From the NCBI GenBank assembly GCA_964464475.1, contig CAYXGG010000001.1, positions 23,174 to 87,173 on the forward strand: a stretch of DNA of 64,000 nt, written 5' to 3'. The notes under the pieces were generated by a model. It was not told the origin of the DNA and ran no database searches. It worked only from the letters and a program-made list of their open reading frames with translations. Positions 1 to 64,000 of the stretch are shown here, piece by piece. The stretch is from an uncultured Planctomycetales bacterium. GTDB taxonomy: Bacteria > Omnitrophota > Gorgyraeia > Zapsychrales > JAHFFX01. Made by a program: the position numbers and the translations under genes. Positions within the stretch are counted from its first letter, which is position 1; the number at the start of each line of letters is the position of its first letter.

Positions 1-5
1 TTTAT

Positions 6-3000
6 ATGTGGGTTGAATCGGATAATGACCGGGTCGCTATTACGACCGGTGACGCGGCCACCTTGACCATTTATCGGCAAGATGGGTCAACCTCAGAAGC
101 TTCTTTAACAATGACCTTGGATGATACTAATGATTGGTGGAAATCCAATTCCTGGAACCCGTCTGACCCGCGGGACACTTACTTAGCCCGAGGTACCTGC
201 GAACAAGGAGTGAGTACCTACAACTTAACCACCGATGTGAATGTCGCTGCTCAGGCCGTTAACTGGACCGATATTTCCGACATTCGTACCAATATTGATA
301 AAGCCAATTGGGATGATTTAGGCGTTCTTACCAGTCAGGGAATTAATTGGAATGATTTGGCGAGTTTAACGACCGCTGCGGTCAATTGGCAGGATTTGGG
401 TGTGCTGACGACCCAAGGAGTTAATTATTCTGACTTTGGCGTACTGACGACGAGAGCGATCAATTGGGAAGATTTTAACGTGATGTCCATCCGCGGTGTT
501 AATTGGACGGATATCGCGGCGTTGCACGCGGTTGGCGTTAATTGGAATGATTTGTATTCATTGACCTCGGTGGCAGTCAACTGGGTGGATTTAGCCTTTA
601 TGACTTCCGCGGGGGTCAACTGGTCGGATATCGCTTATATGAGCGGATCCGGAACGAACTGGACGGCGAATGTCAATTGGGACTCGTTGGCGGAATTGAC
701 CAACGCGAGTGTTAACTGGAATGATATTTATTCCATGACTTCGAGAAACATTAATTGGGAAGATTTGAATGTCATGGCGTCCTTGGGGATTAACTGGACG
801 AATTATGCGGACATGACGCTGGTGGGAACTAATTGGAATGATATTAGTGTGTTGACCGCACGCGGTATTAACTGGAATGATGTGGGTGTTCTGACGAATT
901 TAGGCGCGAATTGGACTAACTTTGCCGATTTGACACTGGCTGGAACCAACTGGAATGATCTGACCGTCCTAACCTATGCCGCCGTCAACTGGGCTGATCT
1001 CTACGCGCTAACGACGGCCGGGGCTAACTGGAATGATTTGGGTGTTTTAACAACCGCCGGCGTGAATTGGAGTGATTTAACGGTACTCAGTCGCATTACG
1101 GTCAACTGGAATGATTTGAGTGTTTTAACGTCGCAGGGAGTTAACTGGAATGATCTCTCAACGTTAACAACCGTGGGGGTCAATTGGAACGATGTTAACG
1201 TCTTAACGACACGCGGCGTCAACTGGAACGATATTGGGATCATGACCACGCAAGGCGTTAATTGGAATGATATCAGTACCTTGACATCAACGGGCGTTAA
1301 TTGGAATGATTTAACTGTGTTGACCCGCGCGGGCGCTAATTGGGATGATTTGTATACCGTTTCTACTAAGGGGCTCAACTGGGATGAATTTCAAAGTATG
1401 ACCACCAAAGGAATTAACTGGAATAGCATCGCAGACATGTCGGCCGTCGGCGTTAACTGGAATGATATTGTTGTGCTGAGTTATGCGAGCGTTAACTGGG
1501 ACGGGATTCAGGCCATGTCGGTGGGAGGAGTTAATTGGAATGATTTAGGCACCATGTCCACGGCGGGTGTTAACTGGACGGGTATGTATGATTTGTCGGT
1601 GGCGAACACCAACTGGTCAGGTCTGAATGAGATGACCACCGCTGGCATTAATTGGACGGATGTAGGTGTTTTAAGTGCGCGCGGCATTAACTGGGATGGT
1701 ATCAATGAATTAAGCATCGGTCAGGTTAACTGGGACGGAATTCAAGCGTTATCTGTCGGGCTTGTCAATTGGACGGGTATTGCCGAGCTTTCTTATTCAG
1801 GGACAAACTGGACGGAGATTGATGTCTTGAGTCGCGCGCAGGTCAATTGGACCGGTATCCAGGATTTATCTTTTGGAGGCGTTAATTGGAATGATTTAAC
1901 GGTGTTGTCCCGCGCGGGCGCTAATTGGGATGATTTATCCGTTTTATCCGCGTCTGGCGTTAACTGGACCGATATTGACATTATGTCCGATGCCGGCGTT
2001 AACTGGAATGACCTTAGTGTTCTTACTTCTCGAGCCGTTAATTGGGAAGATCTGAACGTTATGACCACGCGGGGTGTTAATTGGGACGATTTGCAGGTGA
2101 TGAGCACTCGAGGCATTAATTGGGTCAGCTTGTACGACATGTCCGTGGCTAACATTAATTGGAATTCTTTAGAAGTTATGTCGACGTCCAACGTCAACTG
2201 GGTCGGCGTTTATGATATGTCGGCGTCAAACGTCAATTGGACGGGGATTTCCGAATTATCGATCGCCAATGTGAATTGGACCGGGGTCAATGAATTGACC
2301 GCGGCCGGTGTGAACTGGAACGATCTAGCCGTCTTTACCTCTGTCGGGACGAACTGGAATGATTTTAGCGTTATAACAAACACAGCTATTAACTGGACGG
2401 ATTTGGATTTGCTCTCCAAACAAGGGGTTAATTGGAACGATTTGGCGTCGATGACTAGCGCGGGCGTGAATTGGAATGATATTACAGTCTTGAGCCGTAC
2501 AGGCGTCAACTGGACTGGTATTTATGACATGTCGGTTTCTGGTGTAAATTGGGGAGGTATTCAGGATTTGTCCGTTGCCAATACGAACTGGACGGGGATT
2601 TATGATTTGTCCGTAGGTAACGTGAATTGGACGGGCATTCAATCGCTTTCGGAAGGTAACGTCAACTGGACTGATTTAGATGTTTTAAGTCGCTCCAATG
2701 TCAATTGGAATGATCTAACGGTCATGACGGCCACCGGGGTCAATTGGACCGGACTCAATGAATTAAGCGTGAGCGCTATTAATTGGACGGGGATTCAGGA
2801 CATGACGGCGGCCGGCGTTAACTGGAATGACCTTTCTGTTTTTAGTTACGCGCAAGTGAACTGGACTGAGATTGATAATTTAAGTCGCCAAGGAATCAAT
2901 TGGAATGATTTATCCGTTATGACGGCTTTGGGCGTGAACTGGACCAGTATCAATGATTTATCCAAAGCCGCTATTAATTGGGATGACATTACGGTGATGG

Positions 3001-6000
3001 GATACGCCGGCGTTAACTGGAATGATTTGTATTCGCTTTCAACAGCGAGTATTAATTGGAATGACTTTGCGGTTATGAATGCCACGGGGGTCAACTGGAG
3101 CGACTTAGATATTTTAAGCGAAGCGGGAATCAACTGGTTGGATATCGATGTGATGTCTCGTAATGGCGTTAATTGGAACGATTTGACTGTCATGACGCGC
3201 TCGGGTGTTAACTGGACCAATTTTTCTGACATGTCCGGGACCAACTGGACCAATATTAGTGATATGGCGGCGTCGGGGGTCAACTGGACCGGCTTTACTG
3301 ATCTATCAACGGCGGGGGTTAACTGGAATGACGTCGGGGTTATGTCATCTATCGGCGTCAATTGGAATGATTTGAACAGCTTGACAACGGCGGGGGTCAA
3401 CTGGAACGACCTGGAATCTTTAAGCAGAAAAGGCGTTAATTGGAATGATCTGGAAGTGATGTCCAATACCGGAATTAATTGGGATAATTTTTATGACATG
3501 ACCCAAGGTATTAATTGGAACAACATGTATGACTTGACTCGAGCGGGAGTTAATTGGAACGATTTGACGGTGATGACATCCTTGGGGGTTAATTGGAACG
3601 ATTTATATTCATTGTCTACGGTGGGAATTAATTGGAATGATATTGATGTCATGGCCAGAGCGGGGGTCAATTGGAATGATTTAAACTCTCTTGCCGCCGC
3701 AGGGGTGAACTGGACAGGCTTAAATGAAATTACGGTCTCCGGCGTTAACTGGAATGATATTAGTGTGCTGGCTGCGGCTGGTGTCAATTGGACGGACATT
3801 GATGTCATGAGTCGTACGAGTATTAACTGGGCGGAATTTTATACCTTAACGACTCAAGGCATTAATTGGGCGAGTATCGGTTCGATGACGACCGCAGGTA
3901 TCAACTGGAACGATATTGATACGTTAAGCCGTACGGGTGTGAATTGGGATGATTTGTACGCGCTGACCACGGCCACTATTAACTGGAATGATTTTAGCGT
4001 CATGACCAATACCGCGATCAACTGGTTGGATGTTGCCGTCATGCATAACTTGGGAGTCAATTGGTCTGACCTCGATGTGTTATCCCGGATCGGAATGAAC
4101 TGGAATGATTTGCAGGTCATTACTTCGACGGGAATCAACTGGGTGGATTTGGATATTTTAAGTGACGCTGGAGTCAACTGGGCGGACATTGATATCATGA
4201 GTGAGACGGGTATCAACTGGTCTGATTTAGACATTATGCATGACGCGGGGGTGAATTGGAATGACTTGGATGTGATGAGCGACGCGGGTGTTAATTGGAG
4301 TGATTTGACGGTGATGTCGCAGTCAGGGGTGAACTGGAACAATTTTTCACTGATGTCGGGCACTAATTGGACCAACATTAGTGATATGTCTCAGACATCC
4401 ATTAATTGGTACAGTATTGAAGAGATGTCCGGCGCGGGGGTCAACTGGAATAATTTTAGCGATATGGCGGGAGTCAGTATTAATTGGAATGACGTTGCCG
4501 TCATGGCGGCGACGGGTGTTAATTGGACCGATTTGGATATTCTGACCGAAGCCGGTGTTAACTGGAACGATTTGGATGCGCTGTCCAGAGCCGGTGTCAA
4601 CTGGAATGATTTGACGGTGATGAGTACCCGAGGGGTCAACTGGAACACGATTTATGACATGACGTCAGCGGGCATTAATTGGACGAATTTTGGGGACATG
4701 TCTTCTTCCAGTGTTAACTGGGATTCCATCGCCTTAATGGGATCTGCCAGCATTAACTGGGATGATTTTTATCTTCTGACGACTAAGGGTATCAACTGGG
4801 ACGATGTGGGACGCATGACCACAGTCGGCATTAACTGGAATGATATGACGGTTTTAACGCAAGCGGGTGTCAATTGGTCAGGATTAAATGAGTTAGCTGT
4901 ATCCAACGTTAACTGGACGGGTCTTCAAGATTTGTCGACGGCCAATGTCAATTGGAACGATTTGACTGTGTTAAGCTCGGCCGTTGTTAACTGGACGGAT
5001 TTGGCTGTCCTCTCTGAGTCGGGGGTCAATTGGAATGATCTCTCCGCGCTCAGCGTTGCGGGAGTGAATTGGAATGATATTAATGTTTTGTCTTCTCGGG
5101 GAATTAATTGGAATGATTTAGGTGTTTTAACTACTGCCGGGGCTAACTGGAATGACCTAACGGTGTTGACATCGGTTGGGGTCAACTGGAATGACCTGAC
5201 GGTCTTCTCTAATATGGGCATTAACTGGATTAATTATTCAGATTTAACAACGGCCGGAACAAATTGGTCGGACATAGAAGTGTTGTCTCGCGCTGGGGTT
5301 AATTGGAATGATTTGACTGTATTAGCTCAAGCGGGTGTCAATTGGACGGATTTAGATATTATGAGCGATGCGGGCGTTAATTGGGATGATTTGAATTCCT
5401 TGAGTCGAGCGGGAATTAATTGGTTGGAAATCGATACTTTGAGTCGCGCGGGGGTCAACTGGACGGGGCTAAATGAATTGGCGATTTCTAATGTGAATTG
5501 GACGGATCTTAATAGCATGACCACCGCCGGAGTGAATTGGGCGAGTCTATATGATCTTTCGGTCGCGGGTGTTAATTGGAATGATATCTCAGCCATGAGC
5601 TATCAAGGCGTTAATTGGAATGATTTTGGAGTCATGACGACTCAAACGATCAATTGGAATAATTTAACGGTAATGAGTAGCTCCGGTGTCAACTGGACGG
5701 ACATGGCTTACTTAACCACTTCGGGCGTTAACTGGGACAACATGAGCACCATGACCGGAGTCAACTGGACTAACGTTAGTGATATGGCGTCAGCCGGCGT
5801 TAACTGGGATAGTTTTGCGGAATTAGGAAGCGCTAATGTGAACTGGACCAACGTGAGTGACTTAAGTTATGCCGGGGTGAACTGGAATGATTTGGGTGCG
5901 ATGAGTGGGGCGGGTATCAATTGGACAGAAATTGATGTATTAAGTCGTGCCAGCGTCAACTGGACAGGCATTAATGATCTGTCCACGGCCGGCGTCAACT

Positions 6001-9000
6001 GGACGGATATGGGCGTGATGAGTTCTACGGGCGTTAACTGGACGGAGATTGATGTGCTGTCGCGTTCTGGTGTGAACTGGACGGGTATTAATGATTTATC
6101 GACTTCCGGCGTCAACTGGACGGATGTCGGATTATTAAGTAGCGCCGGGGTGAATTGGAATGATTTGTCGGTATTAACATCTACGGGCGTCAACTGGGCC
6201 GATTTGGACATCATGAGTGACGCGACCATCAACTGGGCGGATTTGGATATCATGCATGATGCGGGTATTAATTGGGAAGATTTTCAAGTCCTTACTTCTC
6301 GAGGGGTTAATTGGAATGACTTAGATGTGTTGAGCCGCGCGAATGTTAATTGGACCGGTATTAATGAAATGTCTATCGCGGGAGTTAATTGGACGGGCAT
6401 TAATGATTTATCCACCGCGGGAGTTAATTGGACGGATTTAGGGGTCCTGTCAACGGCTAGCGTTAACTGGAACGATCTGACGGTGATGACTAGTCTTGGG
6501 ATTAACTGGACGGACATGGGTGTCATGTCATCTTCCGGGGTCAACTGGGTAAACTTTAATGAAATGTCCGGTGTGAATTGGACTAACTTAGGCGAAATGT
6601 CAACCTCAGGATTAAATTGGAACGATTTAACGGTGATGTCATATAGCGGTGTTAATTGGGACAGTTTTGGCGCGATGAGCACCGCGGGCATTAACTGGAA
6701 TGATATTGGAACATTATCATCGGCAGGGGTTAACTGGACAGAAATTGATGTGTTATCTCGCGCGGGCGTTAACTGGTCGGGATTAAATGATTTATCTGTT
6801 GCCGGGGTCAACTGGAATGATTTATCCGTCATGAGCTCGGTGGGAGTTAATTGGACGGAAATTGACGTGCTGTCACGCGCTGGGGTCAACTGGACGGGGA
6901 TCAATGATTTGTCAACGGCTGGAATCAATTGGACGGATGTCGGATTATTAAGTAGCGCCGGGGTGAATTGGAATGATTTGACGGTATTAACGTCGGCTGG
7001 TGTTAATTGGGCCGATTTGGACATCATGAGTGACGCGAGTATTAATTGGGCGGATTTGGATATCATGCACGATGCGGGCGTGAATTGGGATGATTTGCAA
7101 TCCATGTCGACGAGAGGTGTTAACTGGACTGACATAGATGTCTTAAGTCGTGCGAATGTGAATTGGACGGGCATCAATGAATTATCCGTTGCCGGAGTCA
7201 ACTGGGTGGGGATGCAGGATTTGTCGATTGCCGGGGTCAACTGGACCGATATTGGCGTGATGGGAGCCACGGGTATTAACTGGACCGACTGGGACGTGAT
7301 GACGCGCGCGGGCATTAACTGGAATGATTTAAGTTCCATGTCTGCTTCCGGCGTAAATTGGGCTAACTTTTCAACGATGTCTGGGGTGAACTGGACCAGC
7401 ATTAGTGAAATGGCGTCGGCAGGAATTAACTGGGATAATTTCGCGGACATTGCAGCTGCCGGTGTCAACTGGGACAACGTTTCGGTGATGTCCTATTCTG
7501 GCATTAATTGGAATGATTTTGGGGTAATGTCATCCTCAAGTATTAACTGGACGGAAATTGATGTTTTAAGTCGCGCCGGAGTCAACTGGGTTGGCGTTAA
7601 TGATCTGTCTTTGGCGGGCGTCAACTGGAATGATTTATCGGTGATGAGTGGCGTTGGGGTTAACTGGACGGAAATTGATGTTTTAAGTCGCGCGGGTGTG
7701 AACTGGACAGGAATCAATGATTTGTCCGCCGCAGGGATCAACTGGACGGACATGGGAGTTTTGAGCGCGGCCGGTATTAACTGGACCGATATTGATGTGT
7801 TGAGTCGGACCGCGATTAACTGGAATGATCTTACCGCCATGACCACGACGGGTGTGAATTGGGCTGATTTAAATTATCTGACCAACCTGGGGCTAAACTG
7901 GAATGATATTCAGGTTATGTCGTCTCGGGGAATTAACTGGGATGATTGGACGGTGTTAAGTCGGGCGGGAGTTAACTGGGATGATTTTAATCGTTTATCA
8001 TCTTCCGGAATGAACTGGGAAGATATTCAAGTCATGACGACGCGCGGCATCAACTGGACCGACGTTGATACTTTAAGTGAAGCGGGCATTAACTGGCTTG
8101 GTGTTCAAGACCTTTCGGTGGGCGGAGTTAATTGGCTTGGGATGCAGGATCTTTCTATCGCCGGGGTCAATTGGAACGATCTCAACGTGATGAGTACTTC
8201 TGTCATCAATTGGACGGATTTTGGTGTCATGAGTGTTGCGGGTGTCAACTGGACGGATATGTCGGTGATGACGCAGGCCGGTGTGAATTGGTCGAACTTC
8301 TCAACGATGTCCGGGGTCAACTGGACCAGCATTGGCGAAATGGCTTCGGCTGGGGTTAATTGGGACAATTTTGCGGACGTCGCTAACGCGGGAGTCAACT
8401 GGGATAACGTGGGTGTGATGACCTACGCCGGTGTTAACTGGAATGATTTAGGTTCCATGACCTCGGCCAATATTAACTGGACGGAATTAGACGTGTTAAG
8501 CCGCGCCGGCGTCAACTGGGTTGGTGTTAATGATTTGGCAGCGGCGGGCGTTAACTGGAATGATTTGTCGGTGATGAGCGCGGTCGGCGTCAACTGGACG
8601 GAAATTGATGTCTTGAGTCGCGCGGGGGTCAACTGGACGGGAATTAACGAGTTATCCTCGGCGGGAGTGAACTGGACCGACCTCGGTGTTTTGAGTGGGG
8701 TTGGGATCAATTGGTTTGATTTGGATGTGTTGAGCCGTACGGGGGTGAACTGGTCTGATTTAGATGTGATGTCGGATGCCAGCATTAATTGGAATGATTT
8801 TCAGGCTTTATCGTCGACCGGCATTAATTGGAATGATTTGACGGTCATGAGCGCTCAGGGCGTTAACTGGACGGAAATTGATGTCTTAAGTCGCTCCGGC
8901 GTCAACTGGACTGGCATTCAGGATTTGTCCTTAGGGGGAGTCAACTGGACTGACTTGGGAACTTTGACGGCGGCGGGAATTAATTGGAATGATTTAAACG

Positions 9001-12000
9001 CGTTGTCCACAACGGGTGTTAACTGGAATGATTTGGATGTGTTAAGTCGCGCCGGCATTAATTGGCAGGATATGACGGTGATGACTAGCTCCGGAGTCAA
9101 TTGGTCGAATTTCTCTACTATGTCGGGCGTCAACTGGACTAGCATTGGCGAAATGGCGTCGGCCGGAATTAACTGGGACAATTTTGCCGATGTCGCGGCA
9201 GCAGGAGTCAACTGGGACAACATTGGCGTCATGACGTACGCCGGTATTAATTGGAACGACATGAGTTTGATGAGTTCCATTGGTGTGAATTGGAATGATT
9301 TGCAGGTGATGACTTCTCAAGGCGTCAACTGGACATCCTTTAATGATTTGACGGTAGCTGGGATCAACTGGACGGATATGGGCTCTATGACCACGGCGGG
9401 TATTAACTGGAATGATTTGGATACGTTAAGTCGTACCGGCGTGAACTGGACGGGGATTAACGAGCTTTCGGTGGCGGGTGTTAACTGGACCGATATTGGA
9501 GTTTTGAGCGCGGCGGGGGTCAATTGGACCGACTTGGATGTGTTGAGTCGCACGGGCGTCAACTGGCTGGATTTAGGGACGATGAGTGGTGCGGGCATTA
9601 ACTGGTCAGACTTGGATATCATGCATGACGCGGGCATTAACTGGACGGATATGGATGTGATGTCTCGCTCTGCTGTTAACTGGGCAAGTTTTGGCGAGAT
9701 GTCGGGCGTTAATTGGACCAGTATTGGGGACATGGCGTCTGCCGGTGTCAACTGGGATAATTTTGCGGATGTGGCTAACGCCGGCATTAATTGGGACAAC
9801 GTGGGAATCATGACCTATGCGGGGGTTAACTGGACGGAAATCAGCACACTTTCTGCAGCAGGAGTGAATTGGAATGATTTGAGTGTTTTAACGGGGGTCG
9901 GGATCAACTGGAATGACATCACCGTCATGTCTTCCCTAGGGATGAATTGGTATGATTTGGGCGTGATGGCTGCCATCGGAGTTAATTGGTCCGACCTGGA
10001 TGTTTTAACAAAGTCGGGCGTTAACTGGACCAATTTTACTGAAATGTCTACGGCGGGCATTAATTGGGCCAGCGTGAGTGACATGTCGGGCGTTAATTGG
10101 AACAATATCACTGAGATGTCGGTTTCGGGTATCAACTGGAGCGATATTGATGTGTTAAGTCGCAGTGGGATTAATTGGAACGATATCAGTGCTTTGGCTT
10201 CGACCGGAATCAACTGGCTGGATCTGGATATTATGAGCGACGCCGGCATCAATTGGAACGACATGCAGGCGTTAACCAACGCCGGCGTCAATTGGAACGA
10301 CATTAATGTGTTATCAACCATGGGCGTTAATTGGAGTAATCTGTACGACATGACGACGTTTGGGATTAACTGGTTAGATATTGATGCGCTGTCGCGTGCG
10401 GGCATTAACTGGACCGATATCCAAACCATGAGCACGACAGGCGTTAACTGGACCGATATCGATGTCTTAAGTGACGCGGGCGTTAATTGGAGCGAGCTGG
10501 ATGTCATTACCCGCATAGGGATCAACTGGAATGATTTGCAATCGTTGACCGCGGCAGGAGTCAACTGGTTGGATATTGGCCAAATGAGCAGCATCGGTAT
10601 CAACTGGACTGACATTCAGGCGATGAGTACGACGGGAGTAAACTGGACCAGCATTTATGATATGTCGGTTACGGGAATCAATTGGTTGGATATTGATGTG
10701 ATGAGTGACGCGGGGGTCAATTGGTCCAGCGTTTCTGACTTGTCTTCGGCGGGCGTGAATTGGAATGATATTGATGCGTTAAGCCGCACGGGGATTAATT
10801 GGAATGATTTGGGAACTTTAAGCGCAGCGGGGATTAATTGGATGGATATTGGGGTGTTAAGCACAACGGGCATTAACTGGATTGATATCGATATTCTTAG
10901 TGATGCGGGCATTAATTGGGCGGACTTGGATATTTTAAGTGATACAGGTATCAACTGGGCAGACATTGAGGTGATGGGACGTACGAACATCAACTGGTCA
11001 GACATTGGGAGCTTGAGCACCGCGGGAGTTAATTGGAATGATATCGACGCTTTAAGTCGCACGGGGATTAACTGGGCAGACCTCAATACGTTAACGACTC
11101 AGGGAATTAATTGGGCTAACGTTTACGATTTGTCCACCGCAGGTATTAATTGGGCGGAAATCGACACGTTAAGCCGTGCGGGAGTTAATTGGGCGGACTT
11201 GCAAACGATGAGCGTGGCGGGAGTTAACTGGTTGAGTTTTGAAGTCATGAGTAGTGTTGGCGTGAACTGGAATGACCTGGCGGTTATGCACGCTTCGGGG
11301 ATTAATTGGCAAGATTTTACGACCATGACGACGGCCGGAGTCAACTGGGACAATTTTGTGGGGATGTCGGGCGTCAACTGGGGAAGCATTGCGGACATGG
11401 CTTCGGCGGGCATTAATTGGGATAGTTTTAGCGAAGTTTCCGCGGCCGGCGTTAATTGGGATAACATCGGGGTGATGGCAGGAGTCGGGATTAACTGGAA
11501 TGATATCAGTAGCCTATCGTCTTCTGGGGTTAACTGGAATGATATTCAAACTTTGAGTTCTTCGGGAGTTAATTGGACTAATTTTACAGAAATGTCCACG
11601 GCGGGGATTAACTGGGCTAGCGTGAGTGATATGTCTGGTGTGAATTGGAACAACATTACGGAAATGTCCACCGCTGGCATTAATTGGAATGACATTGATG
11701 TCTTAAGTCGAACGGGCGTCAACTGGGCCAATATGTACGAGATGTCGACCATGGGTATTAATTGGGCGGACATCGATGTGATGAGCGATATGGGCGTTAA
11801 TTGGTATGACATTGAACGGATGAGCACCGTTGGGCTTAACTGGCAAGACCTCGACATTATGTCGGACGCGGGTATTAATTGGAATGATTTGCAGTCGCTC
11901 AGTAACGCTGCGATCAATTGGTCTGACTTAGACATCATGACGGAAGCAGGTGTCAATTGGAACGATATTTCGGCGATGTCTTCGTTGGGAGTGAATTGGA

Positions 12001-15000
12001 ATAATCTTTATGATTTGAGTGTGGCGGGGGTTAACTGGCATGATATTGATGTGATGACCAGAAACGGTATCAATTGGTTGGATATCGACATCATGGTCCG
12101 AGCGGGCATCAATTGGGGTGACCTTAGCGTTTTAACCGCTCAAGGGGTCAACTGGAACAACCTTTATGATTTGAGTGTCGCGGGAGTAAATTGGAATGAT
12201 TTTACCGTCATTACTAATACGGGTATCAACTGGCTGGATCTGCAAGTCTTAAGCGCTCAAGGCATCAACTGGTTAAATTTTGACGATCTTTCAAAGGCCG
12301 GTATTAACTGGACAGACATCAATACTTTGAGCAGCGCCGGTATTAATTGGTCCGATGTCAGTACTATGTCAGCAGCGGGAGTTAACTGGTTAGATATTGA
12401 TACGTTATCTAGGACGGGAATTAATTGGAGCGACTTAGATGTTTTAAGTGATACGGGAATTAATTGGGCGGAGATCGACGTGTTAAGTCGCACCGGCATC
12501 AATTGGAATGACATTCAAGTTTTATCGGCACAGGGCATGAATTGGGCGAGCTTAGATGAAATGACCAAGGCCGGGATTAACTGGCTGGATATTGAATCGA
12601 TGAGTGTTAAAGGAATTAATTGGAATGATATTCAAACGATGAGCGTTTTGGGTATCAATTGGAACAATATTGATGAATTGTCCAAAGCCGGTGTTAATTG
12701 GACAGACATTGATTTAATGAGTGATACCGGTATCAACTGGTATGACGTTGAGCGACTAAGCGCTGTCGGTATTAATTGGAGTGACTTGAATGTTATGTCC
12801 ACTCAGGGGGTTAACTGGTTGGACATTGAGCGCATGAGCAATAATGGGGTCAATTGGACGGACATTTCGCTCATGTCCGGATCTGGCATTAATTGGGCTA
12901 ACTTCGCAGATATGTCGGGGGTCAATTGGTCCAGCATCAGTGACATGGCGGCGGCGGGCATTAACTGGGATAGTTTTGCGGATGTAGCCAACGCGGGCAT
13001 TAATTGGGAAAACGTTGGGGTCATGTCTTACTCGGGCATTAACTGGAATGACCTAAGCGTGATGTCTACCACCGGCATGAATTGGCTGGATATTGAACGC
13101 ATGTCCGGAACCGGTATCAACTGGTATGACATCGAGACTTTAAGCGGCACAGGTATTAATTGGTTGGACATCGATATTATGTCGGATGCCGGCATTAACT
13201 GGGGTGATTTGGATGTGTTAAGTCGGGCTGGCGTTAACTGGGCTGATATCGATGTGATGACCGAGCAGGGCGTCAATTGGGCTAATGTTTATGACCTGAC
13301 GGTCGCGGGCATTAATTGGAATGATATCGATGCGTTGAGTCGTACCGGAATCAACTGGGATGATTTGGCTTATATGGCGAATTCGGGTGTCAATTGGTCG
13401 GACATGTCAACCATGTCGGCGAGCGGTGTCAATTGGAATGATATTGCCACACTTTCCGCGACCGGGATTAATTGGCTGGATTTCGACGTGATGAGCGATG
13501 CGGGTATTAATTGGGTTAGCGTCAATGATTTGTCGCAAGCCGGTATCAACTGGTTGGATTTACAAACCATGAGCGTCACGGGAATTAACTGGGGGGATTT
13601 TGGTGTCTTAAGCGCGGCGGGCGTCAACTGGTTAAATGTGGGTGAGATGAGTTCTTCAGGAGTTAATTGGTATGACATTCAGACGTTAAGCGCTGTCGGC
13701 ATTAACTGGAGTGATATTGGCGTCTTGAGCGCAACGGGCATTAACTGGTTAGATATCGATGTCTTGAGTGATATGGGCGTTAACTGGTCAAGTATAGATG
13801 AGCTTTCCAAAGCTGGAATTAATTGGACGGACATTGATACGCTAAGCGACGCCGGAGTGAACTGGAGTGATTTTGCTTCTTTGACCGCGGCGGGAATTAA
13901 TTGGATAGACATCGACGCTTTAAGTGATGCCGGTATCAATTGGTTGGACATTGAAATTTTAGGGTCGCGCGGGATCAATTGGAATGATTTATCAACGATG
14001 AGTGCGGCCGGAATTAACTGGTATGACGTGCAAACGCTAAGTGAAACCGGCATCAACTGGAGCGATATTGGGGTGTTAAGTTCTGCCGGTGTTAACTGGT
14101 CAGATTTGGATATCATGAGTGACACCGGCATCAACTGGTTAGATTTCCAATTTATGAGTGTTTCCGGCGTCAATTGGGCGGATTTGGACATTATGACCGA
14201 TGCCGGCATAAATTGGGCTAGCATGGAAGTGATGACCGCGTCTGGAATCAACTGGGTAAACTTTAGCGATATGTCTTTTGTGAATTGGTCCACGATCAGT
14301 GAAATGTCGGCCGCGGGCATCAATTGGGATAACATTGGGGTGATGGCGGCATCCGGCATTAACTGGGACGATATTGGCTCCATGACGACTTCGGGTGTCA
14401 ACTGGTTAAGTGTCGGAGATCTATCGGCAGCGGGAATCAATTGGAATGATATTGAAAAGATGAGCACGCAGGGCGTCAATTGGAATGATTTAAACGTGAT
14501 GGCTTCTGCCGGTATTAACTGGTCCGATTTCTCCGTGTTGACTCAGTCGGCTATTAACTGGCAGAATTTTGCCGAAATGTCGGGCATTAATTGGACGAGT
14601 ATCGGCGATATGGCGGCTGCGGGTATTAATTGGGATAATTTCTCCGACGTCGCTAACGCGGGGATCAATTGGGACAACATCGCGGAAATGTCGTATACCG
14701 GAGTGAACTGGTTTGACTTTGAACGTTTGTCAACCGCCGGTATCAATTGGAACGACGTTTTTGCCATGAGCTCGACAGGAATTAACTGGAATGATCTGAG
14801 CGTCTTCTCCACCACGGGTGTCAATTGGAATGACATTTACACCATATCAACAACCGGTATCAATTGGTTTGATATCGAATCCATGAGTAACATGGGTGTC
14901 AATTGGACGGACTTGGACATTATGAGTGACGCCGGTGTGAATTGGGCGGACATTCAGATGATGGGGACGCTGGGCGTCAATTGGACTGATTTAAGTACTA

Positions 15001-18000
15001 TGACGGCCAGTGGTGTTAATTGGTCAGATTTTGGCGTTCTTACCTCCAGCAACATTAACTGGCAGAATTTTGCCGATATGTCATCGGTCAACTGGGCTAG
15101 TATTAGTGATATGGCGTCTGCGGGTATTAATTGGGACAATTTTGCGGACGTTGCTAACGCAGGTGTCAATTGGGATAACGTGGGTGTCATGACGTATTCG
15201 GGTATCAACTGGTACGACATGGGGGTCATGACGGGTGGCGGCATTAACTGGTTGGACGTCAGTACATTAAGCACCGAAGGCATCAACTGGACTGATTTGG
15301 ATACCATGACGGATGCGGGTATCAACTGGGCTGACCTGCAGACGCTTACCGTTATGGGCATTAACTGGTCGGATTTGGATGTGATGTCTGATTCAGGCAT
15401 TAACTGGAACGATATTTCTCGTCTCGCCGGTGTGGGCATCAATTGGGAAAATATTTATACGATGTCGACTGTTGGGATCAACTGGAATGATTTTGAAACT
15501 ATGTCGAACATCGCCATCAACTGGCAGAATTTTGCCGAAATGTCGGGGATCAACTGGGCAAGTATCGGCGACATGGCTGCTGCCGGTATTAACTGGGATA
15601 ATTTTTCCGACGTCGCGAACTCCGGAATCAACTGGTATGAGATCGCGGTGATGGCGGATTCTGACGTAAATTGGAACGACTTAGGCGAAGTCACGGCCGC
15701 GGGTATTAATTGGTCGGACTTCTCGGTCATGAGTAATACGGGCGTCAACTGGATCAATATTGGCGATCTTTCCGGCGCGGGCATTAACTGGTTGGAAATT
15801 GATACGATCAGTCAGACAGGTATCAACTGGAATGATCTACAGGCGTTGACCACCGCTAATATTAATTGGAATGATCTTAACGTGATTTCCACTCAAGGCA
15901 TTAATTGGTTTGATCTGCAAGTGATGAGCGTGGCACAAATTAACTGGACGGATCTACAATCCATGTCGTCGATTGGTATCAACTGGCAAGATATTAATGT
16001 GATGAGCCAGGCGGGTATTAATTGGGCGGATGTTGATGTGTTATCTGAAATAGGCATCAATTGGGATGACCTTCAATCCCTTTCAACGACGGGGATTAAT
16101 TGGGCCGATTTGGATGTGATGTCGGATGCCGGGATCAATTGGGCCGCTTTAGAGTATATGTCGGCCAGTGGCGTGAACTGGTATGACATTTCGTATATGT
16201 CAACGTCCGGTGTCAACTGGACGGACATGAATACCATGACGACCATCGGCGTTAATTGGGCCAATTTTGGGGACATGTCCGGCGTCAACTGGGCGAGTAT
16301 TAGTGATATGGCGTCAGCGGGTATTAATTGGGATAACTTCGCCGGTGTTGCTAACGCAGGGGTCAATTGGGATAACGTCGGCGTGATGTCTTATTCAGGA
16401 ATTAATTGGGATGATATTGGGACTATGTCCACTGTCGGTGTCAACTGGTCGGACATTCAAATCATGTCGGACGCCAGCGTGAATTGGCTTAATTTTGCCG
16501 ACTTGTCCGGCGTTAATTGGACCAGCATTGGAGAAATGGCTTCCGCCGGGATTAATTGGGACAATTTTGCCGACGTCGCTTCCGCCGGCATTAATTGGGA
16601 TGGCGTCGGTGCCATGGCCAGCGCGGGCATTAATTGGGAAGATATTGGTACTATGTCCGTCCAGGGAATCAATTGGGCTGATTTTTACGGCCTCAGCACC
16701 TCTCAAATTAATTGGTATGAGCTCGAGAACATGAGTAATGTGGGCATTAATTGGACGGACTTAAGCACGATGACCAATGTGGGCGTCAACTGGTTTGATA
16801 TTGATCTCATGAGTGATTCGAATGTGAATTGGTCAAACTTTTCAGAAATGTCTGGCGTGAATTGGGCAAGTATCGCGGAAATGGCGTCCGCGGGAATCAA
16901 TTGGGACAATTTTTCTGACGTGGCGAACGCGGGTATCAACTGGGATAACGTTGGCGTTATGTCTTACGCGGGTGTTAATTGGTCAGATATGGCAGAATTA
17001 ACCGGCGCGGGTATTAATTGGACGGATCTCAATCGCGTTTCTGAAACCGGAATCAATTGGAGTGATTTTGGAGTTTTGTCTACGACCGGTATCAATTGGG
17101 AAGATATTGGTTCGATGTCGACCAGCGCGATCAATTGGGGTGGTCTGCAAGACATGACGTCATCCAACATTAACTGGTTGGATATTGAATTTTTAAGCAC
17201 GCAAGGCATTAATTGGAGCGCCTTGGGCGATATCGCGAACGCCGGAGTCAACTGGTCGGATATTGAAGTGATGAGTTCGTTGGGGATCAACTGGAGTGAT
17301 TTGGATGTTCTTTCCGATGCTGGCGTCAATTGGGCGGATCTGAGCACCATGAGCGCCAATGGCATCAACTGGGCCAATATTTACGATTTGTCCTCCACCG
17401 GCATCAATTGGGATGGAATTGACCAAATGAGTCGCTCCGGTGTCAACTGGGAAAACATCGGTGACCTTTCGATCGCCGGTGTCAATTGGTTTGATATTGA
17501 ATCCATGTCCTCCAAGGGAATCAATTGGACTGATTTTGGAACGTTAAGTGAATCGGGTATTAATTGGTTAGACATCGGTGCTCTGTCGGATGCCGGCGTC
17601 AACTGGACGGATTTGGATATTATGAGCGATGCGGGAGTTAATTGGGCTGAATTTGAAGTCATGAGTAAGGCTGCCGTCAACTGGGACAATTTCTCTAATA
17701 TGTCGAATATCAATTGGGCCAGTATCGGGGAGATGGCCGCGGCAGGGATTAATTGGGATAGCTTCGCAGATGTCGCGAATGCGGGTATCAATTGGGAAAA
17801 TGTCGGGGTGATGTCCTACGCGAGCGTGAACTGGAATGATTTAGGCGCTTTGAGCACCGCGGGGGTCAACTGGAATGACCTGTCTTACATGACCAGCGTG
17901 AGCGCTAACTGGGAGAATTTCTCAGAGATCTCGGGGGTCAACTGGTCTAGTGTTGGCGAAATGGCTTCTGCGGGTATCAACTGGGATAATTTTTCAGACG

Positions 18001-20141
18001 TCGCTAACGCCGGTATTAACTGGGATTCGGTGGCCTACATGGCAGAAGCGGGTGTTAACTGGAATAATATTAGTACTATGGCCAGTTCGGGCATCAATTG
18101 GTATGACATTGAATTCATGAGCAATAATGGCATTAATTGGGATGATTTAAATTACTTAACGACTTTGGGTGTTAATTGGGATAGTTTTTATTCTATGTCC
18201 GCGTCGGGTATCAATTGGACGGATATTGACCGCATGACGGATACCGGAATTAACTGGGAAGATTTTAGTGTTTTCTCTGCCGCCGGCATCAACTGGGATA
18301 ACTTTGCTTTAGCTTCTGGAACCAACTGGGGAAGCATTGCTGACATGGCATCGGCGGGTATTAACTGGGATAATTTTAGCGGAGTCGCGAACGCCGGTGT
18401 CAACTGGGACAATGTCGGGGTCATGTCTTATGCCGGTGTTAATTGGGATGATATTAGTTCCATGTCCAACACCGGGGTCAACTGGGATGACATTGAAACA
18501 TTAAGTAGCTCAGGAGTCAATTGGTCTGAGTTAAACGTATTCTCGACCTCAGGAATCAACTGGAGCGATATCCATGTTCTTACGGCCTCGGCGATTAATT
18601 GGACTAATATTGGAGATATGTCTGCAACGGGTATCAACTGGCTAGATATTGGTCAAATGTCTTCATCCGGCATAAATTGGAACAGTCTCTCGGTGATGTC
18701 CGACGCAGGCATTAATTGGTACGATATTGAAACGATGACCACGGCGGGAGTTAACTGGACCGATTTCTCCCAATTGTCGGGTGCGACTATCAATTGGGAC
18801 AATCTCGATGTCCTCACGGATGCAGGTGTCAATTGGGATGGTTTTGGTGAAATCAGCTCGGCTGGTATTAACTGGCTCAATATGGGCGCCATGACCGAAG
18901 CTAACGTGAATTGGGAAAACTTGGCTGAGAACTCGTCGGTGAACTGGACGAACGTCTCTGACATGGCTGCCGCGGGCGTTAATTGGGAAAGTTTCTCGGA
19001 CATTGCTGCGTCAGGAGTCAATTGGGACAATATTTCTTACATGAGCGAGTCGGGTGTCAATTGGCAAAATGTTGGGGAATTGAGTTTGTCCGGCATCAAT
19101 TGGCAGGAAATTGAATCCTTGTCGGTGGCGGGCATTAATTGGAGTGATATTACCCAAATGACCGTTCAAAATATTAACTGGGCAGATTTGAATACATTAA
19201 CGACTTCCGGGGTCAACTGGGCGGATCTTTCTTACATGAGTTTTAGTGGTATTAACTGGGTGGATATGTCTAACTCCTCTCGCGCCGGTATCAATTGGCA
19301 AGACATCGCGAACATGAGCAATGCTAATGTCAATTGGGCGGGTATTGAGTATTTAGCGAATAATGCCCAGTCTTTGATCACGAATATTAATTCGATTCTA
19401 ACCGTTGTTAATAGTTTAAATACGAAGATGGGTGAATTAGCCGACACCACGTCCAGCAATAGTTTGTTTGGTAAAGTCGCTCAGATTTATCAAGAAGTTC
19501 AGAATTTGGCCGGTGGCGGTGTCAGCAACATTGAGTCCATCGTGACGGCTATGCAGACTAAGCTGGGAGCAGCTACCGATGCCAGCAATTCCAATACGGT
19601 TTTTGGAGACTTACAATCAATCCAGGATTATGTCGATACGCTGGAAACTTTAGTCGGCGTCACCACGGATACCTCGACGGATACCATTTTTGGTCAATTA
19701 AGCGGCATGCCGGAAATTAGAGAAAATGTTTCTAAAGCTAAAAGCGGCGCGAACGCGGCCTTGGGCGAAGCTCAGGAAATCCGTAAAGAAATCGGCGCCA
19801 AAGGTGAGACTCCGGCGCTCTATGAACGCGTGAAGCGACTGGAAAATATGCTCAAAGAATTGCAGGGCTTGTCGGAAAAGATCGCTCAAAGTAAGGTCAG
19901 CTCGGGTGGTTTAACGACAGAGATTCTAGAGATGCTGACGAATCTGGTGGAAAAAAGCGCGAAAGCGTTAGGTTTGTCCGGGGAAGCGATTAAGATTTCA
20001 CCGTTGAAACCTGGCGAAGAAGAGGATCTGTCCAACGTTAACGAAAAATTGGATGAAATCCGCGCTAAGACGGATCTTCTGAAGGAAGCGGCTGAGGCCG
20101 AGAATGTCGTCGTCAAGAGCTGGTTTGAAAGCGGTGAGTAA
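6..20141 (+). CDS. Giant tandem-repeat protein, more than 6,700 aa visible. The frame is open to the window's first base, so the 5' end is probably partial. It consists of about 490 tandem 13-residue units (G-V/I-N-W-N/T/S/D-D/G-L/I/F-x-x-L/M-S/T-x-x) plus a C-terminal alpha-helical or coiled-coil domain of roughly 260 aa. A likely role is a cell-surface fibre or adhesin.
   Basis: A single uninterrupted frame runs for 20.1 kb with 39-nt periodicity. The invariant Gly/Val/Asn/Trp are encoded by varying synonymous codons (ggc/ggg/ggt/gga; gtc/gtt/gta/gtg; aac/aat, with tgg fixed), which indicates selection at the protein level. The stop is TAA at 20139-20141. No recognisable known domain family was found. 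A hydrophobic periodicity (positions 3, 5, 8, 11) with an invariant Asn suggests beta-solenoid rungs; this is inference. Confidence 0.85.
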   Translation: MWVESDNDRVAITTGDAATLTIYRQDGSTSEASLTMTLDDTNDWWKSNSWNPSDPRDTYLARGTCEQGVSTYNLTTDVNVAAQAVNWTDISDIRTNIDKANWDDLGVLTSQGINWNDLASLTTAAVNWQDLGVLTTQGVNYSDFGVLTTRAINWEDFNVMSIRGVNWTDIAALHAVGVNWNDLYSLTSVAVNWVDLAFMTSAGVNWSDIAYMSGSGTNWTANVNWDSLAELTNASVNWNDIYSMTSRNINWEDLNVMASLGINWTNYADMTLVGTNWNDISVLTARGINWNDVGVLTNLGANWTNFADLTLAGTNWNDLTVLTYAAVNWADLYALTTAGANWNDLGVLTTAGVNWSDLTVLSRITVNWNDLSVLTSQGVNWNDLSTLTTVGVNWNDVNVLTTRGVNWNDIGIMTTQGVNWNDISTLTSTGVNWNDLTVLTRAGANWDDLYTVSTKGLNWDEFQSMTTKGINWNSIADMSAVGVNWNDIVVLSYASVNWDGIQAMSVGGVNWNDLGTMSTAGVNWTGMYDLSVANTNWSGLNEMTTAGINWTDVGVLSARGINWDGINELSIGQVNWDGIQALSVGLVNWTGIAELSYSGTNWTEIDVLSRAQVNWTGIQDLSFGGVNWNDLTVLSRAGANWDDLSVLSASGVNWTDIDIMSDAGVNWNDLSVLTSRAVNWEDLNVMTTRGVNWDDLQVMSTRGINWVSLYDMSVANINWNSLEVMSTSNVNWVGVYDMSASNVNWTGISELSIANVNWTGVNELTAAGVNWNDLAVFTSVGTNWNDFSVITNTAINWTDLDLLSKQGVNWNDLASMTSAGVNWNDITVLSRTGVNWTGIYDMSVSGVNWGGIQDLSVANTNWTGIYDLSVGNVNWTGIQSLSEGNVNWTDLDVLSRSNVNWNDLTVMTATGVNWTGLNELSVSAINWTGIQDMTAAGVNWNDLSVFSYAQVNWTEIDNLSRQGINWNDLSVMTALGVNWTSINDLSKAAINWDDITVMGYAGVNWNDLYSLSTASINWNDFAVMNATGVNWSDLDILSEAGINWLDIDVMSRNGVNWNDLTVMTRSGVNWTNFSDMSGTNWTNISDMAASGVNWTGFTDLSTAGVNWNDVGVMSSIGVNWNDLNSLTTAGVNWNDLESLSRKGVNWNDLEVMSNTGINWDNFYDMTQGINWNNMYDLTRAGVNWNDLTVMTSLGVNWNDLYSLSTVGINWNDIDVMARAGVNWNDLNSLAAAGVNWTGLNEITVSGVNWNDISVLAAAGVNWTDIDVMSRTSINWAEFYTLTTQGINWASIGSMTTAGINWNDIDTLSRTGVNWDDLYALTTATINWNDFSVMTNTAINWLDVAVMHNLGVNWSDLDVLSRIGMNWNDLQVITSTGINWVDLDILSDAGVNWADIDIMSETGINWSDLDIMHDAGVNWNDLDVMSDAGVNWSDLTVMSQSGVNWNNFSLMSGTNWTNISDMSQTSINWYSIEEMSGAGVNWNNFSDMAGVSINWNDVAVMAATGVNWTDLDILTEAGVNWNDLDALSRAGVNWNDLTVMSTRGVNWNTIYDMTSAGINWTNFGDMSSSSVNWDSIALMGSASINWDDFYLLTTKGINWDDVGRMTTVGINWNDMTVLTQAGVNWSGLNELAVSNVNWTGLQDLSTANVNWNDLTVLSSAVVNWTDLAVLSESGVNWNDLSALSVAGVNWNDINVLSSRGINWNDLGVLTTAGANWNDLTVLTSVGVNWNDLTVFSNMGINWINYSDLTTAGTNWSDIEVLSRAGVNWNDLTVLAQAGVNWTDLDIMSDAGVNWDDLNSLSRAGINWLEIDTLSRAGVNWTGLNELAISNVNWTDLNSMTTAGVNWASLYDLSVAGVNWNDISAMSYQGVNWNDFGVMTTQTINWNNLTVMSSSGVNWTDMAYLTTSGVNWDNMSTMTGVNWTNVSDMASAGVNWDSFAELGSANVNWTNVSDLSYAGVNWNDLGAMSGAGINWTEIDVLSRASVNWTGINDLSTAGVNWTDMGVMSSTGVNWTEIDVLSRSGVNWTGINDLSTSGVNWTDVGLLSSAGVNWNDLSVLTSTGVNWADLDIMSDATINWADLDIMHDAGINWEDFQVLTSRGVNWNDLDVLSRANVNWTGINEMSIAGVNWTGINDLSTAGVNWTDLGVLSTASVNWNDLTVMTSLGINWTDMGVMSSSGVNWVNFNEMSGVNWTNLGEMSTSGLNWNDLTVMSYSGVNWDSFGAMSTAGINWNDIGTLSSAGVNWTEIDVLSRAGVNWSGLNDLSVAGVNWNDLSVMSSVGVNWTEIDVLSRAGVNWTGINDLSTAGINWTDVGLLSSAGVNWNDLTVLTSAGVNWADLDIMSDASINWADLDIMHDAGVNWDDLQSMSTRGVNWTDIDVLSRANVNWTGINELSVAGVNWVGMQDLSIAGVNWTDIGVMGATGINWTDWDVMTRAGINWNDLSSMSASGVNWANFSTMSGVNWTSISEMASAGINWDNFADIAAAGVNWDNVSVMSYSGINWNDFGVMSSSSINWTEIDVLSRAGVNWVGVNDLSLAGVNWNDLSVMSGVGVNWTEIDVLSRAGVNWTGINDLSAAGINWTDMGVLSAAGINWTDIDVLSRTAINWNDLTAMTTTGVNWADLNYLTNLGLNWNDIQVMSSRGINWDDWTVLSRAGVNWDDFNRLSSSGMNWEDIQVMTTRGINWTDVDTLSEAGINWLGVQDLSVGGVNWLGMQDLSIAGVNWNDLNVMSTSVINWTDFGVMSVAGVNWTDMSVMTQAGVNWSNFSTMSGVNWTSIGEMASAGVNWDNFADVANAGVNWDNVGVMTYAGVNWNDLGSMTSANINWTELDVLSRAGVNWVGVNDLAAAGVNWNDLSVMSAVGVNWTEIDVLSRAGVNWTGINELSSAGVNWTDLGVLSGVGINWFDLDVLSRTGVNWSDLDVMSDASINWNDFQALSSTGINWNDLTVMSAQGVNWTEIDVLSRSGVNWTGIQDLSLGGVNWTDLGTLTAAGINWNDLNALSTTGVNWNDLDVLSRAGINWQDMTVMTSSGVNWSNFSTMSGVNWTSIGEMASAGINWDNFADVAAAGVNWDNIGVMTYAGINWNDMSLMSSIGVNWNDLQVMTSQGVNWTSFNDLTVAGINWTDMGSMTTAGINWNDLDTLSRTGVNWTGINELSVAGVNWTDIGVLSAAGVNWTDLDVLSRTGVNWLDLGTMSGAGINWSDLDIMHDAGINWTDMDVMSRSAVNWASFGEMSGVNWTSIGDMASAGVNWDNFADVANAGINWDNVGIMTYAGVNWTEISTLSAAGVNWNDLSVLTGVGINWNDITVMSSLGMNWYDLGVMAAIGVNWSDLDVLTKSGVNWTNFTEMSTAGINWASVSDMSGVNWNNITEMSVSGINWSDIDVLSRSGINWNDISALASTGINWLDLDIMSDAGINWNDMQALTNAGVNWNDINVLSTMGVNWSNLYDMTTFGINWLDIDALSRAGINWTDIQTMSTTGVNWTDIDVLSDAGVNWSELDVITRIGINWNDLQSLTAAGVNWLDIGQMSSIGINWTDIQAMSTTGVNWTSIYDMSVTGINWLDIDVMSDAGVNWSSVSDLSSAGVNWNDIDALSRTGINWNDLGTLSAAGINWMDIGVLSTTGINWIDIDILSDAGINWADLDILSDTGINWADIEVMGRTNINWSDIGSLSTAGVNWNDIDALSRTGINWADLNTLTTQGINWANVYDLSTAGINWAEIDTLSRAGVNWADLQTMSVAGVNWLSFEVMSSVGVNWNDLAVMHASGINWQDFTTMTTAGVNWDNFVGMSGVNWGSIADMASAGINWDSFSEVSAAGVNWDNIGVMAGVGINWNDISSLSSSGVNWNDIQTLSSSGVNWTNFTEMSTAGINWASVSDMSGVNWNNITEMSTAGINWNDIDVLSRTGVNWANMYEMSTMGINWADIDVMSDMGVNWYDIERMSTVGLNWQDLDIMSDAGINWNDLQSLSNAAINWSDLDIMTEAGVNWNDISAMSSLGVNWNNLYDLSVAGVNWHDIDVMTRNGINWLDIDIMVRAGINWGDLSVLTAQGVNWNNLYDLSVAGVNWNDFTVITNTGINWLDLQVLSAQGINWLNFDDLSKAGINWTDINTLSSAGINWSDVSTMSAAGVNWLDIDTLSRTGINWSDLDVLSDTGINWAEIDVLSRTGINWNDIQVLSAQGMNWASLDEMTKAGINWLDIESMSVKGINWNDIQTMSVLGINWNNIDELSKAGVNWTDIDLMSDTGINWYDVERLSAVGINWSDLNVMSTQGVNWLDIERMSNNGVNWTDISLMSGSGINWANFADMSGVNWSSISDMAAAGINWDSFADVANAGINWENVGVMSYSGINWNDLSVMSTTGMNWLDIERMSGTGINWYDIETLSGTGINWLDIDIMSDAGINWGDLDVLSRAGVNWADIDVMTEQGVNWANVYDLTVAGINWNDIDALSRTGINWDDLAYMANSGVNWSDMSTMSASGVNWNDIATLSATGINWLDFDVMSDAGINWVSVNDLSQAGINWLDLQTMSVTGINWGDFGVLSAAGVNWLNVGEMSSSGVNWYDIQTLSAVGINWSDIGVLSATGINWLDIDVLSDMGVNWSSIDELSKAGINWTDIDTLSDAGVNWSDFASLTAAGINWIDIDALSDAGINWLDIEILGSRGINWNDLSTMSAAGINWYDVQTLSETGINWSDIGVLSSAGVNWSDLDIMSDTGINWLDFQFMSVSGVNWADLDIMTDAGINWASMEVMTASGINWVNFSDMSFVNWSTISEMSAAGINWDNIGVMAASGINWDDIGSMTTSGVNWLSVGDLSAAGINWNDIEKMSTQGVNWNDLNVMASAGINWSDFSVLTQSAINWQNFAEMSGINWTSIGDMAAAGINWDNFSDVANAGINWDNIAEMSYTGVNWFDFERLSTAGINWNDVFAMSSTGINWNDLSVFSTTGVNWNDIYTISTTGINWFDIESMSNMGVNWTDLDIMSDAGVNWADIQMMGTLGVNWTDLSTMTASGVNWSDFGVLTSSNINWQNFADMSSVNWASISDMASAGINWDNFADVANAGVNWDNVGVMTYSGINWYDMGVMTGGGINWLDVSTLSTEGINWTDLDTMTDAGINWADLQTLTVMGINWSDLDVMSDSGINWNDISRLAGVGINWENIYTMSTVGINWNDFETMSNIAINWQNFAEMSGINWASIGDMAAAGINWDNFSDVANSGINWYEIAVMADSDVNWNDLGEVTAAGINWSDFSVMSNTGVNWINIGDLSGAGINWLEIDTISQTGINWNDLQALTTANINWNDLNVISTQGINWFDLQVMSVAQINWTDLQSMSSIGINWQDINVMSQAGINWADVDVLSEIGINWDDLQSLSTTGINWADLDVMSDAGINWAALEYMSASGVNWYDISYMSTSGVNWTDMNTMTTIGVNWANFGDMSGVNWASISDMASAGINWDNFAGVANAGVNWDNVGVMSYSGINWDDIGTMSTVGVNWSDIQIMSDASVNWLNFADLSGVNWTSIGEMASAGINWDNFADVASAGINWDGVGAMASAGINWEDIGTMSVQGINWADFYGLSTSQINWYELENMSNVGINWTDLSTMTNVGVNWFDIDLMSDSNVNWSNFSEMSGVNWASIAEMASAGINWDNFSDVANAGINWDNVGVMSYAGVNWSDMAELTGAGINWTDLNRVSETGINWSDFGVLSTTGINWEDIGSMSTSAINWGGLQDMTSSNINWLDIEFLSTQGINWSALGDIANAGVNWSDIEVMSSLGINWSDLDVLSDAGVNWADLSTMSANGINWANIYDLSSTGINWDGIDQMSRSGVNWENIGDLSIAGVNWFDIESMSSKGINWTDFGTLSESGINWLDIGALSDAGVNWTDLDIMSDAGVNWAEFEVMSKAAVNWDNFSNMSNINWASIGEMAAAGINWDSFADVANAGINWENVGVMSYASVNWNDLGALSTAGVNWNDLSYMTSVSANWENFSEISGVNWSSVGEMASAGINWDNFSDVANAGINWDSVAYMAEAGVNWNNISTMASSGINWYDIEFMSNNGINWDDLNYLTTLGVNWDSFYSMSASGINWTDIDRMTDTGINWEDFSVFSAAGINWDNFALASGTNWGSIADMASAGINWDNFSGVANAGVNWDNVGVMSYAGVNWDDISSMSNTGVNWDDIETLSSSGVNWSELNVFSTSGINWSDIHVLTASAINWTNIGDMSATGINWLDIGQMSSSGINWNSLSVMSDAGINWYDIETMTTAGVNWTDFSQLSGATINWDNLDVLTDAGVNWDGFGEISSAGINWLNMGAMTEANVNWENLAENSSVNWTNVSDMAAAGVNWESFSDIAASGVNWDNISYMSESGVNWQNVGELSLSGINWQEIESLSVAGINWSDITQMTVQNINWADLNTLTTSGVNWADLSYMSFSGINWVDMSNSSRAGINWQDIANMSNANVNWAGIEYLANNAQSLITNINSILTVVNSLNTKMGELADTTSSNSLFGKVAQIYQEVQNLAGGGVSNIESIVTAMQTKLGAATDASNSNTVFGDLQSIQDYVDTLETLVGVTTDTSTDTIFGQLSGMPEIRENVSKAKSGANAALGEAQEIRKEIGAKGETPALYERVKRLENMLKELQGLSEKIAQSKVSSGGLTTEILEMLTNLVEKSAKALGLSGEAIKISPLKPGEEEDLSNVNEKLDEIRAKTDLLKEAAEAENVVVKSWFESGE
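250..19350 (+). repeat. Coding tandem-repeat array with a 39-nt (13-codon) unit and occasional 33-nt (11-codon) units. A recurring conserved block of about 135-150 nt punctuates the array, and there are longer near-identical super-repeats of roughly 0.8 kb.
   Basis: The motif ...GVNWNDL(S/T)VL(T/S)xx... recurs with 13-aa spacing through the whole ORF. Nucleotide strings such as ggggtcaactggacgg and gttaattggaatgatttg recur hundreds of times. The reverse strand is also largely open in two frames, as expected for a strict periodic repeat. Confidence 0.9.
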
Positions 20142-20159
20142 CATTTCAGGAAACTATAA

Positions 20160-21506
20160 ATGAATTTCTTTGCGATTACCCGACCTAGACGGTTGATCGT
20201 AAGCATGATCCTGGTCATGATGCTGCTATCCTGCCGGGACGCGTTTGCCTCGATCTACATTAATTTGGTGGCGGCTAATGCCTCACCGGATAAAGTGCGT
20301 GAACTTCCCTTTAAGTACTTCCTTCCTAGAGAATTGAAGCCCGATGATATTTTGGACACGGCCGGCTTGCAGATTGATTATGATATCGATCAGAAGTCTT
20401 ATTTTGTTTATGGAACACTGACGATGCAGCCGCAAGAATCACGCGTTTTAAAAATCGAAGTGAGGGATGTCTGGAAGGTGACTGATGAGGAAATCAGTCG
20501 TCTCAAGAAAGAAGTCGATGATCATTTGGTCCGAACGCAGAATACACCTTATCATGATCGGGCTTCGGTTTTAAAACAGGATATTAACCGAAAATTGGAT
20601 TATATTGTCGAGCAACAAGAAAACTATTCCGGTAACGTTGAGCGTCGCATTGAAGAGTATCGGGCGTACACCGAAGTCATCGCGCAGGTGCGTAAAGATA
20701 TTTTTTCGATCGAGAACTGGGAATCTGTGCAGGCAAAAATGCCGATCACACAGTCTCCTTTGGAAAATAAGACCGTCAAGTTTGTCCTTGAAGTAGAAAA
20801 TCCGCGGAAAGATATCGAAAAGACTTTAAAGCAACAGCACTATCTTCCGATGGAAGTCCTTTCCGAACATATTATTGACTCACGTGGTTTTGACATCCGT
20901 TTTGATGAGAAAAAGCAGCAGACGTATCTCTTTAAGGAAGAATTGTTTCAGCCGGGAGAGAAGAAACGTTACGAAATTATTATTCAGGACATTTGGTATA
21001 TTCCTGAAGACAAGACCAAAGGTTTTACCGAACGCGCGGATACGGCTATGAATGAGTTGCAGGGAACGGATTATGAAAATAGCGCGAAGTATCTTTTTGA
21101 TCAGATTAATCAAGGTATAAAAGGTGTGATTGAGCTGCAAGAGCGCAGCGTCAGCATGAAGGAACATGTAGGCGCTTTCCGTATTAATAAAGACACCATG
21201 AAGACTACTGAGGATCAGCTTTTGCAATTAGAGAGGATCCTGGCTTTGGTTCGGCAAAAACGATTGGAAGAATTGGAGAAAAGTCGGGTTAAGAATATCT
21301 TAAAGAAGATTCAGTCTCTGGATGGCATTAACGCGATCGCGCAGCAATTATTTAAACAAAAACTTTCCATTAATAAGACTTGGAAGATCATTATTGCTAT
21401 TTTAAGTTTTGTAGCCGTCTTCACTGCTTTTCATTTTCTGGTTTGGAAAAAGCGTTCTCGTGACGCGCGCCGACGTCAAGCCCAGCAAAAAGCACAACCT
21501 GCCTAG
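20160..21506 (+). CDS. Hypothetical exported coiled-coil protein with a C-terminal transmembrane anchor (448 aa). It is co-oriented with the giant gene and starts 18 nt downstream of its stop.
   Basis: The N-terminal hydrophobic segment RRLIVSMILVMMLLSCRDAFA resembles a signal peptide with a cleavage site near AFA. The central part is charged and coiled-coil-like. The C-terminus has a hydrophobic helix (WKIIIAILSFVAVFTAFHFLVW) followed by the basic tail KKRSRDARRRQAQQK. No family was recognised. Confidence 0.6.
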   Translation: MNFFAITRPRRLIVSMILVMMLLSCRDAFASIYINLVAANASPDKVRELPFKYFLPRELKPDDILDTAGLQIDYDIDQKSYFVYGTLTMQPQESRVLKIEVRDVWKVTDEEISRLKKEVDDHLVRTQNTPYHDRASVLKQDINRKLDYIVEQQENYSGNVERRIEEYRAYTEVIAQVRKDIFSIENWESVQAKMPITQSPLENKTVKFVLEVENPRKDIEKTLKQQHYLPMEVLSEHIIDSRGFDIRFDEKKQQTYLFKEELFQPGEKKRYEIIIQDIWYIPEDKTKGFTERADTAMNELQGTDYENSAKYLFDQINQGIKGVIELQERSVSMKEHVGAFRINKDTMKTTEDQLLQLERILALVRQKRLEELEKSRVKNILKKIQSLDGINAIAQQLFKQKLSINKTWKIIIAILSFVAVFTAFHFLVWKKRSRDARRRQAQQKAQPA

Positions 21507-21591
21507 TTTCTTAAGTAATTGGGAAATCTCGATTTAAGTAAGAAAAATGAGTTAATTTTTATGATTTTCTCATAGAATTGACGACGGGCTG

Positions 21592-21600
21592 TGCTATAAT
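21592..21600 (+). promoter_or_regulatory. Candidate sigma70-type promoter with an extended -10 (TGcTATAAT) upstream of the ATPase and pseudopilus operon. A ggagga ribosome-binding site lies at 21609-21614 and the TTG start at 21622.
   Basis: The sequence tgtgcTATAATccgaacacGGAGGAaattctcTTG was read directly. The -35 is weak (atagaa at 21572-21577) but an extended -10 TG is present. The 115-nt gap is the only sizeable intergenic gap before a run of 17 tightly packed genes. Confidence 0.4.
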
Positions 21601-21621
21601 CCGAACACGGAGGAAATTCTC

Positions 21622-23196
21622 TTGGTCGAATTACAATATTTTGAAGTTGGTCTAGTCCGATGTATCCGCGGATGTATTGTCATCGTTACCGGTTTTAAGA
21701 ACTGCCTGAATGGTCAGTTGGTCAAATTCGGATACGGAACTATCGGCATGATCGTTGGGTTTACCACTGAAGAAGCTTCTGTATTGATTATTAAAGAAAG
21801 CGAACGCATCAAAACCGGCGACCAGGCTATGGCCACGCTGGAACCCTTTCTCACTCCCGTTGGAGATCATTTTATTGGCCGCATCGTCAACGCGTTAGGG
21901 GAACCCATGGATAGCCTGGGGCCCATTGAAGCGAGCACGATGGCCCCGATTTTTATCGAAGCCCCATCGATTCTTAAACGCGCACAACTTCATAAGACAT
22001 TAGAGACAGGTTGTAAAGTATTGGACGGGATGATCCCCGTTGGATTGGGGCAGCGCGAATTAATACTCGGGGACAAAATGACGGGTAAGACCACGATTGT
22101 CACCGATGCGATATTAAACCAAAAGAATACCGGTCTCATTTGCATTTATGTGGCGATTGGAAAGGCGCGTTCTTCCTTAGCGCGCGTCGTCCAACTATTC
22201 CAGGATAATGATTGTTTTAAATATTCACTTATTGTTTCCGCGACAGCATCTTCATTGCCTGGCCAACAATATTTAGCCCCTTATGTGGCGTGCTCATTGG
22301 CAGAGTATTTTATGAATCAAGGCAAGGACGTATTGATCGGTTTTGATGACTTAATGAAGCATGCCTGGTGTTATCGCGAAATTTCACTGCTTTTGGGGCG
22401 CGCCCCGGGACGAGATTCGTATCCCGGCGACATTTTTTATCTACATTCCAAGTTTATTGAGCGCGCTGCTTTTATGAGTCCTGAAAACGGAGGAGGATCC
22501 ATCACTTTTTTGCCGATTGTGGAAATTTTGGAAGGCGATTTGACGGGATTTGTTCCCTCAAACCTTGTTTCCATGACGGATGGCCAAATTTATCTTAATG
22601 CTCAGCTTTTCGGTGAAGGTCAGCGTCCGGCTGTTGATTTGGGTTTGTCGGTTTCACGCGTCGGCAGTAAAGTCCAGTGGCCTGCGGTAAAGAAATTATG
22701 CGCCCCGTTGCGCTTGGAGTTTTTGCAATTTAGAGAATTGTTGCGGATTTCACGCCTGAAAACGACTGGACAAAGCGAAGAACAGCTCCAGAAATTGAAA
22801 AGTGGCGCCATCCTGACCGAACTATTAAAACAAGATAAAGACGCGCCGGTCCCTTCGGAGGCGCAGGTCATGATTTTTTATGCTTTTAACAAAAAGTTAT
22901 TGATGGAATTATCCATTCCTGAAGTCAATGAGTTTCAGGCTCACATTTTGGAATTCGCTGTGCAGCAAGATCCGCAATTGCTGAAAACGTTACGCGAGAA
23001 GAAAAGTTTGGATGAACAGATAGAAAAAGGGTTGATGGCGGTATTGAACAGTTATCTGGCTCAATTAAAAGGTAAGCGTTCGGGAGCTGAGTCCTCCGGG
23101 GCCAATAAGGATGAAGTCTCTCAGGACGTTTTGGACCAAGCGGTTTCCAAGGCCGCGGCTAAGGACAAGGAAGCCAAATCTGCCGGAAAATCGTAA
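21622..23196 (+). CDS. atpA: F-type ATPase alpha subunit (524 aa, TTG start).
   Basis: ELILGDKMTGKTTIVTDAILNQK matches ELIIGDRQTGKT in the F1-alpha P-loop region. Homology continues through CIYVAIGKA, ATASS, QYLAPY, SLLLGRAPGRD(S)YPGD(I)FYLHS(KF)IERAA and ITFLPIVE..GD...FVP(S)N(LV)S(M)TDGQI(Y)L...LF..G.RPAV. Bracketed residues show where this protein differs from my recalled E. coli F1-alpha. Confidence 0.9.
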   Translation: MVELQYFEVGLVRCIRGCIVIVTGFKNCLNGQLVKFGYGTIGMIVGFTTEEASVLIIKESERIKTGDQAMATLEPFLTPVGDHFIGRIVNALGEPMDSLGPIEASTMAPIFIEAPSILKRAQLHKTLETGCKVLDGMIPVGLGQRELILGDKMTGKTTIVTDAILNQKNTGLICIYVAIGKARSSLARVVQLFQDNDCFKYSLIVSATASSLPGQQYLAPYVACSLAEYFMNQGKDVLIGFDDLMKHAWCYREISLLLGRAPGRDSYPGDIFYLHSKFIERAAFMSPENGGGSITFLPIVEILEGDLTGFVPSNLVSMTDGQIYLNAQLFGEGQRPAVDLGLSVSRVGSKVQWPAVKKLCAPLRLEFLQFRELLRISRLKTTGQSEEQLQKLKSGAILTELLKQDKDAPVPSEAQVMIFYAFNKKLLMELSIPEVNEFQAHILEFAVQQDPQLLKTLREKKSLDEQIEKGLMAVLNSYLAQLKGKRSGAESSGANKDEVSQDVLDQAVSKAAAKDKEAKSAGKS

Positions 23197-23214
23197 TCGA
23201 ATTAAATAGTCGGC

Positions 23215-23520
23215 ATGTATAAAGGTATTTTTAAATTAGTGGTCATGAGTTCAAAATCCCTCATTTATGAAAATGAGGTTCATAGTGTTTTCTTGTCGGG
23301 GGATCGGGGAGAGTATGAACTTTTAGCGTACCACTATCCATTGGTGGGAGTTTTGACGCGGGGCAACATTATTATCGACTGGAAAGAAAGCATTCCCATT
23401 AAAGGCGGCATTGTTCGCTTTATGGCCAACGAATGTTCCATTATGGTCGAAGAGGAAGACCAGAAGACATTAAATGTTTCAACGCTGGATACCGTGAATA
23501 AAGAAGTTCGGAAAGAATAA
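23215..23520 (+). CDS. atpC: F-type ATPase epsilon subunit-like protein (101 aa).
   Basis: The size, its position after atpA, and an N-terminal beta-sandwich-like pattern (LVVMSSKSLIYENEVHSVFLSGDRGEYELLAYHYPLVGVLTRGNIII) resemble F1 epsilon (the ...P.G..GILP.H.P....L..G.. pattern). Confidence 0.5.
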   Translation: MYKGIFKLVVMSSKSLIYENEVHSVFLSGDRGEYELLAYHYPLVGVLTRGNIIIDWKESIPIKGGIVRFMANECSIMVEEEDQKTLNVSTLDTVNKEVRKE

Positions 23521-23522
23521 TC

Positions 23523-23747
23523 ATGCTCTTAGCTGAAACATTAATTATTATCGCGATCATGTTTATCGCGGTCATGGGGCCATCGGTCGTTATCGCAGTT
23601 TTGGGGTATGCGGTGATCAAGGCGCTGGCGCGCAATCCTTCCGCGGCGTCCAAGATATTTATGGGCATGGTGGTGATGTTAATTTTTGTAGAAGCTATTT
23701 CTATCGTCGCGATTCTGATTATTTTTCAATTGTTTGGGAGAGGATAA
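23523..23747 (+). CDS. atpE: F-type ATPase c subunit (proteolipid), divergent, 74 aa.
   Basis: It is a two-helix hairpin. The loop ARNPSAASK is similar to the ARQPE loop of c subunits. A conserved carboxylate sits in helix 2 (FVEAIS). The helix-1 glycine motif is degraded (AVMGPSVVIAVLG). Confidence 0.6.
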   Translation: MLLAETLIIIAIMFIAVMGPSVVIAVLGYAVIKALARNPSAASKIFMGMVVMLIFVEAISIVAILIIFQLFGRG

Positions 23748-23754
23748 CCCATAA

Positions 23755-23994
23755 ATGCATTTTGAATATTGGTACGAAGCGCTTATTTTTATCGGGATTT
23801 TCTTAGTTTTGATCCTCGTTCCCTGTGTAGCCGTGGGGATGATGGGTTACCAGATGCTGCATCGCGTTGGTAATGAACCGAGTAAAACCCCGTTCATTCA
23901 GCTGAGCATTTTCTGGCAGCTAGTGGTTCTGGAAGCTTTATCTTTTTTGTGTTTGATTATTTTTGCGAACTTTTTTGATCCGCATCATGGATAA
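23755..23994 (+). CDS. Second c-subunit-like proteolipid paralogue (79 aa).
   Basis: It has the same hairpin architecture as the preceding gene. Helix 1 is LVPCVAVGMMGYQML, the polar loop is HRVGNEPSKTP, and helix 2 carries an acidic residue (VVLEALSF). It is a clear paralogue of 23523..23747 (compare GY..xxxALARNPS with GYQMLHRVGNEPS). Confidence 0.45.
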   Translation: MHFEYWYEALIFIGIFLVLILVPCVAVGMMGYQMLHRVGNEPSKTPFIQLSIFWQLVVLEALSFLCLIIFANFFDPHHG

Positions 23995-24032
23995 AATATG
24001 GTCAATCATTCATCAAATCTAAGGAGACAGCG

Positions 24033-24803
24033 ATGCCTTCGCACAAAATGAATTTAATCGAGTTTATTTTCTCTTTTTTAGTCCTCATGGGTGTCGTGGG
24101 AGGCGTGGTTATCTTTTTTTTAAAAAAGTTATTATTCAAGGACATTGAAAATGCAAAGAATTCTCTCTACGAACAAGCGGAGGCGGCGCGTCTTAAACAG
24201 GCGGAATTAAACAAAAAAATTAAAGAAGCTGATGAGGAGCTGGCCAAGCGTCGACAAGAAGCCGACAATTTGACTAAGAAAATGCTTTCGGAGGCGGAAG
24301 ATAAGGTTAAATTGGAAAGAGAGTCGATGGTGAACAAAGCCCGCTTAGAAGGGGAGGAAATCATCACCAAGGCTCAGATGACCCGCGACAAAATTCGCAA
24401 GGAAATCGAAGTGGAAATGGAACTCAAAGCGATTGGTTATGGCGTTGAAATGCTCAATAGCATTATGGAAAAGCGAACGCGCGGTGCTTTAGACGCGCAG
24501 TTGGTGGAGGAATTTTTGCAGGGATTAGAGAAGGTGGAAATGGGACATATTAATTTAAGTAGTGGTGGTGTTGAGTTGACCACCACCCAGCCGCTAGAGG
24601 CTTCCTTAACAGCCAAGTTGCAGCAGTTGCTGAATACCAAATTAAAACAAACGATAGCTATCACTTATAAACAGGATCCTGCTATTATGGGCGGGGCTAT
24701 TTTAAGAATTGGCACATTAGGCTTAGACGGAAGTTTACGTAATATGATTAAAGAGGCGGGCGCGAAATATAAACAGCGAGTCGAGGGAGCTGCCGGCGCT
24801 TAA
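24033..24803 (+). CDS. atpF: F-type ATPase b subunit fused to a delta (OSCP)-like C-terminal domain (256 aa).
   Basis: There is an N-terminal single transmembrane helix (LIEFIFSFLVLMGVVGGVVIFFL) followed by a long charged helix typical of the b subunit. The C-terminus ITYKQDPAIMGGAILRIGTLGLDGSLRNMIKEA matches the delta C-terminal signature (DpsLiGG..vr.Gd.v.DgSvr..L). Confidence 0.6.
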   Translation: MPSHKMNLIEFIFSFLVLMGVVGGVVIFFLKKLLFKDIENAKNSLYEQAEAARLKQAELNKKIKEADEELAKRRQEADNLTKKMLSEAEDKVKLERESMVNKARLEGEEIITKAQMTRDKIRKEIEVEMELKAIGYGVEMLNSIMEKRTRGALDAQLVEEFLQGLEKVEMGHINLSSGGVELTTTQPLEASLTAKLQQLLNTKLKQTIAITYKQDPAIMGGAILRIGTLGLDGSLRNMIKEAGAKYKQRVEGAAGA

Positions 24804-24818
24804 AGGCGGACAATCTAC

Positions 24819-27162
<2,344 letters not shown>

Positions 27163-27164
27163 TT

Positions 27165-29369
27165 ATGACAAAATATGCCGATAAATTCTTGAGCGATTTG
27201 CTGGTAAAAAATGGGTTTTTCCCACCGGTCGAAGTTGAGCAGTTTCTTAAAGAGACGCTGTCAACCAACGACTCGCTCTATCATTATCTCGTCAAGAGGC
27301 AATTGATTTCTGAACATCAGATTGTTAGCGCGCTGTGCCTGGAGTTAAATTGCGATTTAATTACATTGAAAAATATTAGAATTGACCAGGTGGTCATTGA
27401 CCGGGTTCCGGTGAAGTTCGCTTGGTATTACAAATTTATGCCCGTTAAAATTGAAGATAAGTCCCTGACAATCGCTATTTCTATGCCTATGGAAGTCAAA
27501 GTTTTGGATGAAATCCGCACTTATTTGGGGCTGGATCCCAAAACTGTTTTTACCACGGACTCTGACCTCAACGAAGCTTTTAACAAGTACTATGGTTTGG
27601 CGGCGGAAACTATTGATAAAGTGCTGACCAAAGATCCCAGCCGCCGGCAGTCGGCGAACGAGTCGTCAGCCCACGCCGTGGAGGACCTGGAACATAAGTC
27701 CGAAGATGCGTCTGTTTCTCGACTTGTTAACCAGGTCATTTTGGAAGCTTACCAAAAACGCGCGACGGATATTCATATTGAACCTTATCGGAACAAAGTT
27801 CGGATCCGCTACCGGATCGACGGCGCTTTGGTCGATGCCAATTTGCCCTCAGAGATCAAACATTTGCTACTGCCGATGATTTCTCGAATTAAAATCATGG
27901 CTAATTTAAGTATTGTTGAGAAACGCTTACCTCAGGACGGTAGCGCAGCTGTGCGCGCTAAAGACCAGAGTTTGGATCTGCGGGTCTCGACGATCCCCAC
28001 TCCTTGGGGAGAGAGTATGGTGATTCGTCTATTGCCGGCTAAAGTGACTATGCTAACGCTGGAAAAATTAGGTATTGATGTCGATCATTTGCGGATTTTT
28101 CGTGAATTGGTGAAGAAGCCCCACGGGATTATCTTTGTTACCGGACCGACGGGTTCCGGCAAAACAACAACCCTCTACGCCTGCTTGCAGGAAATTAATT
28201 CCGAGCAGCGCAAAATTATTACTATTGAAGATCCCGTTGAGTATGAGATGGAAGGGATCACGCAAATCCAGGTCAATACTAAAGTCAATTTAGATTTCGC
28301 GGCGGGACTCAGAAGTGTGTTGCGGCATGACCCGAATATTATCATGGTGGGAGAAGTCCGTGATTTAGAAACGGCTGAGATTGCCATTCGGACTGCCTTA
28401 ACTGGTCATTTGGTTTTTTCAACTTTGCACACCAATGACGCTGCGAGTGGCGTGACTCGGCTAGTGGATATGGGGCTGGAGCCTTTTTTGGTAGCTTCGA
28501 GCGTGGATGCTTTTATCGCGCAACGATTGGTGCGAACGATCTGTCCTCATTGTAAGACGCAAGATGCTAAAGTCCCGGCGGATTTAATTCAAGAGATGGC
28601 GCACTCCTTAAAGATTGATACTCAGGAAGTGAAGGTTTTTAAAGGTTTGGGTTGTGAGCGATGTAACAAAACTGGTTTTTATGGCCGGACTGCGCTTTAT
28701 GAATTTTTGCTCGTCAGTGACGCGATCCAGGCGGCTATTTTGGAAAAGCCTCGCGCTGAATATATCCGTCAGTTGGCCATGGCTGAGGGGATGCAAACAT
28801 TAAGGCAAAATGGCTGGCGTAAAGTCATCTCGGGCGTAACAACGCCATCGGAAGTCATGAATGTGACATCGAGGGAAGAAGAGGTCGCCGTGACTAACCG
28901 GCAGGTGAATAGCGGCTCGTTTTCTAGTGAATCAAACATTCCTGAATCATTAAAAGAGTTTAAAGGCTTGGCGGATTTGTCATCGGACCAACGCAACCTT
29001 TCGTCCCGCGCGCACCCACGACTGAATGTGGAATTACCTATTAGGTTTAAATTGAATATTCATGACCAGGAGCAAACGGAGTCAGCGCAGGATGTGGAGC
29101 AGTCTGCATTGACGAGAGATTTAAGCGCGGGTGGCGTTTGTTTCTTATCGCGTTTTATTATTCCCGTTGGGACGGTCATCACGCTCAAAGTGCAATTGGA
29201 AGGTGAGTCGCGGAGTTTGAATTGTCTGGCTAAAGTCTGCCGGGTGGAACAGGATCATCAGGGTAATTGTTATTTTATCAGCGTGACGTATTTAGATATG
29301 GCCAGTGCGGACCGCGCTAAAATCAATCATTTCGTCGCGGCTAAATTAAAGCCCGAAAATAACCCTTAA
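27165..29369 (+). CDS. gspE: Type II secretion / type IV pilus assembly ATPase (GspE/PilB family) with a C-terminal PilZ c-di-GMP-binding domain (734 aa).
   Basis: There is an N-terminal GSPII_E_N-like domain, a Walker A motif (GPTGSGKTTTLYA), Asp box and Walker B (IIMVGEVRDLETA), and a tetracysteine motif CPHCK...CERCNK. The C-terminal roughly 115 aa contains the PilZ signatures RAHPR (RxxxR) and DLSAGG (DxSxGG). The PilZ segment lies at about 29007..29340. Confidence 0.85.
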   Translation: MTKYADKFLSDLLVKNGFFPPVEVEQFLKETLSTNDSLYHYLVKRQLISEHQIVSALCLELNCDLITLKNIRIDQVVIDRVPVKFAWYYKFMPVKIEDKSLTIAISMPMEVKVLDEIRTYLGLDPKTVFTTDSDLNEAFNKYYGLAAETIDKVLTKDPSRRQSANESSAHAVEDLEHKSEDASVSRLVNQVILEAYQKRATDIHIEPYRNKVRIRYRIDGALVDANLPSEIKHLLLPMISRIKIMANLSIVEKRLPQDGSAAVRAKDQSLDLRVSTIPTPWGESMVIRLLPAKVTMLTLEKLGIDVDHLRIFRELVKKPHGIIFVTGPTGSGKTTTLYACLQEINSEQRKIITIEDPVEYEMEGITQIQVNTKVNLDFAAGLRSVLRHDPNIIMVGEVRDLETAEIAIRTALTGHLVFSTLHTNDAASGVTRLVDMGLEPFLVASSVDAFIAQRLVRTICPHCKTQDAKVPADLIQEMAHSLKIDTQEVKVFKGLGCERCNKTGFYGRTALYEFLLVSDAIQAAILEKPRAEYIRQLAMAEGMQTLRQNGWRKVISGVTTPSEVMNVTSREEEVAVTNRQVNSGSFSSESNIPESLKEFKGLADLSSDQRNLSSRAHPRLNVELPIRFKLNIHDQEQTESAQDVEQSALTRDLSAGGVCFLSRFIIPVGTVITLKVQLEGESRSLNCLAKVCRVEQDHQGNCYFISVTYLDMASADRAKINHFVAAKLKPENNP

Positions 29370-29382
29370 CCAATTAAAGTCT

Positions 29383-30591
29383 ATGCCGCTGTTTAACTAT
29401 AAAGCTAAAAGACCGGACACTCAAACCGTGGAAGGACGAATCTCGGCGGAAAATGAAGAGATGGCTATAGAGCTATTGACTCAACAAGGATTACTGCCGA
29501 TTAAAGTTCTTCCCGTGGAAGACGGAGCTCAGGGGGTATTAGGGACTTTTGCCGATCAAGTGCATCGTAAGGACGTCTATTTGTTTTCTAAACAGTTGGT
29601 GAGTTTGCTTAAGGGCGGAGTTGCGCTTTTACAGGCTTTGGAGATTTTGGAACGGCAGACCAAATCCAGGGCGTTGAAGGGCGTGATTAGTAAAATAGTC
29701 GCGGCGGTTCGGGACGGTAATTCTTTTTCTCAGGCGATGAGTTCATTCCCCAAAGTATTTTCTCCGCTTTTTGTAGCGATGGTCAAGGTGGGTGAGGAAA
29801 GCGGAAATTTAAAAGATGTGCTAAGAAATGTGACTGAATACCAGCAACGGCAAGAAGAACTCGTGAATAAAGTTCAAGGGGCCTTGATTTACCCAACGAT
29901 CATGAGTTGTGTCGGTATGGGCACGGTGATTTTTGTATTGACCTATGTCATGCCCAAGATTGTGGGACTACTTAACGGTTTGAATACCGAGTTGCCTTGG
30001 CCGACCAAGATGCTGCTAAAGTTAAGCGGTTTGTTTGCCGGAAATAATTTGTGGATTGTGATTTGTGTTCTGATGTTAGGTGTTATTTTGACTTGGTGGA
30101 GTAATTTAGCCAAGCAGGACAAACTAAAAAGTTTTATTTCTTTGAAAATGCCGGTTGTGGGTGATTTGTTGACTCGAGTGGATATCGCGCGTTTTTGCCG
30201 CACGATGGAGATCTTGCTTAAAGGAGGGATCCCTATTTTGCGGTCGATTGCTTTGGCCACCCCGGTGGTTAACAACGCGATTCTTCGGCAAGATTTATCC
30301 CAGAGTTTGGAGGCCCTTTCCTCGGGGGACTCTTTAGCGCGCAGTTTACAAAATTCTCGCTGGTTGCCACCAATGATGCTGAGCCTTATTTCCGTGGGGG
30401 AGGAATCCGGGTCGCTGGCAGAAGCCTTGGGTGATGTCGCCGACATTTATGAGTCTGAAACGAATGAATGGCTCAAAATGATGACCACTTTACTGGAGCC
30501 ACTGATGATTCTGGTCATTGGCGGGGTGATTGGATTTTTGGTTATGGCGATGTTGTTGCCCATATTTCAAATTGATGTTTTTGCGCGTTAA
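29383..30591 (+). CDS. gspF: Type II secretion / type IV pilus inner-membrane platform protein (GspF/PilC family, 402 aa).
   Basis: It has two repeated GspF domains with three transmembrane segments. Conserved stretches include LLKGGVALLQALEIL and LLKGGIPILRSIAL. It lies immediately downstream of the secretion ATPase. Confidence 0.85.
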   Translation: MPLFNYKAKRPDTQTVEGRISAENEEMAIELLTQQGLLPIKVLPVEDGAQGVLGTFADQVHRKDVYLFSKQLVSLLKGGVALLQALEILERQTKSRALKGVISKIVAAVRDGNSFSQAMSSFPKVFSPLFVAMVKVGEESGNLKDVLRNVTEYQQRQEELVNKVQGALIYPTIMSCVGMGTVIFVLTYVMPKIVGLLNGLNTELPWPTKMLLKLSGLFAGNNLWIVICVLMLGVILTWWSNLAKQDKLKSFISLKMPVVGDLLTRVDIARFCRTMEILLKGGIPILRSIALATPVVNNAILRQDLSQSLEALSSGDSLARSLQNSRWLPPMMLSLISVGEESGSLAEALGDVADIYESETNEWLKMMTTLLEPLMILVIGGVIGFLVMAMLLPIFQIDVFAR

Positions 30592-30592
30592 G

Positions 30593-31414
30593 GTGGGTCA
30601 TTTTGGCGCCGGCGCGAGTGCAAAAGTCATTTTTCCGGTGCTGCTTATCATGGTCTGGACTGCTGTCAGTCAGGCTGACACGCTGGACTGGCAGGAGCAG
30701 CGCGGTGATCACTTTATTGTTTATTATTTAGAGGATAAAGATAGTCATCTCGCTAGTCAGACGATTATAAAGGCGGAAGAATTTTATCGGCAAATTGATG
30801 AAGATATCGGGTACTCGCGGTATTCTAATTTCTGGACTTGGGAAAATCGGGTCAAAATATTTATTTTTCCAAACAAGGATTTGTTCCGGCAGTACACCGG
30901 GCAGCCCGAGTGGTCCCACGGCATGGCCAGTAGTAATACCCGTTTGTTTGGAGCGCGGTTTATCGTGACGTATAGTGAACAGAAGAATTTCTTTGATGGT
31001 TTGCTGCCCCATGAAATGAGTCATTTGATGTTGCATGATTTTTTAGGTTCTTCGCAGGCTGCGCCACTCTGGTTCGATGAAGGAATGGCACAGTTGTTGG
31101 AAGAAGGCAAACTCGCTAAATGCGCGCCAATTGTTCGATACATGGCGCAAAAAGAAAAATTTTTTCCTTTCGAACAGTTGAATGATTTAGATATTCGCCA
31201 GGAGAGAAATAATAAATTGGCGGTTCTGTTTTATGCTCAAGGGGTTTCCGTGGTCGATTTTATAAAAAAGCAGTATGGCCGCGCGGCGTTACAGCAAATT
31301 TGCCGTGGGCTTAAAGAAGGCCGTTCTTTTGAAGAGGCGTTGCGGGTGGCTACGTCTCAGGCTGTCCCTACGATGAAAGAGCTCGAGCGTAAATGGCTCA
31401 ACGCCGTTAAGTAG
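30593..31414 (+). CDS. Secreted zinc metallopeptidase of the Peptidase_MA_2-like family (HExxH plus a downstream EG). A GTG start at 30593 is proposed.
   Basis: HEMSHLMLHDF...PLWFDEGMAQLLEEG matches the HExxH...EG.A gluzincin signature. There is an N-terminal signal-like segment AKVIFPVLLIMVWTAVSQA. The ORF-track start at 30530 overlaps gspF, and a GTG at 30593, right after the gspF stop, gives the signal peptide. Confidence 0.55.
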   Translation: MGHFGAGASAKVIFPVLLIMVWTAVSQADTLDWQEQRGDHFIVYYLEDKDSHLASQTIIKAEEFYRQIDEDIGYSRYSNFWTWENRVKIFIFPNKDLFRQYTGQPEWSHGMASSNTRLFGARFIVTYSEQKNFFDGLLPHEMSHLMLHDFLGSSQAAPLWFDEGMAQLLEEGKLAKCAPIVRYMAQKEKFFPFEQLNDLDIRQERNNKLAVLFYAQGVSVVDFIKKQYGRAALQQICRGLKEGRSFEEALRVATSQAVPTMKELERKWLNAVK

Positions 31415-31427
31415 TCAACTAAAAGGA

Positions 31428-31853
31428 GTGATTATGGTGGTCAATAAACACATCAAAGGTTTTACTTTAATTGAAATCCTGCTGGTCGTGATTATCATCG
31501 GCGCTTTGGCGGCGATGGTCATTCCCCGTTTTGCGGGGCGTTCCGAACAGGCCAAAAAAGCGGTGGCTCAGTCGGACATTGAAGCTAACTTAGCTACGGC
31601 GCTTAAGCTTTATGAATTAGACAACGGTAATTTTCCTACCACGGCCCAGGGATTGGAGGCGTTATTAACCAAACCGACCACGCCCCCGGTTCCCAAAAAT
31701 TGGAATACACCGTATATTGAGAAGGTCGCACTTGACCCTTGGGGGAGGCCTTATGTGTATGCATCTCCGGGCGATCATCGCACCGATTATGATTTGTATT
31801 CCAAAGGCAGGGATGAATCGAAAGAGGACGATGATATCGTTAATTGGAAATAG
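31428..31853 (+). CDS. gspG: Major pseudopilin (GspG family, 141 aa).
   Basis: It has a type IV prepilin N-terminus (KGFTLIEILLVVIIIGALAAMVIPRF) and a GspG core (QAKKAVAQSDIEANLATALKLYELDNGNFPTTAQGLEALLTKP ... LDPWGRPYVYASPG...DYDLYSKGRD). Confidence 0.9.
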   Translation: MIMVVNKHIKGFTLIEILLVVIIIGALAAMVIPRFAGRSEQAKKAVAQSDIEANLATALKLYELDNGNFPTTAQGLEALLTKPTTPPVPKNWNTPYIEKVALDPWGRPYVYASPGDHRTDYDLYSKGRDESKEDDDIVNWK

Positions 31854-31854
31854 A

Positions 31855-32277
31855 TTGTTTGTCCCTGGATTAGCCCTACCATCGGGAAGGCGGCGTCAGC
31901 CTAAAGGGATGACATTTTTGGAAGTGCTTTTGACAGCGTCGATCCTCTCTTTGGGGTTTGTTGGGGTTTATCGAATTTATTTTTCAATTTTTGACGCGTA
32001 TCATCATTTATCCTGTCGCTTACAGGCTTTTAATGTCATGAATGATCACTTAAGTCAGCTGCAGCGGTATCTTCAGGATAGTGGTCAGCTGCCTTTGGGA
32101 GGAGAGTCCCAGAGTCGGACTGTGACCATTGATCGGCAGGAAGTTGTTTTTTCTACACAGTCTCACTGGGAAAACGTTGATGATCTACCTAAAATATTCC
32201 GAGTGACGATTGAATTAAATTGGCGAGAACGTTTGGGCCCCAAACAGTTAACCCGAACCCTATTTCTTTCCGCCTAA
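31855..32277 (+). CDS. Minor pseudopilin / prepilin-like protein (GspH/I-like). Its start is uncertain, either TTG at 31855 or ATG at 31909.
   Basis: It contains the prepilin-type N-terminal helix G-MTFLEVLLTASILSLGFVGVY preceded by a basic leader (GRRRQPKG). The upstream 40 codons of the ORF-track call overlap gspG and were discounted. Confidence 0.55.
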   Translation: MFVPGLALPSGRRRQPKGMTFLEVLLTASILSLGFVGVYRIYFSIFDAYHHLSCRLQAFNVMNDHLSQLQRYLQDSGQLPLGGESQSRTVTIDRQEVVFSTQSHWENVDDLPKIFRVTIELNWRERLGPKQLTRTLFLSA

Positions 32278-32289
32278 CCATAACTATCC

Positions 32290-32919
32290 GTGCGCACTAT
32301 TTCCCATCCGTTATTTCGAAAGAAGAGTCATACGAGCGGTTTTACGTTGCTAGAGACTCTGCTGGTCGCGTCGTTAGTCTCGCTTGTGGGTGCCGCATTA
32401 TTTCAGGCGGTAACCAATGGATTAAAGCTTTGGCAACGCAGCCGAATCGTGGTTGTTGAGGAAGATGCGTTGATTTTTTTTGATAAATTGGCAAGAGATT
32501 TGGAAAACAGTGTGCGTTTTTCATTGCTTTCTTTTGATGGAAAGTCGCGCCGCTTGATTATTCCCACCCGGGTGCAGATTGAGCCTGAGCCCCGTTCGTC
32601 TTTTCGGCAGGATCAACTGACGACACAGCTGGGGCTCGTGGAGTATTCCTGGGACGCGGCGAGCCATGCGGTTATCCGACGACAATCTTCCTATGGAGAG
32701 GCTTTGGCGCGCAGCTTCGGTCCGCCTCAAACATTAGTGACTTCCGTCGACGCGATGCGTTTTCGCTATTTTGCGGATGGGGGAGATGGTAGGGCCTCCC
32801 CGCGCGAAGCCGTGAGCTATCGGCCCTTGGCGGTAGAGGTTCACCTAACGCTTAAAGATGAACGTGGCGAACGTAATCTTAGTCGATTCATTAACTTGCC
32901 TTTTGGGGGACAACCATGA
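32290..32919 (+). CDS. Minor pseudopilin (GspJ/PilW-like, 209 aa).
   Basis: The leader ends ...KKSHTSG and is followed by FTLLETLLVASLVSLVGAALF, a class III signal with Glu at +5. Its size and position between pseudopilin genes support the call. Confidence 0.6.
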   Translation: MRTISHPLFRKKSHTSGFTLLETLLVASLVSLVGAALFQAVTNGLKLWQRSRIVVVEEDALIFFDKLARDLENSVRFSLLSFDGKSRRLIIPTRVQIEPEPRSSFRQDQLTTQLGLVEYSWDAASHAVIRRQSSYGEALARSFGPPQTLVTSVDAMRFRYFADGGDGRASPREAVSYRPLAVEVHLTLKDERGERNLSRFINLPFGGQP

Positions 32920-33959
32920 AACGCTGTCTACGTTCCCGGCAAGGAAGTTTGCTGGTATTGGCTTTATGGTCTTTGGGGTTGTTGGCGGTGTTGGTGATCG
33001 CGATGGCATCCAATTTACGCCAGAAAATGAGTTTGTTGGGGCGATTGGAAAAACGAGAGACTACTCTGGCGGTCGCTCAGGCGGGGGTTCAGTACGCCAT
33101 GGCTTTTTTAAATAATGATCTGGAGAAGAATGGCTTTGATCTAACGCACAAAACAAAAATGAACCGGATGAATAATCCCCATCGCTTTAACGAGATCATA
33201 CTTCCGGATGGAGTTGCGCAAGTGAGCTATCAACTTTCCGTCGGCGGTGTTGAATCGGAAAAAATGTATGGTATCATGGATGAAGAAAGTAAAATAAATC
33301 TTAATCACGTCGACGAGAAGGTCATCCGATCCTTGCTGGGAGAAATTTTGAAATTAAGCGGTGATGAATTGGATCAATTATCAGTGAGTATTGCGGATTG
33401 GCGCAAAATTGGTTCCAGCGAACTGTCCGGATTTTATAGTGATGATTATTATCAAAATTTACGTTCGCCCTACCCGGTCAAGGACGCGGATTATGAACTA
33501 TTAGATGAATTGTTGCTGGTTCGGGGCATGTCTCAGGAGATTTATGACGTGGTGCGTTCCTATGTCACCCTCCTGGGAGATGGTCGGGTGAATGTTAACA
33601 CGGCTTCTGGACCAGTTTTGCGAGCTTTGGGGTTGGATTCATTGGTCGTTGATAAAATTTTAATAGCCCGCTCGGGGGCAGACGGCCAAGAAGCCACGGC
33701 CGATGATTTATTTTTTATGCGTCCTTACGATGTGGCGACCGACGTTCATTCGATAGTCCCTCTGAAACCTGAAGAAATTGCTCAGATTGAAGAAGTGAAT
33801 GCCCGCGGATTGCTGGGGATCCAATCCAGTTTTTATCGGATAGAAAGTTTCGGTCGTCTCTCGGGAGCCTCATCGGGGGAAAAAATCATGGCTATTTTTG
33901 ATGCCACACAGCGTAAATGCATCTACTGGCATCAGGAATCAACGGCGAGTTTAAATTAA
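32916..33959 (+). CDS. gspK: GspK-like minor pseudopilin (347 aa).
   Basis: The N-terminus RQGSLLVLALWSLGLLAVLVIAM is GspK-type (GSALvlvLw..llL..l). It has a large periplasmic domain. There is a 4-nt overlap with the upstream gene. Confidence 0.6.
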   Translation: MKRCLRSRQGSLLVLALWSLGLLAVLVIAMASNLRQKMSLLGRLEKRETTLAVAQAGVQYAMAFLNNDLEKNGFDLTHKTKMNRMNNPHRFNEIILPDGVAQVSYQLSVGGVESEKMYGIMDEESKINLNHVDEKVIRSLLGEILKLSGDELDQLSVSIADWRKIGSSELSGFYSDDYYQNLRSPYPVKDADYELLDELLLVRGMSQEIYDVVRSYVTLLGDGRVNVNTASGPVLRALGLDSLVVDKILIARSGADGQEATADDLFFMRPYDVATDVHSIVPLKPEEIAQIEEVNARGLLGIQSSFYRIESFGRLSGASSGEKIMAIFDATQRKCIYWHQESTASLN

Positions 33960-33961
33960 CC

Positions 33962-35476
33962 ATGTTCTCAGCGGAACCAGATAATATCAGTGTCAGTTTA
34001 GTGAATGATGTCCTGCGGGTCGCGGGAGTTCGTGCGTCCGGTTCTTCACTGGAAGTGGTTATTTGCGCAAAACGTGACGTTAAAGGGCAGACCGAGGATG
34101 AAATTGCTAAAACGCTTCGATCCGTGTTAACGGGAGTCAATTTTAAAAAGATTCCAGCTTATTGCCTGATTCCACCGTCAGCCGTCACGACCAAAAATAT
34201 CGAGATTCCTTCCAAAGATCCTACGGAAATCAAATCAATTATTAATCTTCAGGCCGGGAGGCATACCCCGTACTCTCGAGAAGAAATTCAAATGGGTTAT
34301 ATCAACATCGGAGTCTATCAAGTTAACTACACCAAGGTTTTGCTAGTCATCGCCAACCGCCAAGTTATTAAGACGCCGCTGCGTATCATGGAGGCGGCCG
34401 GATTAAGGGTGGAAAAGGTTCTTTTTTCTCCAGAAGGGATCGGGCATTTCTATGGAAAAGCTTTAGGCTTTTCCCGGCACGATTCCCCCATTGGTATTAT
34501 TGATGTCGCCCAGGACGGGACCGATTTTATGATTGTGCTTAAAGGTATTGTTATTGCTTGCCGGCATATCCCTTGGGGCGCTTCGCAATTGGCTCAAGGA
34601 CAAAGTCATTTGAAAAAGCTAGTTGAAGAAATCCGTTTGTCGGTGGAAGCGTACATTAATGAAGATATTGATAAGCCTCCGCTACAGTATTTATTGACAT
34701 CGAAAGATCCCTTAGTGGCCGCTTTGGTCGAGCCTTTGTCGGTCCAATTATCAGTTCCGGTAAAGATTGAAGCGTATCGGGAAAAAATGCGTTTGACCGG
34801 TCCCGTTCAAAAAATATTGGCACCAATGGCGTCGGATTCCTTCTTGGATATTTTTGCTGGGGTTTACCAGCCTGCCGAAGCGCAGATCGATTTGCTACCT
34901 GAAGAAACCAAATTGCAACGCAGCATTCAATCCCAGGGCCACGAAGTCATCAAACTCGGCGCGTATGTCATTACCATTCTTATTTTCTTGACCTGCTTGT
35001 TCTTCGGTGAAATCTATTTTAAGAATACATTCTTAACTAAATTAAATGCTACTTATAGCAAACACCATGATCAGGTGGCGCAGCTTGAGAAGATTGCCGC
35101 GCGTACACGCATCGTCAAAGATTTTTTTAACAGTCGTATGACTACCTTAGAGGCGACTAAAGAGCTCTATAGGCTTTTACCGCAAGAAATATATCTGGAA
35201 AGCTTTTTATTGGATGATAAGGGAGCTTTAAGCATTAAAGGTATTTCCGAATCCATGTCCAAGGTTTTTTCTTTGGTTACGGCATTGGAAGAATCGAGTC
35301 TTTTTAAGAATGTTAAGACTCAGTCGACCAGCGCTAAGAAAGAGCGGGGCAAAGACGTTGCGGCTTTTGAGATTATTTTTAAGCTTGAGACTGCCAAGGA
35401 TGATCCGTCTCAGGTTAAAGGTGATACTAAAAAAGAAAATGCGAGTACTGAGGCCTCACGAGAGAATAAATCATGA
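33962..35476 (+). CDS. PilM-PilN fusion / GspL-like assembly protein: a cytoplasmic actin-like domain, one transmembrane helix and a periplasmic domain (about 505 aa).
   Basis: A PilM-like segment ...LLVIANRQVIKTPLRIMEAAGLRVEKVLFSPEGIGHFY is present. The internal transmembrane helix is LGAYVITILIFLTCLFFGEIYF, followed by a periplasmic region. An ATG 2 nt after the gspK stop was chosen over the overlapping upstream start. Confidence 0.55.
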   Translation: MFSAEPDNISVSLVNDVLRVAGVRASGSSLEVVICAKRDVKGQTEDEIAKTLRSVLTGVNFKKIPAYCLIPPSAVTTKNIEIPSKDPTEIKSIINLQAGRHTPYSREEIQMGYINIGVYQVNYTKVLLVIANRQVIKTPLRIMEAAGLRVEKVLFSPEGIGHFYGKALGFSRHDSPIGIIDVAQDGTDFMIVLKGIVIACRHIPWGASQLAQGQSHLKKLVEEIRLSVEAYINEDIDKPPLQYLLTSKDPLVAALVEPLSVQLSVPVKIEAYREKMRLTGPVQKILAPMASDSFLDIFAGVYQPAEAQIDLLPEETKLQRSIQSQGHEVIKLGAYVITILIFLTCLFFGEIYFKNTFLTKLNATYSKHHDQVAQLEKIAARTRIVKDFFNSRMTTLEATKELYRLLPQEIYLESFLLDDKGALSIKGISESMSKVFSLVTALEESSLFKNVKTQSTSAKKERGKDVAAFEIIFKLETAKDDPSQVKGDTKKENASTEASRENKS

Positions 35477-36192
35477 TCCAACAGTGGTTTGTTAAATTAT
35501 CCGCGGGAGAGCGCAAACTTTTTTATGGGGCGGCGGCTTTTTTATTGTTGGCGGTCATTGACCGTTCTTTCTGGGGGCCGGTCCGGGCGCAATTAAAACA
35601 AGTTGAAGAACGCATTCGGCACGAAGAAGGTAATATCCGGCAGAATTTGCGATTGCTAGCGTATAAAAAACGCATACTTGAAGAACAGGACGTATTCTCA
35701 TCTTATTTTATCCAGAAAGTAAGTTCGGAAGAAGAAATTATTGCCGAGTTTCTCAAGAAAATTGAAATCATGGCTACTGAAGCCAATATTAATTTAATCA
35801 AAGTGACGCCTTCAGAAGGTAAGCAGCGCAAGGGTTTTAAAGAGTATCTTGCGAGTTTGGAATGCGCCGGAAATATGGAACAGTTAATTAAATTTTTGCA
35901 TTTAATTGATGGATCTAAAGATTTATTGCGGACTTCCAAATTAGCGCTGCTACCTAAGAAAGGGTCCGAGACCAACGAAGTCAACGCGACGATGGCCATC
36001 ACCAAGGTGTTGATTGATCCTTTAGAAGGTATGCCGATGACTTCGAAAAAGAATAAGACGATTCGACTGGAAGATCTCGGTATCCAGGGCACGATGAATG
36101 TCCCCGTTAAGATGGAGTCCAACGTTCCCCCGGAGCCAAATGCGAAACCCAAAAGAGGAAATGTCGATGCGGTTAAGTTTTCGCAAGATTAA
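35473..36192 (+). CDS. PilO/GspM-like bitopic inner-membrane assembly protein (239 aa).
   Basis: It has a short cytoplasmic N-terminus, one transmembrane helix (LFYGAAAFLLLAVI) and a coiled-coil plus periplasmic domain. Its position after the GspL-like gene with a 4-nt overlap supports the call. Confidence 0.45.
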   Translation: MIQQWFVKLSAGERKLFYGAAAFLLLAVIDRSFWGPVRAQLKQVEERIRHEEGNIRQNLRLLAYKKRILEEQDVFSSYFIQKVSSEEEIIAEFLKKIEIMATEANINLIKVTPSEGKQRKGFKEYLASLECAGNMEQLIKFLHLIDGSKDLLRTSKLALLPKKGSETNEVNATMAITKVLIDPLEGMPMTSKKNKTIRLEDLGIQGTMNVPVKMESNVPPEPNAKPKRGNVDAVKFSQD

Positions 36193-37021
36193 AGTTTCCA
36201 TTATCTTTCTCATCGGGCTGCTGGCGTGGGCTGCGGGTGTTGCGGTCCCCGTTGCCGTTGCGCAACAAGAAATCCGGGACATCTATCAGCAGGCTGAGAC
36301 CGCGTTTAACGCTGGTGAGTATCAGAAAGCGATCAACCTTTTTGAAAAGGTTTTGGACCTGAATCCCAAATTTGCTCCCGCTTACAACGCTATTGGGCTT
36401 TGTCATAAGCAGATGAACACGCCATTGCCGGAAGTAATTTGGTATTTTAAGACAGCCCTAGAATATGATCCCAATTTTGTTGATGCCAGTAGTAGCCTTG
36501 CCAAGGCTTATTATGGGTTAGGCCAATTCGATAATGCCGAAAAAGTTTGTTTGGATGGACTGAAAATTAATCCGGACCACCTGGATTCAAAGCTGTCGTT
36601 GGGTTGGATTTACTTGCTGGGGAAGGGGAAACCTAAAGACGCGATTCCTTATTTCAAGGATGTCTTTGATCAGGCTCAGCTACCTAATGCGGCGCTCGGG
36701 CTGGGCATGGCGTATTTTATGAGTGATGATCGCGTGGGGGCCATGGATATGATTACGGCGCTGAAAGAATTAAAACAGATTGATATGGCGACACAGCTCG
36801 AGAATATGGTGCGTGGCAATGAGTTTAATAAGGAAGAAGAAGGTCGGCAGTTAGTTCATCCTGTTGAGCGCCCACCGCCTCGCGTTGCCCCGGGGGGAAC
36901 GACTATCACGGGTGCTAGCGGCGTGATGCGCGTGCGTTTACGCGGTAAACTCATCAATATGGGAAACGCGGAGATTCAAGGTTCCGCCAGTTCGGGGAAT
37001 CCTTCCGCAAGTTCGTATTAG
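36161..37021 (+). CDS. Secreted tetratricopeptide-repeat (TPR) protein. It may be a pilotin- or PilF-like protein; that is speculative.
   Basis: The signal peptide is MSMRLSFRKIKVSIIFLIGLLAWAAGVAVPVAVAQQ. TPR-like helices are present (YQKAINLFEKVLDLNPKFAPAYNAIGLCH; ALEYDPNFVDASSSLAKAYYGLGQFDNAEKV). It is the last gene of the + strand run. Confidence 0.55.
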   Translation: MSMRLSFRKIKVSIIFLIGLLAWAAGVAVPVAVAQQEIRDIYQQAETAFNAGEYQKAINLFEKVLDLNPKFAPAYNAIGLCHKQMNTPLPEVIWYFKTALEYDPNFVDASSSLAKAYYGLGQFDNAEKVCLDGLKINPDHLDSKLSLGWIYLLGKGKPKDAIPYFKDVFDQAQLPNAALGLGMAYFMSDDRVGAMDMITALKELKQIDMATQLENMVRGNEFNKEEEGRQLVHPVERPPPRVAPGGTTITGASGVMRVRLRGKLINMGNAEIQGSASSGNPSASSY

Positions 37022-39714
37022 TTTTCCCTGCTCGTTAGGGGTCCATCCAGTTCCTGCCGAAAATTATTCCAGTTGATTTCATAAACCAAAATCTGAGTTC
37101 TTCCCGTCAGGTCGCTGTCGGCAAAGAAGGGTTTAAAGAATTTAAGCCCTTGACCTTTGAAATAATATAATCGAAATAGCACTGAGCGCGCTAATCGAGG
37201 ATCCGCGAGGATGACGCTGAGGCGACCGTTATCATCTAATAACAGCACGTTATAGCCTAGAGTGTTGCCGGGAATTTTGGCTTCTACGTATTGTCCCTGC
37301 TCATCGAGGTATTGAATGGCCGCCGGAATTCCCTGGCCAAATTTAGGGGAGCGGATTTCGCAGCGTTTGGTCGATAAGTTTATGGCGACTCCCTGATCGA
37401 AGAGTACCGTATCGCCGGAGAGACCAACTGCATGAAGTGGTTCACTGTAGTGCAACGGCCCACCCGCTAGATTCCAAAGGAAATCAATATATTCTTTACT
37501 TTTGCGCGATGGAAGCTTAGCGCGTGTTGCTGGATGGGCGTTGATTTCTTCCACTTTCTTAAAATTCCAGCGATCCAGGAAACTTAATATCAGGCTTTTC
37601 TCGACGATTTCATTGTAAATGAATAGATATGCCGGTGGGGGTGCGGCGTGCGTGAGTTTAAGTAACGCGCGGGATTGTTCTGGAGGGAATGAGGCGTTGT
37701 TTAAAAACAGTTGGGCTTGGAATGGGTTGAGGCCGCCAATGACTTTGAGGAGTTCGACCGCTACGGATGTTTTGGCGCCGAGGCTGACCAAATAATCGCA
37801 GGCGGCGTTGGCGCTGTTGTTAAGCATGCGCAATATGCCTAAGGCTTCACGTTCATCGGTGGCTAGAAAAACATTAGCCATCCAGTAGGCTTGAGGAAAA
37901 TTAATGGTAGCTCCGTCAAAGGTGACACGACGCTTGGCCATCGCCTTGATAAAGTGCCCTGGCGGCCACCAGGAATTGACGATGGCGTCCTGAGGCGTCG
38001 CTTGATTTATTTTCTGGAACGCGTTGTCCCAGGTACGATTGTAGATGCGGGTAATTTGAGATGGCGTTGTCACCTGGGCGTGGATGACCGCCGGAATCAT
38101 CAGTAGCAACGGGATACTTCCGAGCGAAAGTTTGAACCAAGAGAAAGAGTTCTGCTTGTTCTGGGGGAATGGGAATTTGCTTTCAAGCCAATGCGTGAGT
38201 TCTTCCAGTCCAAAACAAATCAGCAGAACGAGTGGCGTTAAGAATAATAACGCGAAACGCTGAGCTCCTAAGGTCAGTAAGAAAGCGCTAGTGGCTAAGG
38301 CGAAGAATAGAATAATGCCAAAATAATTAGATTTCTCCCGGGATGAAAAGAATTTAATCGCGACGAGACCAGCGCCGAAGGCTCCTAATATTAATATCCA
38401 GCCACCGCCGCTGAGTTCAATCAAATCCGCTAAGGTCATCCGCTTTAATTCTCCGACGGTCACATAAATATCCGGCCAGATGGATAATTGCGGATTCATA
38501 AAATCTTTGAGCGCTTTGAGTCCTTCCGAAAATAGAGCAAAGAATTGAGTCGGTCCGAAAGTCACCGCAATACCTAAGAATGTCCCCAGCGCGAATGCCG
38601 GCCATATGAGCCAGAATCCCTTGCGGCGCTGGGTTACGGGTACGAGCCAGAGATTGAGTCCAGAAAGGATGATCAAGGTCAGGGTAATGATCGTAAAGTG
38701 AAACATCCAGCCGTGCCAGAATAGCGCGTAAAGATTCATAATAAGTCCTGCGATAAAACCGCTAAACAATCGTCCTCGGGGATTACTACCATCACGAAAT
38801 GCCAGTAACAGCGGCAGGCAAACCAGAAGCGGAAAAAGTAAACTGTAGGGGTCGTTGTCGTACCAGCCAAAAAGACTGCGTTTGATGAGTAGCGGGCAGC
38901 AAGCTAGTAGCATCGCTCCAGCCAGAGTCGTCATCGGGCGGAAATTAAGTAGCCACCCCGTCCAGACGAAGGCCAATAAGAAGAAGGCGGTGATGATTAG
39001 AGGCGTAAAGCTGACCGCGTACATGAGCTCGGTCTCTGGGCGAAAGAATTTGAGTACGTGATAAATAGTCAATCCCACATATGGATGAAGCGTTAAGGGC
39101 TCCCAGTGTCCCTCCGGGGCGAGCATCAGGCGATTTAAATATTTGCTGCCGGATTGGGAGTCACTTAAACGTCCGGTCGAAAGTAGGTTGTCGGTCAGGT
39201 TGTAATAATTAAAAGGGTCCGCTTCCAGAAGATAAGGATAACGCTGTGGGCCTGGCTGGGCCTTCTCTATTTGGACAGCCAGACGTTCAATGCGCTGCAA
39301 CAATGATTTGCTTTCAGTGTGCATGCGACGATCAAATTCTTTCTTGATGGTTTGGTCGCGAATTGCTTCGGGTAACTGTGGGGAATGCGTGATAATTTGT
39401 TCAGCGACACTGGCGCGCAATTGATTGATGGCCAATAGGCTGGCTTTCTCGTAAGACTCAGTGGAATAAAAATGACGCAGCGGGTAACTACGGAAATAAA
39501 GGGCTACCAGCACGGCAAGTATCCAAACCAGCGCATAGGCACCGAACGTGAGCGCGAATGAGGGGCGTAGCGTTGTCGGAGCTGGAGGTTGGGCTAAGGG
39601 AATATTTTTCATAACGGAAAAGATTGAGGCCATTGTAATGGGCGTTGGCAAGGGATGCAAGCCCGGAGCGGAAATTCTTAATCTGGAACGAGCATATTTT
39701 GAAAAAGTCGGCAA
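37018..39714 (-). CDS. Large multi-pass membrane protein with a C-terminal soluble domain (898 aa). It is a putative GT-C fold STT3/AglB-family oligosaccharyltransferase-like enzyme.
   Basis: It has roughly 13 predicted transmembrane helices in the N-terminal 520 aa. The first external loop carries LLEADPFNYYNLT, which resembles the STT3/AglB EL1 motif DP(Y/F)FNYR. A later loop carries SWWPPGHF, a variant of the WWDYG motif. A C-terminal periplasmic domain of about 370 aa is present. An alternative start lies at M28 (39633). Confidence 0.45.
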   Translation of the reverse strand: MPTFSKYARSRLRISAPGLHPLPTPITMASIFSVMKNIPLAQPPAPTTLRPSFALTFGAYALVWILAVLVALYFRSYPLRHFYSTESYEKASLLAINQLRASVAEQIITHSPQLPEAIRDQTIKKEFDRRMHTESKSLLQRIERLAVQIEKAQPGPQRYPYLLEADPFNYYNLTDNLLSTGRLSDSQSGSKYLNRLMLAPEGHWEPLTLHPYVGLTIYHVLKFFRPETELMYAVSFTPLIITAFFLLAFVWTGWLLNFRPMTTLAGAMLLACCPLLIKRSLFGWYDNDPYSLLFPLLVCLPLLLAFRDGSNPRGRLFSGFIAGLIMNLYALFWHGWMFHFTIITLTLIILSGLNLWLVPVTQRRKGFWLIWPAFALGTFLGIAVTFGPTQFFALFSEGLKALKDFMNPQLSIWPDIYVTVGELKRMTLADLIELSGGGWILILGAFGAGLVAIKFFSSREKSNYFGIILFFALATSAFLLTLGAQRFALLFLTPLVLLICFGLEELTHWLESKFPFPQNKQNSFSWFKLSLGSIPLLLMIPAVIHAQVTTPSQITRIYNRTWDNAFQKINQATPQDAIVNSWWPPGHFIKAMAKRRVTFDGATINFPQAYWMANVFLATDEREALGILRMLNNSANAACDYLVSLGAKTSVAVELLKVIGGLNPFQAQLFLNNASFPPEQSRALLKLTHAAPPPAYLFIYNEIVEKSLILSFLDRWNFKKVEEINAHPATRAKLPSRKSKEYIDFLWNLAGGPLHYSEPLHAVGLSGDTVLFDQGVAINLSTKRCEIRSPKFGQGIPAAIQYLDEQGQYVEAKIPGNTLGYNVLLLDDNGRLSVILADPRLARSVLFRLYYFKGQGLKFFKPFFADSDLTGRTQILVYEINWNNFRQELDGPLTSREN

Positions 39715-39799
39715 TTCTAACTTTACACTCCGAATTTAATTTGCTATATTGGTGCCTCTTTTGAGAGTAAAGGTGTCTTTGGTCTTTATAAAACTCTTT

Positions 39800-39875
39800 G
39801 GGCCATTAGCTCATCTGGTAGAGCAACTGACTCTTAATCAGTGGGTGGCAAGTTCAAGTCTTGCATGGCCCACCA
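39800..39875 (+). tRNA. tRNA-Lys (anticodon CUU).
   Basis: A cloverleaf was read by eye. The acceptor stem is GGGCCAT/ATGGCCC, the D arm is GCTC-ATCTGGTA-GAGC, the anticodon stem is ACTGA/TCAGT with loop CT-CTT-AA, and the T arm is GGCAAGTTCAAGTCTTGC. A 3' CCA is encoded. Confidence 0.85.
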
Positions 39876-39899
39876 AATTTTCATAATTTGGTGAGCGGA

Positions 39900-39945
39900 G
39901 GGCGGCATCCCGAAGGATTCGGGATGCCGCCCTTGCTTAAAATTA
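39900..39945 (+). terminator. Intrinsic terminator-like hairpin downstream of tRNA-Lys.
   Basis: A perfect 15-bp stem GGGCGGCATCCCGAA / TTCGGGATGCCGCCC has a GGA loop and is followed by the A/T-rich tract TTGCTTAAAATTATT. Confidence 0.55.
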
Positions 39946-40009
39946 TTAATTCCAGCTGGAATTATCTGGAAATCTTTTTAGAATAAATCCCGCGTAAAGG
40001 AGAAATTGA

Positions 40010-40834
40010 TTGTCTTCCTCTAAAATTGATATTGCTTCCCTTAAACAAAAGGCGTACCAGTTTCGGCAAGAAATTCTGGAGACCTTACATTTGGCTGGTT
40101 CAGGCCACCCGGGCGGTTCGCTGTCGGCCGTTGAAATCTTCATTAGTCTTTATTTTTACAAATTGAATTACCGGGCTCATGATCCGAAATGGGAGGATCG
40201 CGATCGCGTGATTATGTCTAAGGGGCATTGCTCCCCCGTGACGTATGTGACGCTCGCTAACGCGGGATTTTTTCCTAAAGAAGAATTGAAGACTTTCCGT
40301 AAATTCGGTTCCCGATTGCAAGGGCACGTGCACTATAAGGTGCCGGGGGTTGAATTTAATACCGGTTCTTTGGGTCATGGGTTGTCGGTGGCCAATGGGT
40401 TGGGTTTGGGTGCTCGTTTGATGAATAAAAGTTTTAATACGTATTGTATTCTGGGGGATGGCGAAATCCAGGAGGGTTCGGTTTGGGAAGCCGCGATGAC
40501 GGCGCCGCATCATAAATTGGATAATGTCTGTGCTATCGTTGATTGTAACCAAGTGCAGGAAAACGGATTGACGAAGGACATCAAGAATCTGGAGCCCTTG
40601 GCAGATAAATGGAAAAGTTTTGGTTGGCACGTTATTGATATTGACGGTCACGATTTTGGGCAGCTGACGAGTGCCCTGGATGAGTTTACATCCACCAAGG
40701 GTAAACCGACTGTGATCATCGCTCGGACCATCAAAGGCAAAGGAGTTCCTTTTATGGAACTTAAATCCGCCTGGCATGGCAAGGCCCCGAATAAAGAACA
40801 GTTAACGAGCGCCTTAGCGGAGTTAAAGAAATAG
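40010..40834 (+). CDS. Transketolase, N-terminal (TPP-binding) subunit, from a split tkt (274 aa, TTG start, RBS AAAGGAG).
   Basis: The motifs GHPGGSLS and GDGEIQEGSVWEA are present, and the size matches split-transketolase N subunits. Confidence 0.85.
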   Translation: MSSSKIDIASLKQKAYQFRQEILETLHLAGSGHPGGSLSAVEIFISLYFYKLNYRAHDPKWEDRDRVIMSKGHCSPVTYVTLANAGFFPKEELKTFRKFGSRLQGHVHYKVPGVEFNTGSLGHGLSVANGLGLGARLMNKSFNTYCILGDGEIQEGSVWEAAMTAPHHKLDNVCAIVDCNQVQENGLTKDIKNLEPLADKWKSFGWHVIDIDGHDFGQLTSALDEFTSTKGKPTVIIARTIKGKGVPFMELKSAWHGKAPNKEQLTSALAELKK

Positions 40835-40838
40835 TCAT

Positions 40839-41795
40839 ATGGACATGAAACCAACACGAGATGGATTTGGCGATGAGATGGTCGCCTTAGGAAAAGATAA
40901 CAAGAAAGTCGTGGTGCTTTCGGGAGATCTTGAGGATGCCACACGGGCTGAGTATTTTAAACACGCTTATCCTGAACGGTTTTTTAATCTAGGGATTACG
41001 GAGCAGGATGTGGTGGGAACTGCGGCCGGGCTTAGTCTGGCGGGGTTTATTCCTTTCGCGACATCGTTCGCGGTGTTCTTAACCAATCGCGCCTACGACA
41101 TGATCCGTCTGGATGTCTGTTATAACAAAACCAATGTCAAAGTGGTTTGTTCGCATACGGGATTAACTGTGGGAGAAGACGGCGCCTCGGCGCAATGCCT
41201 GGAAGATTTTGCCATCATGCGCGTGTTACCCAACATTAAAGTCGTTTGTCCGGTCGATTATATTGAAGCGCGTAAGGCGACTCGCGAACTGGTCAATACC
41301 AATGGTCCGATCTATATGCGTACCGGTCGGGCGCCTGTTCCGGTTGTTACCAAGGAGAGCGATCCTTTTGTGATCGGTAAGGCCAATATCCTGCGTCCTG
41401 GAAAGGATGTGGTTTTGATTGGCTGTGGAACGATGGTGTCGGAATGCTTGCAGGCGGCGGAATTATTGGCTAAAGACAATATTGACGCGCAGGTCGTGAA
41501 CATGCATACCATTAAACCGATTGATAGCGCTTTGATTCTGGATGCCGCGCAGAAAGTCGGCTGCTTTGTCACTGCCGAAGAGCATCAAATGCAGGGTGGC
41601 TTAGGATCGGCGGTCGCGGAAGTGCTCGCCCAAAATTATCCGGCTCCGTTAGAAATTATTGGCGTGAATGATTCTTTTGGTGAAAGTGGTTCTCCTCAAG
41701 AGTTACTAAAAGCCTACCATCTTAAAGATGTTGATATCGTTGCCGCAGCTAAAAAGGCGTTACTGCGCAAAAAGAATTTTAAATCCCGATCCTAA
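40839..41795 (+). CDS. Transketolase, C-terminal (pyrimidine-binding) subunit (318 aa).
   Basis: It has the transketolase Pyr and C-terminal domain pattern (GITEQDVVGTAAGLSLAGFIPFATSFAVF; HTGLTVGEDGASAQCLED; PIYMRTGR). It lies immediately downstream of the N subunit. Confidence 0.85.
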   Translation: MDMKPTRDGFGDEMVALGKDNKKVVVLSGDLEDATRAEYFKHAYPERFFNLGITEQDVVGTAAGLSLAGFIPFATSFAVFLTNRAYDMIRLDVCYNKTNVKVVCSHTGLTVGEDGASAQCLEDFAIMRVLPNIKVVCPVDYIEARKATRELVNTNGPIYMRTGRAPVPVVTKESDPFVIGKANILRPGKDVVLIGCGTMVSECLQAAELLAKDNIDAQVVNMHTIKPIDSALILDAAQKVGCFVTAEEHQMQGGLGSAVAEVLAQNYPAPLEIIGVNDSFGESGSPQELLKAYHLKDVDIVAAAKKALLRKKNFKSRS

Positions 41796-41811
41796 CTGAA
41801 GAGAGGTCTCC

Positions 41812-42951
41812 ATGAGTCAAACCAATCTGCAGGCATTGGCCGCGTATGGTCAAAGTATTTGGTTGGATTTTATCAATCGTCCGTTACTGGAATCTGGAAA
41901 ACTCCAGCGGCTGATTGACGGCGGTTTGCGGGGTATGACGTCTAATCCGACGATTTTTAATCAGGCTATCAGTCAATCTCAGGATTATGACGCCTTGATT
42001 CTCAAGTTAAAAGAACAAGGTAAAAGTCTTTTTGAGATTTATGATGAGTTGACGATTCGGGACATTAAAGAAGCTTGTGATATTTTTCGTCCGGTTTACG
42101 ATCAAACTCATGGGCTGGATGGCTATGTCAGTTTGGAGATTAATCCTAAAATAGCGAATGACGCTGCTTCATCTATTAAAGAAGGTATGAGGCTTTATGC
42201 TAAGGTCGGTAAACCTAACGTCATGATCAAGGTGCCGGCGACCGATGCCGGTTATCCGGTGGTGGAGGAGTTAATTGCTTCAGGAATTAACGTCAATGTG
42301 ACGTTGATTTTTTCGTTGGCGCAGTATAGCCGCACGGTTGACGCGTATTTAAAAGGGTTAAGTCGTTTGTCCGCTCAGGGGAAAGATGTGCGTCGGGTAA
42401 GATCGGTGGCCAGTGTTTTTGTTAGTCGCATTGACGCAGCGGCGGACAAGCAGCTCGATGACAAGATTAATCAAACTACTGATGTTGTTTTGAAGAGTCA
42501 ATTGGCTGGGTTAAAGGGGAAGGCGGCGGTCGCCAATTGCCGGGTGGTATTTGATGAATTTAAACGCAAATTTGCTAGCACTGCTTTTGGTGAATTAGCC
42601 AAGCACCAGGCGAATGAACAGCGTGTGTTGTGGGCTTCCACGGGGACCAAAAATCCGCAGTACAACGATGTGAAGTATGTCTCCGAATTAATTGCTAAAC
42701 CGACGGTCAATACTTTGCCGGAAAAGACACTGGAGGCCTTTCAAGATCACGGTCAAGTAGTGGAGGCTTTTAACACCGATGGGGGGTGGGGGCAGACGGT
42801 GTTGCGTAATTTGCAAGCCGCCGGTATTGACGTGAATGTTATTTGTTCGAAGTTGTTGCAGGAGGGTGTCGTTGCTTTTGAAAAGTCATTTGATGAGCTG
42901 ATGACGTCGTTAGAAGAAAAGTCGCAGCGATTATCGGGCGTTCGGCAATAA
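41812..42951 (+). CDS. tal: Transaldolase (379 aa).
   Basis: GMTSNPTIFNQAI matches the transaldolase SNPTIF motif. The long form is consistent with the Tal family, and the gene is adjacent to tkt. Confidence 0.8.
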   Translation: MSQTNLQALAAYGQSIWLDFINRPLLESGKLQRLIDGGLRGMTSNPTIFNQAISQSQDYDALILKLKEQGKSLFEIYDELTIRDIKEACDIFRPVYDQTHGLDGYVSLEINPKIANDAASSIKEGMRLYAKVGKPNVMIKVPATDAGYPVVEELIASGINVNVTLIFSLAQYSRTVDAYLKGLSRLSAQGKDVRRVRSVASVFVSRIDAAADKQLDDKINQTTDVVLKSQLAGLKGKAAVANCRVVFDEFKRKFASTAFGELAKHQANEQRVLWASTGTKNPQYNDVKYVSELIAKPTVNTLPEKTLEAFQDHGQVVEAFNTDGGWGQTVLRNLQAAGIDVNVICSKLLQEGVVAFEKSFDELMTSLEEKSQRLSGVRQ

Positions 42952-42970
42952 ACTGTAGGGTAGGTGTTAA

Positions 42971-43016
42971 AAGGGCCCCGGGTAGCTGACCAGCTACCCG
43001 GGGCCCTTTCTTTTTT
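42971..43016 (+). terminator. Rho-independent terminator after tal.
   Basis: The GC-rich inverted repeat GGGCCCCGGGTAGCTG..CAGCTACCCGGGGCCC is followed by TTTCTTTTTTATT. Confidence 0.7.
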
Positions 43017-43029
43017 ATTAAATTCGTGT

Positions 43030-43065
43030 TTGACATACTATGGGGGGGTATGGTATACCTGCATC
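43030..43065 (+). promoter_or_regulatory. Promoter (TTGACA, 18 nt, then TG-n-TATACC) with an embedded CsoR-type operator (ATACTATGGGGGGGTATGGTATACC).
   Basis: TTGACA at 43030-43035 and tgGTATACC were read directly. A G-tract is flanked by an AT-rich pseudo-palindrome (ATAC...GGGGGGG...GGTAT). This is the architecture of CsoR operators and sits immediately upstream of the csoR gene. Confidence 0.5.
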
Positions 43066-43095
43066 AAGAATAGATTTTTAACATAGGAGATATAA

Positions 43096-43377
43096 ATGTC
43101 AAATTTTCCGGCCCATCACGATCAGCTTGTCGCCCTCAAACGTGTTGAAGGACAAATCCGCGGGATCCAGCGGATGATCGAAGACAACAAATATTGCGTT
43201 GATATTCTTACCCAGCTGCACGCCACGGTTGGCGCGATCTTGAAAATTGAAGACGAGGTCCTTAAAAGACATTTTCACGGTTGTGTCGCCAACGCTATTA
43301 AAGGAAAATCCACTAAAGACCAAGACCAAAAAATCGGAGAAATTTTAGAGTTATTGCATCGTTTTCGCCGAACCTAA
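43096..43377 (+). CDS. csoR: CsoR/RcnR-family metal-sensing transcriptional repressor (93 aa), likely a copper sensor.
   Basis: It has the DUF156 fold pattern. The Cys34 / His59 / Cys63 spacing (25 and 4) is identical to the CsoR Cu(I) ligand set. It precedes a CusCBA-type efflux operon. Confidence 0.75.
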   Translation: MSNFPAHHDQLVALKRVEGQIRGIQRMIEDNKYCVDILTQLHATVGAILKIEDEVLKRHFHGCVANAIKGKSTKDQDQKIGEILELLHRFRRT

Positions 43378-43395
43378 AATGTTCAAGGAGAACCT

Positions 43396-44721
43396 ATGCG
43401 CCGTCTTTTTCAGATAAGGAACGGGTGGCTTCAAAAAAAATCGGGTATCGGTATTCTGTATTTATTGGTGTTTTCTTTTTGTCAGCCTGCTTATTCCCAG
43501 CCTGGCATCTTCGATGGTGATCCGCAGTTGGAATTACTTTATGAAAAATTGCTGAGTAATAATTTAGAAATCAAAGCCGCCCAGGAAAAGTGGGAAGCGA
43601 TGAAAAAACGCGTTCCTCAGGCTGCGGCTTTGCCAGACCCCACTTTTACGTATTCGGTCATGGGGCCGGACATCATGACGATGAGAGGACCACAGGAAGA
43701 GATTTATGAGGGGGAACAAATGGTTCCGTTCCCGGGGGAATTGGCGGAGCGCAAAGCCATTGCGAAGGAAGAAGCTGCCGCCGCGTTGGCCAAGGCCAAG
43801 GCAAGTCAACAAAATGCGATCTTAGCCTTAGTGGAAACTTATTACGATTATTATTATTTGAAAAATTCGTTAACGGCGACTAAACAATTAAAAGAACTTC
43901 TGCAAAAAAATGAGTCGGTCGCCCAAGCGCGCTATGCCTCTCAGGGGAGCGCTCAGCGCGAAGTGACCCACGCCCAGACGGAAACAGCGTCTATTTTAGA
44001 GCGGATTATTGTTCTGGAGCAGCAGCTGGCGACAACAGAGCTTTTCTTGCAGAAGCTCCTTAATGAAGCGGGGCCCTTGCCACTGCAGCCTATTCTTGAT
44101 CCGGTTATCCCCAACCTTTCGTCTTCCCTTGAAGAGTTAACCCAATTGGCTTTCATTAACCGTCCTGAGATCGTAGAAGCGCAAGCCATGGAAAATAAAG
44201 AAAAGCACATGAAAAAGATGGCTGTTTACGAGAATGCCCCGGATATTAGTGTAGGTTTTCAATATTACCGGATTGGTTCGGGTGAGACCTCTGATCCAGA
44301 AGATGGACAAGACGCGTGGATGATCCCCATCAAAGTCACCGTACCGCTTTGGCAAAATCGAATTATCGCCGGAATTAGTGAAGGAACGCGCAACCTTAAC
44401 GCGGCTAAAGCCAGTTTGCAAAATGAAAAAAATTTGGGTCAATATGAAGTCGCGAAGGCTTATTTTCAATTTCAATCCCGCAAACAGGTCGTTGACCTTT
44501 ATCAAAATGCCTATTTGCCTCAAGCGGAAACGGCTTATAAATCCGATCAGGCTGGTTATGAAGCGAACCGTTCGGAGCTAACCGCCTTATTAGAAAGTGA
44601 GCGCGCTTATTTGAATACAAAGCTAGGGTATTATGAAGCGTTGGCGGAGGCCATGAAAAGTTTTGCTGCGTTAGAACGTTCTGTGGGTGTTTCCTTGATG
44701 ACGAAGGAGGTCTTAAAATGA
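43396..44721 (+). CDS. cusC: Outer-membrane efflux protein (TolC/OMF family, CusC-like, 441 aa).
   Basis: It has a signal peptide and duplicated OEP-type coiled-coil and beta-barrel repeats. It is the first gene of a tripartite RND operon. Confidence 0.75.
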   Translation: MRRLFQIRNGWLQKKSGIGILYLLVFSFCQPAYSQPGIFDGDPQLELLYEKLLSNNLEIKAAQEKWEAMKKRVPQAAALPDPTFTYSVMGPDIMTMRGPQEEIYEGEQMVPFPGELAERKAIAKEEAAAALAKAKASQQNAILALVETYYDYYYLKNSLTATKQLKELLQKNESVAQARYASQGSAQREVTHAQTETASILERIIVLEQQLATTELFLQKLLNEAGPLPLQPILDPVIPNLSSSLEELTQLAFINRPEIVEAQAMENKEKHMKKMAVYENAPDISVGFQYYRIGSGETSDPEDGQDAWMIPIKVTVPLWQNRIIAGISEGTRNLNAAKASLQNEKNLGQYEVAKAYFQFQSRKQVVDLYQNAYLPQAETAYKSDQAGYEANRSELTALLESERAYLNTKLGYYEALAEAMKSFAALERSVGVSLMTKEVLK

Positions 44722-46124
44722 TTTTAAAATCAAAGCCGGTTGTCATGGGAGCAGTTTGTCTAATTTTGTTATTAATTGCTTTGCGATTTTTTGAAAGGAA
44801 TCGTCTGTTTCTTCAATCGTCCGCAAGCTCTGGCCAATCTGAAAACAATTATTATTGCCCGATGCACTCGCAGATTCAAGCGGACAAGCCGGGCGTTTGC
44901 CCTATCTGTAATATGAATTTGGTTAAAAAAGAAGCCAAGGCCAAAAAGTCAGAATCGGTAAAAACACAGACCAGCCCACTATATTATTGCCCCATGCATC
45001 CTCAGATTCAATCGGACAAACCTGGGGTCTGTCCCATTTGTAACATGAATCTGGTCAAAAAAGAAAGCTCTCCCGAGGCGCAGAAAACTAACGAAAAAAA
45101 AGCTAAAGATATTTGTTACTTTCATGATTGTCATAAAAAATCCGGCGGCAAGCCGTGTCCGATGATGGTCGTGACGAAACCCGGAGAAAAAGTGCATTGT
45201 CCGATTTGCGGGACCTTTATTGCTGGAGAGGAAGGATTGATCCCTATGGAGGAGGCCAAGCCGGAAGGGTATGCCTCCATTATTCTTTCCGACCAGAAAA
45301 GGCAATTGATCGGACTAAAAACGGTAGCCGTCAAGAGCGAAAAGATTTCGAAAAGAGTTCGTGCCGCAGGAACAATCGCCCATGATCCGGAACTTTATCA
45401 AGCGCAAAGCGAATATGTCCAGGCGATTCAGGCCTTAGAAAGAGCCAAGACAAGCTCCTTACCGGAAATCGTTAATCAGGCTGAGCGACTGGTTGACTCC
45501 GCGCGTATTCGCTTAAGGCATTTGGGGCTCAACGATGACCTGATAGAAGAGTTTGCCAAAGGCAAACAGGCCGAGCACAATTTGCTGTATGCGCACCCGG
45601 GTAATCCTATGTGGATGTACGCTCAGGTATTTGAATATGAAATTCCCCTTATTAAAACTGGCCAGAAAGTCACTGCAGAGGTGGTTTCGTTGCCTAATGA
45701 AGTTTTTGTAGGAACAGTAAGGTCGATTGATGCCATGGTTGATCCCACAACACGGACGACCCGTATCCGCGCTCTTTTGGATGATCCCGATGGGCATTTA
45801 AAACCTGATATGTATGTCAATGCCTTCATTGATATTGATTTAGAGGAAACTTTGGTCGTTCCTCAGGAGGCCGTTTTTAACACCGGGGTTAAGAAAATCG
45901 TTTTTGTTGAAGGCGAAGAGGGCGTTCTTGATCCCCGGGAGGTATCATTAGGGCAAACGTCCGGAAATCAAGTGCAAATTCTTCATGGTGTTAAAGAGGG
46001 GGATAAAGTCGTCAGTAACGGGAATTTCTTAGTAGATTCTGAAAGTCGATTGCAGGCCGCCTTGGAGGGGATGGGAACCCCAGCCCCTGAGTCTTCGGGA
46101 ACTGTTGAACAACACCAACACTAA
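44718..46124 (+). CDS. cusB: RND efflux membrane-fusion protein (CusB-like) with N-terminal tandem heavy-metal-binding CxxH...CxxC repeats (468 aa).
   Basis: There are two near-identical repeats, YYCPMH(S/P)QIQ(A/S)DKPGVCPICNMNLVKKE, and a third degenerate copy (CPMMVVTKPGEKVHCPICG). They are followed by HlyD-like beta-barrel and lipoyl segments. The 4-nt overlaps with flanking genes support an operon. Confidence 0.8.
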   Translation: MILKSKPVVMGAVCLILLLIALRFFERNRLFLQSSASSGQSENNYYCPMHSQIQADKPGVCPICNMNLVKKEAKAKKSESVKTQTSPLYYCPMHPQIQSDKPGVCPICNMNLVKKESSPEAQKTNEKKAKDICYFHDCHKKSGGKPCPMMVVTKPGEKVHCPICGTFIAGEEGLIPMEEAKPEGYASIILSDQKRQLIGLKTVAVKSEKISKRVRAAGTIAHDPELYQAQSEYVQAIQALERAKTSSLPEIVNQAERLVDSARIRLRHLGLNDDLIEEFAKGKQAEHNLLYAHPGNPMWMYAQVFEYEIPLIKTGQKVTAEVVSLPNEVFVGTVRSIDAMVDPTTRTTRIRALLDDPDGHLKPDMYVNAFIDIDLEETLVVPQEAVFNTGVKKIVFVEGEEGVLDPREVSLGQTSGNQVQILHGVKEGDKVVSNGNFLVDSESRLQAALEGMGTPAPESSGTVEQHQH

Positions 46125-46136
46125 ATTCTTCGGTAT

Positions 46137-49100
46137 ATGTTACTTCATTCTTCTGAAGGGCAAAGAAAAGATGGTTTGATCGAAAAGGTCATTGAGTTTT
46201 CGGCACACCATAAATTTTTAGTCCTAATTTTAGTGGCGATGGCGATGATTTGGTCGGTCTGGTGTATTAAAAATATTCCGCTCGATGCCATTCCCGACCT
46301 TTCCGATTCCCAAGTCATCATTTATTCCCGTTGGGACCGCAGTCCGGACATCATTGAGGATCAAGTCACTTATCCAATCATCTCTGCCTTATTAGGGGTC
46401 CCGCAGATCAAAGCGATCCGTGGCTTTTCTGATTTTGGTTTTTCTTACGTTTATGTCATTTTTAAAGACGGAACGGATCTCTATTGGGCGCGCAGTCGGG
46501 TACTTGAATATCTTAACAAAATCAGTTCTAAACTGCCTGAAGGTGTCAAAACTGAAATGGGACCCGATGCTACGGGAGTGGGTTGGGTGTTGCAGTACGT
46601 TTTGGTCAACAAAACTGGCGAGCAGGATTTGCAGCAGTTGCGTAGCTTCCAGGATTGGAACCTGCGTTATCATTTGCAGAGCGTGCCCGGCGTGGCGGAA
46701 GTCGCTTCTATCGGAGGGTTCCAAAAACAATATCAAATCACCGTTGACCCCAATCGTTTGGTCGCTTACAACGTGCCTTTAAACGCGGTGATTGATGCCG
46801 TTCGTATGGGGAATATGGAGGTCGGCGGGAGACTATTGGAATTCTCCGGGGCGGAATATATGGTGAGAGGCCGCGGCTACGTTAAAAGTGTAGCCGATAT
46901 CGAGAATATGGTCGTGTCGGTTGACGCCAAAGGAACCCCCATTCTGATTAAAAACATTGCTTCGGTTGCCATTGGTCCGGAAATCCGTCGAGGGTTAGCG
47001 GACTTGGATGGAGAAGGTGACGCGGTCGGTGGGACGGTCATCATGCGTTTTGGTGAGAACGCGTTAAGCGTGATTAAAGCGGTCAAACAGAAGCTTAAGG
47101 AAATCGAACCTTCTTTGCCCCCTGGAACCACGATTGAGATCGTGTACGATCGGTCGGATTTAATTAATCGTGCCATCGCGACATTAAAGCACCAGTTGAT
47201 TGAAGAGATGTTGATCGTCAGCTTGGTAATTCTCGTTTTCTTATGGCATTTTCCTTCCGCCGTTATTCCGATTGTTACGATACCTATTTCGGTCTTGTTA
47301 TCTTTTATACCGATGTATGGTTTAAAGTTGACGTCCAACATCATGTCATTGGCGGGGATCGCCATCTCGATTGGTGTTTTAGTCGATGGCGCGATCGTGG
47401 AAGTGGAAAACGCATACAAGCGGTTAGAACAATGGAACGCGAATGGGCGGAAAGGTGATTTTCACGTGATCCGCTTGCAGGCGCTAAAAGAAGTGGGCCC
47501 TGCGGTCTTTTTTTCTTTATTGGTGATCGCCGTCTCGTTTATTCCTATTTTTACGTTGGTTGACCAGGAGGGACGGTTATTTAAACCGCTGGCTTGGGGG
47601 AAAAACTTAGCGATGTTTATCGCGGCGGTCTTGGCGATCACCTTAGATCCGGCGCTGCGGATGCTTTTTACCCGCATGGATCCGATCCAGGTTTCCTGGA
47701 AAATTTTGCCGGCTTTCTTACGGCAGGGCATGTCAACATGGGCGACGCGCTTGGCGGTGGGGCATTATTATCCTGAGGAGCAACATCCGATCAGCCGACG
47801 ATTGTTTGGTGTTTATGAACCCATTTGCCGATGGGTTTTACGCCACCGTAAAACAACCTTGGCCATCACACTCGCGTTGACGTTAACGACAATCCCGGTC
47901 TTCTTTCAATTAGGGAGTGAATTCATGCCTCCATTATGGGAGGGGGACATCTTATACATGCCCACCACGTTACCGGGGATATCGGTGACTCAAGCGCAAC
48001 AACTCATGCAGACGCAGGACAAAATACTTAAGGGCTTTCCTGAGGTCAAACGGGTCTTTGGAAAGGCGGGTCGCATTGAAAGCTCCACGGATCCGGCCCC
48101 CTTTTCCATGATGGAAACCATGGTCCAGTTAAAACCACCATCTGAATGGCGTTCGATTGACCGGTGGTATTCATCTTTCCCGGAATTTTTGAAAAAACCT
48201 TTGCGGGTTATTTGGCCGGATCGTATCAGCCCGGAGACCTTGATTAACGAAATGGACCAGGCCCTAAAAATCCCCGGTACCACTAATGCTTGGACCATGC
48301 CGATTAAAAATCGAATCGATATGTTATCCACGGGGGTGCGTACTCCTATCGGTATTAAGGTCTTGGGATCTGACTTGCAACAAATTGAAAGAATCGGGGC
48401 TCAAGTGGAGTCGGTTATTAAAAACTTGCCGGGAACGCGGAGCGTTTTTGCCGAACGGGCCGCGGGAGGGTATTTTCTGGATTTTGATTTGAAACGAGAA
48501 GCGTTAGCCCGCTATGGTTTAAGTGTTGAAGACGCGCAAACGGTCGTCATGACGGCCATCGGTGGAGAAAATATTGCCACGACCATAGAAGGGCGGGAAC
48601 GTTACCCCATTAATATTCGTTATCCGCGTGCTTTCCGAGAGGATATCGAGCAACTCAAACGGGTGCTGATAGCAACCCCTTCGGGCCAGCAGATCCCGAT
48701 GGTTCAAATTGCGGATATCGTTTTACGCAGCGGTCCAGCCATGATCCGCAATGAAAACGGTTTGTTAGCTGGGTACGTCTATGTTGACACCCACGGTATC
48801 GACGTAGGTACTTATGTCGAAAAGGCTAAAAAAAAGGTAAGCGAGTCGATCATGCTTCCTGAAGGCTATTCGTTGTTATGGAGCGGGCAGTATGAGAATA
48901 TGATCCGCGTACGAGAACGTCTGAAGGTGGTGATACCATTGACGTTATTTATTATTTGTTTTCTGCTGTATTTAAATACGAAGTCGGTGGTAAAAACGGG
49001 GATTGTTTTACTGGCGGTACCGTTTTCTTTGATTGGTGCGGTGTGGCTGCTATGGTTGTTGGATTATAATTTGTCCATCGCGGTGTGGGTGGGGATGATC

Positions 49101-49487
49101 GCGTTGATGGGGCTTGACGCGGAAACCGGTGTTTTTATGTTATTGTTTCTGGATTTAGCGTATAAAGACGCGGTATTAAGCGGAAAAATGAAAACGCGAG
49201 ATGATTTGGAGGAAGCGATTGTCCATGGAGCGGTCAAAAGGGTCCGTCCTAAAATGATGACGGTGGTGGCGGCTTTTATGGGATTATTGCCGATCATGTG
49301 GTCCATGGGGACTGGCGCCGACATGATGAAGCGGATCGCGGCCCCTATGGTCGGAGGTTTGGCGACATCCTTTTTATTGGAATTGATAGTTTACCCGGTT
49401 GTTTATTTTATTTGGAAGTGGCATTTTGAAATGAAGCGCGGTCAGGCCGATTGGATTAAGCGGGGAATGGTCCCCTCAACTATTTAA
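46137..49487 (+). CDS. cusA: Heavy-metal efflux RND transporter (CusA/CzcA family, 1116 aa).
   Basis: It has 12 transmembrane helices and two large periplasmic loops, with HME-RND signatures such as AGIAISIGVLVDGAIVEVEN. Its length is typical of CusA. Confidence 0.85.
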   Translation: MLLHSSEGQRKDGLIEKVIEFSAHHKFLVLILVAMAMIWSVWCIKNIPLDAIPDLSDSQVIIYSRWDRSPDIIEDQVTYPIISALLGVPQIKAIRGFSDFGFSYVYVIFKDGTDLYWARSRVLEYLNKISSKLPEGVKTEMGPDATGVGWVLQYVLVNKTGEQDLQQLRSFQDWNLRYHLQSVPGVAEVASIGGFQKQYQITVDPNRLVAYNVPLNAVIDAVRMGNMEVGGRLLEFSGAEYMVRGRGYVKSVADIENMVVSVDAKGTPILIKNIASVAIGPEIRRGLADLDGEGDAVGGTVIMRFGENALSVIKAVKQKLKEIEPSLPPGTTIEIVYDRSDLINRAIATLKHQLIEEMLIVSLVILVFLWHFPSAVIPIVTIPISVLLSFIPMYGLKLTSNIMSLAGIAISIGVLVDGAIVEVENAYKRLEQWNANGRKGDFHVIRLQALKEVGPAVFFSLLVIAVSFIPIFTLVDQEGRLFKPLAWGKNLAMFIAAVLAITLDPALRMLFTRMDPIQVSWKILPAFLRQGMSTWATRLAVGHYYPEEQHPISRRLFGVYEPICRWVLRHRKTTLAITLALTLTTIPVFFQLGSEFMPPLWEGDILYMPTTLPGISVTQAQQLMQTQDKILKGFPEVKRVFGKAGRIESSTDPAPFSMMETMVQLKPPSEWRSIDRWYSSFPEFLKKPLRVIWPDRISPETLINEMDQALKIPGTTNAWTMPIKNRIDMLSTGVRTPIGIKVLGSDLQQIERIGAQVESVIKNLPGTRSVFAERAAGGYFLDFDLKREALARYGLSVEDAQTVVMTAIGGENIATTIEGRERYPINIRYPRAFREDIEQLKRVLIATPSGQQIPMVQIADIVLRSGPAMIRNENGLLAGYVYVDTHGIDVGTYVEKAKKKVSESIMLPEGYSLLWSGQYENMIRVRERLKVVIPLTLFIICFLLYLNTKSVVKTGIVLLAVPFSLIGAVWLLWLLDYNLSIAVWVGMIALMGLDAETGVFMLLFLDLAYKDAVLSGKMKTRDDLEEAIVHGAVKRVRPKMMTVVAAFMGLLPIMWSMGTGADMMKRIAAPMVGGLATSFLLELIVYPVVYFIWKWHFEMKRGQADWIKRGMVPSTI

Positions 49488-49499
49488 GCAGGAGGACTC

Positions 49500-49691
49500 A
49501 TGCGAAAGAATAACATGGCTCAGGAAGAGCGTTTTACGCGAACGACGTTTGGTTTGCTGATGATGGGGGCGGCTTTTGTGTCTTGGGGAAAGTGGGTGGT
49601 ATTTATTCTAGGAGTCTTATTTTTGATTTCCGCGTGGCAGGGGTATTGTGTAACGTGTGAAATCTATCGTAAATTTAATAATTCGCGCTGA
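49500..49691 (+). CDS. DUF2892 (YgaP-like) small membrane protein (63 aa).
   Basis: It forms a two-transmembrane hairpin, and the GxxxxxxGYCVTCEIYRKF tail is typical of DUF2892. Confidence 0.45.
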   Translation: MRKNNMAQEERFTRTTFGLLMMGAAFVSWGKWVVFILGVLFLISAWQGYCVTCEIYRKFNNSR

Positions 49692-49746
49692 TAATTTTTC
49701 ATGAGGAAAGATTGAAGGCGTGTTAGGTCAGAAAGGAGCTGTTGCA

Positions 49747-50301
49747 ATGAAAAAGTTATTCATCGTTTTAGGTATTATTTTAGGGGCATCTTCCACAGTT
49801 TTTGCCGCTGACTCCGCCGGGGCAGTCAAAGAGGCCGCTGCGGCCACCAACAAAATTTGCCCGGTGAGCGGGCATGAGATTGGCTCAATGGGGGAAGGTT
49901 CTGATGTTGAATATCAAGGCAAAAAATATAAGCTATGCTGCAAAATGTGTGAAAAGGATTTCTTAAAGAATCCTGAGGAAATGATAAAGAAGTTAGGTGC
50001 GGGTGATCAGTCTTCCGAGAATGCGGCCGGAGCCGGAACGGCTGTTGCGGCGGTTGAGCCTGCTGGCACGCAAGCCCCCGCTGAAATCATCGAAGTGGGT
50101 AATAAACTTTGCCCTATCAGTCATGAAGAAGTGGATGAACATGGAAAACCGGTCCCTGTTGAATACAAAGGGAAACGTTATAATTTGTGCTGCAAAATGT
50201 GCGAGAAGGATTTCTTAAAAGATCCGGAAGCGGCTATTAAAAAATTGGAAGCCGCAAATGCGACCGAATCTCCTGAAGGGCATGGCCACGAAGGCAGCTA
50301 A
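49747..50301 (+). CDS. Periplasmic metal-binding protein with two YHS/TRASH-like repeats and a His-rich C-terminus (about 184 aa; start moved to the ATG with a GGAG RBS).
   Basis: The signal peptide is MKKLFIVLGIILGASSTVFA. The two repeats are NK(I/L)CP(V/I)S..E(I/V)...VEY(Q/K)GK(K/R)Y(K/N)LCCKMCEKDFLK(N/D)PE. The protein ends EGHGHEGS. Confidence 0.6.
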   Translation: MKKLFIVLGIILGASSTVFAADSAGAVKEAAAATNKICPVSGHEIGSMGEGSDVEYQGKKYKLCCKMCEKDFLKNPEEMIKKLGAGDQSSENAAGAGTAVAAVEPAGTQAPAEIIEVGNKLCPISHEEVDEHGKPVPVEYKGKRYNLCCKMCEKDFLKDPEAAIKKLEAANATESPEGHGHEGS

Positions 50302-50412
50302 TAATTACGTTAGCTACGGGGCGGATTAAGAATAGGTTCCCTTGCGTTCTTAATCCGCCCGGAGTTCCTTAAGGGCAGTGAGACCTTATTGAATTTAAGG
50401 AGTCATTAGATA

Positions 50413-50829
50413 ATGTTTGATTTGCCGTGGCATCCGATGATGGTTCATTTTCCCATCGCCTTGATCGTGTTGGCCAATCTGATGGAAATGGGCAGTTTGT
50501 TATTGAAGAGGGAATCGTGGCATCTAACGGCGAAGCATTTGTTTATTGTGGCCGCCATCTTCACCCCTTTGGCTGTCGGGTCTGGATGGTTAGAGCACGA
50601 GAAATTAAAAATTTCGCATCCCGTGATGAAATCTCATGAACTGCTGGGTTTTTTGACTTGGGCGATTATCTGGGTCGGTGGTATTATTTGGCTCTGGGCA
50701 CAACGACAAAATTTAAAGTGGGCGCGTTTGGTATTTATCTTGACGTTAGCGGTCGCTTTGGGAATGGTCGTCAGTACGGCACATTATGGAGGAAAATTAG
50801 TTTTTGAATATGGGGTTGGGGTTGAGTAA
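50413..50829 (+). CDS. Small polytopic membrane protein (DUF2231-like, 138 aa).
   Basis: It has four hydrophobic helices, and the N-terminus HPMMVHFPIALIVLA is typical of DUF2231. The family assignment is from memory and is low confidence. Confidence 0.35.
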   Translation: MFDLPWHPMMVHFPIALIVLANLMEMGSLLLKRESWHLTAKHLFIVAAIFTPLAVGSGWLEHEKLKISHPVMKSHELLGFLTWAIIWVGGIIWLWAQRQNLKWARLVFILTLAVALGMVVSTAHYGGKLVFEYGVGVE

Positions 50830-52010
50830 TGGCGATTGATCCTATTTGTAAAATGTCGGTAACAGAGCAATCGGTCTATAAAGTGGACCACGATGGGAAG
50901 ACTGTTTATTTTTGTAGCGATCATTGTCTAAAAACTTTTCTCAAAGATCATTCCTCAGGCCATCCGGAAGGTGCGTCCTGCTGCGATGTTGACACGCAAC
51001 CCTGGTATCGTCGTAAAACAGTGGTTGCTCTGGCGGTCTTTTTTATTTTCTTCGCGGCAACTTGGTTTTTCCCTTTTCTGACACGCTTGCGTTTTCACCT
51101 GGGTATGTATTTTAACGCGTTGGGTTGGGCGATCGCATTAGGTTTGGTCATCGGGGGGATTATTGATTATTATGTGCCCAAAGAATACATCTCCCGAATA
51201 CTGACGGCGCCGCGTAAACGCACGATTTTCTACGCAGTTTTTCTGGGCGCTTTTGCCAGTGTTTGCTCTTGTGGGGTTTTGGCGTTATCTATGCAATTGC
51301 ATAAGAAGGGGGCTTCCACAGCTGCGGTCGTGGCGTTCTTGCTAGCGAGCCCCTGGGCAAATTTTCCGCTAACGTTGATGATGGTGGGATTTTTTGGGCT
51401 TTTGCCGGCGTTGTATATTGTTTTTTCCGCCGTTTGTGTCGCGTTAATGACGGGTTTGATTTATTTGCTACTAGAACGAAAAGGGTGGGTGGAACGAAAT
51501 AAAAATACGGTTTCTCTAAATGGCGATTTTTCTGTCCGCGAAGATTTTCGAAAGCGTTGGCGAGAATATCGTTGGTCCGCGAAGCAAATTTATCAGGACC
51601 TGTGTGGGATTGGAAAAGGCATTAGCAGCCTGGCGGACATGATTGTTTGGTGGTTGCTCATCGGGGTGGTGGTCGCCTCGCTCGTGGCTACTTACGTACC
51701 CACGGAGATTTTTACCCGGTACCTGGGGCCAACACTTAGTGGCATGCTTTTAACCATGCTGTTGGCTACCGTCTTGGAAGTTTGCTCTGAGGGCAGCGCG
51801 CCCTTGGCGTTTGAAATGTTTCGCCAGACCGGAGCTTTAGGGAACAGCTTTGTATTCTTGATGGGAGGTGTGATCACGGATTATAACGAATTGGGACTGC
51901 TTTGGCATAATGTCGGACGCCGAGCGGCCATATGGTTACCGATCATTACCATCCCGCAGGTCTTATTTTTTGGTTATGTCGCTAACCTGATTTTCTTTGT
52001 TATTCATTGA
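50829..52010 (+). CDS. YHS-domain fused to a DUF318-type permease (393 aa). It is a putative metal (copper) transporter.
   Basis: The N-terminal DPICKMSVTEQSVYKVDHDGKTVYFCSDHCLKTF fits the YHS consensus (DPVCGM...YYFCS..C). It is followed by about 8 transmembrane helices with a permease-like topology. Confidence 0.55.
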   Translation: MAIDPICKMSVTEQSVYKVDHDGKTVYFCSDHCLKTFLKDHSSGHPEGASCCDVDTQPWYRRKTVVALAVFFIFFAATWFFPFLTRLRFHLGMYFNALGWAIALGLVIGGIIDYYVPKEYISRILTAPRKRTIFYAVFLGAFASVCSCGVLALSMQLHKKGASTAAVVAFLLASPWANFPLTLMMVGFFGLLPALYIVFSAVCVALMTGLIYLLLERKGWVERNKNTVSLNGDFSVREDFRKRWREYRWSAKQIYQDLCGIGKGISSLADMIVWWLLIGVVVASLVATYVPTEIFTRYLGPTLSGMLLTMLLATVLEVCSEGSAPLAFEMFRQTGALGNSFVFLMGGVITDYNELGLLWHNVGRRAAIWLPIITIPQVLFFGYVANLIFFVIH

Positions 52011-52060
52011 TGATAAGAAAATCGGTAATTCGGTTGTTGCTTAATTTTTAGGTTGTTATA

Positions 52061-53557
52061 ATGCCTTTCATGAATTTGAAATCTTGGTCGGCGGTTGGCC
52101 GTCTCTCCGTTAACGAAATGCGTCGCTATCAGGGGAGGCGATTGAGTACGTTTATTAACGAGCAGGTTTTTCCTTTCAGTCCTTTTTATCAGGATGCTTT
52201 TAAAAAGGCCGGAATTTCCCCCCAAAGTGTTCGTGGTTTTAATGATTTAGCCCGGCTGCCGTTTACTTCAAAAACAGATTTTGTCGCCACTCCGGAGCAT
52301 CCGGAAAAATATAAAGAGTTTGTGCTGCACCCTTCCGCGGATAAAATTAAATCTTTTTGGCCGCTTGGAAAAAAGTTGGACTTGATTTTTGATAAAGTTA
52401 TGGATGGGGGCGAGGCTGTTTTAGAGCGGCTTTCTCGAGAATACCGACCCTGTTTTATTACATTTACGACCGGAACAACGAACAAGCCCGTTTCTTTTCT
52501 ATATAGCGCCTATGACATTAATAACTTGTACCTATCCGGATCACGGATGCTGCAGTTATTCGGTATCAAAAATGATGAGCGAATTTTCAATATGTTTCCT
52601 TACGCGCCGCATTTGGCTTTTTGGCAAGTGGTTTTTGGTGGGTTGTCGGACGCGGTGGTTATTTTCTCCAGTGGTGGTGGTAAGACGATGGGGACGGAAG
52701 GGAATATTGCCGCTTTGTTGCGTATGCGACCATCGGTTGTTTTGGGCGTGCCGAGTTACGTGTATCATGTTTTGCGTCTGGCTCAAGAGAAGAATTGTCG
52801 TCTTGATTATGTCAAAACGGTGGTGTTGGGAGCCGCAAGGGTGACGGAAGGCTTTAAAGCGAAATTGAGAGAACTGTTGAACGCGATGGGGGCGACGAAC
52901 GTGGCCATCATCGGCACTTACGGATTCACGGAAGCCCGCTGCGCTTGGGCGGAATGCCCAACGAAACCAGGCGTTTCCAGCGGCTATCATTTGTATCCGG
53001 ATAAAGAAATTTTTGAGATTATTGATCCCGAAACTGGTCAGGTACGCGGGGAAGGAGAAGATGGCGAAATTGTTTATACCTCGTTGGATGCGCGTGGTTC
53101 GATAGTCGTCCGTTATCGCACCGGTGATTATGTGAAAGGCGGCATCACCTACGCGCCTTGTCCGCATTGTGGGCTCACTGTTCCGCGACTTTCTAGCGAT
53201 ATCACCCGATTGTCAGACGTTAGGGGATTAAATTTGTCTAAAATTAAAGGAGCGCTCGTTAATCTTAATGATTTTGCCAGCATTCTTAATGATCTTCCCG
53301 ATATCAACGAATGGCAAATTGAGATTCGGAAAAAAGATAATGACCCCCATGAAATCGATGAATTGGTCGTTTATGTTTGCCCACGGTCGGGGGTTGACCA
53401 ACAACGTTTTACCGAAGATCTTAGTAAAAAAATTATGAACGCGACGGAAATTTCACCCAATGCTGTGCTATTCTTGTCCTTAGAGGACATCGTGCGCCGA
53501 TTGGAGCTGGAGACGGCCAATAAAGAAAAGCGGATCGTTGATTCCCGGCCTAAATGA
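52061..53557 (+). CDS. Adenylate-forming enzyme of the phenylacetate-CoA ligase (PaaK)/CapK-like family (498 aa).
   Basis: ITFTTGTTNKPV matches the PaaK-type (S/T)SGTTGKP adenylation motif. The C-terminal lid domain is of appropriate length. Thiolase and hydratase/dehydrogenase genes lie downstream. Confidence 0.55.
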   Translation: MPFMNLKSWSAVGRLSVNEMRRYQGRRLSTFINEQVFPFSPFYQDAFKKAGISPQSVRGFNDLARLPFTSKTDFVATPEHPEKYKEFVLHPSADKIKSFWPLGKKLDLIFDKVMDGGEAVLERLSREYRPCFITFTTGTTNKPVSFLYSAYDINNLYLSGSRMLQLFGIKNDERIFNMFPYAPHLAFWQVVFGGLSDAVVIFSSGGGKTMGTEGNIAALLRMRPSVVLGVPSYVYHVLRLAQEKNCRLDYVKTVVLGAARVTEGFKAKLRELLNAMGATNVAIIGTYGFTEARCAWAECPTKPGVSSGYHLYPDKEIFEIIDPETGQVRGEGEDGEIVYTSLDARGSIVVRYRTGDYVKGGITYAPCPHCGLTVPRLSSDITRLSDVRGLNLSKIKGALVNLNDFASILNDLPDINEWQIEIRKKDNDPHEIDELVVYVCPRSGVDQQRFTEDLSKKIMNATEISPNAVLFLSLEDIVRRLELETANKEKRIVDSRPK

Positions 53558-53567
53558 GGACTAACTT

Positions 53568-54845
53568 ATGAATCGAATCGCTATAATGGATGGCATTCGC
53601 ACCCCTTTTTGCAAAATGGGTACGGCGTTTAATGATGTTAGCGCTCAGACATTAGGATCTTTGGCGGTTAAAGAATTACTGGAACGCAGCGGCATTAGTC
53701 GTAAGGCTATTGACGAAGTTGTTTTTGGGAATGTGTCTCAGCCTCCGGAAGCGGCTAATATTTCTCGCGTCATTAGTTTGTTGAGTGGATTACCCATGAC
53801 GACGCCTGCTTTTACCGTTCATCGTAATTGTGCGTCGGGGCTGGAAGCGGTCGTCACGGCCGCGCTCAAAATTCAGGCGGGAGAAGATCTTTGCGTGCTT
53901 GCGGGCGGAACGGAATCTATGAGTAATATTCCGTTTTTTTTGTCTAAGGATTTACAGGAAATTTTAGGGAAGTTGAACAAAGCAAAAACTCCGCTCGAAA
54001 AAATCCAGGCTCTGGCGCTTCTTCGTCCCAAACATTTATCTCCGGTCATCGGCTTACAACTGGGGTTAACGGATCCAACTTGTGGTTTAAACATGGGGCA
54101 GACGGCGGAAGTTCTGGCCAAAGAATTTGGTATTTCCCGTCAGGAACAGGATGAGTTTGCTCTGGAAAGTCATCATCGCGCAACGGCTGCCAAGAATATT
54201 TTAAAAGAAGAAATCGTTCCGGTCATACCCGGGCCTAAATATGCCAGCGCTTTTGATGGAGATAATGGTCCGCGGGAAAATCAATCGTTGGAAGCTCTGG
54301 CTAAACTAAAGCCGGTTTTTGATAAATATTCCGGAACCGTCACCGCCGGAAATTCTTCTCAATTGACTGACGGGGCCGTGGCGCTTCTGGTTGCCAGCGA
54401 ACGTCGGGCACAGGATTTGGGAATTAAACCCTTAGGGTATATTAAGTGTTTTGCTTTCGCGGGGGTAGAGCCTAACCGAATGGGGATTGGGCCCGCGCAT
54501 GCGATTCCAAAAGCTTTGAAAAAAGCGGGTCTTAATTTACAACAGATTCAGGCGTTTGAGATCAACGAAGCTTTCGCGGCTCAGGTGATTGCTGTTTTGC
54601 GCGCGTTGGAGTCGCCAGAGTTTGCGCGTCAATTTGGCTACGAAGATTACACCGGCCGGATTGATCGCAAATTGTTAAATATTAATGGTGGGGCCATCGC
54701 CTTGGGACATCCGGTTGGCGCGACGGGCGCCCGGCTCATTTTAACCATGCTAAAACATTTGCAACGCCAGAATCTACAGTATGGGTTGGTCTCTTTGTGT
54801 ATCGGTGGCGGGCAGGGAGCCGCGATGGTGTTGGAGAGAATTTAA
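53568..54845 (+). CDS. Acetyl-CoA C-acyltransferase (thiolase, 425 aa).
   Basis: It carries thiolase signatures: NCASGLEAV (active-site Cys), GNSSQLTDGA and NINGGAIALGHPVGATGARL (with the C-terminal Cys in CIGGGQG). Confidence 0.85.
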   Translation: MNRIAIMDGIRTPFCKMGTAFNDVSAQTLGSLAVKELLERSGISRKAIDEVVFGNVSQPPEAANISRVISLLSGLPMTTPAFTVHRNCASGLEAVVTAALKIQAGEDLCVLAGGTESMSNIPFFLSKDLQEILGKLNKAKTPLEKIQALALLRPKHLSPVIGLQLGLTDPTCGLNMGQTAEVLAKEFGISRQEQDEFALESHHRATAAKNILKEEIVPVIPGPKYASAFDGDNGPRENQSLEALAKLKPVFDKYSGTVTAGNSSQLTDGAVALLVASERRAQDLGIKPLGYIKCFAFAGVEPNRMGIGPAHAIPKALKKAGLNLQQIQAFEINEAFAAQVIAVLRALESPEFARQFGYEDYTGRIDRKLLNINGGAIALGHPVGATGARLILTMLKHLQRQNLQYGLVSLCIGGGQGAAMVLERI

Positions 54846-54869
54846 ATAGTAAAAAATGTCAAGTGTCAG

Positions 54870-54920
54870 GTGTTAAAAAGATTATTAGATGCTGCTAATT
54901 TTTTTCGTTTTTCTTAACAC
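54870..54920 (+). promoter_or_regulatory. Inverted repeat GTGTTAA-N37-TTAACAC in the thiolase / fadB-like intergenic region. It is a candidate regulator binding site.
   Basis: The repeat was seen directly. AACAC also recurs (cttaacacgtaacac). Confidence 0.2.
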
Positions 54921-54949
54921 GTAACACTTTTAACTTCACACTCAAAAAT

Positions 54950-57070
54950 ATGTCCGTCTCTTTTCGTAAAGTTAATGAAGTTGGCTACATCGAATTCGAT
55001 CACCCGGATTCCAAGGTTAATATTTTGACCGCGGACGTGATTCAGCGGTTGGATGCGGTTATCGATGAGGTTGCCCGTCAAGAAAATTTGAAGGTTGTGT
55101 TATTGGTTAGTAAGAAAAAAGATATTTTTATCGCCGGCGCGGATATTAAAGAGATTGAGAATATCGCTGATCCGAGTGAGGCGATCGCAAAAGCTAACGC
55201 AGGGCAGAATGTTTTTAATAAGCTTGAGGATTTGAATGTTCCGACAGTGGCTGTGATTGATGGAGCGGCGTTAGGCGGCGGGTGCGAGCTCGCGCTGGCC
55301 TGTCGCTATCGCGTGGCTACGTTTAATGACAAGGTGCGTATTGGTTTACCGGAAGTTAATTTGGGGATTTTGCCAGGTTTTGGCGGAACGTATCGACTTC
55401 CTAGGGCGTTAGGTCTTGAACGCGCGGTTCGAATGATCACCACCTGTAAAATTGTTTCCGGCCCAGAGGCGTTAAAGATCGGTTTAGTGGATGCGGTTTT
55501 TCCACAGCAGAGCTTAGATCAGGAGTTGCAGCGATGGCTGCAGCAATTGCCGGTACCCGCAACGGAGCGAAAGCGTAAAAAGACGCCAGTTCAAACGTTC
55601 CTCGAAGGTAATTTCCTCGGGCGGATGTTCCTTTTTCAAGAAACGCGAAAAGCGATTCGCGCGATTACTAAAGGTTTTTATCCGGCTCCATTAAAAGCTG
55701 CCGAAGTTTTAGAGCAAGCCTTTGGGCAGCCGCGGCATGAAGCCTTACAGATTGAAGCCAGGGGATTTTCTGAGCTTGTCGTGACTGAAGTGTGCAAGAA
55801 TTTGATCCGGGTTTTTTATTTGTCCGAAAAATTTAAAAAATTTTCGGTTCCTGGAGCCGAGCAGGTTCCCCCGGCTAAAATTGAGAAAATCGCAGTGCTG
55901 GGTGCGGGGGTTATGGGAGGGGGCATCGCCCAGTTGTTTAGTCAACAAGGGATGACCGTGCGGCTTAAAGATATTAATTTTGATGCGATTGGGAAGGGAT
56001 TTAAAGCGGCGCAAAAAGTCTATGACCAATTAGTGCAAAAAAAGAAATTATCCACCGCGGAAGCTAACTTACGGATGTCGCGGATGACCGGAACATTAGA
56101 TTATTCCGGTTTCCAGAATGCAGAATTGGTGGTTGAAGCCGTTGTTGAGAATCTGGAAATTAAAAAGAAGGTTTTTCAGGAGTTGTCTTCCGTCAGTAAC
56201 CCCGAGGCTATCCTCGCGACGAATACTTCCGCGTTGTCAGTGACGGAAATGAGCGCTGTAACCAAAGATCCTTCTAAAGTCATTGGAATTCATTTTTTTA
56301 ATCCGGTGCATCGCATGCCGCTCATTGAAATTGTTAAAACACCGCAAACTTCTTTGGCAACGCTGGCGGCCGTGGTGCAGCTGACCAAAGCTTTGGGTAA
56401 AACGCCGATCATTGTGAAGGACTCTTGTGGATTCTTAGTAAATCGCGTTTTATTGGGGTACATTAATGAGGCGGGAAGGCTATTGGAGGAAGGAGCCAAA
56501 GTTGAGGAGGTCGATCGGGCGGCAACTGATTTTGGGTTGCCGATGGGGCCTTTTGCCTTGACCGATGAAGTTGGTGTCGACGTGGGGATAAAAGTTCTTC
56601 ATGTTCTGGAGAAAGGTCTGGGCAAAAGATTTCAACCCGTTGAAGCTTTTGAGAAAGTTTTTCAGGCAGGTCTACTGGGTAAAAAATCCGGCAGTGGGTT
56701 TTATGTGCACCGAAAATTTCGTTCCTTGAATCCGCGGATTGCTCAATTAGTACACGTTCGAGAGCGGCGAAAATTTGTCGCGAAAGAAGCTTTGGAGCGC
56801 ATGTTGTTGGTTATGATTAACGAGGCGTCCCGATGTTTAGAAGAAGGTGTCGTGGATGGACCGGACGTGGTGGACATTGGGATGATCATGGGGACAGGGT
56901 TCCCGCCTTTTCGCGGGGGATTGTTAAGATACGCCGACAGCTTGACTGTTGGGTATATTGTTGAACGCTTGACCGCTTTTGAACGCATTACCCAATCGGA
57001 CCGTTTTCATCCGAGCGCCTATCTTATTAATCTTAAGAATCAAAACCGTAGTTTCTTTAACCAAACTTAA
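54950..57070 (+). CDS. Multifunctional fatty-acid oxidation enzyme (enoyl-CoA hydratase plus 3-hydroxyacyl-CoA dehydrogenase, FadB/FadJ-like, 706 aa).
   Basis: The N-terminal crotonase fold includes GAALGGGCELALACRYR. The central NAD-binding segment is IAVLGAGVMGGGIAQ. The C-terminal 3HCDH domains include GFLVNRVL. Confidence 0.85.
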   Translation: MSVSFRKVNEVGYIEFDHPDSKVNILTADVIQRLDAVIDEVARQENLKVVLLVSKKKDIFIAGADIKEIENIADPSEAIAKANAGQNVFNKLEDLNVPTVAVIDGAALGGGCELALACRYRVATFNDKVRIGLPEVNLGILPGFGGTYRLPRALGLERAVRMITTCKIVSGPEALKIGLVDAVFPQQSLDQELQRWLQQLPVPATERKRKKTPVQTFLEGNFLGRMFLFQETRKAIRAITKGFYPAPLKAAEVLEQAFGQPRHEALQIEARGFSELVVTEVCKNLIRVFYLSEKFKKFSVPGAEQVPPAKIEKIAVLGAGVMGGGIAQLFSQQGMTVRLKDINFDAIGKGFKAAQKVYDQLVQKKKLSTAEANLRMSRMTGTLDYSGFQNAELVVEAVVENLEIKKKVFQELSSVSNPEAILATNTSALSVTEMSAVTKDPSKVIGIHFFNPVHRMPLIEIVKTPQTSLATLAAVVQLTKALGKTPIIVKDSCGFLVNRVLLGYINEAGRLLEEGAKVEEVDRAATDFGLPMGPFALTDEVGVDVGIKVLHVLEKGLGKRFQPVEAFEKVFQAGLLGKKSGSGFYVHRKFRSLNPRIAQLVHVRERRKFVAKEALERMLLVMINEASRCLEEGVVDGPDVVDIGMIMGTGFPPFRGGLLRYADSLTVGYIVERLTAFERITQSDRFHPSAYLINLKNQNRSFFNQT

Positions 57071-57074
57071 TCAC

Positions 57075-57635
57075 ATGGCGGAATTACAAAATAAAAGATT
57101 TGGATTCAACATGTTTTTTATTATCCCTCTGATTTTATTTTCTTTAATCGGGGGATGTTTACTCATCGGCGTTTTGGCTTCAAAATATCATGAGTTTACC
57201 AGTCCAGAGTATAACTTTAGTATCAAGTATCCGTCTGATTGGCAGATGGTTAAGCCGGAACAGGGGGCGGTTGTTGTTTTCCTCTCACCGAAAGAAAATG
57301 ATTTGGATACATTCCAGGCCAATGTTAACGTGGTCGTGCAAGATTTAAGTGCTCAATCGATGACTTTGGAGCAGTACGCCAAGTTAGCCTTGGATCAATT
57401 GACAGGAACATTCAAAGATGTGGATGTTGTTGAGAACGCGCCAACGACAGTTGGGAAGCTTTCGGGGCATAAGCTTGTTTATGCGGCTCAAGGTGAGAGT
57501 CCACTGAAAATAATGACCGTTATGGTGTTGCAGGATGACGTGGCTTACTCCATTTTCTTTACTTCAGAGTTTAACAAATTTGACCAATATGTCGCGCAAA
57601 TCAACGACGTGGTCAATTCCTTCCGATTGTTATAA
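57075..57635 (+). CDS. Hypothetical membrane-anchored or secreted protein (about 186 aa).
   Basis: It has an N-terminal hydrophobic segment MFFIIPLILFSLIGGCLLIGVLA. No motifs were recognised. The ORF-track start at 56979 overlaps the upstream gene and was discounted. Confidence 0.4.
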   Translation: MAELQNKRFGFNMFFIIPLILFSLIGGCLLIGVLASKYHEFTSPEYNFSIKYPSDWQMVKPEQGAVVVFLSPKENDLDTFQANVNVVVQDLSAQSMTLEQYAKLALDQLTGTFKDVDVVENAPTTVGKLSGHKLVYAAQGESPLKIMTVMVLQDDVAYSIFFTSEFNKFDQYVAQINDVVNSFRLL

Positions 57636-57649
57636 TTAATCATAATTAA

Positions 57650-58705
57650 ATGTCGGCCCAACCAAATAGCAACGTTAAGCCTTTATGCAAGCTCTTTGGC
57701 CAATGTGGAGGTTGCCAATTTCAAGATATTGCTTATGCGGATGAATTAAAATTGAAAGAACAGCTGGTGGGCGACTTGTTTGATAAAAGTTTTGGTCAGA
57801 TGGATAAAATTTTGCAACCTATTTTACCATCTCCTAAAGAGTATCATTACCGGCATCGTTTGGATCTAAAGCTGGTTAATTCTATTAAGAATGGTTTGCA
57901 AATGGGGTTTTCTCCGGAGACAGGAAAACAGATTCTGCCGGCACAGGAGTGCCCGATTGCCCGACAGGAAATTTCAGATTTTTTGCCGCAACTGAAAGAA
58001 CACTTATTGACGCATTGGCCTCAGGATTATGAGGTGGCAAACGTGGTGGTGCGCAGCGGAGACGCGCGTTATGTCCGTTGGGGTGGGATAGGACAGCGTT
58101 CGTTGCGCATGAATCCCGAAGAGTATTTCTGGACCGAAGTTCGCGGTCAAAAAATTTACTACTCCCTGGAAACTTTTTTTCAGGCCAATTTAGATATTTT
58201 GCCTGCTGTCATTGATTATGTGCGTTCGTTTGACTTCTGGCAGCGACGGCCGGTTTTTTTGGACCTTTATGCTGGCGTGGGGCTTTTTGGATTATCGGTG
58301 GTTGATTTGGCCAACAAGGTCTTTATGATTGAAGAAAATAAAGTTTCTGCGCGTTTAGCGCAGCATAACGTCGCGGCCCAGAGGTTGGCGGGCGTTTTGA
58401 TTTTGGCGCGTACTGTCGAGGCGGCGTTGCCGGAAATTTTTAAACAATATCCTCACCAAGAGATGGTCGCGATGATTGATCCACCTCGGGCTGGTTTAAG
58501 TCCGCAGGTCGTTGATTTTTTAAAGAATTGTGAACAATTGAGCCATTTAATCTATTTGTCCTGTCAGCCGGAATCGCTAGTGAGGGATTTAAAAATTCTA
58601 ACGAGTGGCGCGTGGCGCTTGCGGGAGGTGCGTCCGTTAGATTTCTTCCCCAAGACTAGGCATATTGAAACCCTCGTTGTTTTGGAGCATTTAAAGAAAG
58701 GTTAG
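57650..58705 (+). CDS. RNA (uracil-5-)-methyltransferase of the RumA/RlmD/TrmA family with an Fe-S cluster motif (351 aa).
   Basis: The CxxxxxxCGGC motif (CKLFGQCGGCQFQ) plus a later Cys is present. The class I SAM-methyltransferase core includes LDLYAGVGLFGL and IDPPRAGL. Confidence 0.7.
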   Translation: MSAQPNSNVKPLCKLFGQCGGCQFQDIAYADELKLKEQLVGDLFDKSFGQMDKILQPILPSPKEYHYRHRLDLKLVNSIKNGLQMGFSPETGKQILPAQECPIARQEISDFLPQLKEHLLTHWPQDYEVANVVVRSGDARYVRWGGIGQRSLRMNPEEYFWTEVRGQKIYYSLETFFQANLDILPAVIDYVRSFDFWQRRPVFLDLYAGVGLFGLSVVDLANKVFMIEENKVSARLAQHNVAAQRLAGVLILARTVEAALPEIFKQYPHQEMVAMIDPPRAGLSPQVVDFLKNCEQLSHLIYLSCQPESLVRDLKILTSGAWRLREVRPLDFFPKTRHIETLVVLEHLKKG

Positions 58706-58708
58706 GTT

Positions 58709-58996
58709 ATGGAAACAAAAGATACTCCGTACGAAAAGCAATTGTTTGTCTGCACTAATGATAAAAAAGGCGAAAATGCAAGCTGTGGAGATCAACACGG
58801 CGAGGCGATTTTTCAAGAATTGCGTAAAATCGCCAAAGAGCGCGGCCTGCATCCTCGCATCCGGGTAGCCCAGGCTAAATGTTTGGGGCAATGCAGTTTG
58901 GGGTGTAATGTGATGGTCTATCCAGATAACGTTTGGTACAGTCGAGTGCTATTATCTGATGTGCCGAATCTTGCTGATAAATATCTTGCCAAGTAA
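58709..58996 (+). CDS. Thioredoxin-like [2Fe-2S] ferredoxin-family protein (95 aa).
   Basis: The Cys pattern is C15, C27, C59, C63 with MVYPDNVWY. This resembles the (2Fe-2S) ferredoxin-like domain of NuoE-type and related small proteins. Confidence 0.45.
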   Translation: METKDTPYEKQLFVCTNDKKGENASCGDQHGEAIFQELRKIAKERGLHPRIRVAQAKCLGQCSLGCNVMVYPDNVWYSRVLLSDVPNLADKYLAK

Positions 58997-59041
58997 TTTC
59001 TGAATCTCGTCGAATTCAAGTCAAAAAAATAGAAAGTCCCG

Positions 59042-59069
59042 TTGATTTCGTGCTTAAAGAACCTATACT
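59042..59069 (+). promoter_or_regulatory. Candidate sigma70 promoter TTGATT-16-TATACT upstream of the acyl-CoA dehydrogenase gene.
   Basis: The hexamers were read directly. The spacing is 16 nt, and the site lies about 35 nt upstream of the RBS and start. Confidence 0.35.
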
Positions 59070-59101
59070 CATATTTAGGTTCAATAATTTAGAAAGGGAC
59101 G

Positions 59102-60952
59102 GTGGGTATGAGTATTTTTGACAAAAATATCAGCGCCGAGAAAAAAGCGTCGCTTGAGCTGGCGGAAGCCTCGCGTGAGTCAGAATGGAAGTATCCCAGT
59201 TTTGCCCTTAGGCTTTTCCATGGTCAGGTTGATTGGCGCTTAATTCAACCCTTCCCCGAACAATCCGCTGAAGACAAACGTATCGGCGATGAGTATCTGG
59301 TCAAACTCGAGAAATTCCTTAAAGACAATTTAGATCCGGATGAAGTAGACCGAACCGGAATTATTTCAGAGAGGGTGTACAAAGGTCTGGCCGAATTAAA
59401 GGCTTTTGCGATTAAAATCCCCAAAGAATATGGCGGCTTAGGTTTTAGTCAGGTTAATTATAATCGGGCGATTCATTTGGTTTCCAGTTATTGCGGGTCA
59501 ACGGCGGTCTTGCTGTCCGCTCACCAAAGCATCGGGGTCCCACAGCCGTTAAAACTATTTGGGACGGACGACCAGAAAAAAAAGTTTCTTCCTTTGTTTG
59601 CGAATGGCGCCATTTCGGCGTTTGCGCTCACTGAGCCGGGGGCCGGATCAGATCCTAGAAACATGACCACCACCGCAACCCCAACGGAAGATGGTAAATA
59701 TTTTCTTTTAAATGGAGAAAAATTATGGTGTACCAATGGTTTGATTGCGGGTGTTCTGGTTGTTATGGCGGTTACTCCGCCTAAAATAATTAAAGGGAAA
59801 GAACACAAACAAATCACCGCTTTTATTGTCGAAACAAATTCTCCGGGTTTTGAAATCGCTCACCGCTGTGAATTTATGGGATTGCATGGGATTCAAAACG
59901 GATTGCTGCGCTTTAAGAACGTTAAAGTGCCTCGGGAAAATATCATTTTGGGAGAGGGCGAGGGGCTTAAGTTAGCCTTGATGACGCTGAATACGGGTCG
60001 CTTAACGTTACCGGCCGCCTCCGCGGGTATTGCCAAATGGTGTTTGCATGTCAGTCGTCAGTGGTCGCAGAAGCGACAGCAGTGGGGTGGGCCCATCGGA
60101 GAGCACGAGAGTGTTGCTTTGAAGCTGGGCTACATCGCGAGTCACACGTTCGCACTTGATGCCATTACGTGGCTGACTTCGGCGATGGCGGACGATAAGA
60201 AAAGAGACATTCGAATTGAAGCGGCCATTGCCAAATATTTTTGCACTTTGCATAGTTGGAAAATAGTGGATGAAACGTTGCAAATTCGCGGAGGTAGCGG
60301 GTACGAGAGCGCTTCATCGCTGCGCAAGCGAGGTGTGGACTATTGGCCGGTAGAGCGAGTGATGCGCGATGTGCGCATCAATTTGATTATCGAAGGGACG
60401 TCTGAAATCATGCATTTGTTTATCGCCAGGGAGGCGCTGGATCCGCATCTTAGTCGCAGTAAGGTTTTGTTGAGTGGGCGAGCGTCGCTAGGGGATAAGT
60501 TCAAAGCGTTAGTCTCGGCGGGATTTTATTATACTTGCTGGTATCCGAAGTTGTGGTTACCAAGTTTTGCAGGCTATGACCTCCCGGACATATTAAACCA
60601 GCACATGGGGTATGTCGCGCATGCTTCCAAGGTTTTGGCCCGACAAACTTTTCATCAGATGCTAAAACATCAAAAGAAATTAGAATCCAAACAAAGCATT
60701 CTTAATCGCGTGGTGGACGCGGGAACAGATTTGTTTGCGATGTCTGCGGTCTGTGCTTATGCGCAGTCTTTAATGAAGAAAGGGCAGCAAAATGCTGTTG
60801 ACCTGGCAGACGCTTTTTGTCAGGAAGCACGGCAACGCGTTGAATTGACTTTGAGTGGTGACACACGAGCTTACGAGGAACGTTATTTAAATACAGCCAA
60901 GCGCGTGTTGAAAAATGAATTTTCCTGGCTGGAAAACGATATCATCGCTTAA
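59102..60952 (+). CDS. Acyl-CoA dehydrogenase (long form, 616 aa).
   Basis: ACAD N-terminal, middle and C-terminal domain patterns are present (GFSQVNYNRAIHLVS; AFALTEPGAGSDP; QIRGGSGYE). There is an additional C-terminal extension of about 180 aa. Confidence 0.8.
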   Translation: MGMSIFDKNISAEKKASLELAEASRESEWKYPSFALRLFHGQVDWRLIQPFPEQSAEDKRIGDEYLVKLEKFLKDNLDPDEVDRTGIISERVYKGLAELKAFAIKIPKEYGGLGFSQVNYNRAIHLVSSYCGSTAVLLSAHQSIGVPQPLKLFGTDDQKKKFLPLFANGAISAFALTEPGAGSDPRNMTTTATPTEDGKYFLLNGEKLWCTNGLIAGVLVVMAVTPPKIIKGKEHKQITAFIVETNSPGFEIAHRCEFMGLHGIQNGLLRFKNVKVPRENIILGEGEGLKLALMTLNTGRLTLPAASAGIAKWCLHVSRQWSQKRQQWGGPIGEHESVALKLGYIASHTFALDAITWLTSAMADDKKRDIRIEAAIAKYFCTLHSWKIVDETLQIRGGSGYESASSLRKRGVDYWPVERVMRDVRINLIIEGTSEIMHLFIAREALDPHLSRSKVLLSGRASLGDKFKALVSAGFYYTCWYPKLWLPSFAGYDLPDILNQHMGYVAHASKVLARQTFHQMLKHQKKLESKQSILNRVVDAGTDLFAMSAVCAYAQSLMKKGQQNAVDLADAFCQEARQRVELTLSGDTRAYEERYLNTAKRVLKNEFSWLENDIIA

Positions 60953-60960
60953 ATTTCCTT

Positions 60961-63045
60961 ATGGCCGCTTTTACTCATATCGTTAATAAATTTCAAACGG
61001 TCCGCCAGATTCCCATTTTTAGCAAATTGAATTGGTTTGAGCTGCATACAGTGGCGACTCGAACCTCTTTTGCGGAATACAAAAAAGGTGAGATCGTCTG
61101 CCTGGAAGGTTCGCCGCCGGACGCTCTGTATTGTGTCGTGTCTGGCCGCGTTCAGGCTTTTCATACCAAACCCAACGGTGACAAGGAAGATGTTGAACTG
61201 ATTCTGCGGGGGATGCATTTTGGCATCATTTCGTTGTTGACGGGTGAGCACCATTCGTTAACCTTTCAGGCGTTGAATGATTCGGTCATTTTGAAAATTA
61301 ATAAAGATGATTTCGCGGTAATCCTGAAAGCTGTTCCCAAACTGGGTATAGAATTCAGTCGGAGCCTGTCTCGTCGGGTGCGCAATCAGGTCATCCGTTC
61401 GAAAACAGTTTTTGAAAGCACGATTATTTCTGTGTATAGCCCGGTGAAGGGATCGGGCAGTTCGACGTTCGCGATTAATCTGGCTTTGAGTCTTCAGCGT
61501 GAAACGAAGCGAAAGGTGATTTTTATCGGCGTTAATGCGCCTTCTTTGGATGTTAATCCGGGCACATCGGGAGGATCGAATTCTGCGCCTTCCTGGAAAA
61601 AAACGCCCATTATGCTTAAAGACATTTTAGGGAACGCGGAGAAAATAAAGGCTAGTATTACTAAAGATGAGATCGCGATTGATTTAATCAACATCCAAAT
61701 CAATCCTCAGGACGCGGAAGTCGTCCGCAAGATTAGTCAGTTTATTACCAGTTTGACTAACGATTATCACTATGTGGTCGTGGACTTGCCGAATGATCGT
61801 GATGAAGTCGTTTTTGAAACGCTTTTGCAGTCGGATCATGTCTATTTGTTGTCGCAAGATGAGAACGAGGATTTGCTCCTGGTAAAACACGTCATCGAAC
61901 GGTTGAAAGAATCTTTAAAGTTGAATTTTGATAAGGATAAAGTTCAGTTTGTTCTAAGTTGTATTCAGCCGAAATGTTTTCTTTCCTATCGAGATGTGCA
62001 ACAAGCGCTGGATTATCCGGTGAGTCACGCGTTGCCTTATATGCAAGCCGCGGAGCTTAATACGCCGGTTGTCTGCAGTGCGATGTCCATATTAACTCCC
62101 GGATTGACGAGTGAATACGCGAGGGCAACGTCATATTTGGCACGTAGAATTGGTGGAGTTCTGGTTGGGGTGGTTCTGGGCGGAGGAGCAGCGCTTGGCG
62201 TGGCGCATGTCGGGGTTATTCGCGTTCTGGAGAAAGAAAATATTCCGGTCGATATGATCGTGGGTAGTAGTATTGGCGCGTTAATCGGAGCCTTGTGGGC
62301 AACGGGCCGCAACGCAGAACAACTGGAGGTCGTAGCGAGAGAATTTGAGTCTAAAAAATCTCTGTCAAAGTTAATTGATCCGGTTTTTCCCAAAGCTGCG
62401 TTTGTGGGAGGAAAAGCGATTGAACGCTGGCTGCGCAAGCACTTGGGGCACGCGACATTTATGGGAGCGGCCATCCCTTTAAAAGTGGTCGCCTATGATT
62501 TGTTGCATCGGGAAGAGATAGTCATTTCGGAAGGTTCGCTTGTTGACGCGGTTCGCAAAAGTATTGCCATCCCCGGTGTTATCGCTCCTATCCAGCAGAA
62601 AGAAAAATTGATAATCGATGGAGGCGTTTTAAATCCCTTGCCAACGAATGTGCTGGTCAACGCGGGTATTAAGAAAATTATCGCGATTAACGTTTTGCAG
62701 TCTCCTGCGGACGTGGCCAAAGGATATGAAATTTCGAGAGAGAAGATGACGCGAGAAGAACAGATTCCTTTTTCTAAAGCACCCGGACAATTTGTGGGTA
62801 TTCGCTTACAGCGTTTTGCCCGTAAGATTTTTTGGCCTAATATTTCAGACATTATCGTCCGAACGTTACAGGCATCTGAATTTGTGATTGCTCAGCAAAG
62901 CGCTACTCAGGCCGATGTGTTGATTCATCCTGACTTATCGGGCATTAACTGGTTTGAGTTATATCAAGTGAATCGCTTGATTCGTAGTGGAGAGGAGGCT
63001 GCGTATAAATTGCTTCCGGACATTAAGAAGCTCGTTTTTGATTGA
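60961..63045 (+). CDS. Tripartite protein (694 aa) with an N-terminal cyclic-nucleotide-binding domain, a central degenerate MinD/ParA-like domain and a C-terminal patatin-like phospholipase.
   Basis: The cNMP region includes GEIVCLEGSPPDALYCVVSGRV...RGMHFGIISLL. The central SVYSPVKGSGSSTFAINLALSL resembles a deviant Walker A that lacks the signature lysine. The patatin GGxxxG is GVVLGGGAALGVAHVGV and the G-x-S-x-G is VGSSIGA, with a later DGG. Confidence 0.75.
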   Translation: MAAFTHIVNKFQTVRQIPIFSKLNWFELHTVATRTSFAEYKKGEIVCLEGSPPDALYCVVSGRVQAFHTKPNGDKEDVELILRGMHFGIISLLTGEHHSLTFQALNDSVILKINKDDFAVILKAVPKLGIEFSRSLSRRVRNQVIRSKTVFESTIISVYSPVKGSGSSTFAINLALSLQRETKRKVIFIGVNAPSLDVNPGTSGGSNSAPSWKKTPIMLKDILGNAEKIKASITKDEIAIDLINIQINPQDAEVVRKISQFITSLTNDYHYVVVDLPNDRDEVVFETLLQSDHVYLLSQDENEDLLLVKHVIERLKESLKLNFDKDKVQFVLSCIQPKCFLSYRDVQQALDYPVSHALPYMQAAELNTPVVCSAMSILTPGLTSEYARATSYLARRIGGVLVGVVLGGGAALGVAHVGVIRVLEKENIPVDMIVGSSIGALIGALWATGRNAEQLEVVAREFESKKSLSKLIDPVFPKAAFVGGKAIERWLRKHLGHATFMGAAIPLKVVAYDLLHREEIVISEGSLVDAVRKSIAIPGVIAPIQQKEKLIIDGGVLNPLPTNVLVNAGIKKIIAINVLQSPADVAKGYEISREKMTREEQIPFSKAPGQFVGIRLQRFARKIFWPNISDIIVRTLQASEFVIAQQSATQADVLIHPDLSGINWFELYQVNRLIRSGEEAAYKLLPDIKKLVFD

Positions 63046-63133
63046 GTCTGCATCATCCGTTCCGCGGTCTTTCCGTAATCCCGCCAAGAATAATTCGCTT
63101 GAAACTAAGTTGCATTTGCCTATAATACCCCCC

Positions 63134-63571
63134 ATGTCATCGACCTGTCTTCCTGAAGAATTATTGGCCCAAGCTGGTTTAGCTTTTAGCGACCACCGTT
63201 GTCTGGTTTTGGAAACTATCCATGCGGCTAAAAAAGCGATATCCAGCAAAGAAATATTACTGCGGGCACGCAAACGTAATACCGTCGACAAGGTGACTGT
63301 TTACCGGATTTTAGATTTGCTGGTTGACAAAAAGCTGGTACGCAGGATATCTGCGTTAGATGGCGTGTTGCGCTACGAAGTCGTCTGCGCGGCGCATCAT
63401 CCGGAACATGGGCATTTTGAATGTCGTGACTGCGGCGAGATAGAGTGCTTGGCGGGGATCAATTGGGATCGAGTTAAACGGGAAGTGATGGCGCTGGGCC
63501 GCTTTGGTTTGCAGTCGGTTGGGATAAAAGTTGAAGGGGTGTGTTTAAAATGTCAAAAAAGGAGCCGTTAA
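63134..63571 (+). CDS. fur: Fur-family metalloregulator (Fur/Zur-like, about 145 aa).
   Basis: It has a winged-helix N-terminus (RCLVLETIHAAKKAISSKEILL...VTVYRILDLLVDKKLVRRI). The metal-binding motifs HHPEHGHFECRDCGE and C-x2-C (CLKCQ) are present. The start was moved from 62987 to the internal ATG at 63134. Confidence 0.75.
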   Translation: MSSTCLPEELLAQAGLAFSDHRCLVLETIHAAKKAISSKEILLRARKRNTVDKVTVYRILDLLVDKKLVRRISALDGVLRYEVVCAAHHPEHGHFECRDCGEIECLAGINWDRVKREVMALGRFGLQSVGIKVEGVCLKCQKRSR

Positions 63572-64000
63572 TGGCGTCAAAGAAAATACGTTATATCGCA
63601 ACTGAACTGGGGCATCATTTGCCCTATACCATCTTTGGCGTGACGATGGGTTTGGTGCTCATGGGGATTTTTACTTTTTTTGCGATATTGATGCGCGCGG
63701 AAGAGCAGTTGGCGGAAGCCTCCAAGGAGTTCTTTCACGTGACCCACGCGAGTCATATTTTATTTAGTTCGGTAACCACAACCGCAATGTTCTGGAAACA
63801 TGAAAAAAGAATCCTTAAAGCCGTTTTGGTCGGATTTCTGGGGTCACTAGCGGTTTGCGGGCTTAGCGATGCGTTTTTCCCTTTTCTGGGAGGGCAATGG
63901 CTGATGGGAGGCGATATGGCCATACATATTTGTGTGTTGGAACATCCGGATATGATCATCCCCTTTGCCATCATGGGTGTGATAGGAGGGTTATTGATTC
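63571..64000 (+). CDS. Polytopic membrane protein, truncated at the 3' end by the window. It is a possible metal transporter.
   Basis: The ATG overlaps the fur stop (TAATGG). There are hydrophobic helices (YTIFGVTMGLVLMGIFTFFAIL; ILFSSVTTTAMFW). It runs to the window end without a stop. Confidence 0.4.
   Translation, partial: MASKKIRYIATELGHHLPYTIFGVTMGLVLMGIFTFFAILMRAEEQLAEASKEFFHVTHASHILFSSVTTTAMFWKHEKRILKAVLVGFLGSLAVCGLSDAFFPFLGGQWLMGGDMAIHICVLEHPDMIIPFAIMGVIGGLLI

Follow-up and report, generated by a model that had tools for sequence, protein, structure and literature searches.

A divergent F-type ATPase gene cluster joined to pseudopilus genes and a giant repeat-protein gene in Omnitrophota

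In the 64,000-nt stretch of contig CAYXGG010000001.1 (assembly GCA_964464475.1; Omnitrophota, Gorgyraeia, Zapsychrales, JAHFFX01) analysed here, referred to below as the window, a set of F-type ATPase genes runs directly into the genes of a T2SS-like pseudopilus machine. The locus is an instance of a module that is conserved in Omnitrophota and neighbouring PVC phyla and that comprises a large surface protein, a membrane protein here called p448, an F-type ATPase without subunit a, and the pseudopilus machine. The linkage of ATPase and pilus genes is confirmed as real and widely conserved, and was published in 2023. Judging from gene content and neighbourhood, the locus probably encodes an ATP-hydrolysing F-type motor serving an apparatus of pseudopilus and giant adhesin.

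The run consists of 17 genes, all on the + strand between 21622 and 37021 (Table 1), in the order alpha, epsilon, c, c-like, b/delta, gamma, beta, gspE, gspF, Peptidase_MA_2 and gspG, followed by two more pseudopilins, gspK, PilM-PilN (GspL-like), a GspM-like gene and one for a TPR protein. No intergenic gap exceeds 38 nt, the widest (38 nt) lying between the c-like gene (c2) and b/delta, and there are 4-nt overlaps at 32916-32919 (GspJ-like/GspK-like) and 35473-35476 (PilM-PilN/GspM-like). The TAA of beta ends at 27162 and the ATG of gspE is at 27165, with 2 nt between them. All of this agrees with what an earlier, sequence-only reading of this DNA had claimed for the coordinates and spacing of the run and of the atpD/gspE junction. 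The promoter-like element which that reading placed near 21595 is also present, as the putative TGcTATAAT element of Table 1; together with the putative ribosome-binding site it sits inside the 115-nt gap between p448 and alpha, and a sigma-70 consensus scan does not report it because the -35 spacing is wrong. Terminator-like sites are no commoner than chance (26 observed vs. 20.7 +/- 4.2 expected), and the check for a terminator between atpD and gspE found nothing convincing at the junction, where the only hairpin, at 27140-27155 ahead of the end of beta, is weak (-10.2 kcal/mol, z = -1.8) and has no U-tract. We infer that the ATPase and secretion genes may be co-transcribed and their products physically associated. 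A shared strand is weak evidence of linkage, since almost all genes in the window are on the + strand; the linkage stands above chance because it is conserved in related loci. The STT3/PglB-type gene that converges on the end of the run is a recurrent neighbour, found at the same position in five related loci (L021, L051, L056, L072 and L075), and its membership of the system is uncertain.

Table 1. Features of the locus in window coordinates
Feature	Position	Strand	Basis and remarks
Giant repeat protein	6..20141	+	ORF; >6711 aa visible, N-terminus beyond window
p448, conserved type-I membrane protein, 448 aa	20160..21506	+	AF2 model, profile search
Putative extended -10 promoter element, TGcTATAAT	21592-21600	+	Read from sequence; inference only
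Putative ribosome-binding site, GGAGGA	21609-21614	+	Read from sequence; 5' of alpha TTG start
F1 alpha	21622..23196	+	TIGR00962 atpA 509 bits vs. cutoff 484; TTG start
Epsilon, 101 aa	23215..23520	+	PF02823 over residues 6-79; N-terminal beta-sandwich domain only
c subunit (c1), 74 aa	23523..23747	+	PF00137; helix-2 glutamate conserved
c-subunit paralogue (c2), 79 aa	23755..23994	+	No Pfam match; hhalign
b-delta fusion (peripheral stalk)	24033..24803	+	PF00430 residues 15-89; PF00213 residues 180-241
Gamma, divergent	24819..25688	+	PF00231 69 bits; TIGR01146 54 bits vs. cutoff 194
F1 beta, catalytic	25690..27162	+	TIGR01039 atpD 535 bits vs. cutoff 463
GspE/PilB-type assembly ATPase	27165..29369	+	T2SSE E = 4e-131; MshEN and PilZ matches
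GspF/PilC platform protein	29383..30591	+	Two T2SSF domains; TIGR02120 GspF 350 bits
Peptidase_MA_2 protein	30575..31414	+	PF13485; signal or anchor sequence
GspG-type major pseudopilin	31428..31853	+	T2SSG E = 1e-31, N_methyl; prepilin motif KG|FTLIE
Minor pseudopilin	31831..32277	+	N_methyl; prepilin motif KG|MTFLE; start ambiguous, 31831 or 31855
GspJ-like minor pseudopilin	32290..32919	+	N_methyl and weak T2SSJ match
GspK-like minor pseudopilin	32916..33959	+	T2SSK_1st match
PilM-PilN fusion (GspL architecture)	33917..35476	+	PilM_2 and PilN; start probably 33962
GspM-like protein	35473..36192	+	Weak T2SSM match
TPR protein	36098..37021	+	TPR families; N-terminal transmembrane helix; start probably 36167
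STT3/PglB-type oligosaccharyltransferase	37018..39714	-	PF02516; convergent with run

Conserved motifs show a predicted alpha3-beta3 core that is catalytically intact: the Walker A motif and Arg finger of alpha are kept in 54 of 55 relatives, the Walker A motif of beta in 70 of 71, and the GERxREG motif of beta in all 71. Against PDB entries, beta scores 453 bits with canonical F1 beta and 341 bits with that of the M. mobile G1-ATPase. Judged by NCBIfam cutoffs, alpha and beta pass while gamma, epsilon, c, b and delta fall far short; that alpha and beta pass curated cutoffs for genuine atpA and atpD is an observation that speaks against a motor. The remaining products likewise show a predicted gamma/epsilon central stalk, a c-ring subunit whose carboxylate is retained, and one b-delta protein as the peripheral stalk. 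Gamma has 482 homologues, and among the best 120 every one with a named source comes from Omnitrophota/Omnitrophica. Of 60 relatives, 58 retain the glutamate in the 'FVEAIS' motif of c1, whose RNPSAA loop does not vary. The c2 paralogue aligns with the c1 family over 72 columns (hhalign probability 98%, E = 3e-13) and is limited to Omnitrophota. The b-delta protein has one N-terminal transmembrane helix and a coiled coil, and its best NCBIfam match is the N-ATPase b subunit (TIGR03321), at a score far under the cutoff.

Several parts of the usual enzyme are gone. Alpha is without the first ~20-27 canonical residues (in PDB alignments its residue 3 corresponds to canonical residue 22-30), and only the C-terminal part of delta/OSCP is present in b-delta, the PF00213 match covering profile positions 105-167 of 172, i.e. 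the C-terminal third of OSCP; alpha and delta both lack the segments by which they usually bind one another. Epsilon has no C-terminal helical (inhibitory) domain, since members of its family measure only 75-110 aa at every locus. No a subunit was found in any related locus, nor any other multi-transmembrane protein in any gene-order variant, and the known ion path is therefore lacking from the cluster.

Of the secretion gene products, the assembly ATPase carries an N-terminal MshEN and a C-terminal PilZ domain and scores 582 bits with the GspE model and 565 bits with the PilB model, both under cutoff. The families of both added domains are known to bind c-di-GMP. The PilM-PilN fusion has a single transmembrane helix (residues 344-362), and orthologues of the GspM-like protein at loci of other PVC phyla exceed the T2SSM cutoff. 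The 44 loci with a Peptidase_MA_2 gene take in those of other PVC phyla, and in one with a different gene order (L078) this gene lies upstream of c; the TPR gene is kept at the same position in 24 loci.

The giant protein is built of 13-aa (39-nt) 'G-I/V-N-W-x-D' repeats, seen in the DNA as 39-nt tandem arrays, and its only Pfam matches (Lysostaphin_N and Ntox33) are repeat-driven. In p448, a signal peptide is followed by a beta-sandwich with a three-helix bundle, present twice, and then by a long helix, a conserved C-terminal transmembrane helix and a basic tail (AF2 model, mean pLDDT 86); it has no Pfam or NCBIfam match, and fold comparison of the model gave no informative match. A profile search with p448 collected 963 representatives, and the module is also found fused at the C-terminus of proteins of 1851 aa (L081) and 2029 aa (L080).

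About 60 genomes of Omnitrophota species share the order giant-p448-alpha...beta-gspE-gspF...TPR, at 69-86% beta identity. The giant gene, its neighbour, the ATPase and the pseudopilus genes had earlier been suggested to form one locus, and synteny in relatives bears this out. A gspE lies within 1 kb after beta in 62 of 63 related loci, p448 is the gene immediately before alpha in 44 of 46, and a homologue of the C-terminal 1046 aa of the giant protein is encoded directly 5' of p448 in all 34 Omnitrophota loci with enough flank. Relatives bearing an a subunit had been named as a further check; none of those examined has one. Across 72 related loci the median distance from beta to gspE is 24 nt, and 22 of these loci have a gap of at most 3 nt. 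In L047 a 3.7-kb insertion separates the two genes, comprising a 1149-aa ORF on the same strand; this insertion and the 115-nt promoter-like gap between p448 and alpha in the window are observations that tell against one tight unit. The ATPase-gspE linkage is kept across four gene orders, in Omnitrophota, Verrucomicrobiota, Victivallales and Kiritimatiellia: besides that of the window, the order p448-alpha-alpha'-eps-c-b/delta-gamma-beta-gspE is found in PVC loci L058-L066, L070 and L079, c-b/delta-alpha-gamma-beta-eps-gspE in L078, and secretin...[1851-aa protein with C-terminal p448 module]-eps-c-b/delta-alpha-alpha'-gamma-beta-gspE-gspF-gspG in L081. Comparative evidence of this kind supports regarding the giant gene, p448, the ATPase and the pseudopilus genes as one conserved locus.

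As we picture it, the ATPase would act as an ATP-hydrolysing motor or anchor for the adjacent apparatus, and not as the cell's chemiosmotic ATP synthase. The GspE/F/L/M platform would polymerise GspG-type pseudopilins, c-di-GMP probably acting as its gate via the MshEN and PilZ domains of GspE, and the whole apparatus would deploy or operate the giant repeat protein in attachment to, or predation on, other cells. More speculatively, the rotor might be coupled to the pilus or fibre through the conserved transmembrane helix of p448 or through the GspF/L/M platform. The sequence-only reading had likewise proposed a dedicated appendage with a possibly repurposed ATPase; such repurposing fits the lack of a and the other departures from the usual enzyme, and the function is one proposed from comparative genomics. 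A point against the motor is the conserved c carboxylate, which an ion-translocating ring needs and which is not obviously needed for a mechanical role.

The carboxylate would be expected of an ordinary chemiosmotic F1Fo ATP synthase with a encoded elsewhere and a neighbourhood conserved but functionally neutral. That reading, which we consider unlikely, would also account for alpha and beta scoring above the atpA/atpD equivalog cutoffs and resembling canonical F1 more than any specialised F1-like ATPase, and 37 of 39 species of Zapsychrales, the order to which syntenic loci L011 and L069 belong, have an F-type ATPase that is counted in the respiratory chain (PMC10066038). It does not explain why a should be absent in four independent gene-order variants though c and b stay in the cluster, why epsilon should have lost its C-terminal domain, delta its N-terminal one and alpha its N-terminus, or why gspE and p448 should stay adjacent across phyla and rearrangements; a neutral neighbourhood is disfavoured because neutral synteny would not persist at 49-57% beta identity. 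The literature, in its accessible parts, also weighs against it, with distinct 'respiratory' and 'symbiotic' clades of Omnitrophota alpha (PMC10066038) and widespread V/A-type ATPases, the subunits of which occur in 70-99% of most of the class Gorgyraeia. Among 176 complete genomes, alpha and beta are reported in 125 and a recognisable gamma in only 30, and in the part of a KO table that was covered, one 95%-complete genome has alpha, beta and V/A-type KOs and none for a, b, c, gamma, delta or epsilon.

We think it very unlikely that the complex is a non-rotary export or unfolding ATPase like FliI/FliH/FliJ, feeding the giant protein or the pilins, with c and b as mere membrane anchors. The alpha/beta heterohexamer with its Arg finger, gamma, epsilon and c make up a full rotor and no homohexamer, and c1, the most conserved protein of the cluster (72-93% identity within Omnitrophota), is hard to explain as a mere anchor. 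The T3SS ATPase complex is a homologue of F1, and alpha and beta do match the FliI/SctN models (E ~1e-50), but at 170-195 bits against cutoffs of 380-620. There remains the argument that a protein of >6700 aa needs help with export, its gene being always adjacent in Omnitrophota. An ATP-driven ion pump, energising the membrane locally with an unrecognised stator in place of a (e.g. c2, the b-delta helix, p448 or GspF), would make use of the conserved c1 carboxylate, the conserved p448 transmembrane helix and the extra c-like hairpin of c2 in Omnitrophota. It strikes us as the least probable account: c2, whose carboxylate is not conserved, is missing at the loci of other PVC phyla, b-delta and p448 show no intramembrane arginine that is conserved, and among the proteins of the cluster none has the horizontal helices that mark subunit a.

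The sequence-only reading knew of no described system of this kind, and in that it was wrong. Seymour et al. 2023 (Nat Microbiol, PMC10066038) report 'symbiotic' non-respiratory F-type ATPase/type-4a-pilus loci across Omnitrophota, with the ATPase genes adjoining type-4a pilus clusters in 56 of 111 Velamenicoccia species and the two within 10 kb of each other in 57 of 66 contigs from all Omnitrophota classes, and propose that the loci serve in attaching to host cells or in moving over them. The window locus is the same thing, a divergent F-type ATPase with T4P/T2SS-type genes in giant-ORF genomes, and the loci of genomes used in that study (MBPbin6, Cal1bin1 and the n*bin MAGs) are fully syntenic with it. 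Their account gives alpha/beta phylogeny and co-location within 10 kb, and places alpha with the Mycoplasma type 2/3 ATPases, whereas profile and PDB scores here put it, and beta too, nearer canonical F1. West-Roberts et al. 2023 (bioRxiv 10.1101/2023.11.21.568195) describe T2SS-like loci beside Omnitrophota giant genes, conserved across the phylum. Their locus shares with the window a giant gene flanked by gspE/gspF-type genes; it has gspD, rcpC and a rotamase gene before the giant gene, with ATPase subunits unmentioned in the accessible part of the preprint, whereas in the window the T2SS-like genes come after the giant gene and are joined to an F-type ATPase. The missing a, the second c, the p448 module and the spread to PVC phyla beyond Omnitrophota were not found in the accessible parts of either description, nor were the truncated epsilon and the b-delta fusion in the available text and supplements of PMC10066038.

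Compared with T2SS and type IVa pili, the window encodes GspE, GspF, GspG-type, J- and K-like pseudopilins, PilM-PilN (GspL-like) and GspM-like proteins; it differs in the extra Peptidase_MA_2 and TPR proteins, in a GspE with MshEN and PilZ domains, and in having among the window genes no GspC, GspD or PilQ secretin, prepilin peptidase or PilT. Likeness to canonical F1Fo lies in alpha and beta at equivalog cutoffs, recognisable gamma, epsilon, c, b and delta, and the c carboxylate, whereas a is lacking, as are the C-terminal domain of epsilon, the N-terminal domain of delta and the N-terminus of alpha, b and delta are fused, and the gene order is unusual, with the last gene abutting gspE. N-ATPases, too, are divergent F-type enzymes of a second kind, in which a long b ends in a delta-like C-terminus, but they keep subunit a and add AtpQ and AtpR. 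Their operon is reportedly atpDCQRBEFAG, a gene order different from that of the window, and none of alpha, beta and b comes anywhere near the N-ATPase cutoffs. In Mycoplasma, F1-like ATPases drive systems at the cell surface (Beven et al. 2012; Toyonaga et al. 2021; Berlureau et al. 2025), Type 2 in gliding via giant leg proteins and Type 3 as a requirement of the MIB-MIP antibody-cleavage system. These 'F1-like X0' enzymes and, on the reading preferred here, that of the window have in common an F1-derived ATPase outside bioenergetics that is tied to the cell surface, although the window subunits score far under the cutoffs of the Mycoplasma family models. In the seven-gene Mycoplasma clusters, Fo is replaced by unrelated proteins of 3 and 12 transmembrane helices, with no c or b/delta, whereas the window keeps recognisable c, b-delta, gamma and epsilon, with only a missing, and its partner is a T2SS-like pseudopilus in a diderm.

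ORF mapping and profile searches reproduced the gene run described in the sequence-only reading: 17 plus-strand genes follow a 115-nt AT-rich gap that holds an extended -10 element and a GGAGGA ribosome-binding site 5' of alpha. No intergenic gap within the run exceeds 38 nt, neighbouring genes overlap by 4 nt at two junctions, and several starts are ambiguous, with in-frame candidates lying 1-3 nt past the preceding stop or a few nt ahead of it. Where the ATPase genes give way to the secretion genes, stop and start are 2 nt apart, and the expectation that no terminator lies between beta and gspE agrees with what was found: the sole nearby hairpin (27140-27155) is weak and has no U-tract, and was rejected. 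Terminator-like and promoter-like sites in a consensus scan showed no excess over shuffled sequence, and a tRNA was the sole Rfam match in the 19.5-40 kb part of the window. Co-orientation by itself is uninformative, because almost all of the window is transcribed from the plus strand.

Features of the window, with coordinates and strand where assigned
Feature	Position	Strand	Remarks
Giant repeat gene	6-20141		
p448 (448-aa membrane protein)	20160-21506	+	
Extended -10 element	21592-21600		TGcTATAAT
alpha	21622-23196	+	TTG start
epsilon	23215-23520	+	
c (c1)	23523-23747	+	
c2	23755-23994	+	second c-like hairpin
b-delta fusion	24033-24803	+	
gamma	24819-25688	+	
beta	25690-27162	+	TAA stop
GspE/PilB	27165-29369	+	ATG start
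GspF	29383-30591	+	
Peptidase_MA_2 protein		+	
GspG-type pseudopilin		+	
Two further pseudopilins		+	
GspK-like protein		+	
PilM-PilN fusion		+	GspL architecture
GspM-like protein		+	
TPR protein	ends at 37021	+	
STT3/PglB-type oligosaccharyltransferase	37018-39714	-	898 aa; convergent on run end
tRNA	39800-39872	+	Rfam RF00005, 67 bits; just past STT3 start
CusCBA-like RND efflux operon	43396-52010		
Fatty-acid beta-oxidation set	52061-60952		
Multidomain patatin protein	60961-63045		next after beta-oxidation set

Farther along the window, the efflux operon encodes an outer-membrane factor, a HlyD-type adaptor with heavy-metal-binding domains and an AcrB-family pump; YHS/TRASH-domain proteins and a YHS-ArsP permease come next, and the whole is probably a copper/silver resistance island. 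The beta-oxidation set comprises an acyl-CoA ligase, a thiolase, a FadB-type hydratase/dehydrogenase and an acyl-CoA dehydrogenase, and the protein beyond it combines cNMP-binding, AAA_31 and patatin phospholipase domains.

Of central interest are the ATPase subunits. Alpha and beta pass the curated equivalog cutoffs for ATP synthase (alpha 509.4 bits against TIGR00962, cutoff 484.45; beta 534.7 against TIGR01039, cutoff 462.85), reach 420-454 bits with PDB chains of canonical F1, and keep Walker A, the catalytic GERxREG motif and the alpha Arg finger family-wide. The other subunits are recognisable at scores well below their curated cutoffs: gamma at 53.7 bits (cutoff 194), epsilon at 38.7 (67), c at 23.1 (44), b at 22.7 (65.5) and delta at 27.2 (57.5). 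No a subunit (atpB) was found in the ATPase/T2SS cluster, in the window or in any of four gene-order variants; the idea that the cluster conceals a divergent a subunit was rejected, the only proteins with more than two hydrophobic segments being GspF, which has three transmembrane helices, and the convergent STT3. Epsilon, 75-110 aa long across all loci, consists of the N-terminal beta-sandwich only and hence lacks the C-terminal helices, which inhibit hydrolysis in bacterial enzymes. The b and delta subunits are fused, with the OSCP profile matching positions 105-167 only (its C-terminal third), and alpha starts at about canonical residue 22-30 in the PDB alignment, so that the segment binding the delta N-terminal domain is also missing. 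Judged by their sequences, then, the subunits depart from the housekeeping enzyme in a consistent manner.

The c subunit, the most conserved protein of the cluster, has an invariant RNPSAA loop, and 58 of its 60 sequences carry the glutamate of helix 2. The carboxylate is lost from c in two relatives, by a change of Glu to Gln in L065 (2519-2734) and of Glu to Val in L076 (c at about 4729-4944). The Omnitrophota have an extra paralogue of c, namely c2 (hhalign probability 98%), in which the carboxylate is not conserved. In the loci of other PVC bacteria and in L081, a metagenome contig, it is alpha that is duplicated, and the second copy lacks the Arg finger. These tandem paralogues (L058, L061-L063, L065, L066, L070 and L079, e.g. 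L061:4532-7475, as well as L081:15707-18635) are 40-45% identical to each other, and the second has SIVG where the Arg-finger motif has SRVG; such a pairing suggests a heterogeneous alpha/alpha'/beta hexamer.

To follow the locus through its relatives, the beta protein was scanned against one genome per species, yielding 79 loci onto which all window proteins were mapped. About 60 Omnitrophota species genomes have the complete gene order giant-p448-alpha-epsilon-c-c2-b/delta-gamma-beta-gspE-gspF-(peptidase)-gspG-pseudopilins-gspK-pilMN-gspM-TPR, with a beta identity of 69-86% and often with a convergent STT3 gene next after TPR (as in L021, L051, L056, L072 and L075); possible substrates for glycosylation by this enzyme are the pilins or the giant protein. 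Loci of Verrucomicrobiota, Victivallales, Kiritimatiellia and the "PVC group" (beta identity 56-59%) have the order p448-alpha-alpha'-epsilon-c-b/delta-gamma-beta-gspE-gspF-peptidase-gspG onward. L078, an Omnitrophota locus whose beta is 49% identical, shows a canonical-like c-b/delta-alpha-gamma-beta-epsilon followed by gspE-gspF, and L081 has secretin-TPR, farther on a protein of 1851 aa with a p448 module at its end, and then epsilon-c-b/delta-alpha-alpha'-gamma-beta-gspE-gspF-gspG.

The recurrence in relatives that the sequence-only reading had proposed to check is seen. Of the 63 loci with enough sequence, 62 have gspE no more than 1 kb 3' of beta, the sole exception (L047) having a 1149-aa ORF without a Pfam match on the same strand between the two (L047:4984-8433); across 72 loci the median distance from beta to gspE is 24 nt, and 22 of them have at most 3 nt between the two genes. 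The p448 gene stands directly 5' of alpha in 44 of 46 loci, and a homologue of the giant protein's C-terminal part directly 5' of p448 in 34 of 34 Omnitrophota loci with enough flank, which also bears out the proposed neighbouring of the giant gene. As the same partners are kept through four gene orders, there is strong comparative evidence that they represent a functional unit; gene order shows the ATPase genes in an apparently obligatory genomic partnership with p448 and the GspE/F/G/J/K/L/M machine. A gammaproteobacterial locus also pulled in by the beta scan (L077) was left out, its delta-alpha-gamma-beta cluster being a different, divergent one without gspE. That very divergent F1-like cluster (delta-like, alpha, gamma and beta, at L077:2422-6615 of a MAG) has a beta 34% identical to that of the window, three proteins without a family match on its 5' side and no c, b or a subunit; gspE is not next to it, and canonical and Mycoplasma-type models score alike.

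The secretion part is, by its apparent gene content, T2SS-like rather than a classical T4aP. Pfam identifies T2SSE, T2SSF, T2SSG, T2SSJ (weak), T2SSK_1st, PilM_2 with PilN, and T2SSM (weak in the window, the cutoff being passed by orthologues from other PVC phyla); the NCBIfam equivalog cutoffs are narrowly missed by GspE and GspF. The major pilin matches T2SSG and not a T4 pilin family, and PilT, PilQ, PilO/PilP and a PilA-type major pilin had no matches within the window. Nor did the 64-kb window, which starts inside the giant gene, contain a GspD secretin, GspC or GspO prepilin peptidase; the variant L081 has its secretin gene upstream. GspE has an N-terminal MshEN domain and, in the window and (from GspE length alone) in roughly one third of the relatives, a C-terminal PilZ domain. 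Both families are known to bind c-di-GMP, so that GspE is likely to be under c-di-GMP control.

The p448 protein has no family assignment, and fold searches with it were uninformative. Its AF2 model (pLDDT 86) includes a signal peptide, two units that each combine a beta-sandwich with a three-helix bundle, a helix of 65 residues and, at the C-terminus, a transmembrane helix with the conserved pattern TW.II...F...F..W..RS. The family profile gathers 963 representatives at 50% clustering, some of them being proteins of 1167-2029 aa with the p448 module as their C-terminal end; these gene fusions are a hint of joint action by p448 and the large upstream protein, in line with the earlier idea of an "anchor". 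The giant ORF repeats a 13-residue (39-nt) unit, G-I/V-N-W-x-D-(L/I)-x-x-(L/M)-S-x-x, hundreds of times, and its last 1046 residues contain no transmembrane segment. Its Pfam matches to Lysostaphin_N and Ntox33 are driven by the repeats and were discounted as functional.

The sequence-only reading had taken F1Fo subunit genes in one operon with T2SS or T4P assembly genes to be undescribed. That claim does not stand, and the interpretation given with it is supported in part: the window locus is a member of a locus type, the "symbiotic" F-type ATPase/T4aP locus of Omnitrophota, described bioinformatically in 2023 and known from genes alone. The available text of Seymour et al. (PMC10066038) reports ATPase and pilus genes within 10 kb of each other in 57 of 66 contigs, a spacing found in the window as well; genomes of that dataset hold loci syntenic with the window, the host is likewise one of the Omnitrophota, as are the MAGs with the nearest loci, and two of the loci (L011 and L069) belong to genomes listed there as Velamenicoccia/Zapsychrales. 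For 37 of 39 Zapsychrales species, the same text assigns an F-type ATPase (KEGG module M00157) to the respiratory chain. Since both of these Zapsychrales genomes carry the a-less, T2SS-linked cluster, whose alpha and beta pass standard thresholds, some of the "respiratory" calls may really represent this cluster. T2SS-like loci beside Omnitrophota giant genes were noted by West-Roberts et al. 2023, and a 2026 preprint on 176 complete genomes found alpha and beta in 125 and a recognisable gamma only in 30, spoke of "an incomplete F1F0 chemiosmotic apparatus", and put the occurrence of V/A-type ATPase subunits at 70-99% through most of class Gorgyraeia. A divergent cluster of the present kind would account for this pattern. 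In the searchable text and supplements of this literature we found no mention of the absence of subunit a, of shortened epsilon, delta and alpha, of the c paralogue or the p448 module, of occurrence in other PVC phyla, or of a linkage that persists through four gene orders, and a search of the literature on how Ca. Velamenicoccus archaeovorus expresses the cluster returned nothing specific.

At the level of its genes, the cluster encodes an evidently competent catalytic F1 with gamma and epsilon as its stalk, one further stalk protein and a c-ring subunit, and apparently neither a known ion path nor the epsilon brake. The complex would most likely hydrolyse ATP in the service of the appendage apparatus instead of chemiosmosis, and the apparatus as a whole would deploy or operate the giant repeat protein on contact with other cells; more speculatively, the target of the rotor could be the p448 transmembrane helix or the GspF/L/M platform. 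The main rival, a housekeeping synthase with atpB encoded elsewhere, would account for what the cluster shares with canonical F1Fo, namely passing alpha/beta cutoffs and the c helix-2 carboxylate; the conserved carboxylate is left without explanation by a purely mechanical model. It fits poorly both with the coordinated subunit losses, the canonical enzyme having the subunit a half-channels, delta N-terminal domain, alpha N-terminal segment and epsilon C-terminal helices that the cluster lacks, and with the cross-phylum synteny. Service to the appendage apparatus could take a still bolder form, which we consider rather improbable: that the a-less complex is a true ATP-driven rotary motor whose c-ring rotation, not used for ion movement, is passed mechanically through the membrane to operate the pseudopilus or to wind and extend the giant fibre. 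A possible route would place the p448 C-terminal transmembrane helix in or against the c-ring, much as Voa1 and ATP6AP1 sit inside V-ATPase c-rings, turning a periplasmic shaft that can be likened to GldM/PorM.

Were the rotary-motor reading true, Omnitrophota and other PVC bacteria would share an ATP-powered rotary surface machine of a new class. If the ATPase does form part of the pseudopilus and giant-adhesin apparatus, the locus bears on attachment to, and attack on, prey by the ultrasmall predatory or parasitic Omnitrophota, and on how T2SS/T4P platforms are energised. It also matters for annotation: because its alpha and beta pass the "ATP synthase" cutoffs, a genome can look able to make ATP by the chemiosmotic F-type route when it may not be. 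As a well-defined gene set conserved across many uncultured lineages it is suited to structural and biochemical work, the a-less architecture and conserved partners providing concrete, testable hypotheses.

Membership in other known families was rejected. For the N-ATPases, alpha reaches 454 against TIGR03324 (cutoff 750), beta 455 against TIGR03305 (752) and b 50 against TIGR03321 (225), and the operon atpDCQRBEFAG, with AtpQ, AtpR and subunit a, contrasts with the window's alpha-eps-c-c2-b/delta-gamma-beta without further membrane proteins. FliI/SctN was rejected on curated score cutoffs and gene content. For the Mycoplasma types 2 and 3, the scores are 404 and 419 against MMOB1660 and MMOB1670 (cutoffs 600 and 850) and 288 and 394 against MSC_0619 and MSC_0618 (520 and 570); with the window beta as query, the M. 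mobile G1-ATPase beta in the PDB gives 341 bits vs. 453 for canonical beta. Alpha likewise scores 509 bits with atpA vs. 404 with MMOB1660 and 288 with MSC_0619, and PDB scores favour canonical F1; on such similarity scores there appears to be no backing for the grouping of the "symbiotic" alpha clade with Mycoplasma type 2/3 by Seymour et al., which may be a long-branch effect. The Mycoplasma F1-like ATPases are nonetheless precedents for F1-derived motors in surface systems, one powering gliding via giant leg proteins and another being needed for MIB-MIP. Their F1-like X0 is a seven-gene cluster in which unrelated 3-TM and 12-TM proteins replace Fo, whereas the window has c, c2 and b-delta and no 3-TM or 12-TM partner was found in it. 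If the ATPase indeed belongs to the pseudopilus/giant-adhesin machine, it would be a further rotary ATPase recruited to cell-surface work, after the type III secretion ATPase and those of Mycoplasma, and the first to retain the c-ring while dropping the ion channel.

Follow-up and report, generated by a model that had tools for sequence, protein, structure and literature searches.

An STT3-family glycan transferase of Omnitrophota that lacks the WWDYG aspartate and lies beside a pilus-like operon

What is encoded by a long membrane-protein reading frame that converges on a pilus-like operon of an Omnitrophota bacterium, and on what would its product act? The initial annotation had proposed, from the letters of the sequence, a multi-pass membrane protein of about 900 aa resembling the oligosaccharyltransferases (OSTs) STT3 and AglB. 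It left room for a GT-C enzyme of the ArnT/PMT type (GT83/GT39), and named a Foldseek comparison and an alignment of the catalytic motifs as the means of deciding. The features discussed here lie in a window of 64,000 nucleotides, which is the whole stretch of DNA that was analysed (Table 1).

Table 1. Features of the locus within the window, with amino acid residues of the STT3-like protein where these apply
Feature	Positions	Strand	Remarks
Non-respiratory F1-like ATPase genes (alpha, b/delta, gamma, beta)	21622..27162	+	Directly upstream of the pilus-like operon
T2SS/type-IV-pilus-like operon	27165..36192	+	Domain matches and synteny with the STT3-like gene
Operon content: T2SSE (MshEN+PilZ), T2SSF, Peptidase_MA_2, GspG-like pseudopilin, two minor pilins		+	Pseudopilin at 31428-31853
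Operon content, continued: T2SSK, PilM/N fusion, weakly T2SSM-like protein		+	
TPR protein, secreted or anchored in the membrane; final gene of the operon	36098..37021	+	Immediate convergent neighbour
STT3-family (GT-C, GT66-like) glycan transferase ORF	37018..39714	-	898 aa from the first in-frame TTG
C-terminal domain, predicted periplasmic (residues 555-898)	37021..38052	-	Helical core and beta-rich lobe (AlphaFold model)
F-D600-G-A-T	37906..37920	-	Aligned with the STT3A 'vDNNT' stretch
S-W-W-P-P-G-H-F (residues 581-588), replacing WWDYG(Y/H)	37951..37974	-	Aligned to STT3A 'sWWDYGYQI' and AglB 'WWDYGHWI'
G-A-Q-R486-F	38254..38268	-	Counterpart of AglB R426 / PglB R375
Fifth external loop (EL5), W-P-D-I-Y-V-T-V-G-E422 (SVxE/TIxE type)	38449..38478	-	E422 presumed counterpart of PglB E319
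Putative metal site, R279-S-L-F-G-W-Y-D286-N-D288	38851..38880	-	Counterpart of PglB R147/D154/D156 and AglB R154/D161/H163
First external loop, E-A-D166-P-F-N-Y-Y (residues 164-171)	39202..39225	-	D166 counterpart of PglB D56 / STT3A D49 / AglB D47
tRNA-Lys(CTT)	39800..39875	+	At the site of the trypsin-like protease gene in most relatives

Because homologues align only from residue ~50-60 onwards, the true start is probably an internal ATG, at 39633 (M28) or 39612 (M35), which would give a protein of 871 or 864 aa. An AlphaFold model (pLDDT 89.9, pTM 0.88) has about 13 transmembrane helices, which span residues 53 to 553, and ends in a soluble domain. Thus, the multi-pass architecture first read from the sequence is borne out, and so is the soluble C-terminal domain, although the model gives it some 340 aa rather than about 370. 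The N-terminus carries six K/R and no D/E, which is consistent with a cytoplasmic N-terminus and a periplasmic C-terminal domain.

Membership of the STT3 family is seen in both sequence and fold, in each case at a level of similarity that chance does not explain. STT3 (PF02516) is the sole Pfam family above threshold in the protein (E=4e-17; 63.3 bits, gathering score 24.5). Residues 159-546 match positions 26-404 of the 405 in the profile, and the family is present in 79/79 homologues. With the AlphaFold model as query, the first 21 Foldseek matches are all to PglB, STT3 or AglB; the best match is PglB of C. lari (E=9e-20, TM 0.69-0.70), with STT3 and AglB next. The C-terminal domain matches that of C. 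jejuni PglB (3aag) with a Foldseek E of 1e-8 and a profile E of 0.005, while its matches to the Pfam core models for STT3/PglB/AglB are weak (E 0.17-0.26). The NCBIfam model archaeo_STT3 gives the protein 43 bits, below its cutoff of 450. Together with the catalytic residues, the Pfam match and the fold make the product a genuine STT3/PglB/AglB-family GT-C enzyme, as first proposed. Its identification as a non-OST GT-C enzyme of the ArnT/PMT type, with an Asp-rich first loop that merely looks like that of STT3, is effectively refuted by Pfam and Foldseek: the common GT-C fold does bring ArnT, PMT4, Aft enzymes and DPY19 into the Foldseek list, but at E=5e-7 to 5e-2 (ArnT 4e-4 to 6e-4, Pmt4 5e-2) and TM 0.2-0.5, compared with E~1e-19 and TM 0.70 for PglB; their E-values fall short of those of the full-length OST matches by 12 orders of magnitude or more. 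The Pfam families PMT, PMT_2 and ArnT are not found even at E<=10, and STT3-specific features (SVxE in EL5, WW..G and a PglB-like C-terminal domain) are in place. A Wzy_C domain of the PglL/PilO/TfpO type was likewise not found with Pfam at E<=10.

Conservation of the catalytic residues was counted in two homologue alignments, A1 (n=76) and A2 (n=129), which amount to 205 sequences and reach down to 25% identity. In the D-P-F-N-Y-Y motif of the first external loop, D166 is found in 76/76 (A1) and 128/129 (A2) sequences and is aligned by HMMER to D49 of STT3A and D47 of AglB; these residues, like D56 of PglB, bind the acceptor amide and the metal (PMC7226087). In the putative metal site, which aligns with STT3A 'RSVAGSYDNE' and AglB 'RSILGFNDHH', R279 and D288 are invariant and D286 occurs in 204/205. 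Also invariant is R486, aligned by HMMER to AglB 'GQNRFA' and to an Arg of STT3A, and its counterparts AglB R426 and PglB R375 bind the phosphate of the lipid carrier (PMC7226087). In EL5, W413 is kept in 203/205 sequences, whereas P414 and E422 never vary. The stretch around E422, of the form (S/T/G/A)-V-G-E, lies in the model between helices 388-406 and 438-457 (TM9/TM10); HMMER gives no alignment of this stretch with a solved OST, and E422 is presumed from motif and position alone to correspond to PglB E319. Finally, D600 and G601 are invariant or nearly so, and the stretch that contains them may, by its sequence resemblance, correspond to the DGGK/DGGR motif of bacterial PglB (names from PMC12229607). 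For the DK or MxxI motif, which contacts the +2 residue, no counterpart of K586 or I572 was assigned from sequence.

The STT3 catalytic motifs are thus present, and invariant or nearly so, across the 205 relatives. Because the counterparts of PglB D56, R147, D154, D156, E319 and R375 are near-invariant, the enzyme is probably active. The loss, described below, of a motif considered essential (PMC12229607) might instead suggest a pseudo-enzyme, that is, an inactive STT3 relic retained as an envelope scaffold. This is very improbable, as the metal-binding and catalytic residues and the phosphate-binding Arg are near-invariant in hundreds of divergent sequences, and glycan-synthesis genes and BacA adjoin the gene in relatives. 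Such genes lie beside it in some relatives only: GT2+DUF2304 and GT2 in L005; GT1, a methyltransferase and a DegT aminotransferase in L006; the undecaprenyl-diphosphatase BacA, PIG-L and GNAT in L004; and UDP-GlcNAc 2-epimerase, GT2 and a 561-aa multi-pass membrane protein in L073/L062. Within the 64,000-nt window, no glycosyltransferase, flippase or initiating transferase genes were found.

The feature that sets the family apart is its acceptor site. The S-W-W-P-P-G-H-F that the initial annotation had pointed out where WWDYG would be expected does align with that motif in STT3A and AglB. Both Trp are kept, and the Asp is found in 1/205 family sequences. The third position is occupied by P63/S9/C2/T1/A1 in A1 (n=76) and by P88/S23/C6/A5/T4/G1/N1/D1 in A2 (n=129). 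Loss of this Asp is fixed throughout the clade, which comprises 1,226 clusters at 50% identity from at least 205 species, all of them Omnitrophota as far as labels show. Rather than being a rare one-off, the gene belongs to a phylum-wide family; no published description of it was found in the literature, and this Omnitrophota clade is both large and undescribed. In PglB and STT3, the Asp of WWDYG hydrogen-bonds the +2 Ser/Thr hydroxyl of the sequon (PMC7226087), and WWDXG is part of a signature described as 'essential for function' (PMC12229607). The Trp of the motif also takes part in binding the +2 residue. With the contact made by the Asp gone, the family probably follows an acceptor rule other than the classical N-x-S/T. 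Consequently, membership of the STT3 family stands as proposed at the outset, while the role of an N-linked OST that uses the N-x-S/T sequon is not established.

The genetic setting of the family is also largely conserved. The F1-like ATPase genes and the pilus-like operon form an arrangement that has been reported for Omnitrophota (PMC10066038) and is also present in a relative (L087). This apparatus is thought to serve attachment or predation. In the window, the STT3-like ORF does converge on the fibre/pilus locus, as noted early on, and overlaps the end of the TPR ORF by 4 nt (37018-37021). The giant surface protein named as a neighbour is a poor candidate substrate. The gene adjoins the TPR gene of the pilus operon convergently in 57/69 species (83%; median gap, 163 bp), with PilM/N (46/57) and T2SSK (45/56) as the next genes, whereas the opposite flank (transketolase/transaldolase) is kept in 15/48 (31%). 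In the other 12/69 species it lies elsewhere, among housekeeping genes. In most species it is convergent with the pilus operon and not co-transcribed with it, while in L005 it is embedded in the pilus cluster on the same strand, upstream of T2SSK and flanked on either side by GT2 genes. In addition, 60/70 species have a same-strand gene for a secreted trypsin-like protease directly upstream of it; no such gene was found beside the STT3-like gene in the 64,000-nt window.

A conventional N-OST that reads N-x-S/T like PglB would retain the full catalytic set and both Trp, as is the case here, and PglB is the best structural match. WWPPG would then be tolerated, perhaps with another residue supplying the hydrogen-bond acceptor, and adjacency to the pilus operon would be inherited gene order, which in Omnitrophota is partly conserved in general, as the transketolase/transaldolase flank illustrates. 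Nevertheless, this reading is unlikely. Across sequences of 25-49% identity the Asp is missing from 204/205, a sign that the change is fixed and selected, and this Asp is the very residue that contacts the +2 hydroxyl, within a motif held to be essential. Linkage on the pilus side far exceeds that on the other flank and survives the rearrangement in L005. Moreover, no enrichment of canonical sequons is seen in those pilus proteins of the cluster that are exposed to the periplasm (pooled, 34-61 species).

A stronger alternative, though still a doubtful one, is a switch of acceptor class. The enzyme would then not be an N-OST, but would form O-linkages to Ser/Thr or modify a non-protein acceptor, such as a polysaccharide, a lipid or a peptidoglycan-linked polymer needed by the pilus-like machine. 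Other GT-C enzymes, in the ArnT, PMT and Emb/Aft families, do use non-amide acceptors; we know of no STT3-family member with a non-Asn acceptor, and none was found in the literature. As the signature with the sequon-reading Asp is deemed essential, loss of this Asp could mean another acceptor class and not a changed sequon. The weak matches of the C-terminal domain to the Pfam core models point the same way, as do the UDP-GlcNAc 2-epimerase, GT2, polysaccharide deacetylase and second multi-pass membrane protein encoded near relatives of the gene. By contrast, the D166/E422 pair, which clamps the Asn carboxamide in PglB, AglB and STT3 (PMC7226087), is invariant save for D166 in one sequence, and the EL5 loop W-P-D-L-Y-I-S-V-G-E-L, which in OSTs pins the peptide, is highly conserved.

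The reading that we prefer, with a probability of roughly 55%, is that of a catalytically competent STT3-family enzyme with a re-tooled acceptor pocket and substrates from the neighbouring surface machine. It would be a single-subunit enzyme with a cytoplasmic N-terminus, about 13 helices, and an active site and C-terminal domain that face the periplasm. By homology, the donor would be a glycan on a polyprenol (di)phosphate carrier, the phosphate of which would be held by a divalent metal (D166, R279, D286, D288 and E422) and by R486, and the nucleophile that receives the glycan would be clamped by D166 and E422. This nucleophile is an Asn carboxamide in all relatives known to us, and linkage to Asn would be expected here. 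The acceptor pocket would be re-tooled through the change of WWDYG to WW(P/S/C/A/T)PG(H/Y), with both Trp retained. Judging by gene linkage, the substrates would be exported components or cargo of the pilus-like/F1-like-ATPase surface machine. In most species they are probably also acted on by the periplasmic trypsin-like protease, the gene for which is co-transcribed. A fuller version is more tentative: an ancient, phylum-wide STT3 branch with a WWxPG acceptor code might work with a dedicated trypsin-like protease in glycosylating and processing the components or cargo of this machine. If true, bacteria would have a third type of OST system, one with a target motif other than N-x-S/T.

Among known systems, PglB of C. 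lari and C. jejuni is likewise a single polypeptide with about 13 transmembrane helices and a periplasmic C-terminal domain. The two have in common the catalytic counterparts listed above and a C-terminal beta-rich lobe (matching 3aag); by sequence, a D-G-x-x stretch resembles the DGGK of PglB. However, their identity is only 11-12%, WWPPG has neither Asp nor Tyr, and EL5 reads S/T-V-G-E instead of the T-I-x-E of PglB. The Omnitrophota protein is also ~150-190 aa longer than the PglB chains matched by Foldseek (683-707 residues); after TM1 and ahead of the catalytic Asp it has ~90 extra residues in three helices (85-152). Its gene is not part of a pgl-type glycan locus and has a pilus-like operon and a trypsin-like protease gene as its linked neighbours. 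Archaeal AglB, known for example from Archaeoglobus fulgidus and Methanococcus, is closer in size (875 aa for AfAglB-L of A. fulgidus). Its D47, R154, D161 and R426 align to D166, R279, D286 and R486, and the His after Gly is shared with WWDYGH, but AglB retains WWDYG and a DK motif. To our knowledge, AglB genes are not paired with a trypsin-like protease. In archaea, AglB adds N-linked glycans to type IV pilins and archaellins (PMC4390842, PMC4371748), which parallels the pilus linkage seen here and provides a precedent for it.

Like the Omnitrophota family, the Desulfovibrio enzymes DgPglB and DmPglB occur in bacteria and have diverged far from PglB of Campylobacter. Their EL5 motif is eukaryote-like (SVIE/SIIE), their secondary motifs are variants (WWDWG, DGGR and NL), and their sequon rules are relaxed (PMC12229607); thus, drift of OST motifs can go with changed acceptor specificity. 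Nevertheless, they keep the Asp of WWD, need N-x-S/T and are experimentally proven OSTs, whereas those of the Omnitrophota family are putative.

In Pseudomonas and Neisseria, type IV pilus genes lie next to those for other periplasm-facing, lipid-carrier-dependent enzymes, namely the Wzy_C O-oligosaccharyltransferases TfpO/PilO and PglL and the GT-C arabinosyltransferase TfpW. These are plausible functional analogues of the STT3-like enzyme. They differ from it in that they are not STT3 homologues and form O-linkages, and in that they are encoded beside the pilin gene, while the STT3-like gene stands at the far end of the assembly operon.

The minus-strand reading frame that the initial annotation proposed as an oligosaccharyltransferase (OST) gene is real. 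It is the sole long minus-strand gene of the window and encodes 898 aa when read from the first in-frame TTG. Because homologue alignments begin at about residues 50-60 and residues 1-48 are poorly modelled (AlphaFold2 pLDDT <50), the start is more likely an internal ATG, at 39633 (M28) or 39612 (M35). The database's precomputed annotation of this protein (P0001) lists an additional Pfam family, PF27869.1, which is not found in its 78 homologues and is missing from the Pfam scan run here; it possibly covers the N-terminal extension.

The product is almost certainly an STT3-family GT-C enzyme. STT3 (PF02516; E=4e-17, 63.3 bits, cutoff 24.5) is the only Pfam family above threshold, with weak matches (E about 0.2) to the AglB and STT3/PglB core-domain models, and searches of PDB sequences with phmmer and a family profile returned STT3A/B, AglB and PglB fragments only. 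An AlphaFold2 model from an alignment of 76 sequences (pLDDT 89.9, pTM 0.88) predicts about 13 membrane helices (residues 53-553), with a long first external loop (EL1) and a further loop linking helices 9 and 10, and a C-terminal domain of mixed alpha/beta type. In Foldseek searches of the PDB, this model matched best to C. lari PglB (6gxc, 5ogl, 3rce; E=9e-20 to 1.5e-18, TM 0.69-0.70 on target), followed by yeast and human STT3 and A. fulgidus AglB (E 1e-14 to 1e-11).

Residues were mapped to solved OSTs by HMMER alignments, and their roles were taken from PMC7226087. The two motifs initially quoted are both present, E-A-D-P-F-N-Y-Y in EL1 at residues 164-171 and S-W-W-P-P-G-H-F in a later loop at 581-588. 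D166, which corresponds to PglB D56, AglB D47 and STT3A D49, is assigned to the acceptor amide and the metal. The metal site is represented by R279, D286 and D288 (PglB R147, D154, D156; AglB R154, D161, H163; STT3A R-x6-D-N-E) and the carrier phosphate site by R486 (PglB R375, AglB R426 and the aligned Arg of STT3A). E422 belongs to [S/T]-V-G-E of the TM9-TM10 loop and matches, by motif and position alone, the glutamate of SVxE/TIxE that acts on the acceptor amide and metal (presumably PglB E319, AglB E360 and STT3A E351); phmmer with residues 392-510 gave no residue-level match of the fifth external loop to solved OSTs. In alignments of 76 sequences (31-49% identity) and of 129 cluster representatives (down to 25% identity), each of these residues is invariant or absent from one sequence only, and on this sequence evidence the protein is very probably catalytically active.

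The sole systematic departure from OST motifs occurs at WWDYG, whose HMMER-aligned counterpart is W-W-P-P-G-H; the replacement reported initially thus holds. In PglB and STT3, the Asp of WWD and the Trp indoles hydrogen-bond the hydroxyl of the sequon +2 Ser/Thr (PMC7226087). WWDXG has been called essential (PMC12229607), and the literature regards WWDxG as a signature that is both universal and essential (PMC12229607, PMC7226087). In the clade, both Trp residues, the Gly and the next His/Tyr are conserved; at the last of these PglB has Y468, yeast Y521 and AglB His. The third position is P, S, C, T or A, plus one G and one N, with Asp in 1 of 205 sequences, while the fourth is nearly always Pro. 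Because the chemistry is fully conserved and the sequon reader is both changed and fixed, the sequences point to an enzyme that is active but follows another acceptor rule, and not to decay.

This clade is large. A word-indexed search found 79 homologues, and those with names are called 'STT3 domain-containing protein' or 'hypothetical' and come from Candidatus Omnitrophota/Omnitrophica MAGs. When 1.84 billion representatives were searched exhaustively, 3,797 matches reached E<=1e-3 and 1,226 reached E<=1e-30; the best 150 each had E<1e-178 and were full-length in most cases. Among GTDB species representatives, the gene occurs in 205 genomes; nearly all of the 80 loci retrieved are labelled Omnitrophota, and the other labels (generic 'uncultured Planctomycetales', one 'Lysobacterales' and one plain 'bacterium') are suspected to reflect mis-labelling or mis-binning. 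The only Asp-containing member, the highly divergent homologue P0213 (motif 'YWDPGY'), is labelled Omnitrophica, as is the sole source-named sequence of the two matches obtained with it as query. The clade (>1,200 sequence clusters) therefore appears confined to one phylum, Omnitrophota, whose members are little known, mostly uncultured, ultra-small and possibly predatory.

Features of the window and of homologous loci from other species (L numbers)
Feature	Sequence	Position	Strand	Remarks
Giant repeat protein	window	6-20141	+	6,711 aa
448-aa signal-anchored protein	window	20160-21506	+	without Pfam match; signal peptide, long exposed domain, C-terminal membrane anchor
F1-like ATPase genes	window	21622-27162	+	alpha, b/delta fusion, gamma, beta
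T2SSE/PilB-type ATPase	window	27165-29369	+	N-terminal MshEN, C-terminal PilZ
Secreted Peptidase_MA_2 metalloprotease	window	30530-31414	+	between T2SSF and major pseudopilin; placement conserved in most species
TPR gene	window	36098-37021	+	closes the pilus-like operon
STT3-like gene	window	37018-39714	-	
tRNA-Lys(CTT)	window	39800-39875	+	between STT3-like gene and transketolase
Split transketolase and transaldolase	window			after tRNA-Lys
Metal-handling block	window	43396-52010	+	outer-membrane factor, CusB-like adaptor with two heavy-metal-binding domains, AcrB-type pump, YHS/TRASH protein, YHS-fused ArsP-type permease
T2SSM-like orthologue	L003	15238-17472	-	744 aa
Trypsin_2 protease	L004	9312-9992		
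Tandem STT3-like paralogues	L006	186-5391	+	832 and 885 aa
Trypsin_2 protease	L073	8792-9472		
NW-repeat frame	L087	3-3355	+	

The gene converges on the pilus-like operon, as the initial annotation had it: its end overlaps that of the closing TPR gene by 4 nt. The operon runs in the order T2SSE, T2SSF, Peptidase_MA_2, GspG-like pseudopilin, two minor pilins, T2SSK, PilM/N fusion, a weakly T2SSM-like protein and TPR; neither a prepilin peptidase (PilD/GspO) nor a secretin (GspD/PilQ) was recognised among the window ORFs scanned. Its MshEN and PilZ domains on T2SSE suggest control by c-di-GMP; PilZ is present in the T2SSE orthologues of L001 and L087 and absent from those of L004 and L005. The T2SSM-like protein has 239 aa in the window, and its L003 orthologue owes its length to an insert of about 450 low-complexity residues in which Gly, Ser, Glu, Asp and Gln abound. 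Upstream, the 448-aa protein has a counterpart of 452 aa in L087, in the same place between giant gene and ATPase genes. The window ATPase matches the non-respiratory 'symbiotic' type 2/3 F-ATPase of Seymour et al. 2023, and small F1-like ATPase genes presumably lie in the gap 23196-24033. This 'symbiotic' F-type ATPase adjoins type-4a pilus clusters in Omnitrophota (Seymour et al., PMC10066038), and T2SS-like loci near giant genes have been described by West-Roberts et al. and in a 2026 preprint.

Conservation of this arrangement was assessed by tblastn of window proteins against the 80 species-representative loci, counting for each neighbour only loci with sufficient flank. The TPR gene is directly downstream and convergent in 57/69 species (median gap 163 bp), and PilM/N (46/57), T2SSK (45/56) and GspG (40/52) also lie downstream; transketolase occupies the opposite flank in 15/48. 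The linkage to the pilus genes outlasts rearrangement. For instance, in L005 (31% identity) the STT3-like gene is on the same strand within the cluster, where it lies between the TPR gene and T2SSK and is flanked by GT2 and DUF2304 on one side and by a second GT2 on the other. L006 carries two tandem paralogues, each with WWPPG and a full set of catalytic motifs; T2SSK follows, together with genes for an S41 protease, a GT1, a methyltransferase and a DegT aminotransferase. In one sub-clade, represented by L062 and L073 among others, the TPR and STT3-like genes are separated by genes for a UDP-GlcNAc 2-epimerase, a GT2, a multi-pass membrane protein of 561 aa and a protein of 113 aa, and L004 and its relatives have BacA, PIG-L and GNAT genes upstream. 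In 12/69 species the gene lies among housekeeping genes, at times with a GT2 or methyltransferase close by.

A second partner, to which the window itself gives no clue, is a Trypsin_2 serine protease that is secreted and about 226-260 aa long, encoded directly upstream on the same strand in 60/70 species and kept in most loci without the pilus cluster. A signal peptide is present, as is what looks like a His/Asp/Ser triad (for instance in L004, L073 and most of L007-L086), and the protease gene ends 8-30 bp before the STT3-like gene in L003 and L004, the two loci for which both coordinates were read. The protease gene is absent from about ten loci including the window, where tRNA-Lys takes its place and may mark a rearrangement point.

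The preferred reading, given a probability of roughly 55%, is that the protein is a periplasm-facing, metal-dependent transferase. It would take glycan from a polyprenol-(di)phosphate carrier, attach it to exported proteins through a non-classical acceptor motif, and be linked in function to the pilus-like apparatus and, as a rule, to the trypsin-like protease too. It is possible, albeit unlikely, that this STT3-fold enzyme instead uses a non-Asn or non-protein acceptor; the changed sequon reader is compatible with this, and the residues assigned to the acceptor amide are retained. A conventional N-x-S/T OST, which the catalytic residues would allow, is improbable in view of the altered WWDYG motif. 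Canonical targets nearby are unsupported as well. The window's pseudopilins and T2SSK hold 0-1 canonical sites, and orthologues pooled from 34-61 species show no consistent sequon excess in periplasm-exposed cluster proteins (z: GspG -1.2, T2SSK -1.4, TPR -2.8, PepMA -1.8, PilM/N +2.4, T2SSM-like protein +2.1), the largest excess being in the cytoplasmic control T2SSE (z=+4.9). A pseudo-enzyme, in which the altered motif would be a mark of decay, is highly improbable given the conserved chemistry. Finally, a non-OST GT-C enzyme such as ArnT or PMT, an alternative raised initially, is rejected as extremely improbable on a Pfam scan with no PMT or ArnT family even at E<=10 and on the Foldseek ranking, where DPY19, AftA, ALG3, AftD, ArnT and Pmt4 (E 5e-7 to 5e-2) fall below PglB, STT3 and AglB. 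The best structural match to ArnT or PMT that the initial annotation had named as refuting its proposal did not appear.

The giant protein was also considered as a substrate. It is built from about 490 tandem repeats of 13 residues, G-[VI]-N-W-x-D-[IL]-x-x-[ML]-[ST]-x-A, rich in N (12.6%) and W (7.5%) and with nearly no P, C, H or K, and contains 174 N-(W/F/Y)-S/T sites (sequon excess z=3.9). This candidate was set aside as of low probability, because the +2 position of the orthologous L087 repeat protein is mainly L, G, V or A and an N-terminal signal peptide is absent from the giant protein; a structural role is the simpler explanation for the invariant Asn-Trp. Single-sequence AlphaFold modelled 390 aa of the repeats entirely as short beta strands, at a pLDDT of 47.9 that is too poor for a fold search, and the non-repeat C-terminal 262 aa have only 2 homologues in 5.8 billion proteins. 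In L087, the repeat frame breaks after about 750 aa while the DNA repeat visibly goes on, with ORFs of 753+, 363 and 441 aa called; the cause may be a frameshift, misassembly of the repeat or a genuine division into several ORFs.

Bacterial STT3-type OSTs are regarded as limited to a handful of lineages, namely Campylobacterota and some Desulfobacterota ('a few bacterial homologues', PMC4973528). Literature searches combining Omnitrophota or Omnitrophica with STT3 or oligosaccharyltransferase found no paper, and text searches for the latter two terms found no mention in Seymour et al. (PMC10066038), West-Roberts et al. or the 2026 preprint. What is already known is the database label 'STT3 domain-containing'; no description was found of the clade, the motif change, or the link to the pilus cluster and protease. 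If active, the enzyme would widen the acceptor rules known for OSTs, shed light on the evolution of sequon recognition, and be of use in glyco-engineering, a field in active search of sequons that are relaxed or new. The Omnitrophota gene neighbourhood of pilus, ATPase and giant protein would gain a glycosylation step as well as a protease. For OST specificity and for the surface biology of Omnitrophota, it is so far an inferred but testable lead.

In comparison with known systems, the protein belongs to the STT3 superfamily by profile, by fold and by six of eight motif-level features. For the DK/MI feature, the stretch aligned with DNNT of STT3A is D600-G-A-T, which resembles DGGK of PglB in sequence. 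WWDxG is missing, and therefore the protein is not classed as a canonical N-x-S/T oligosaccharyltransferase; the systems closest to it in working are PglB and AglB.
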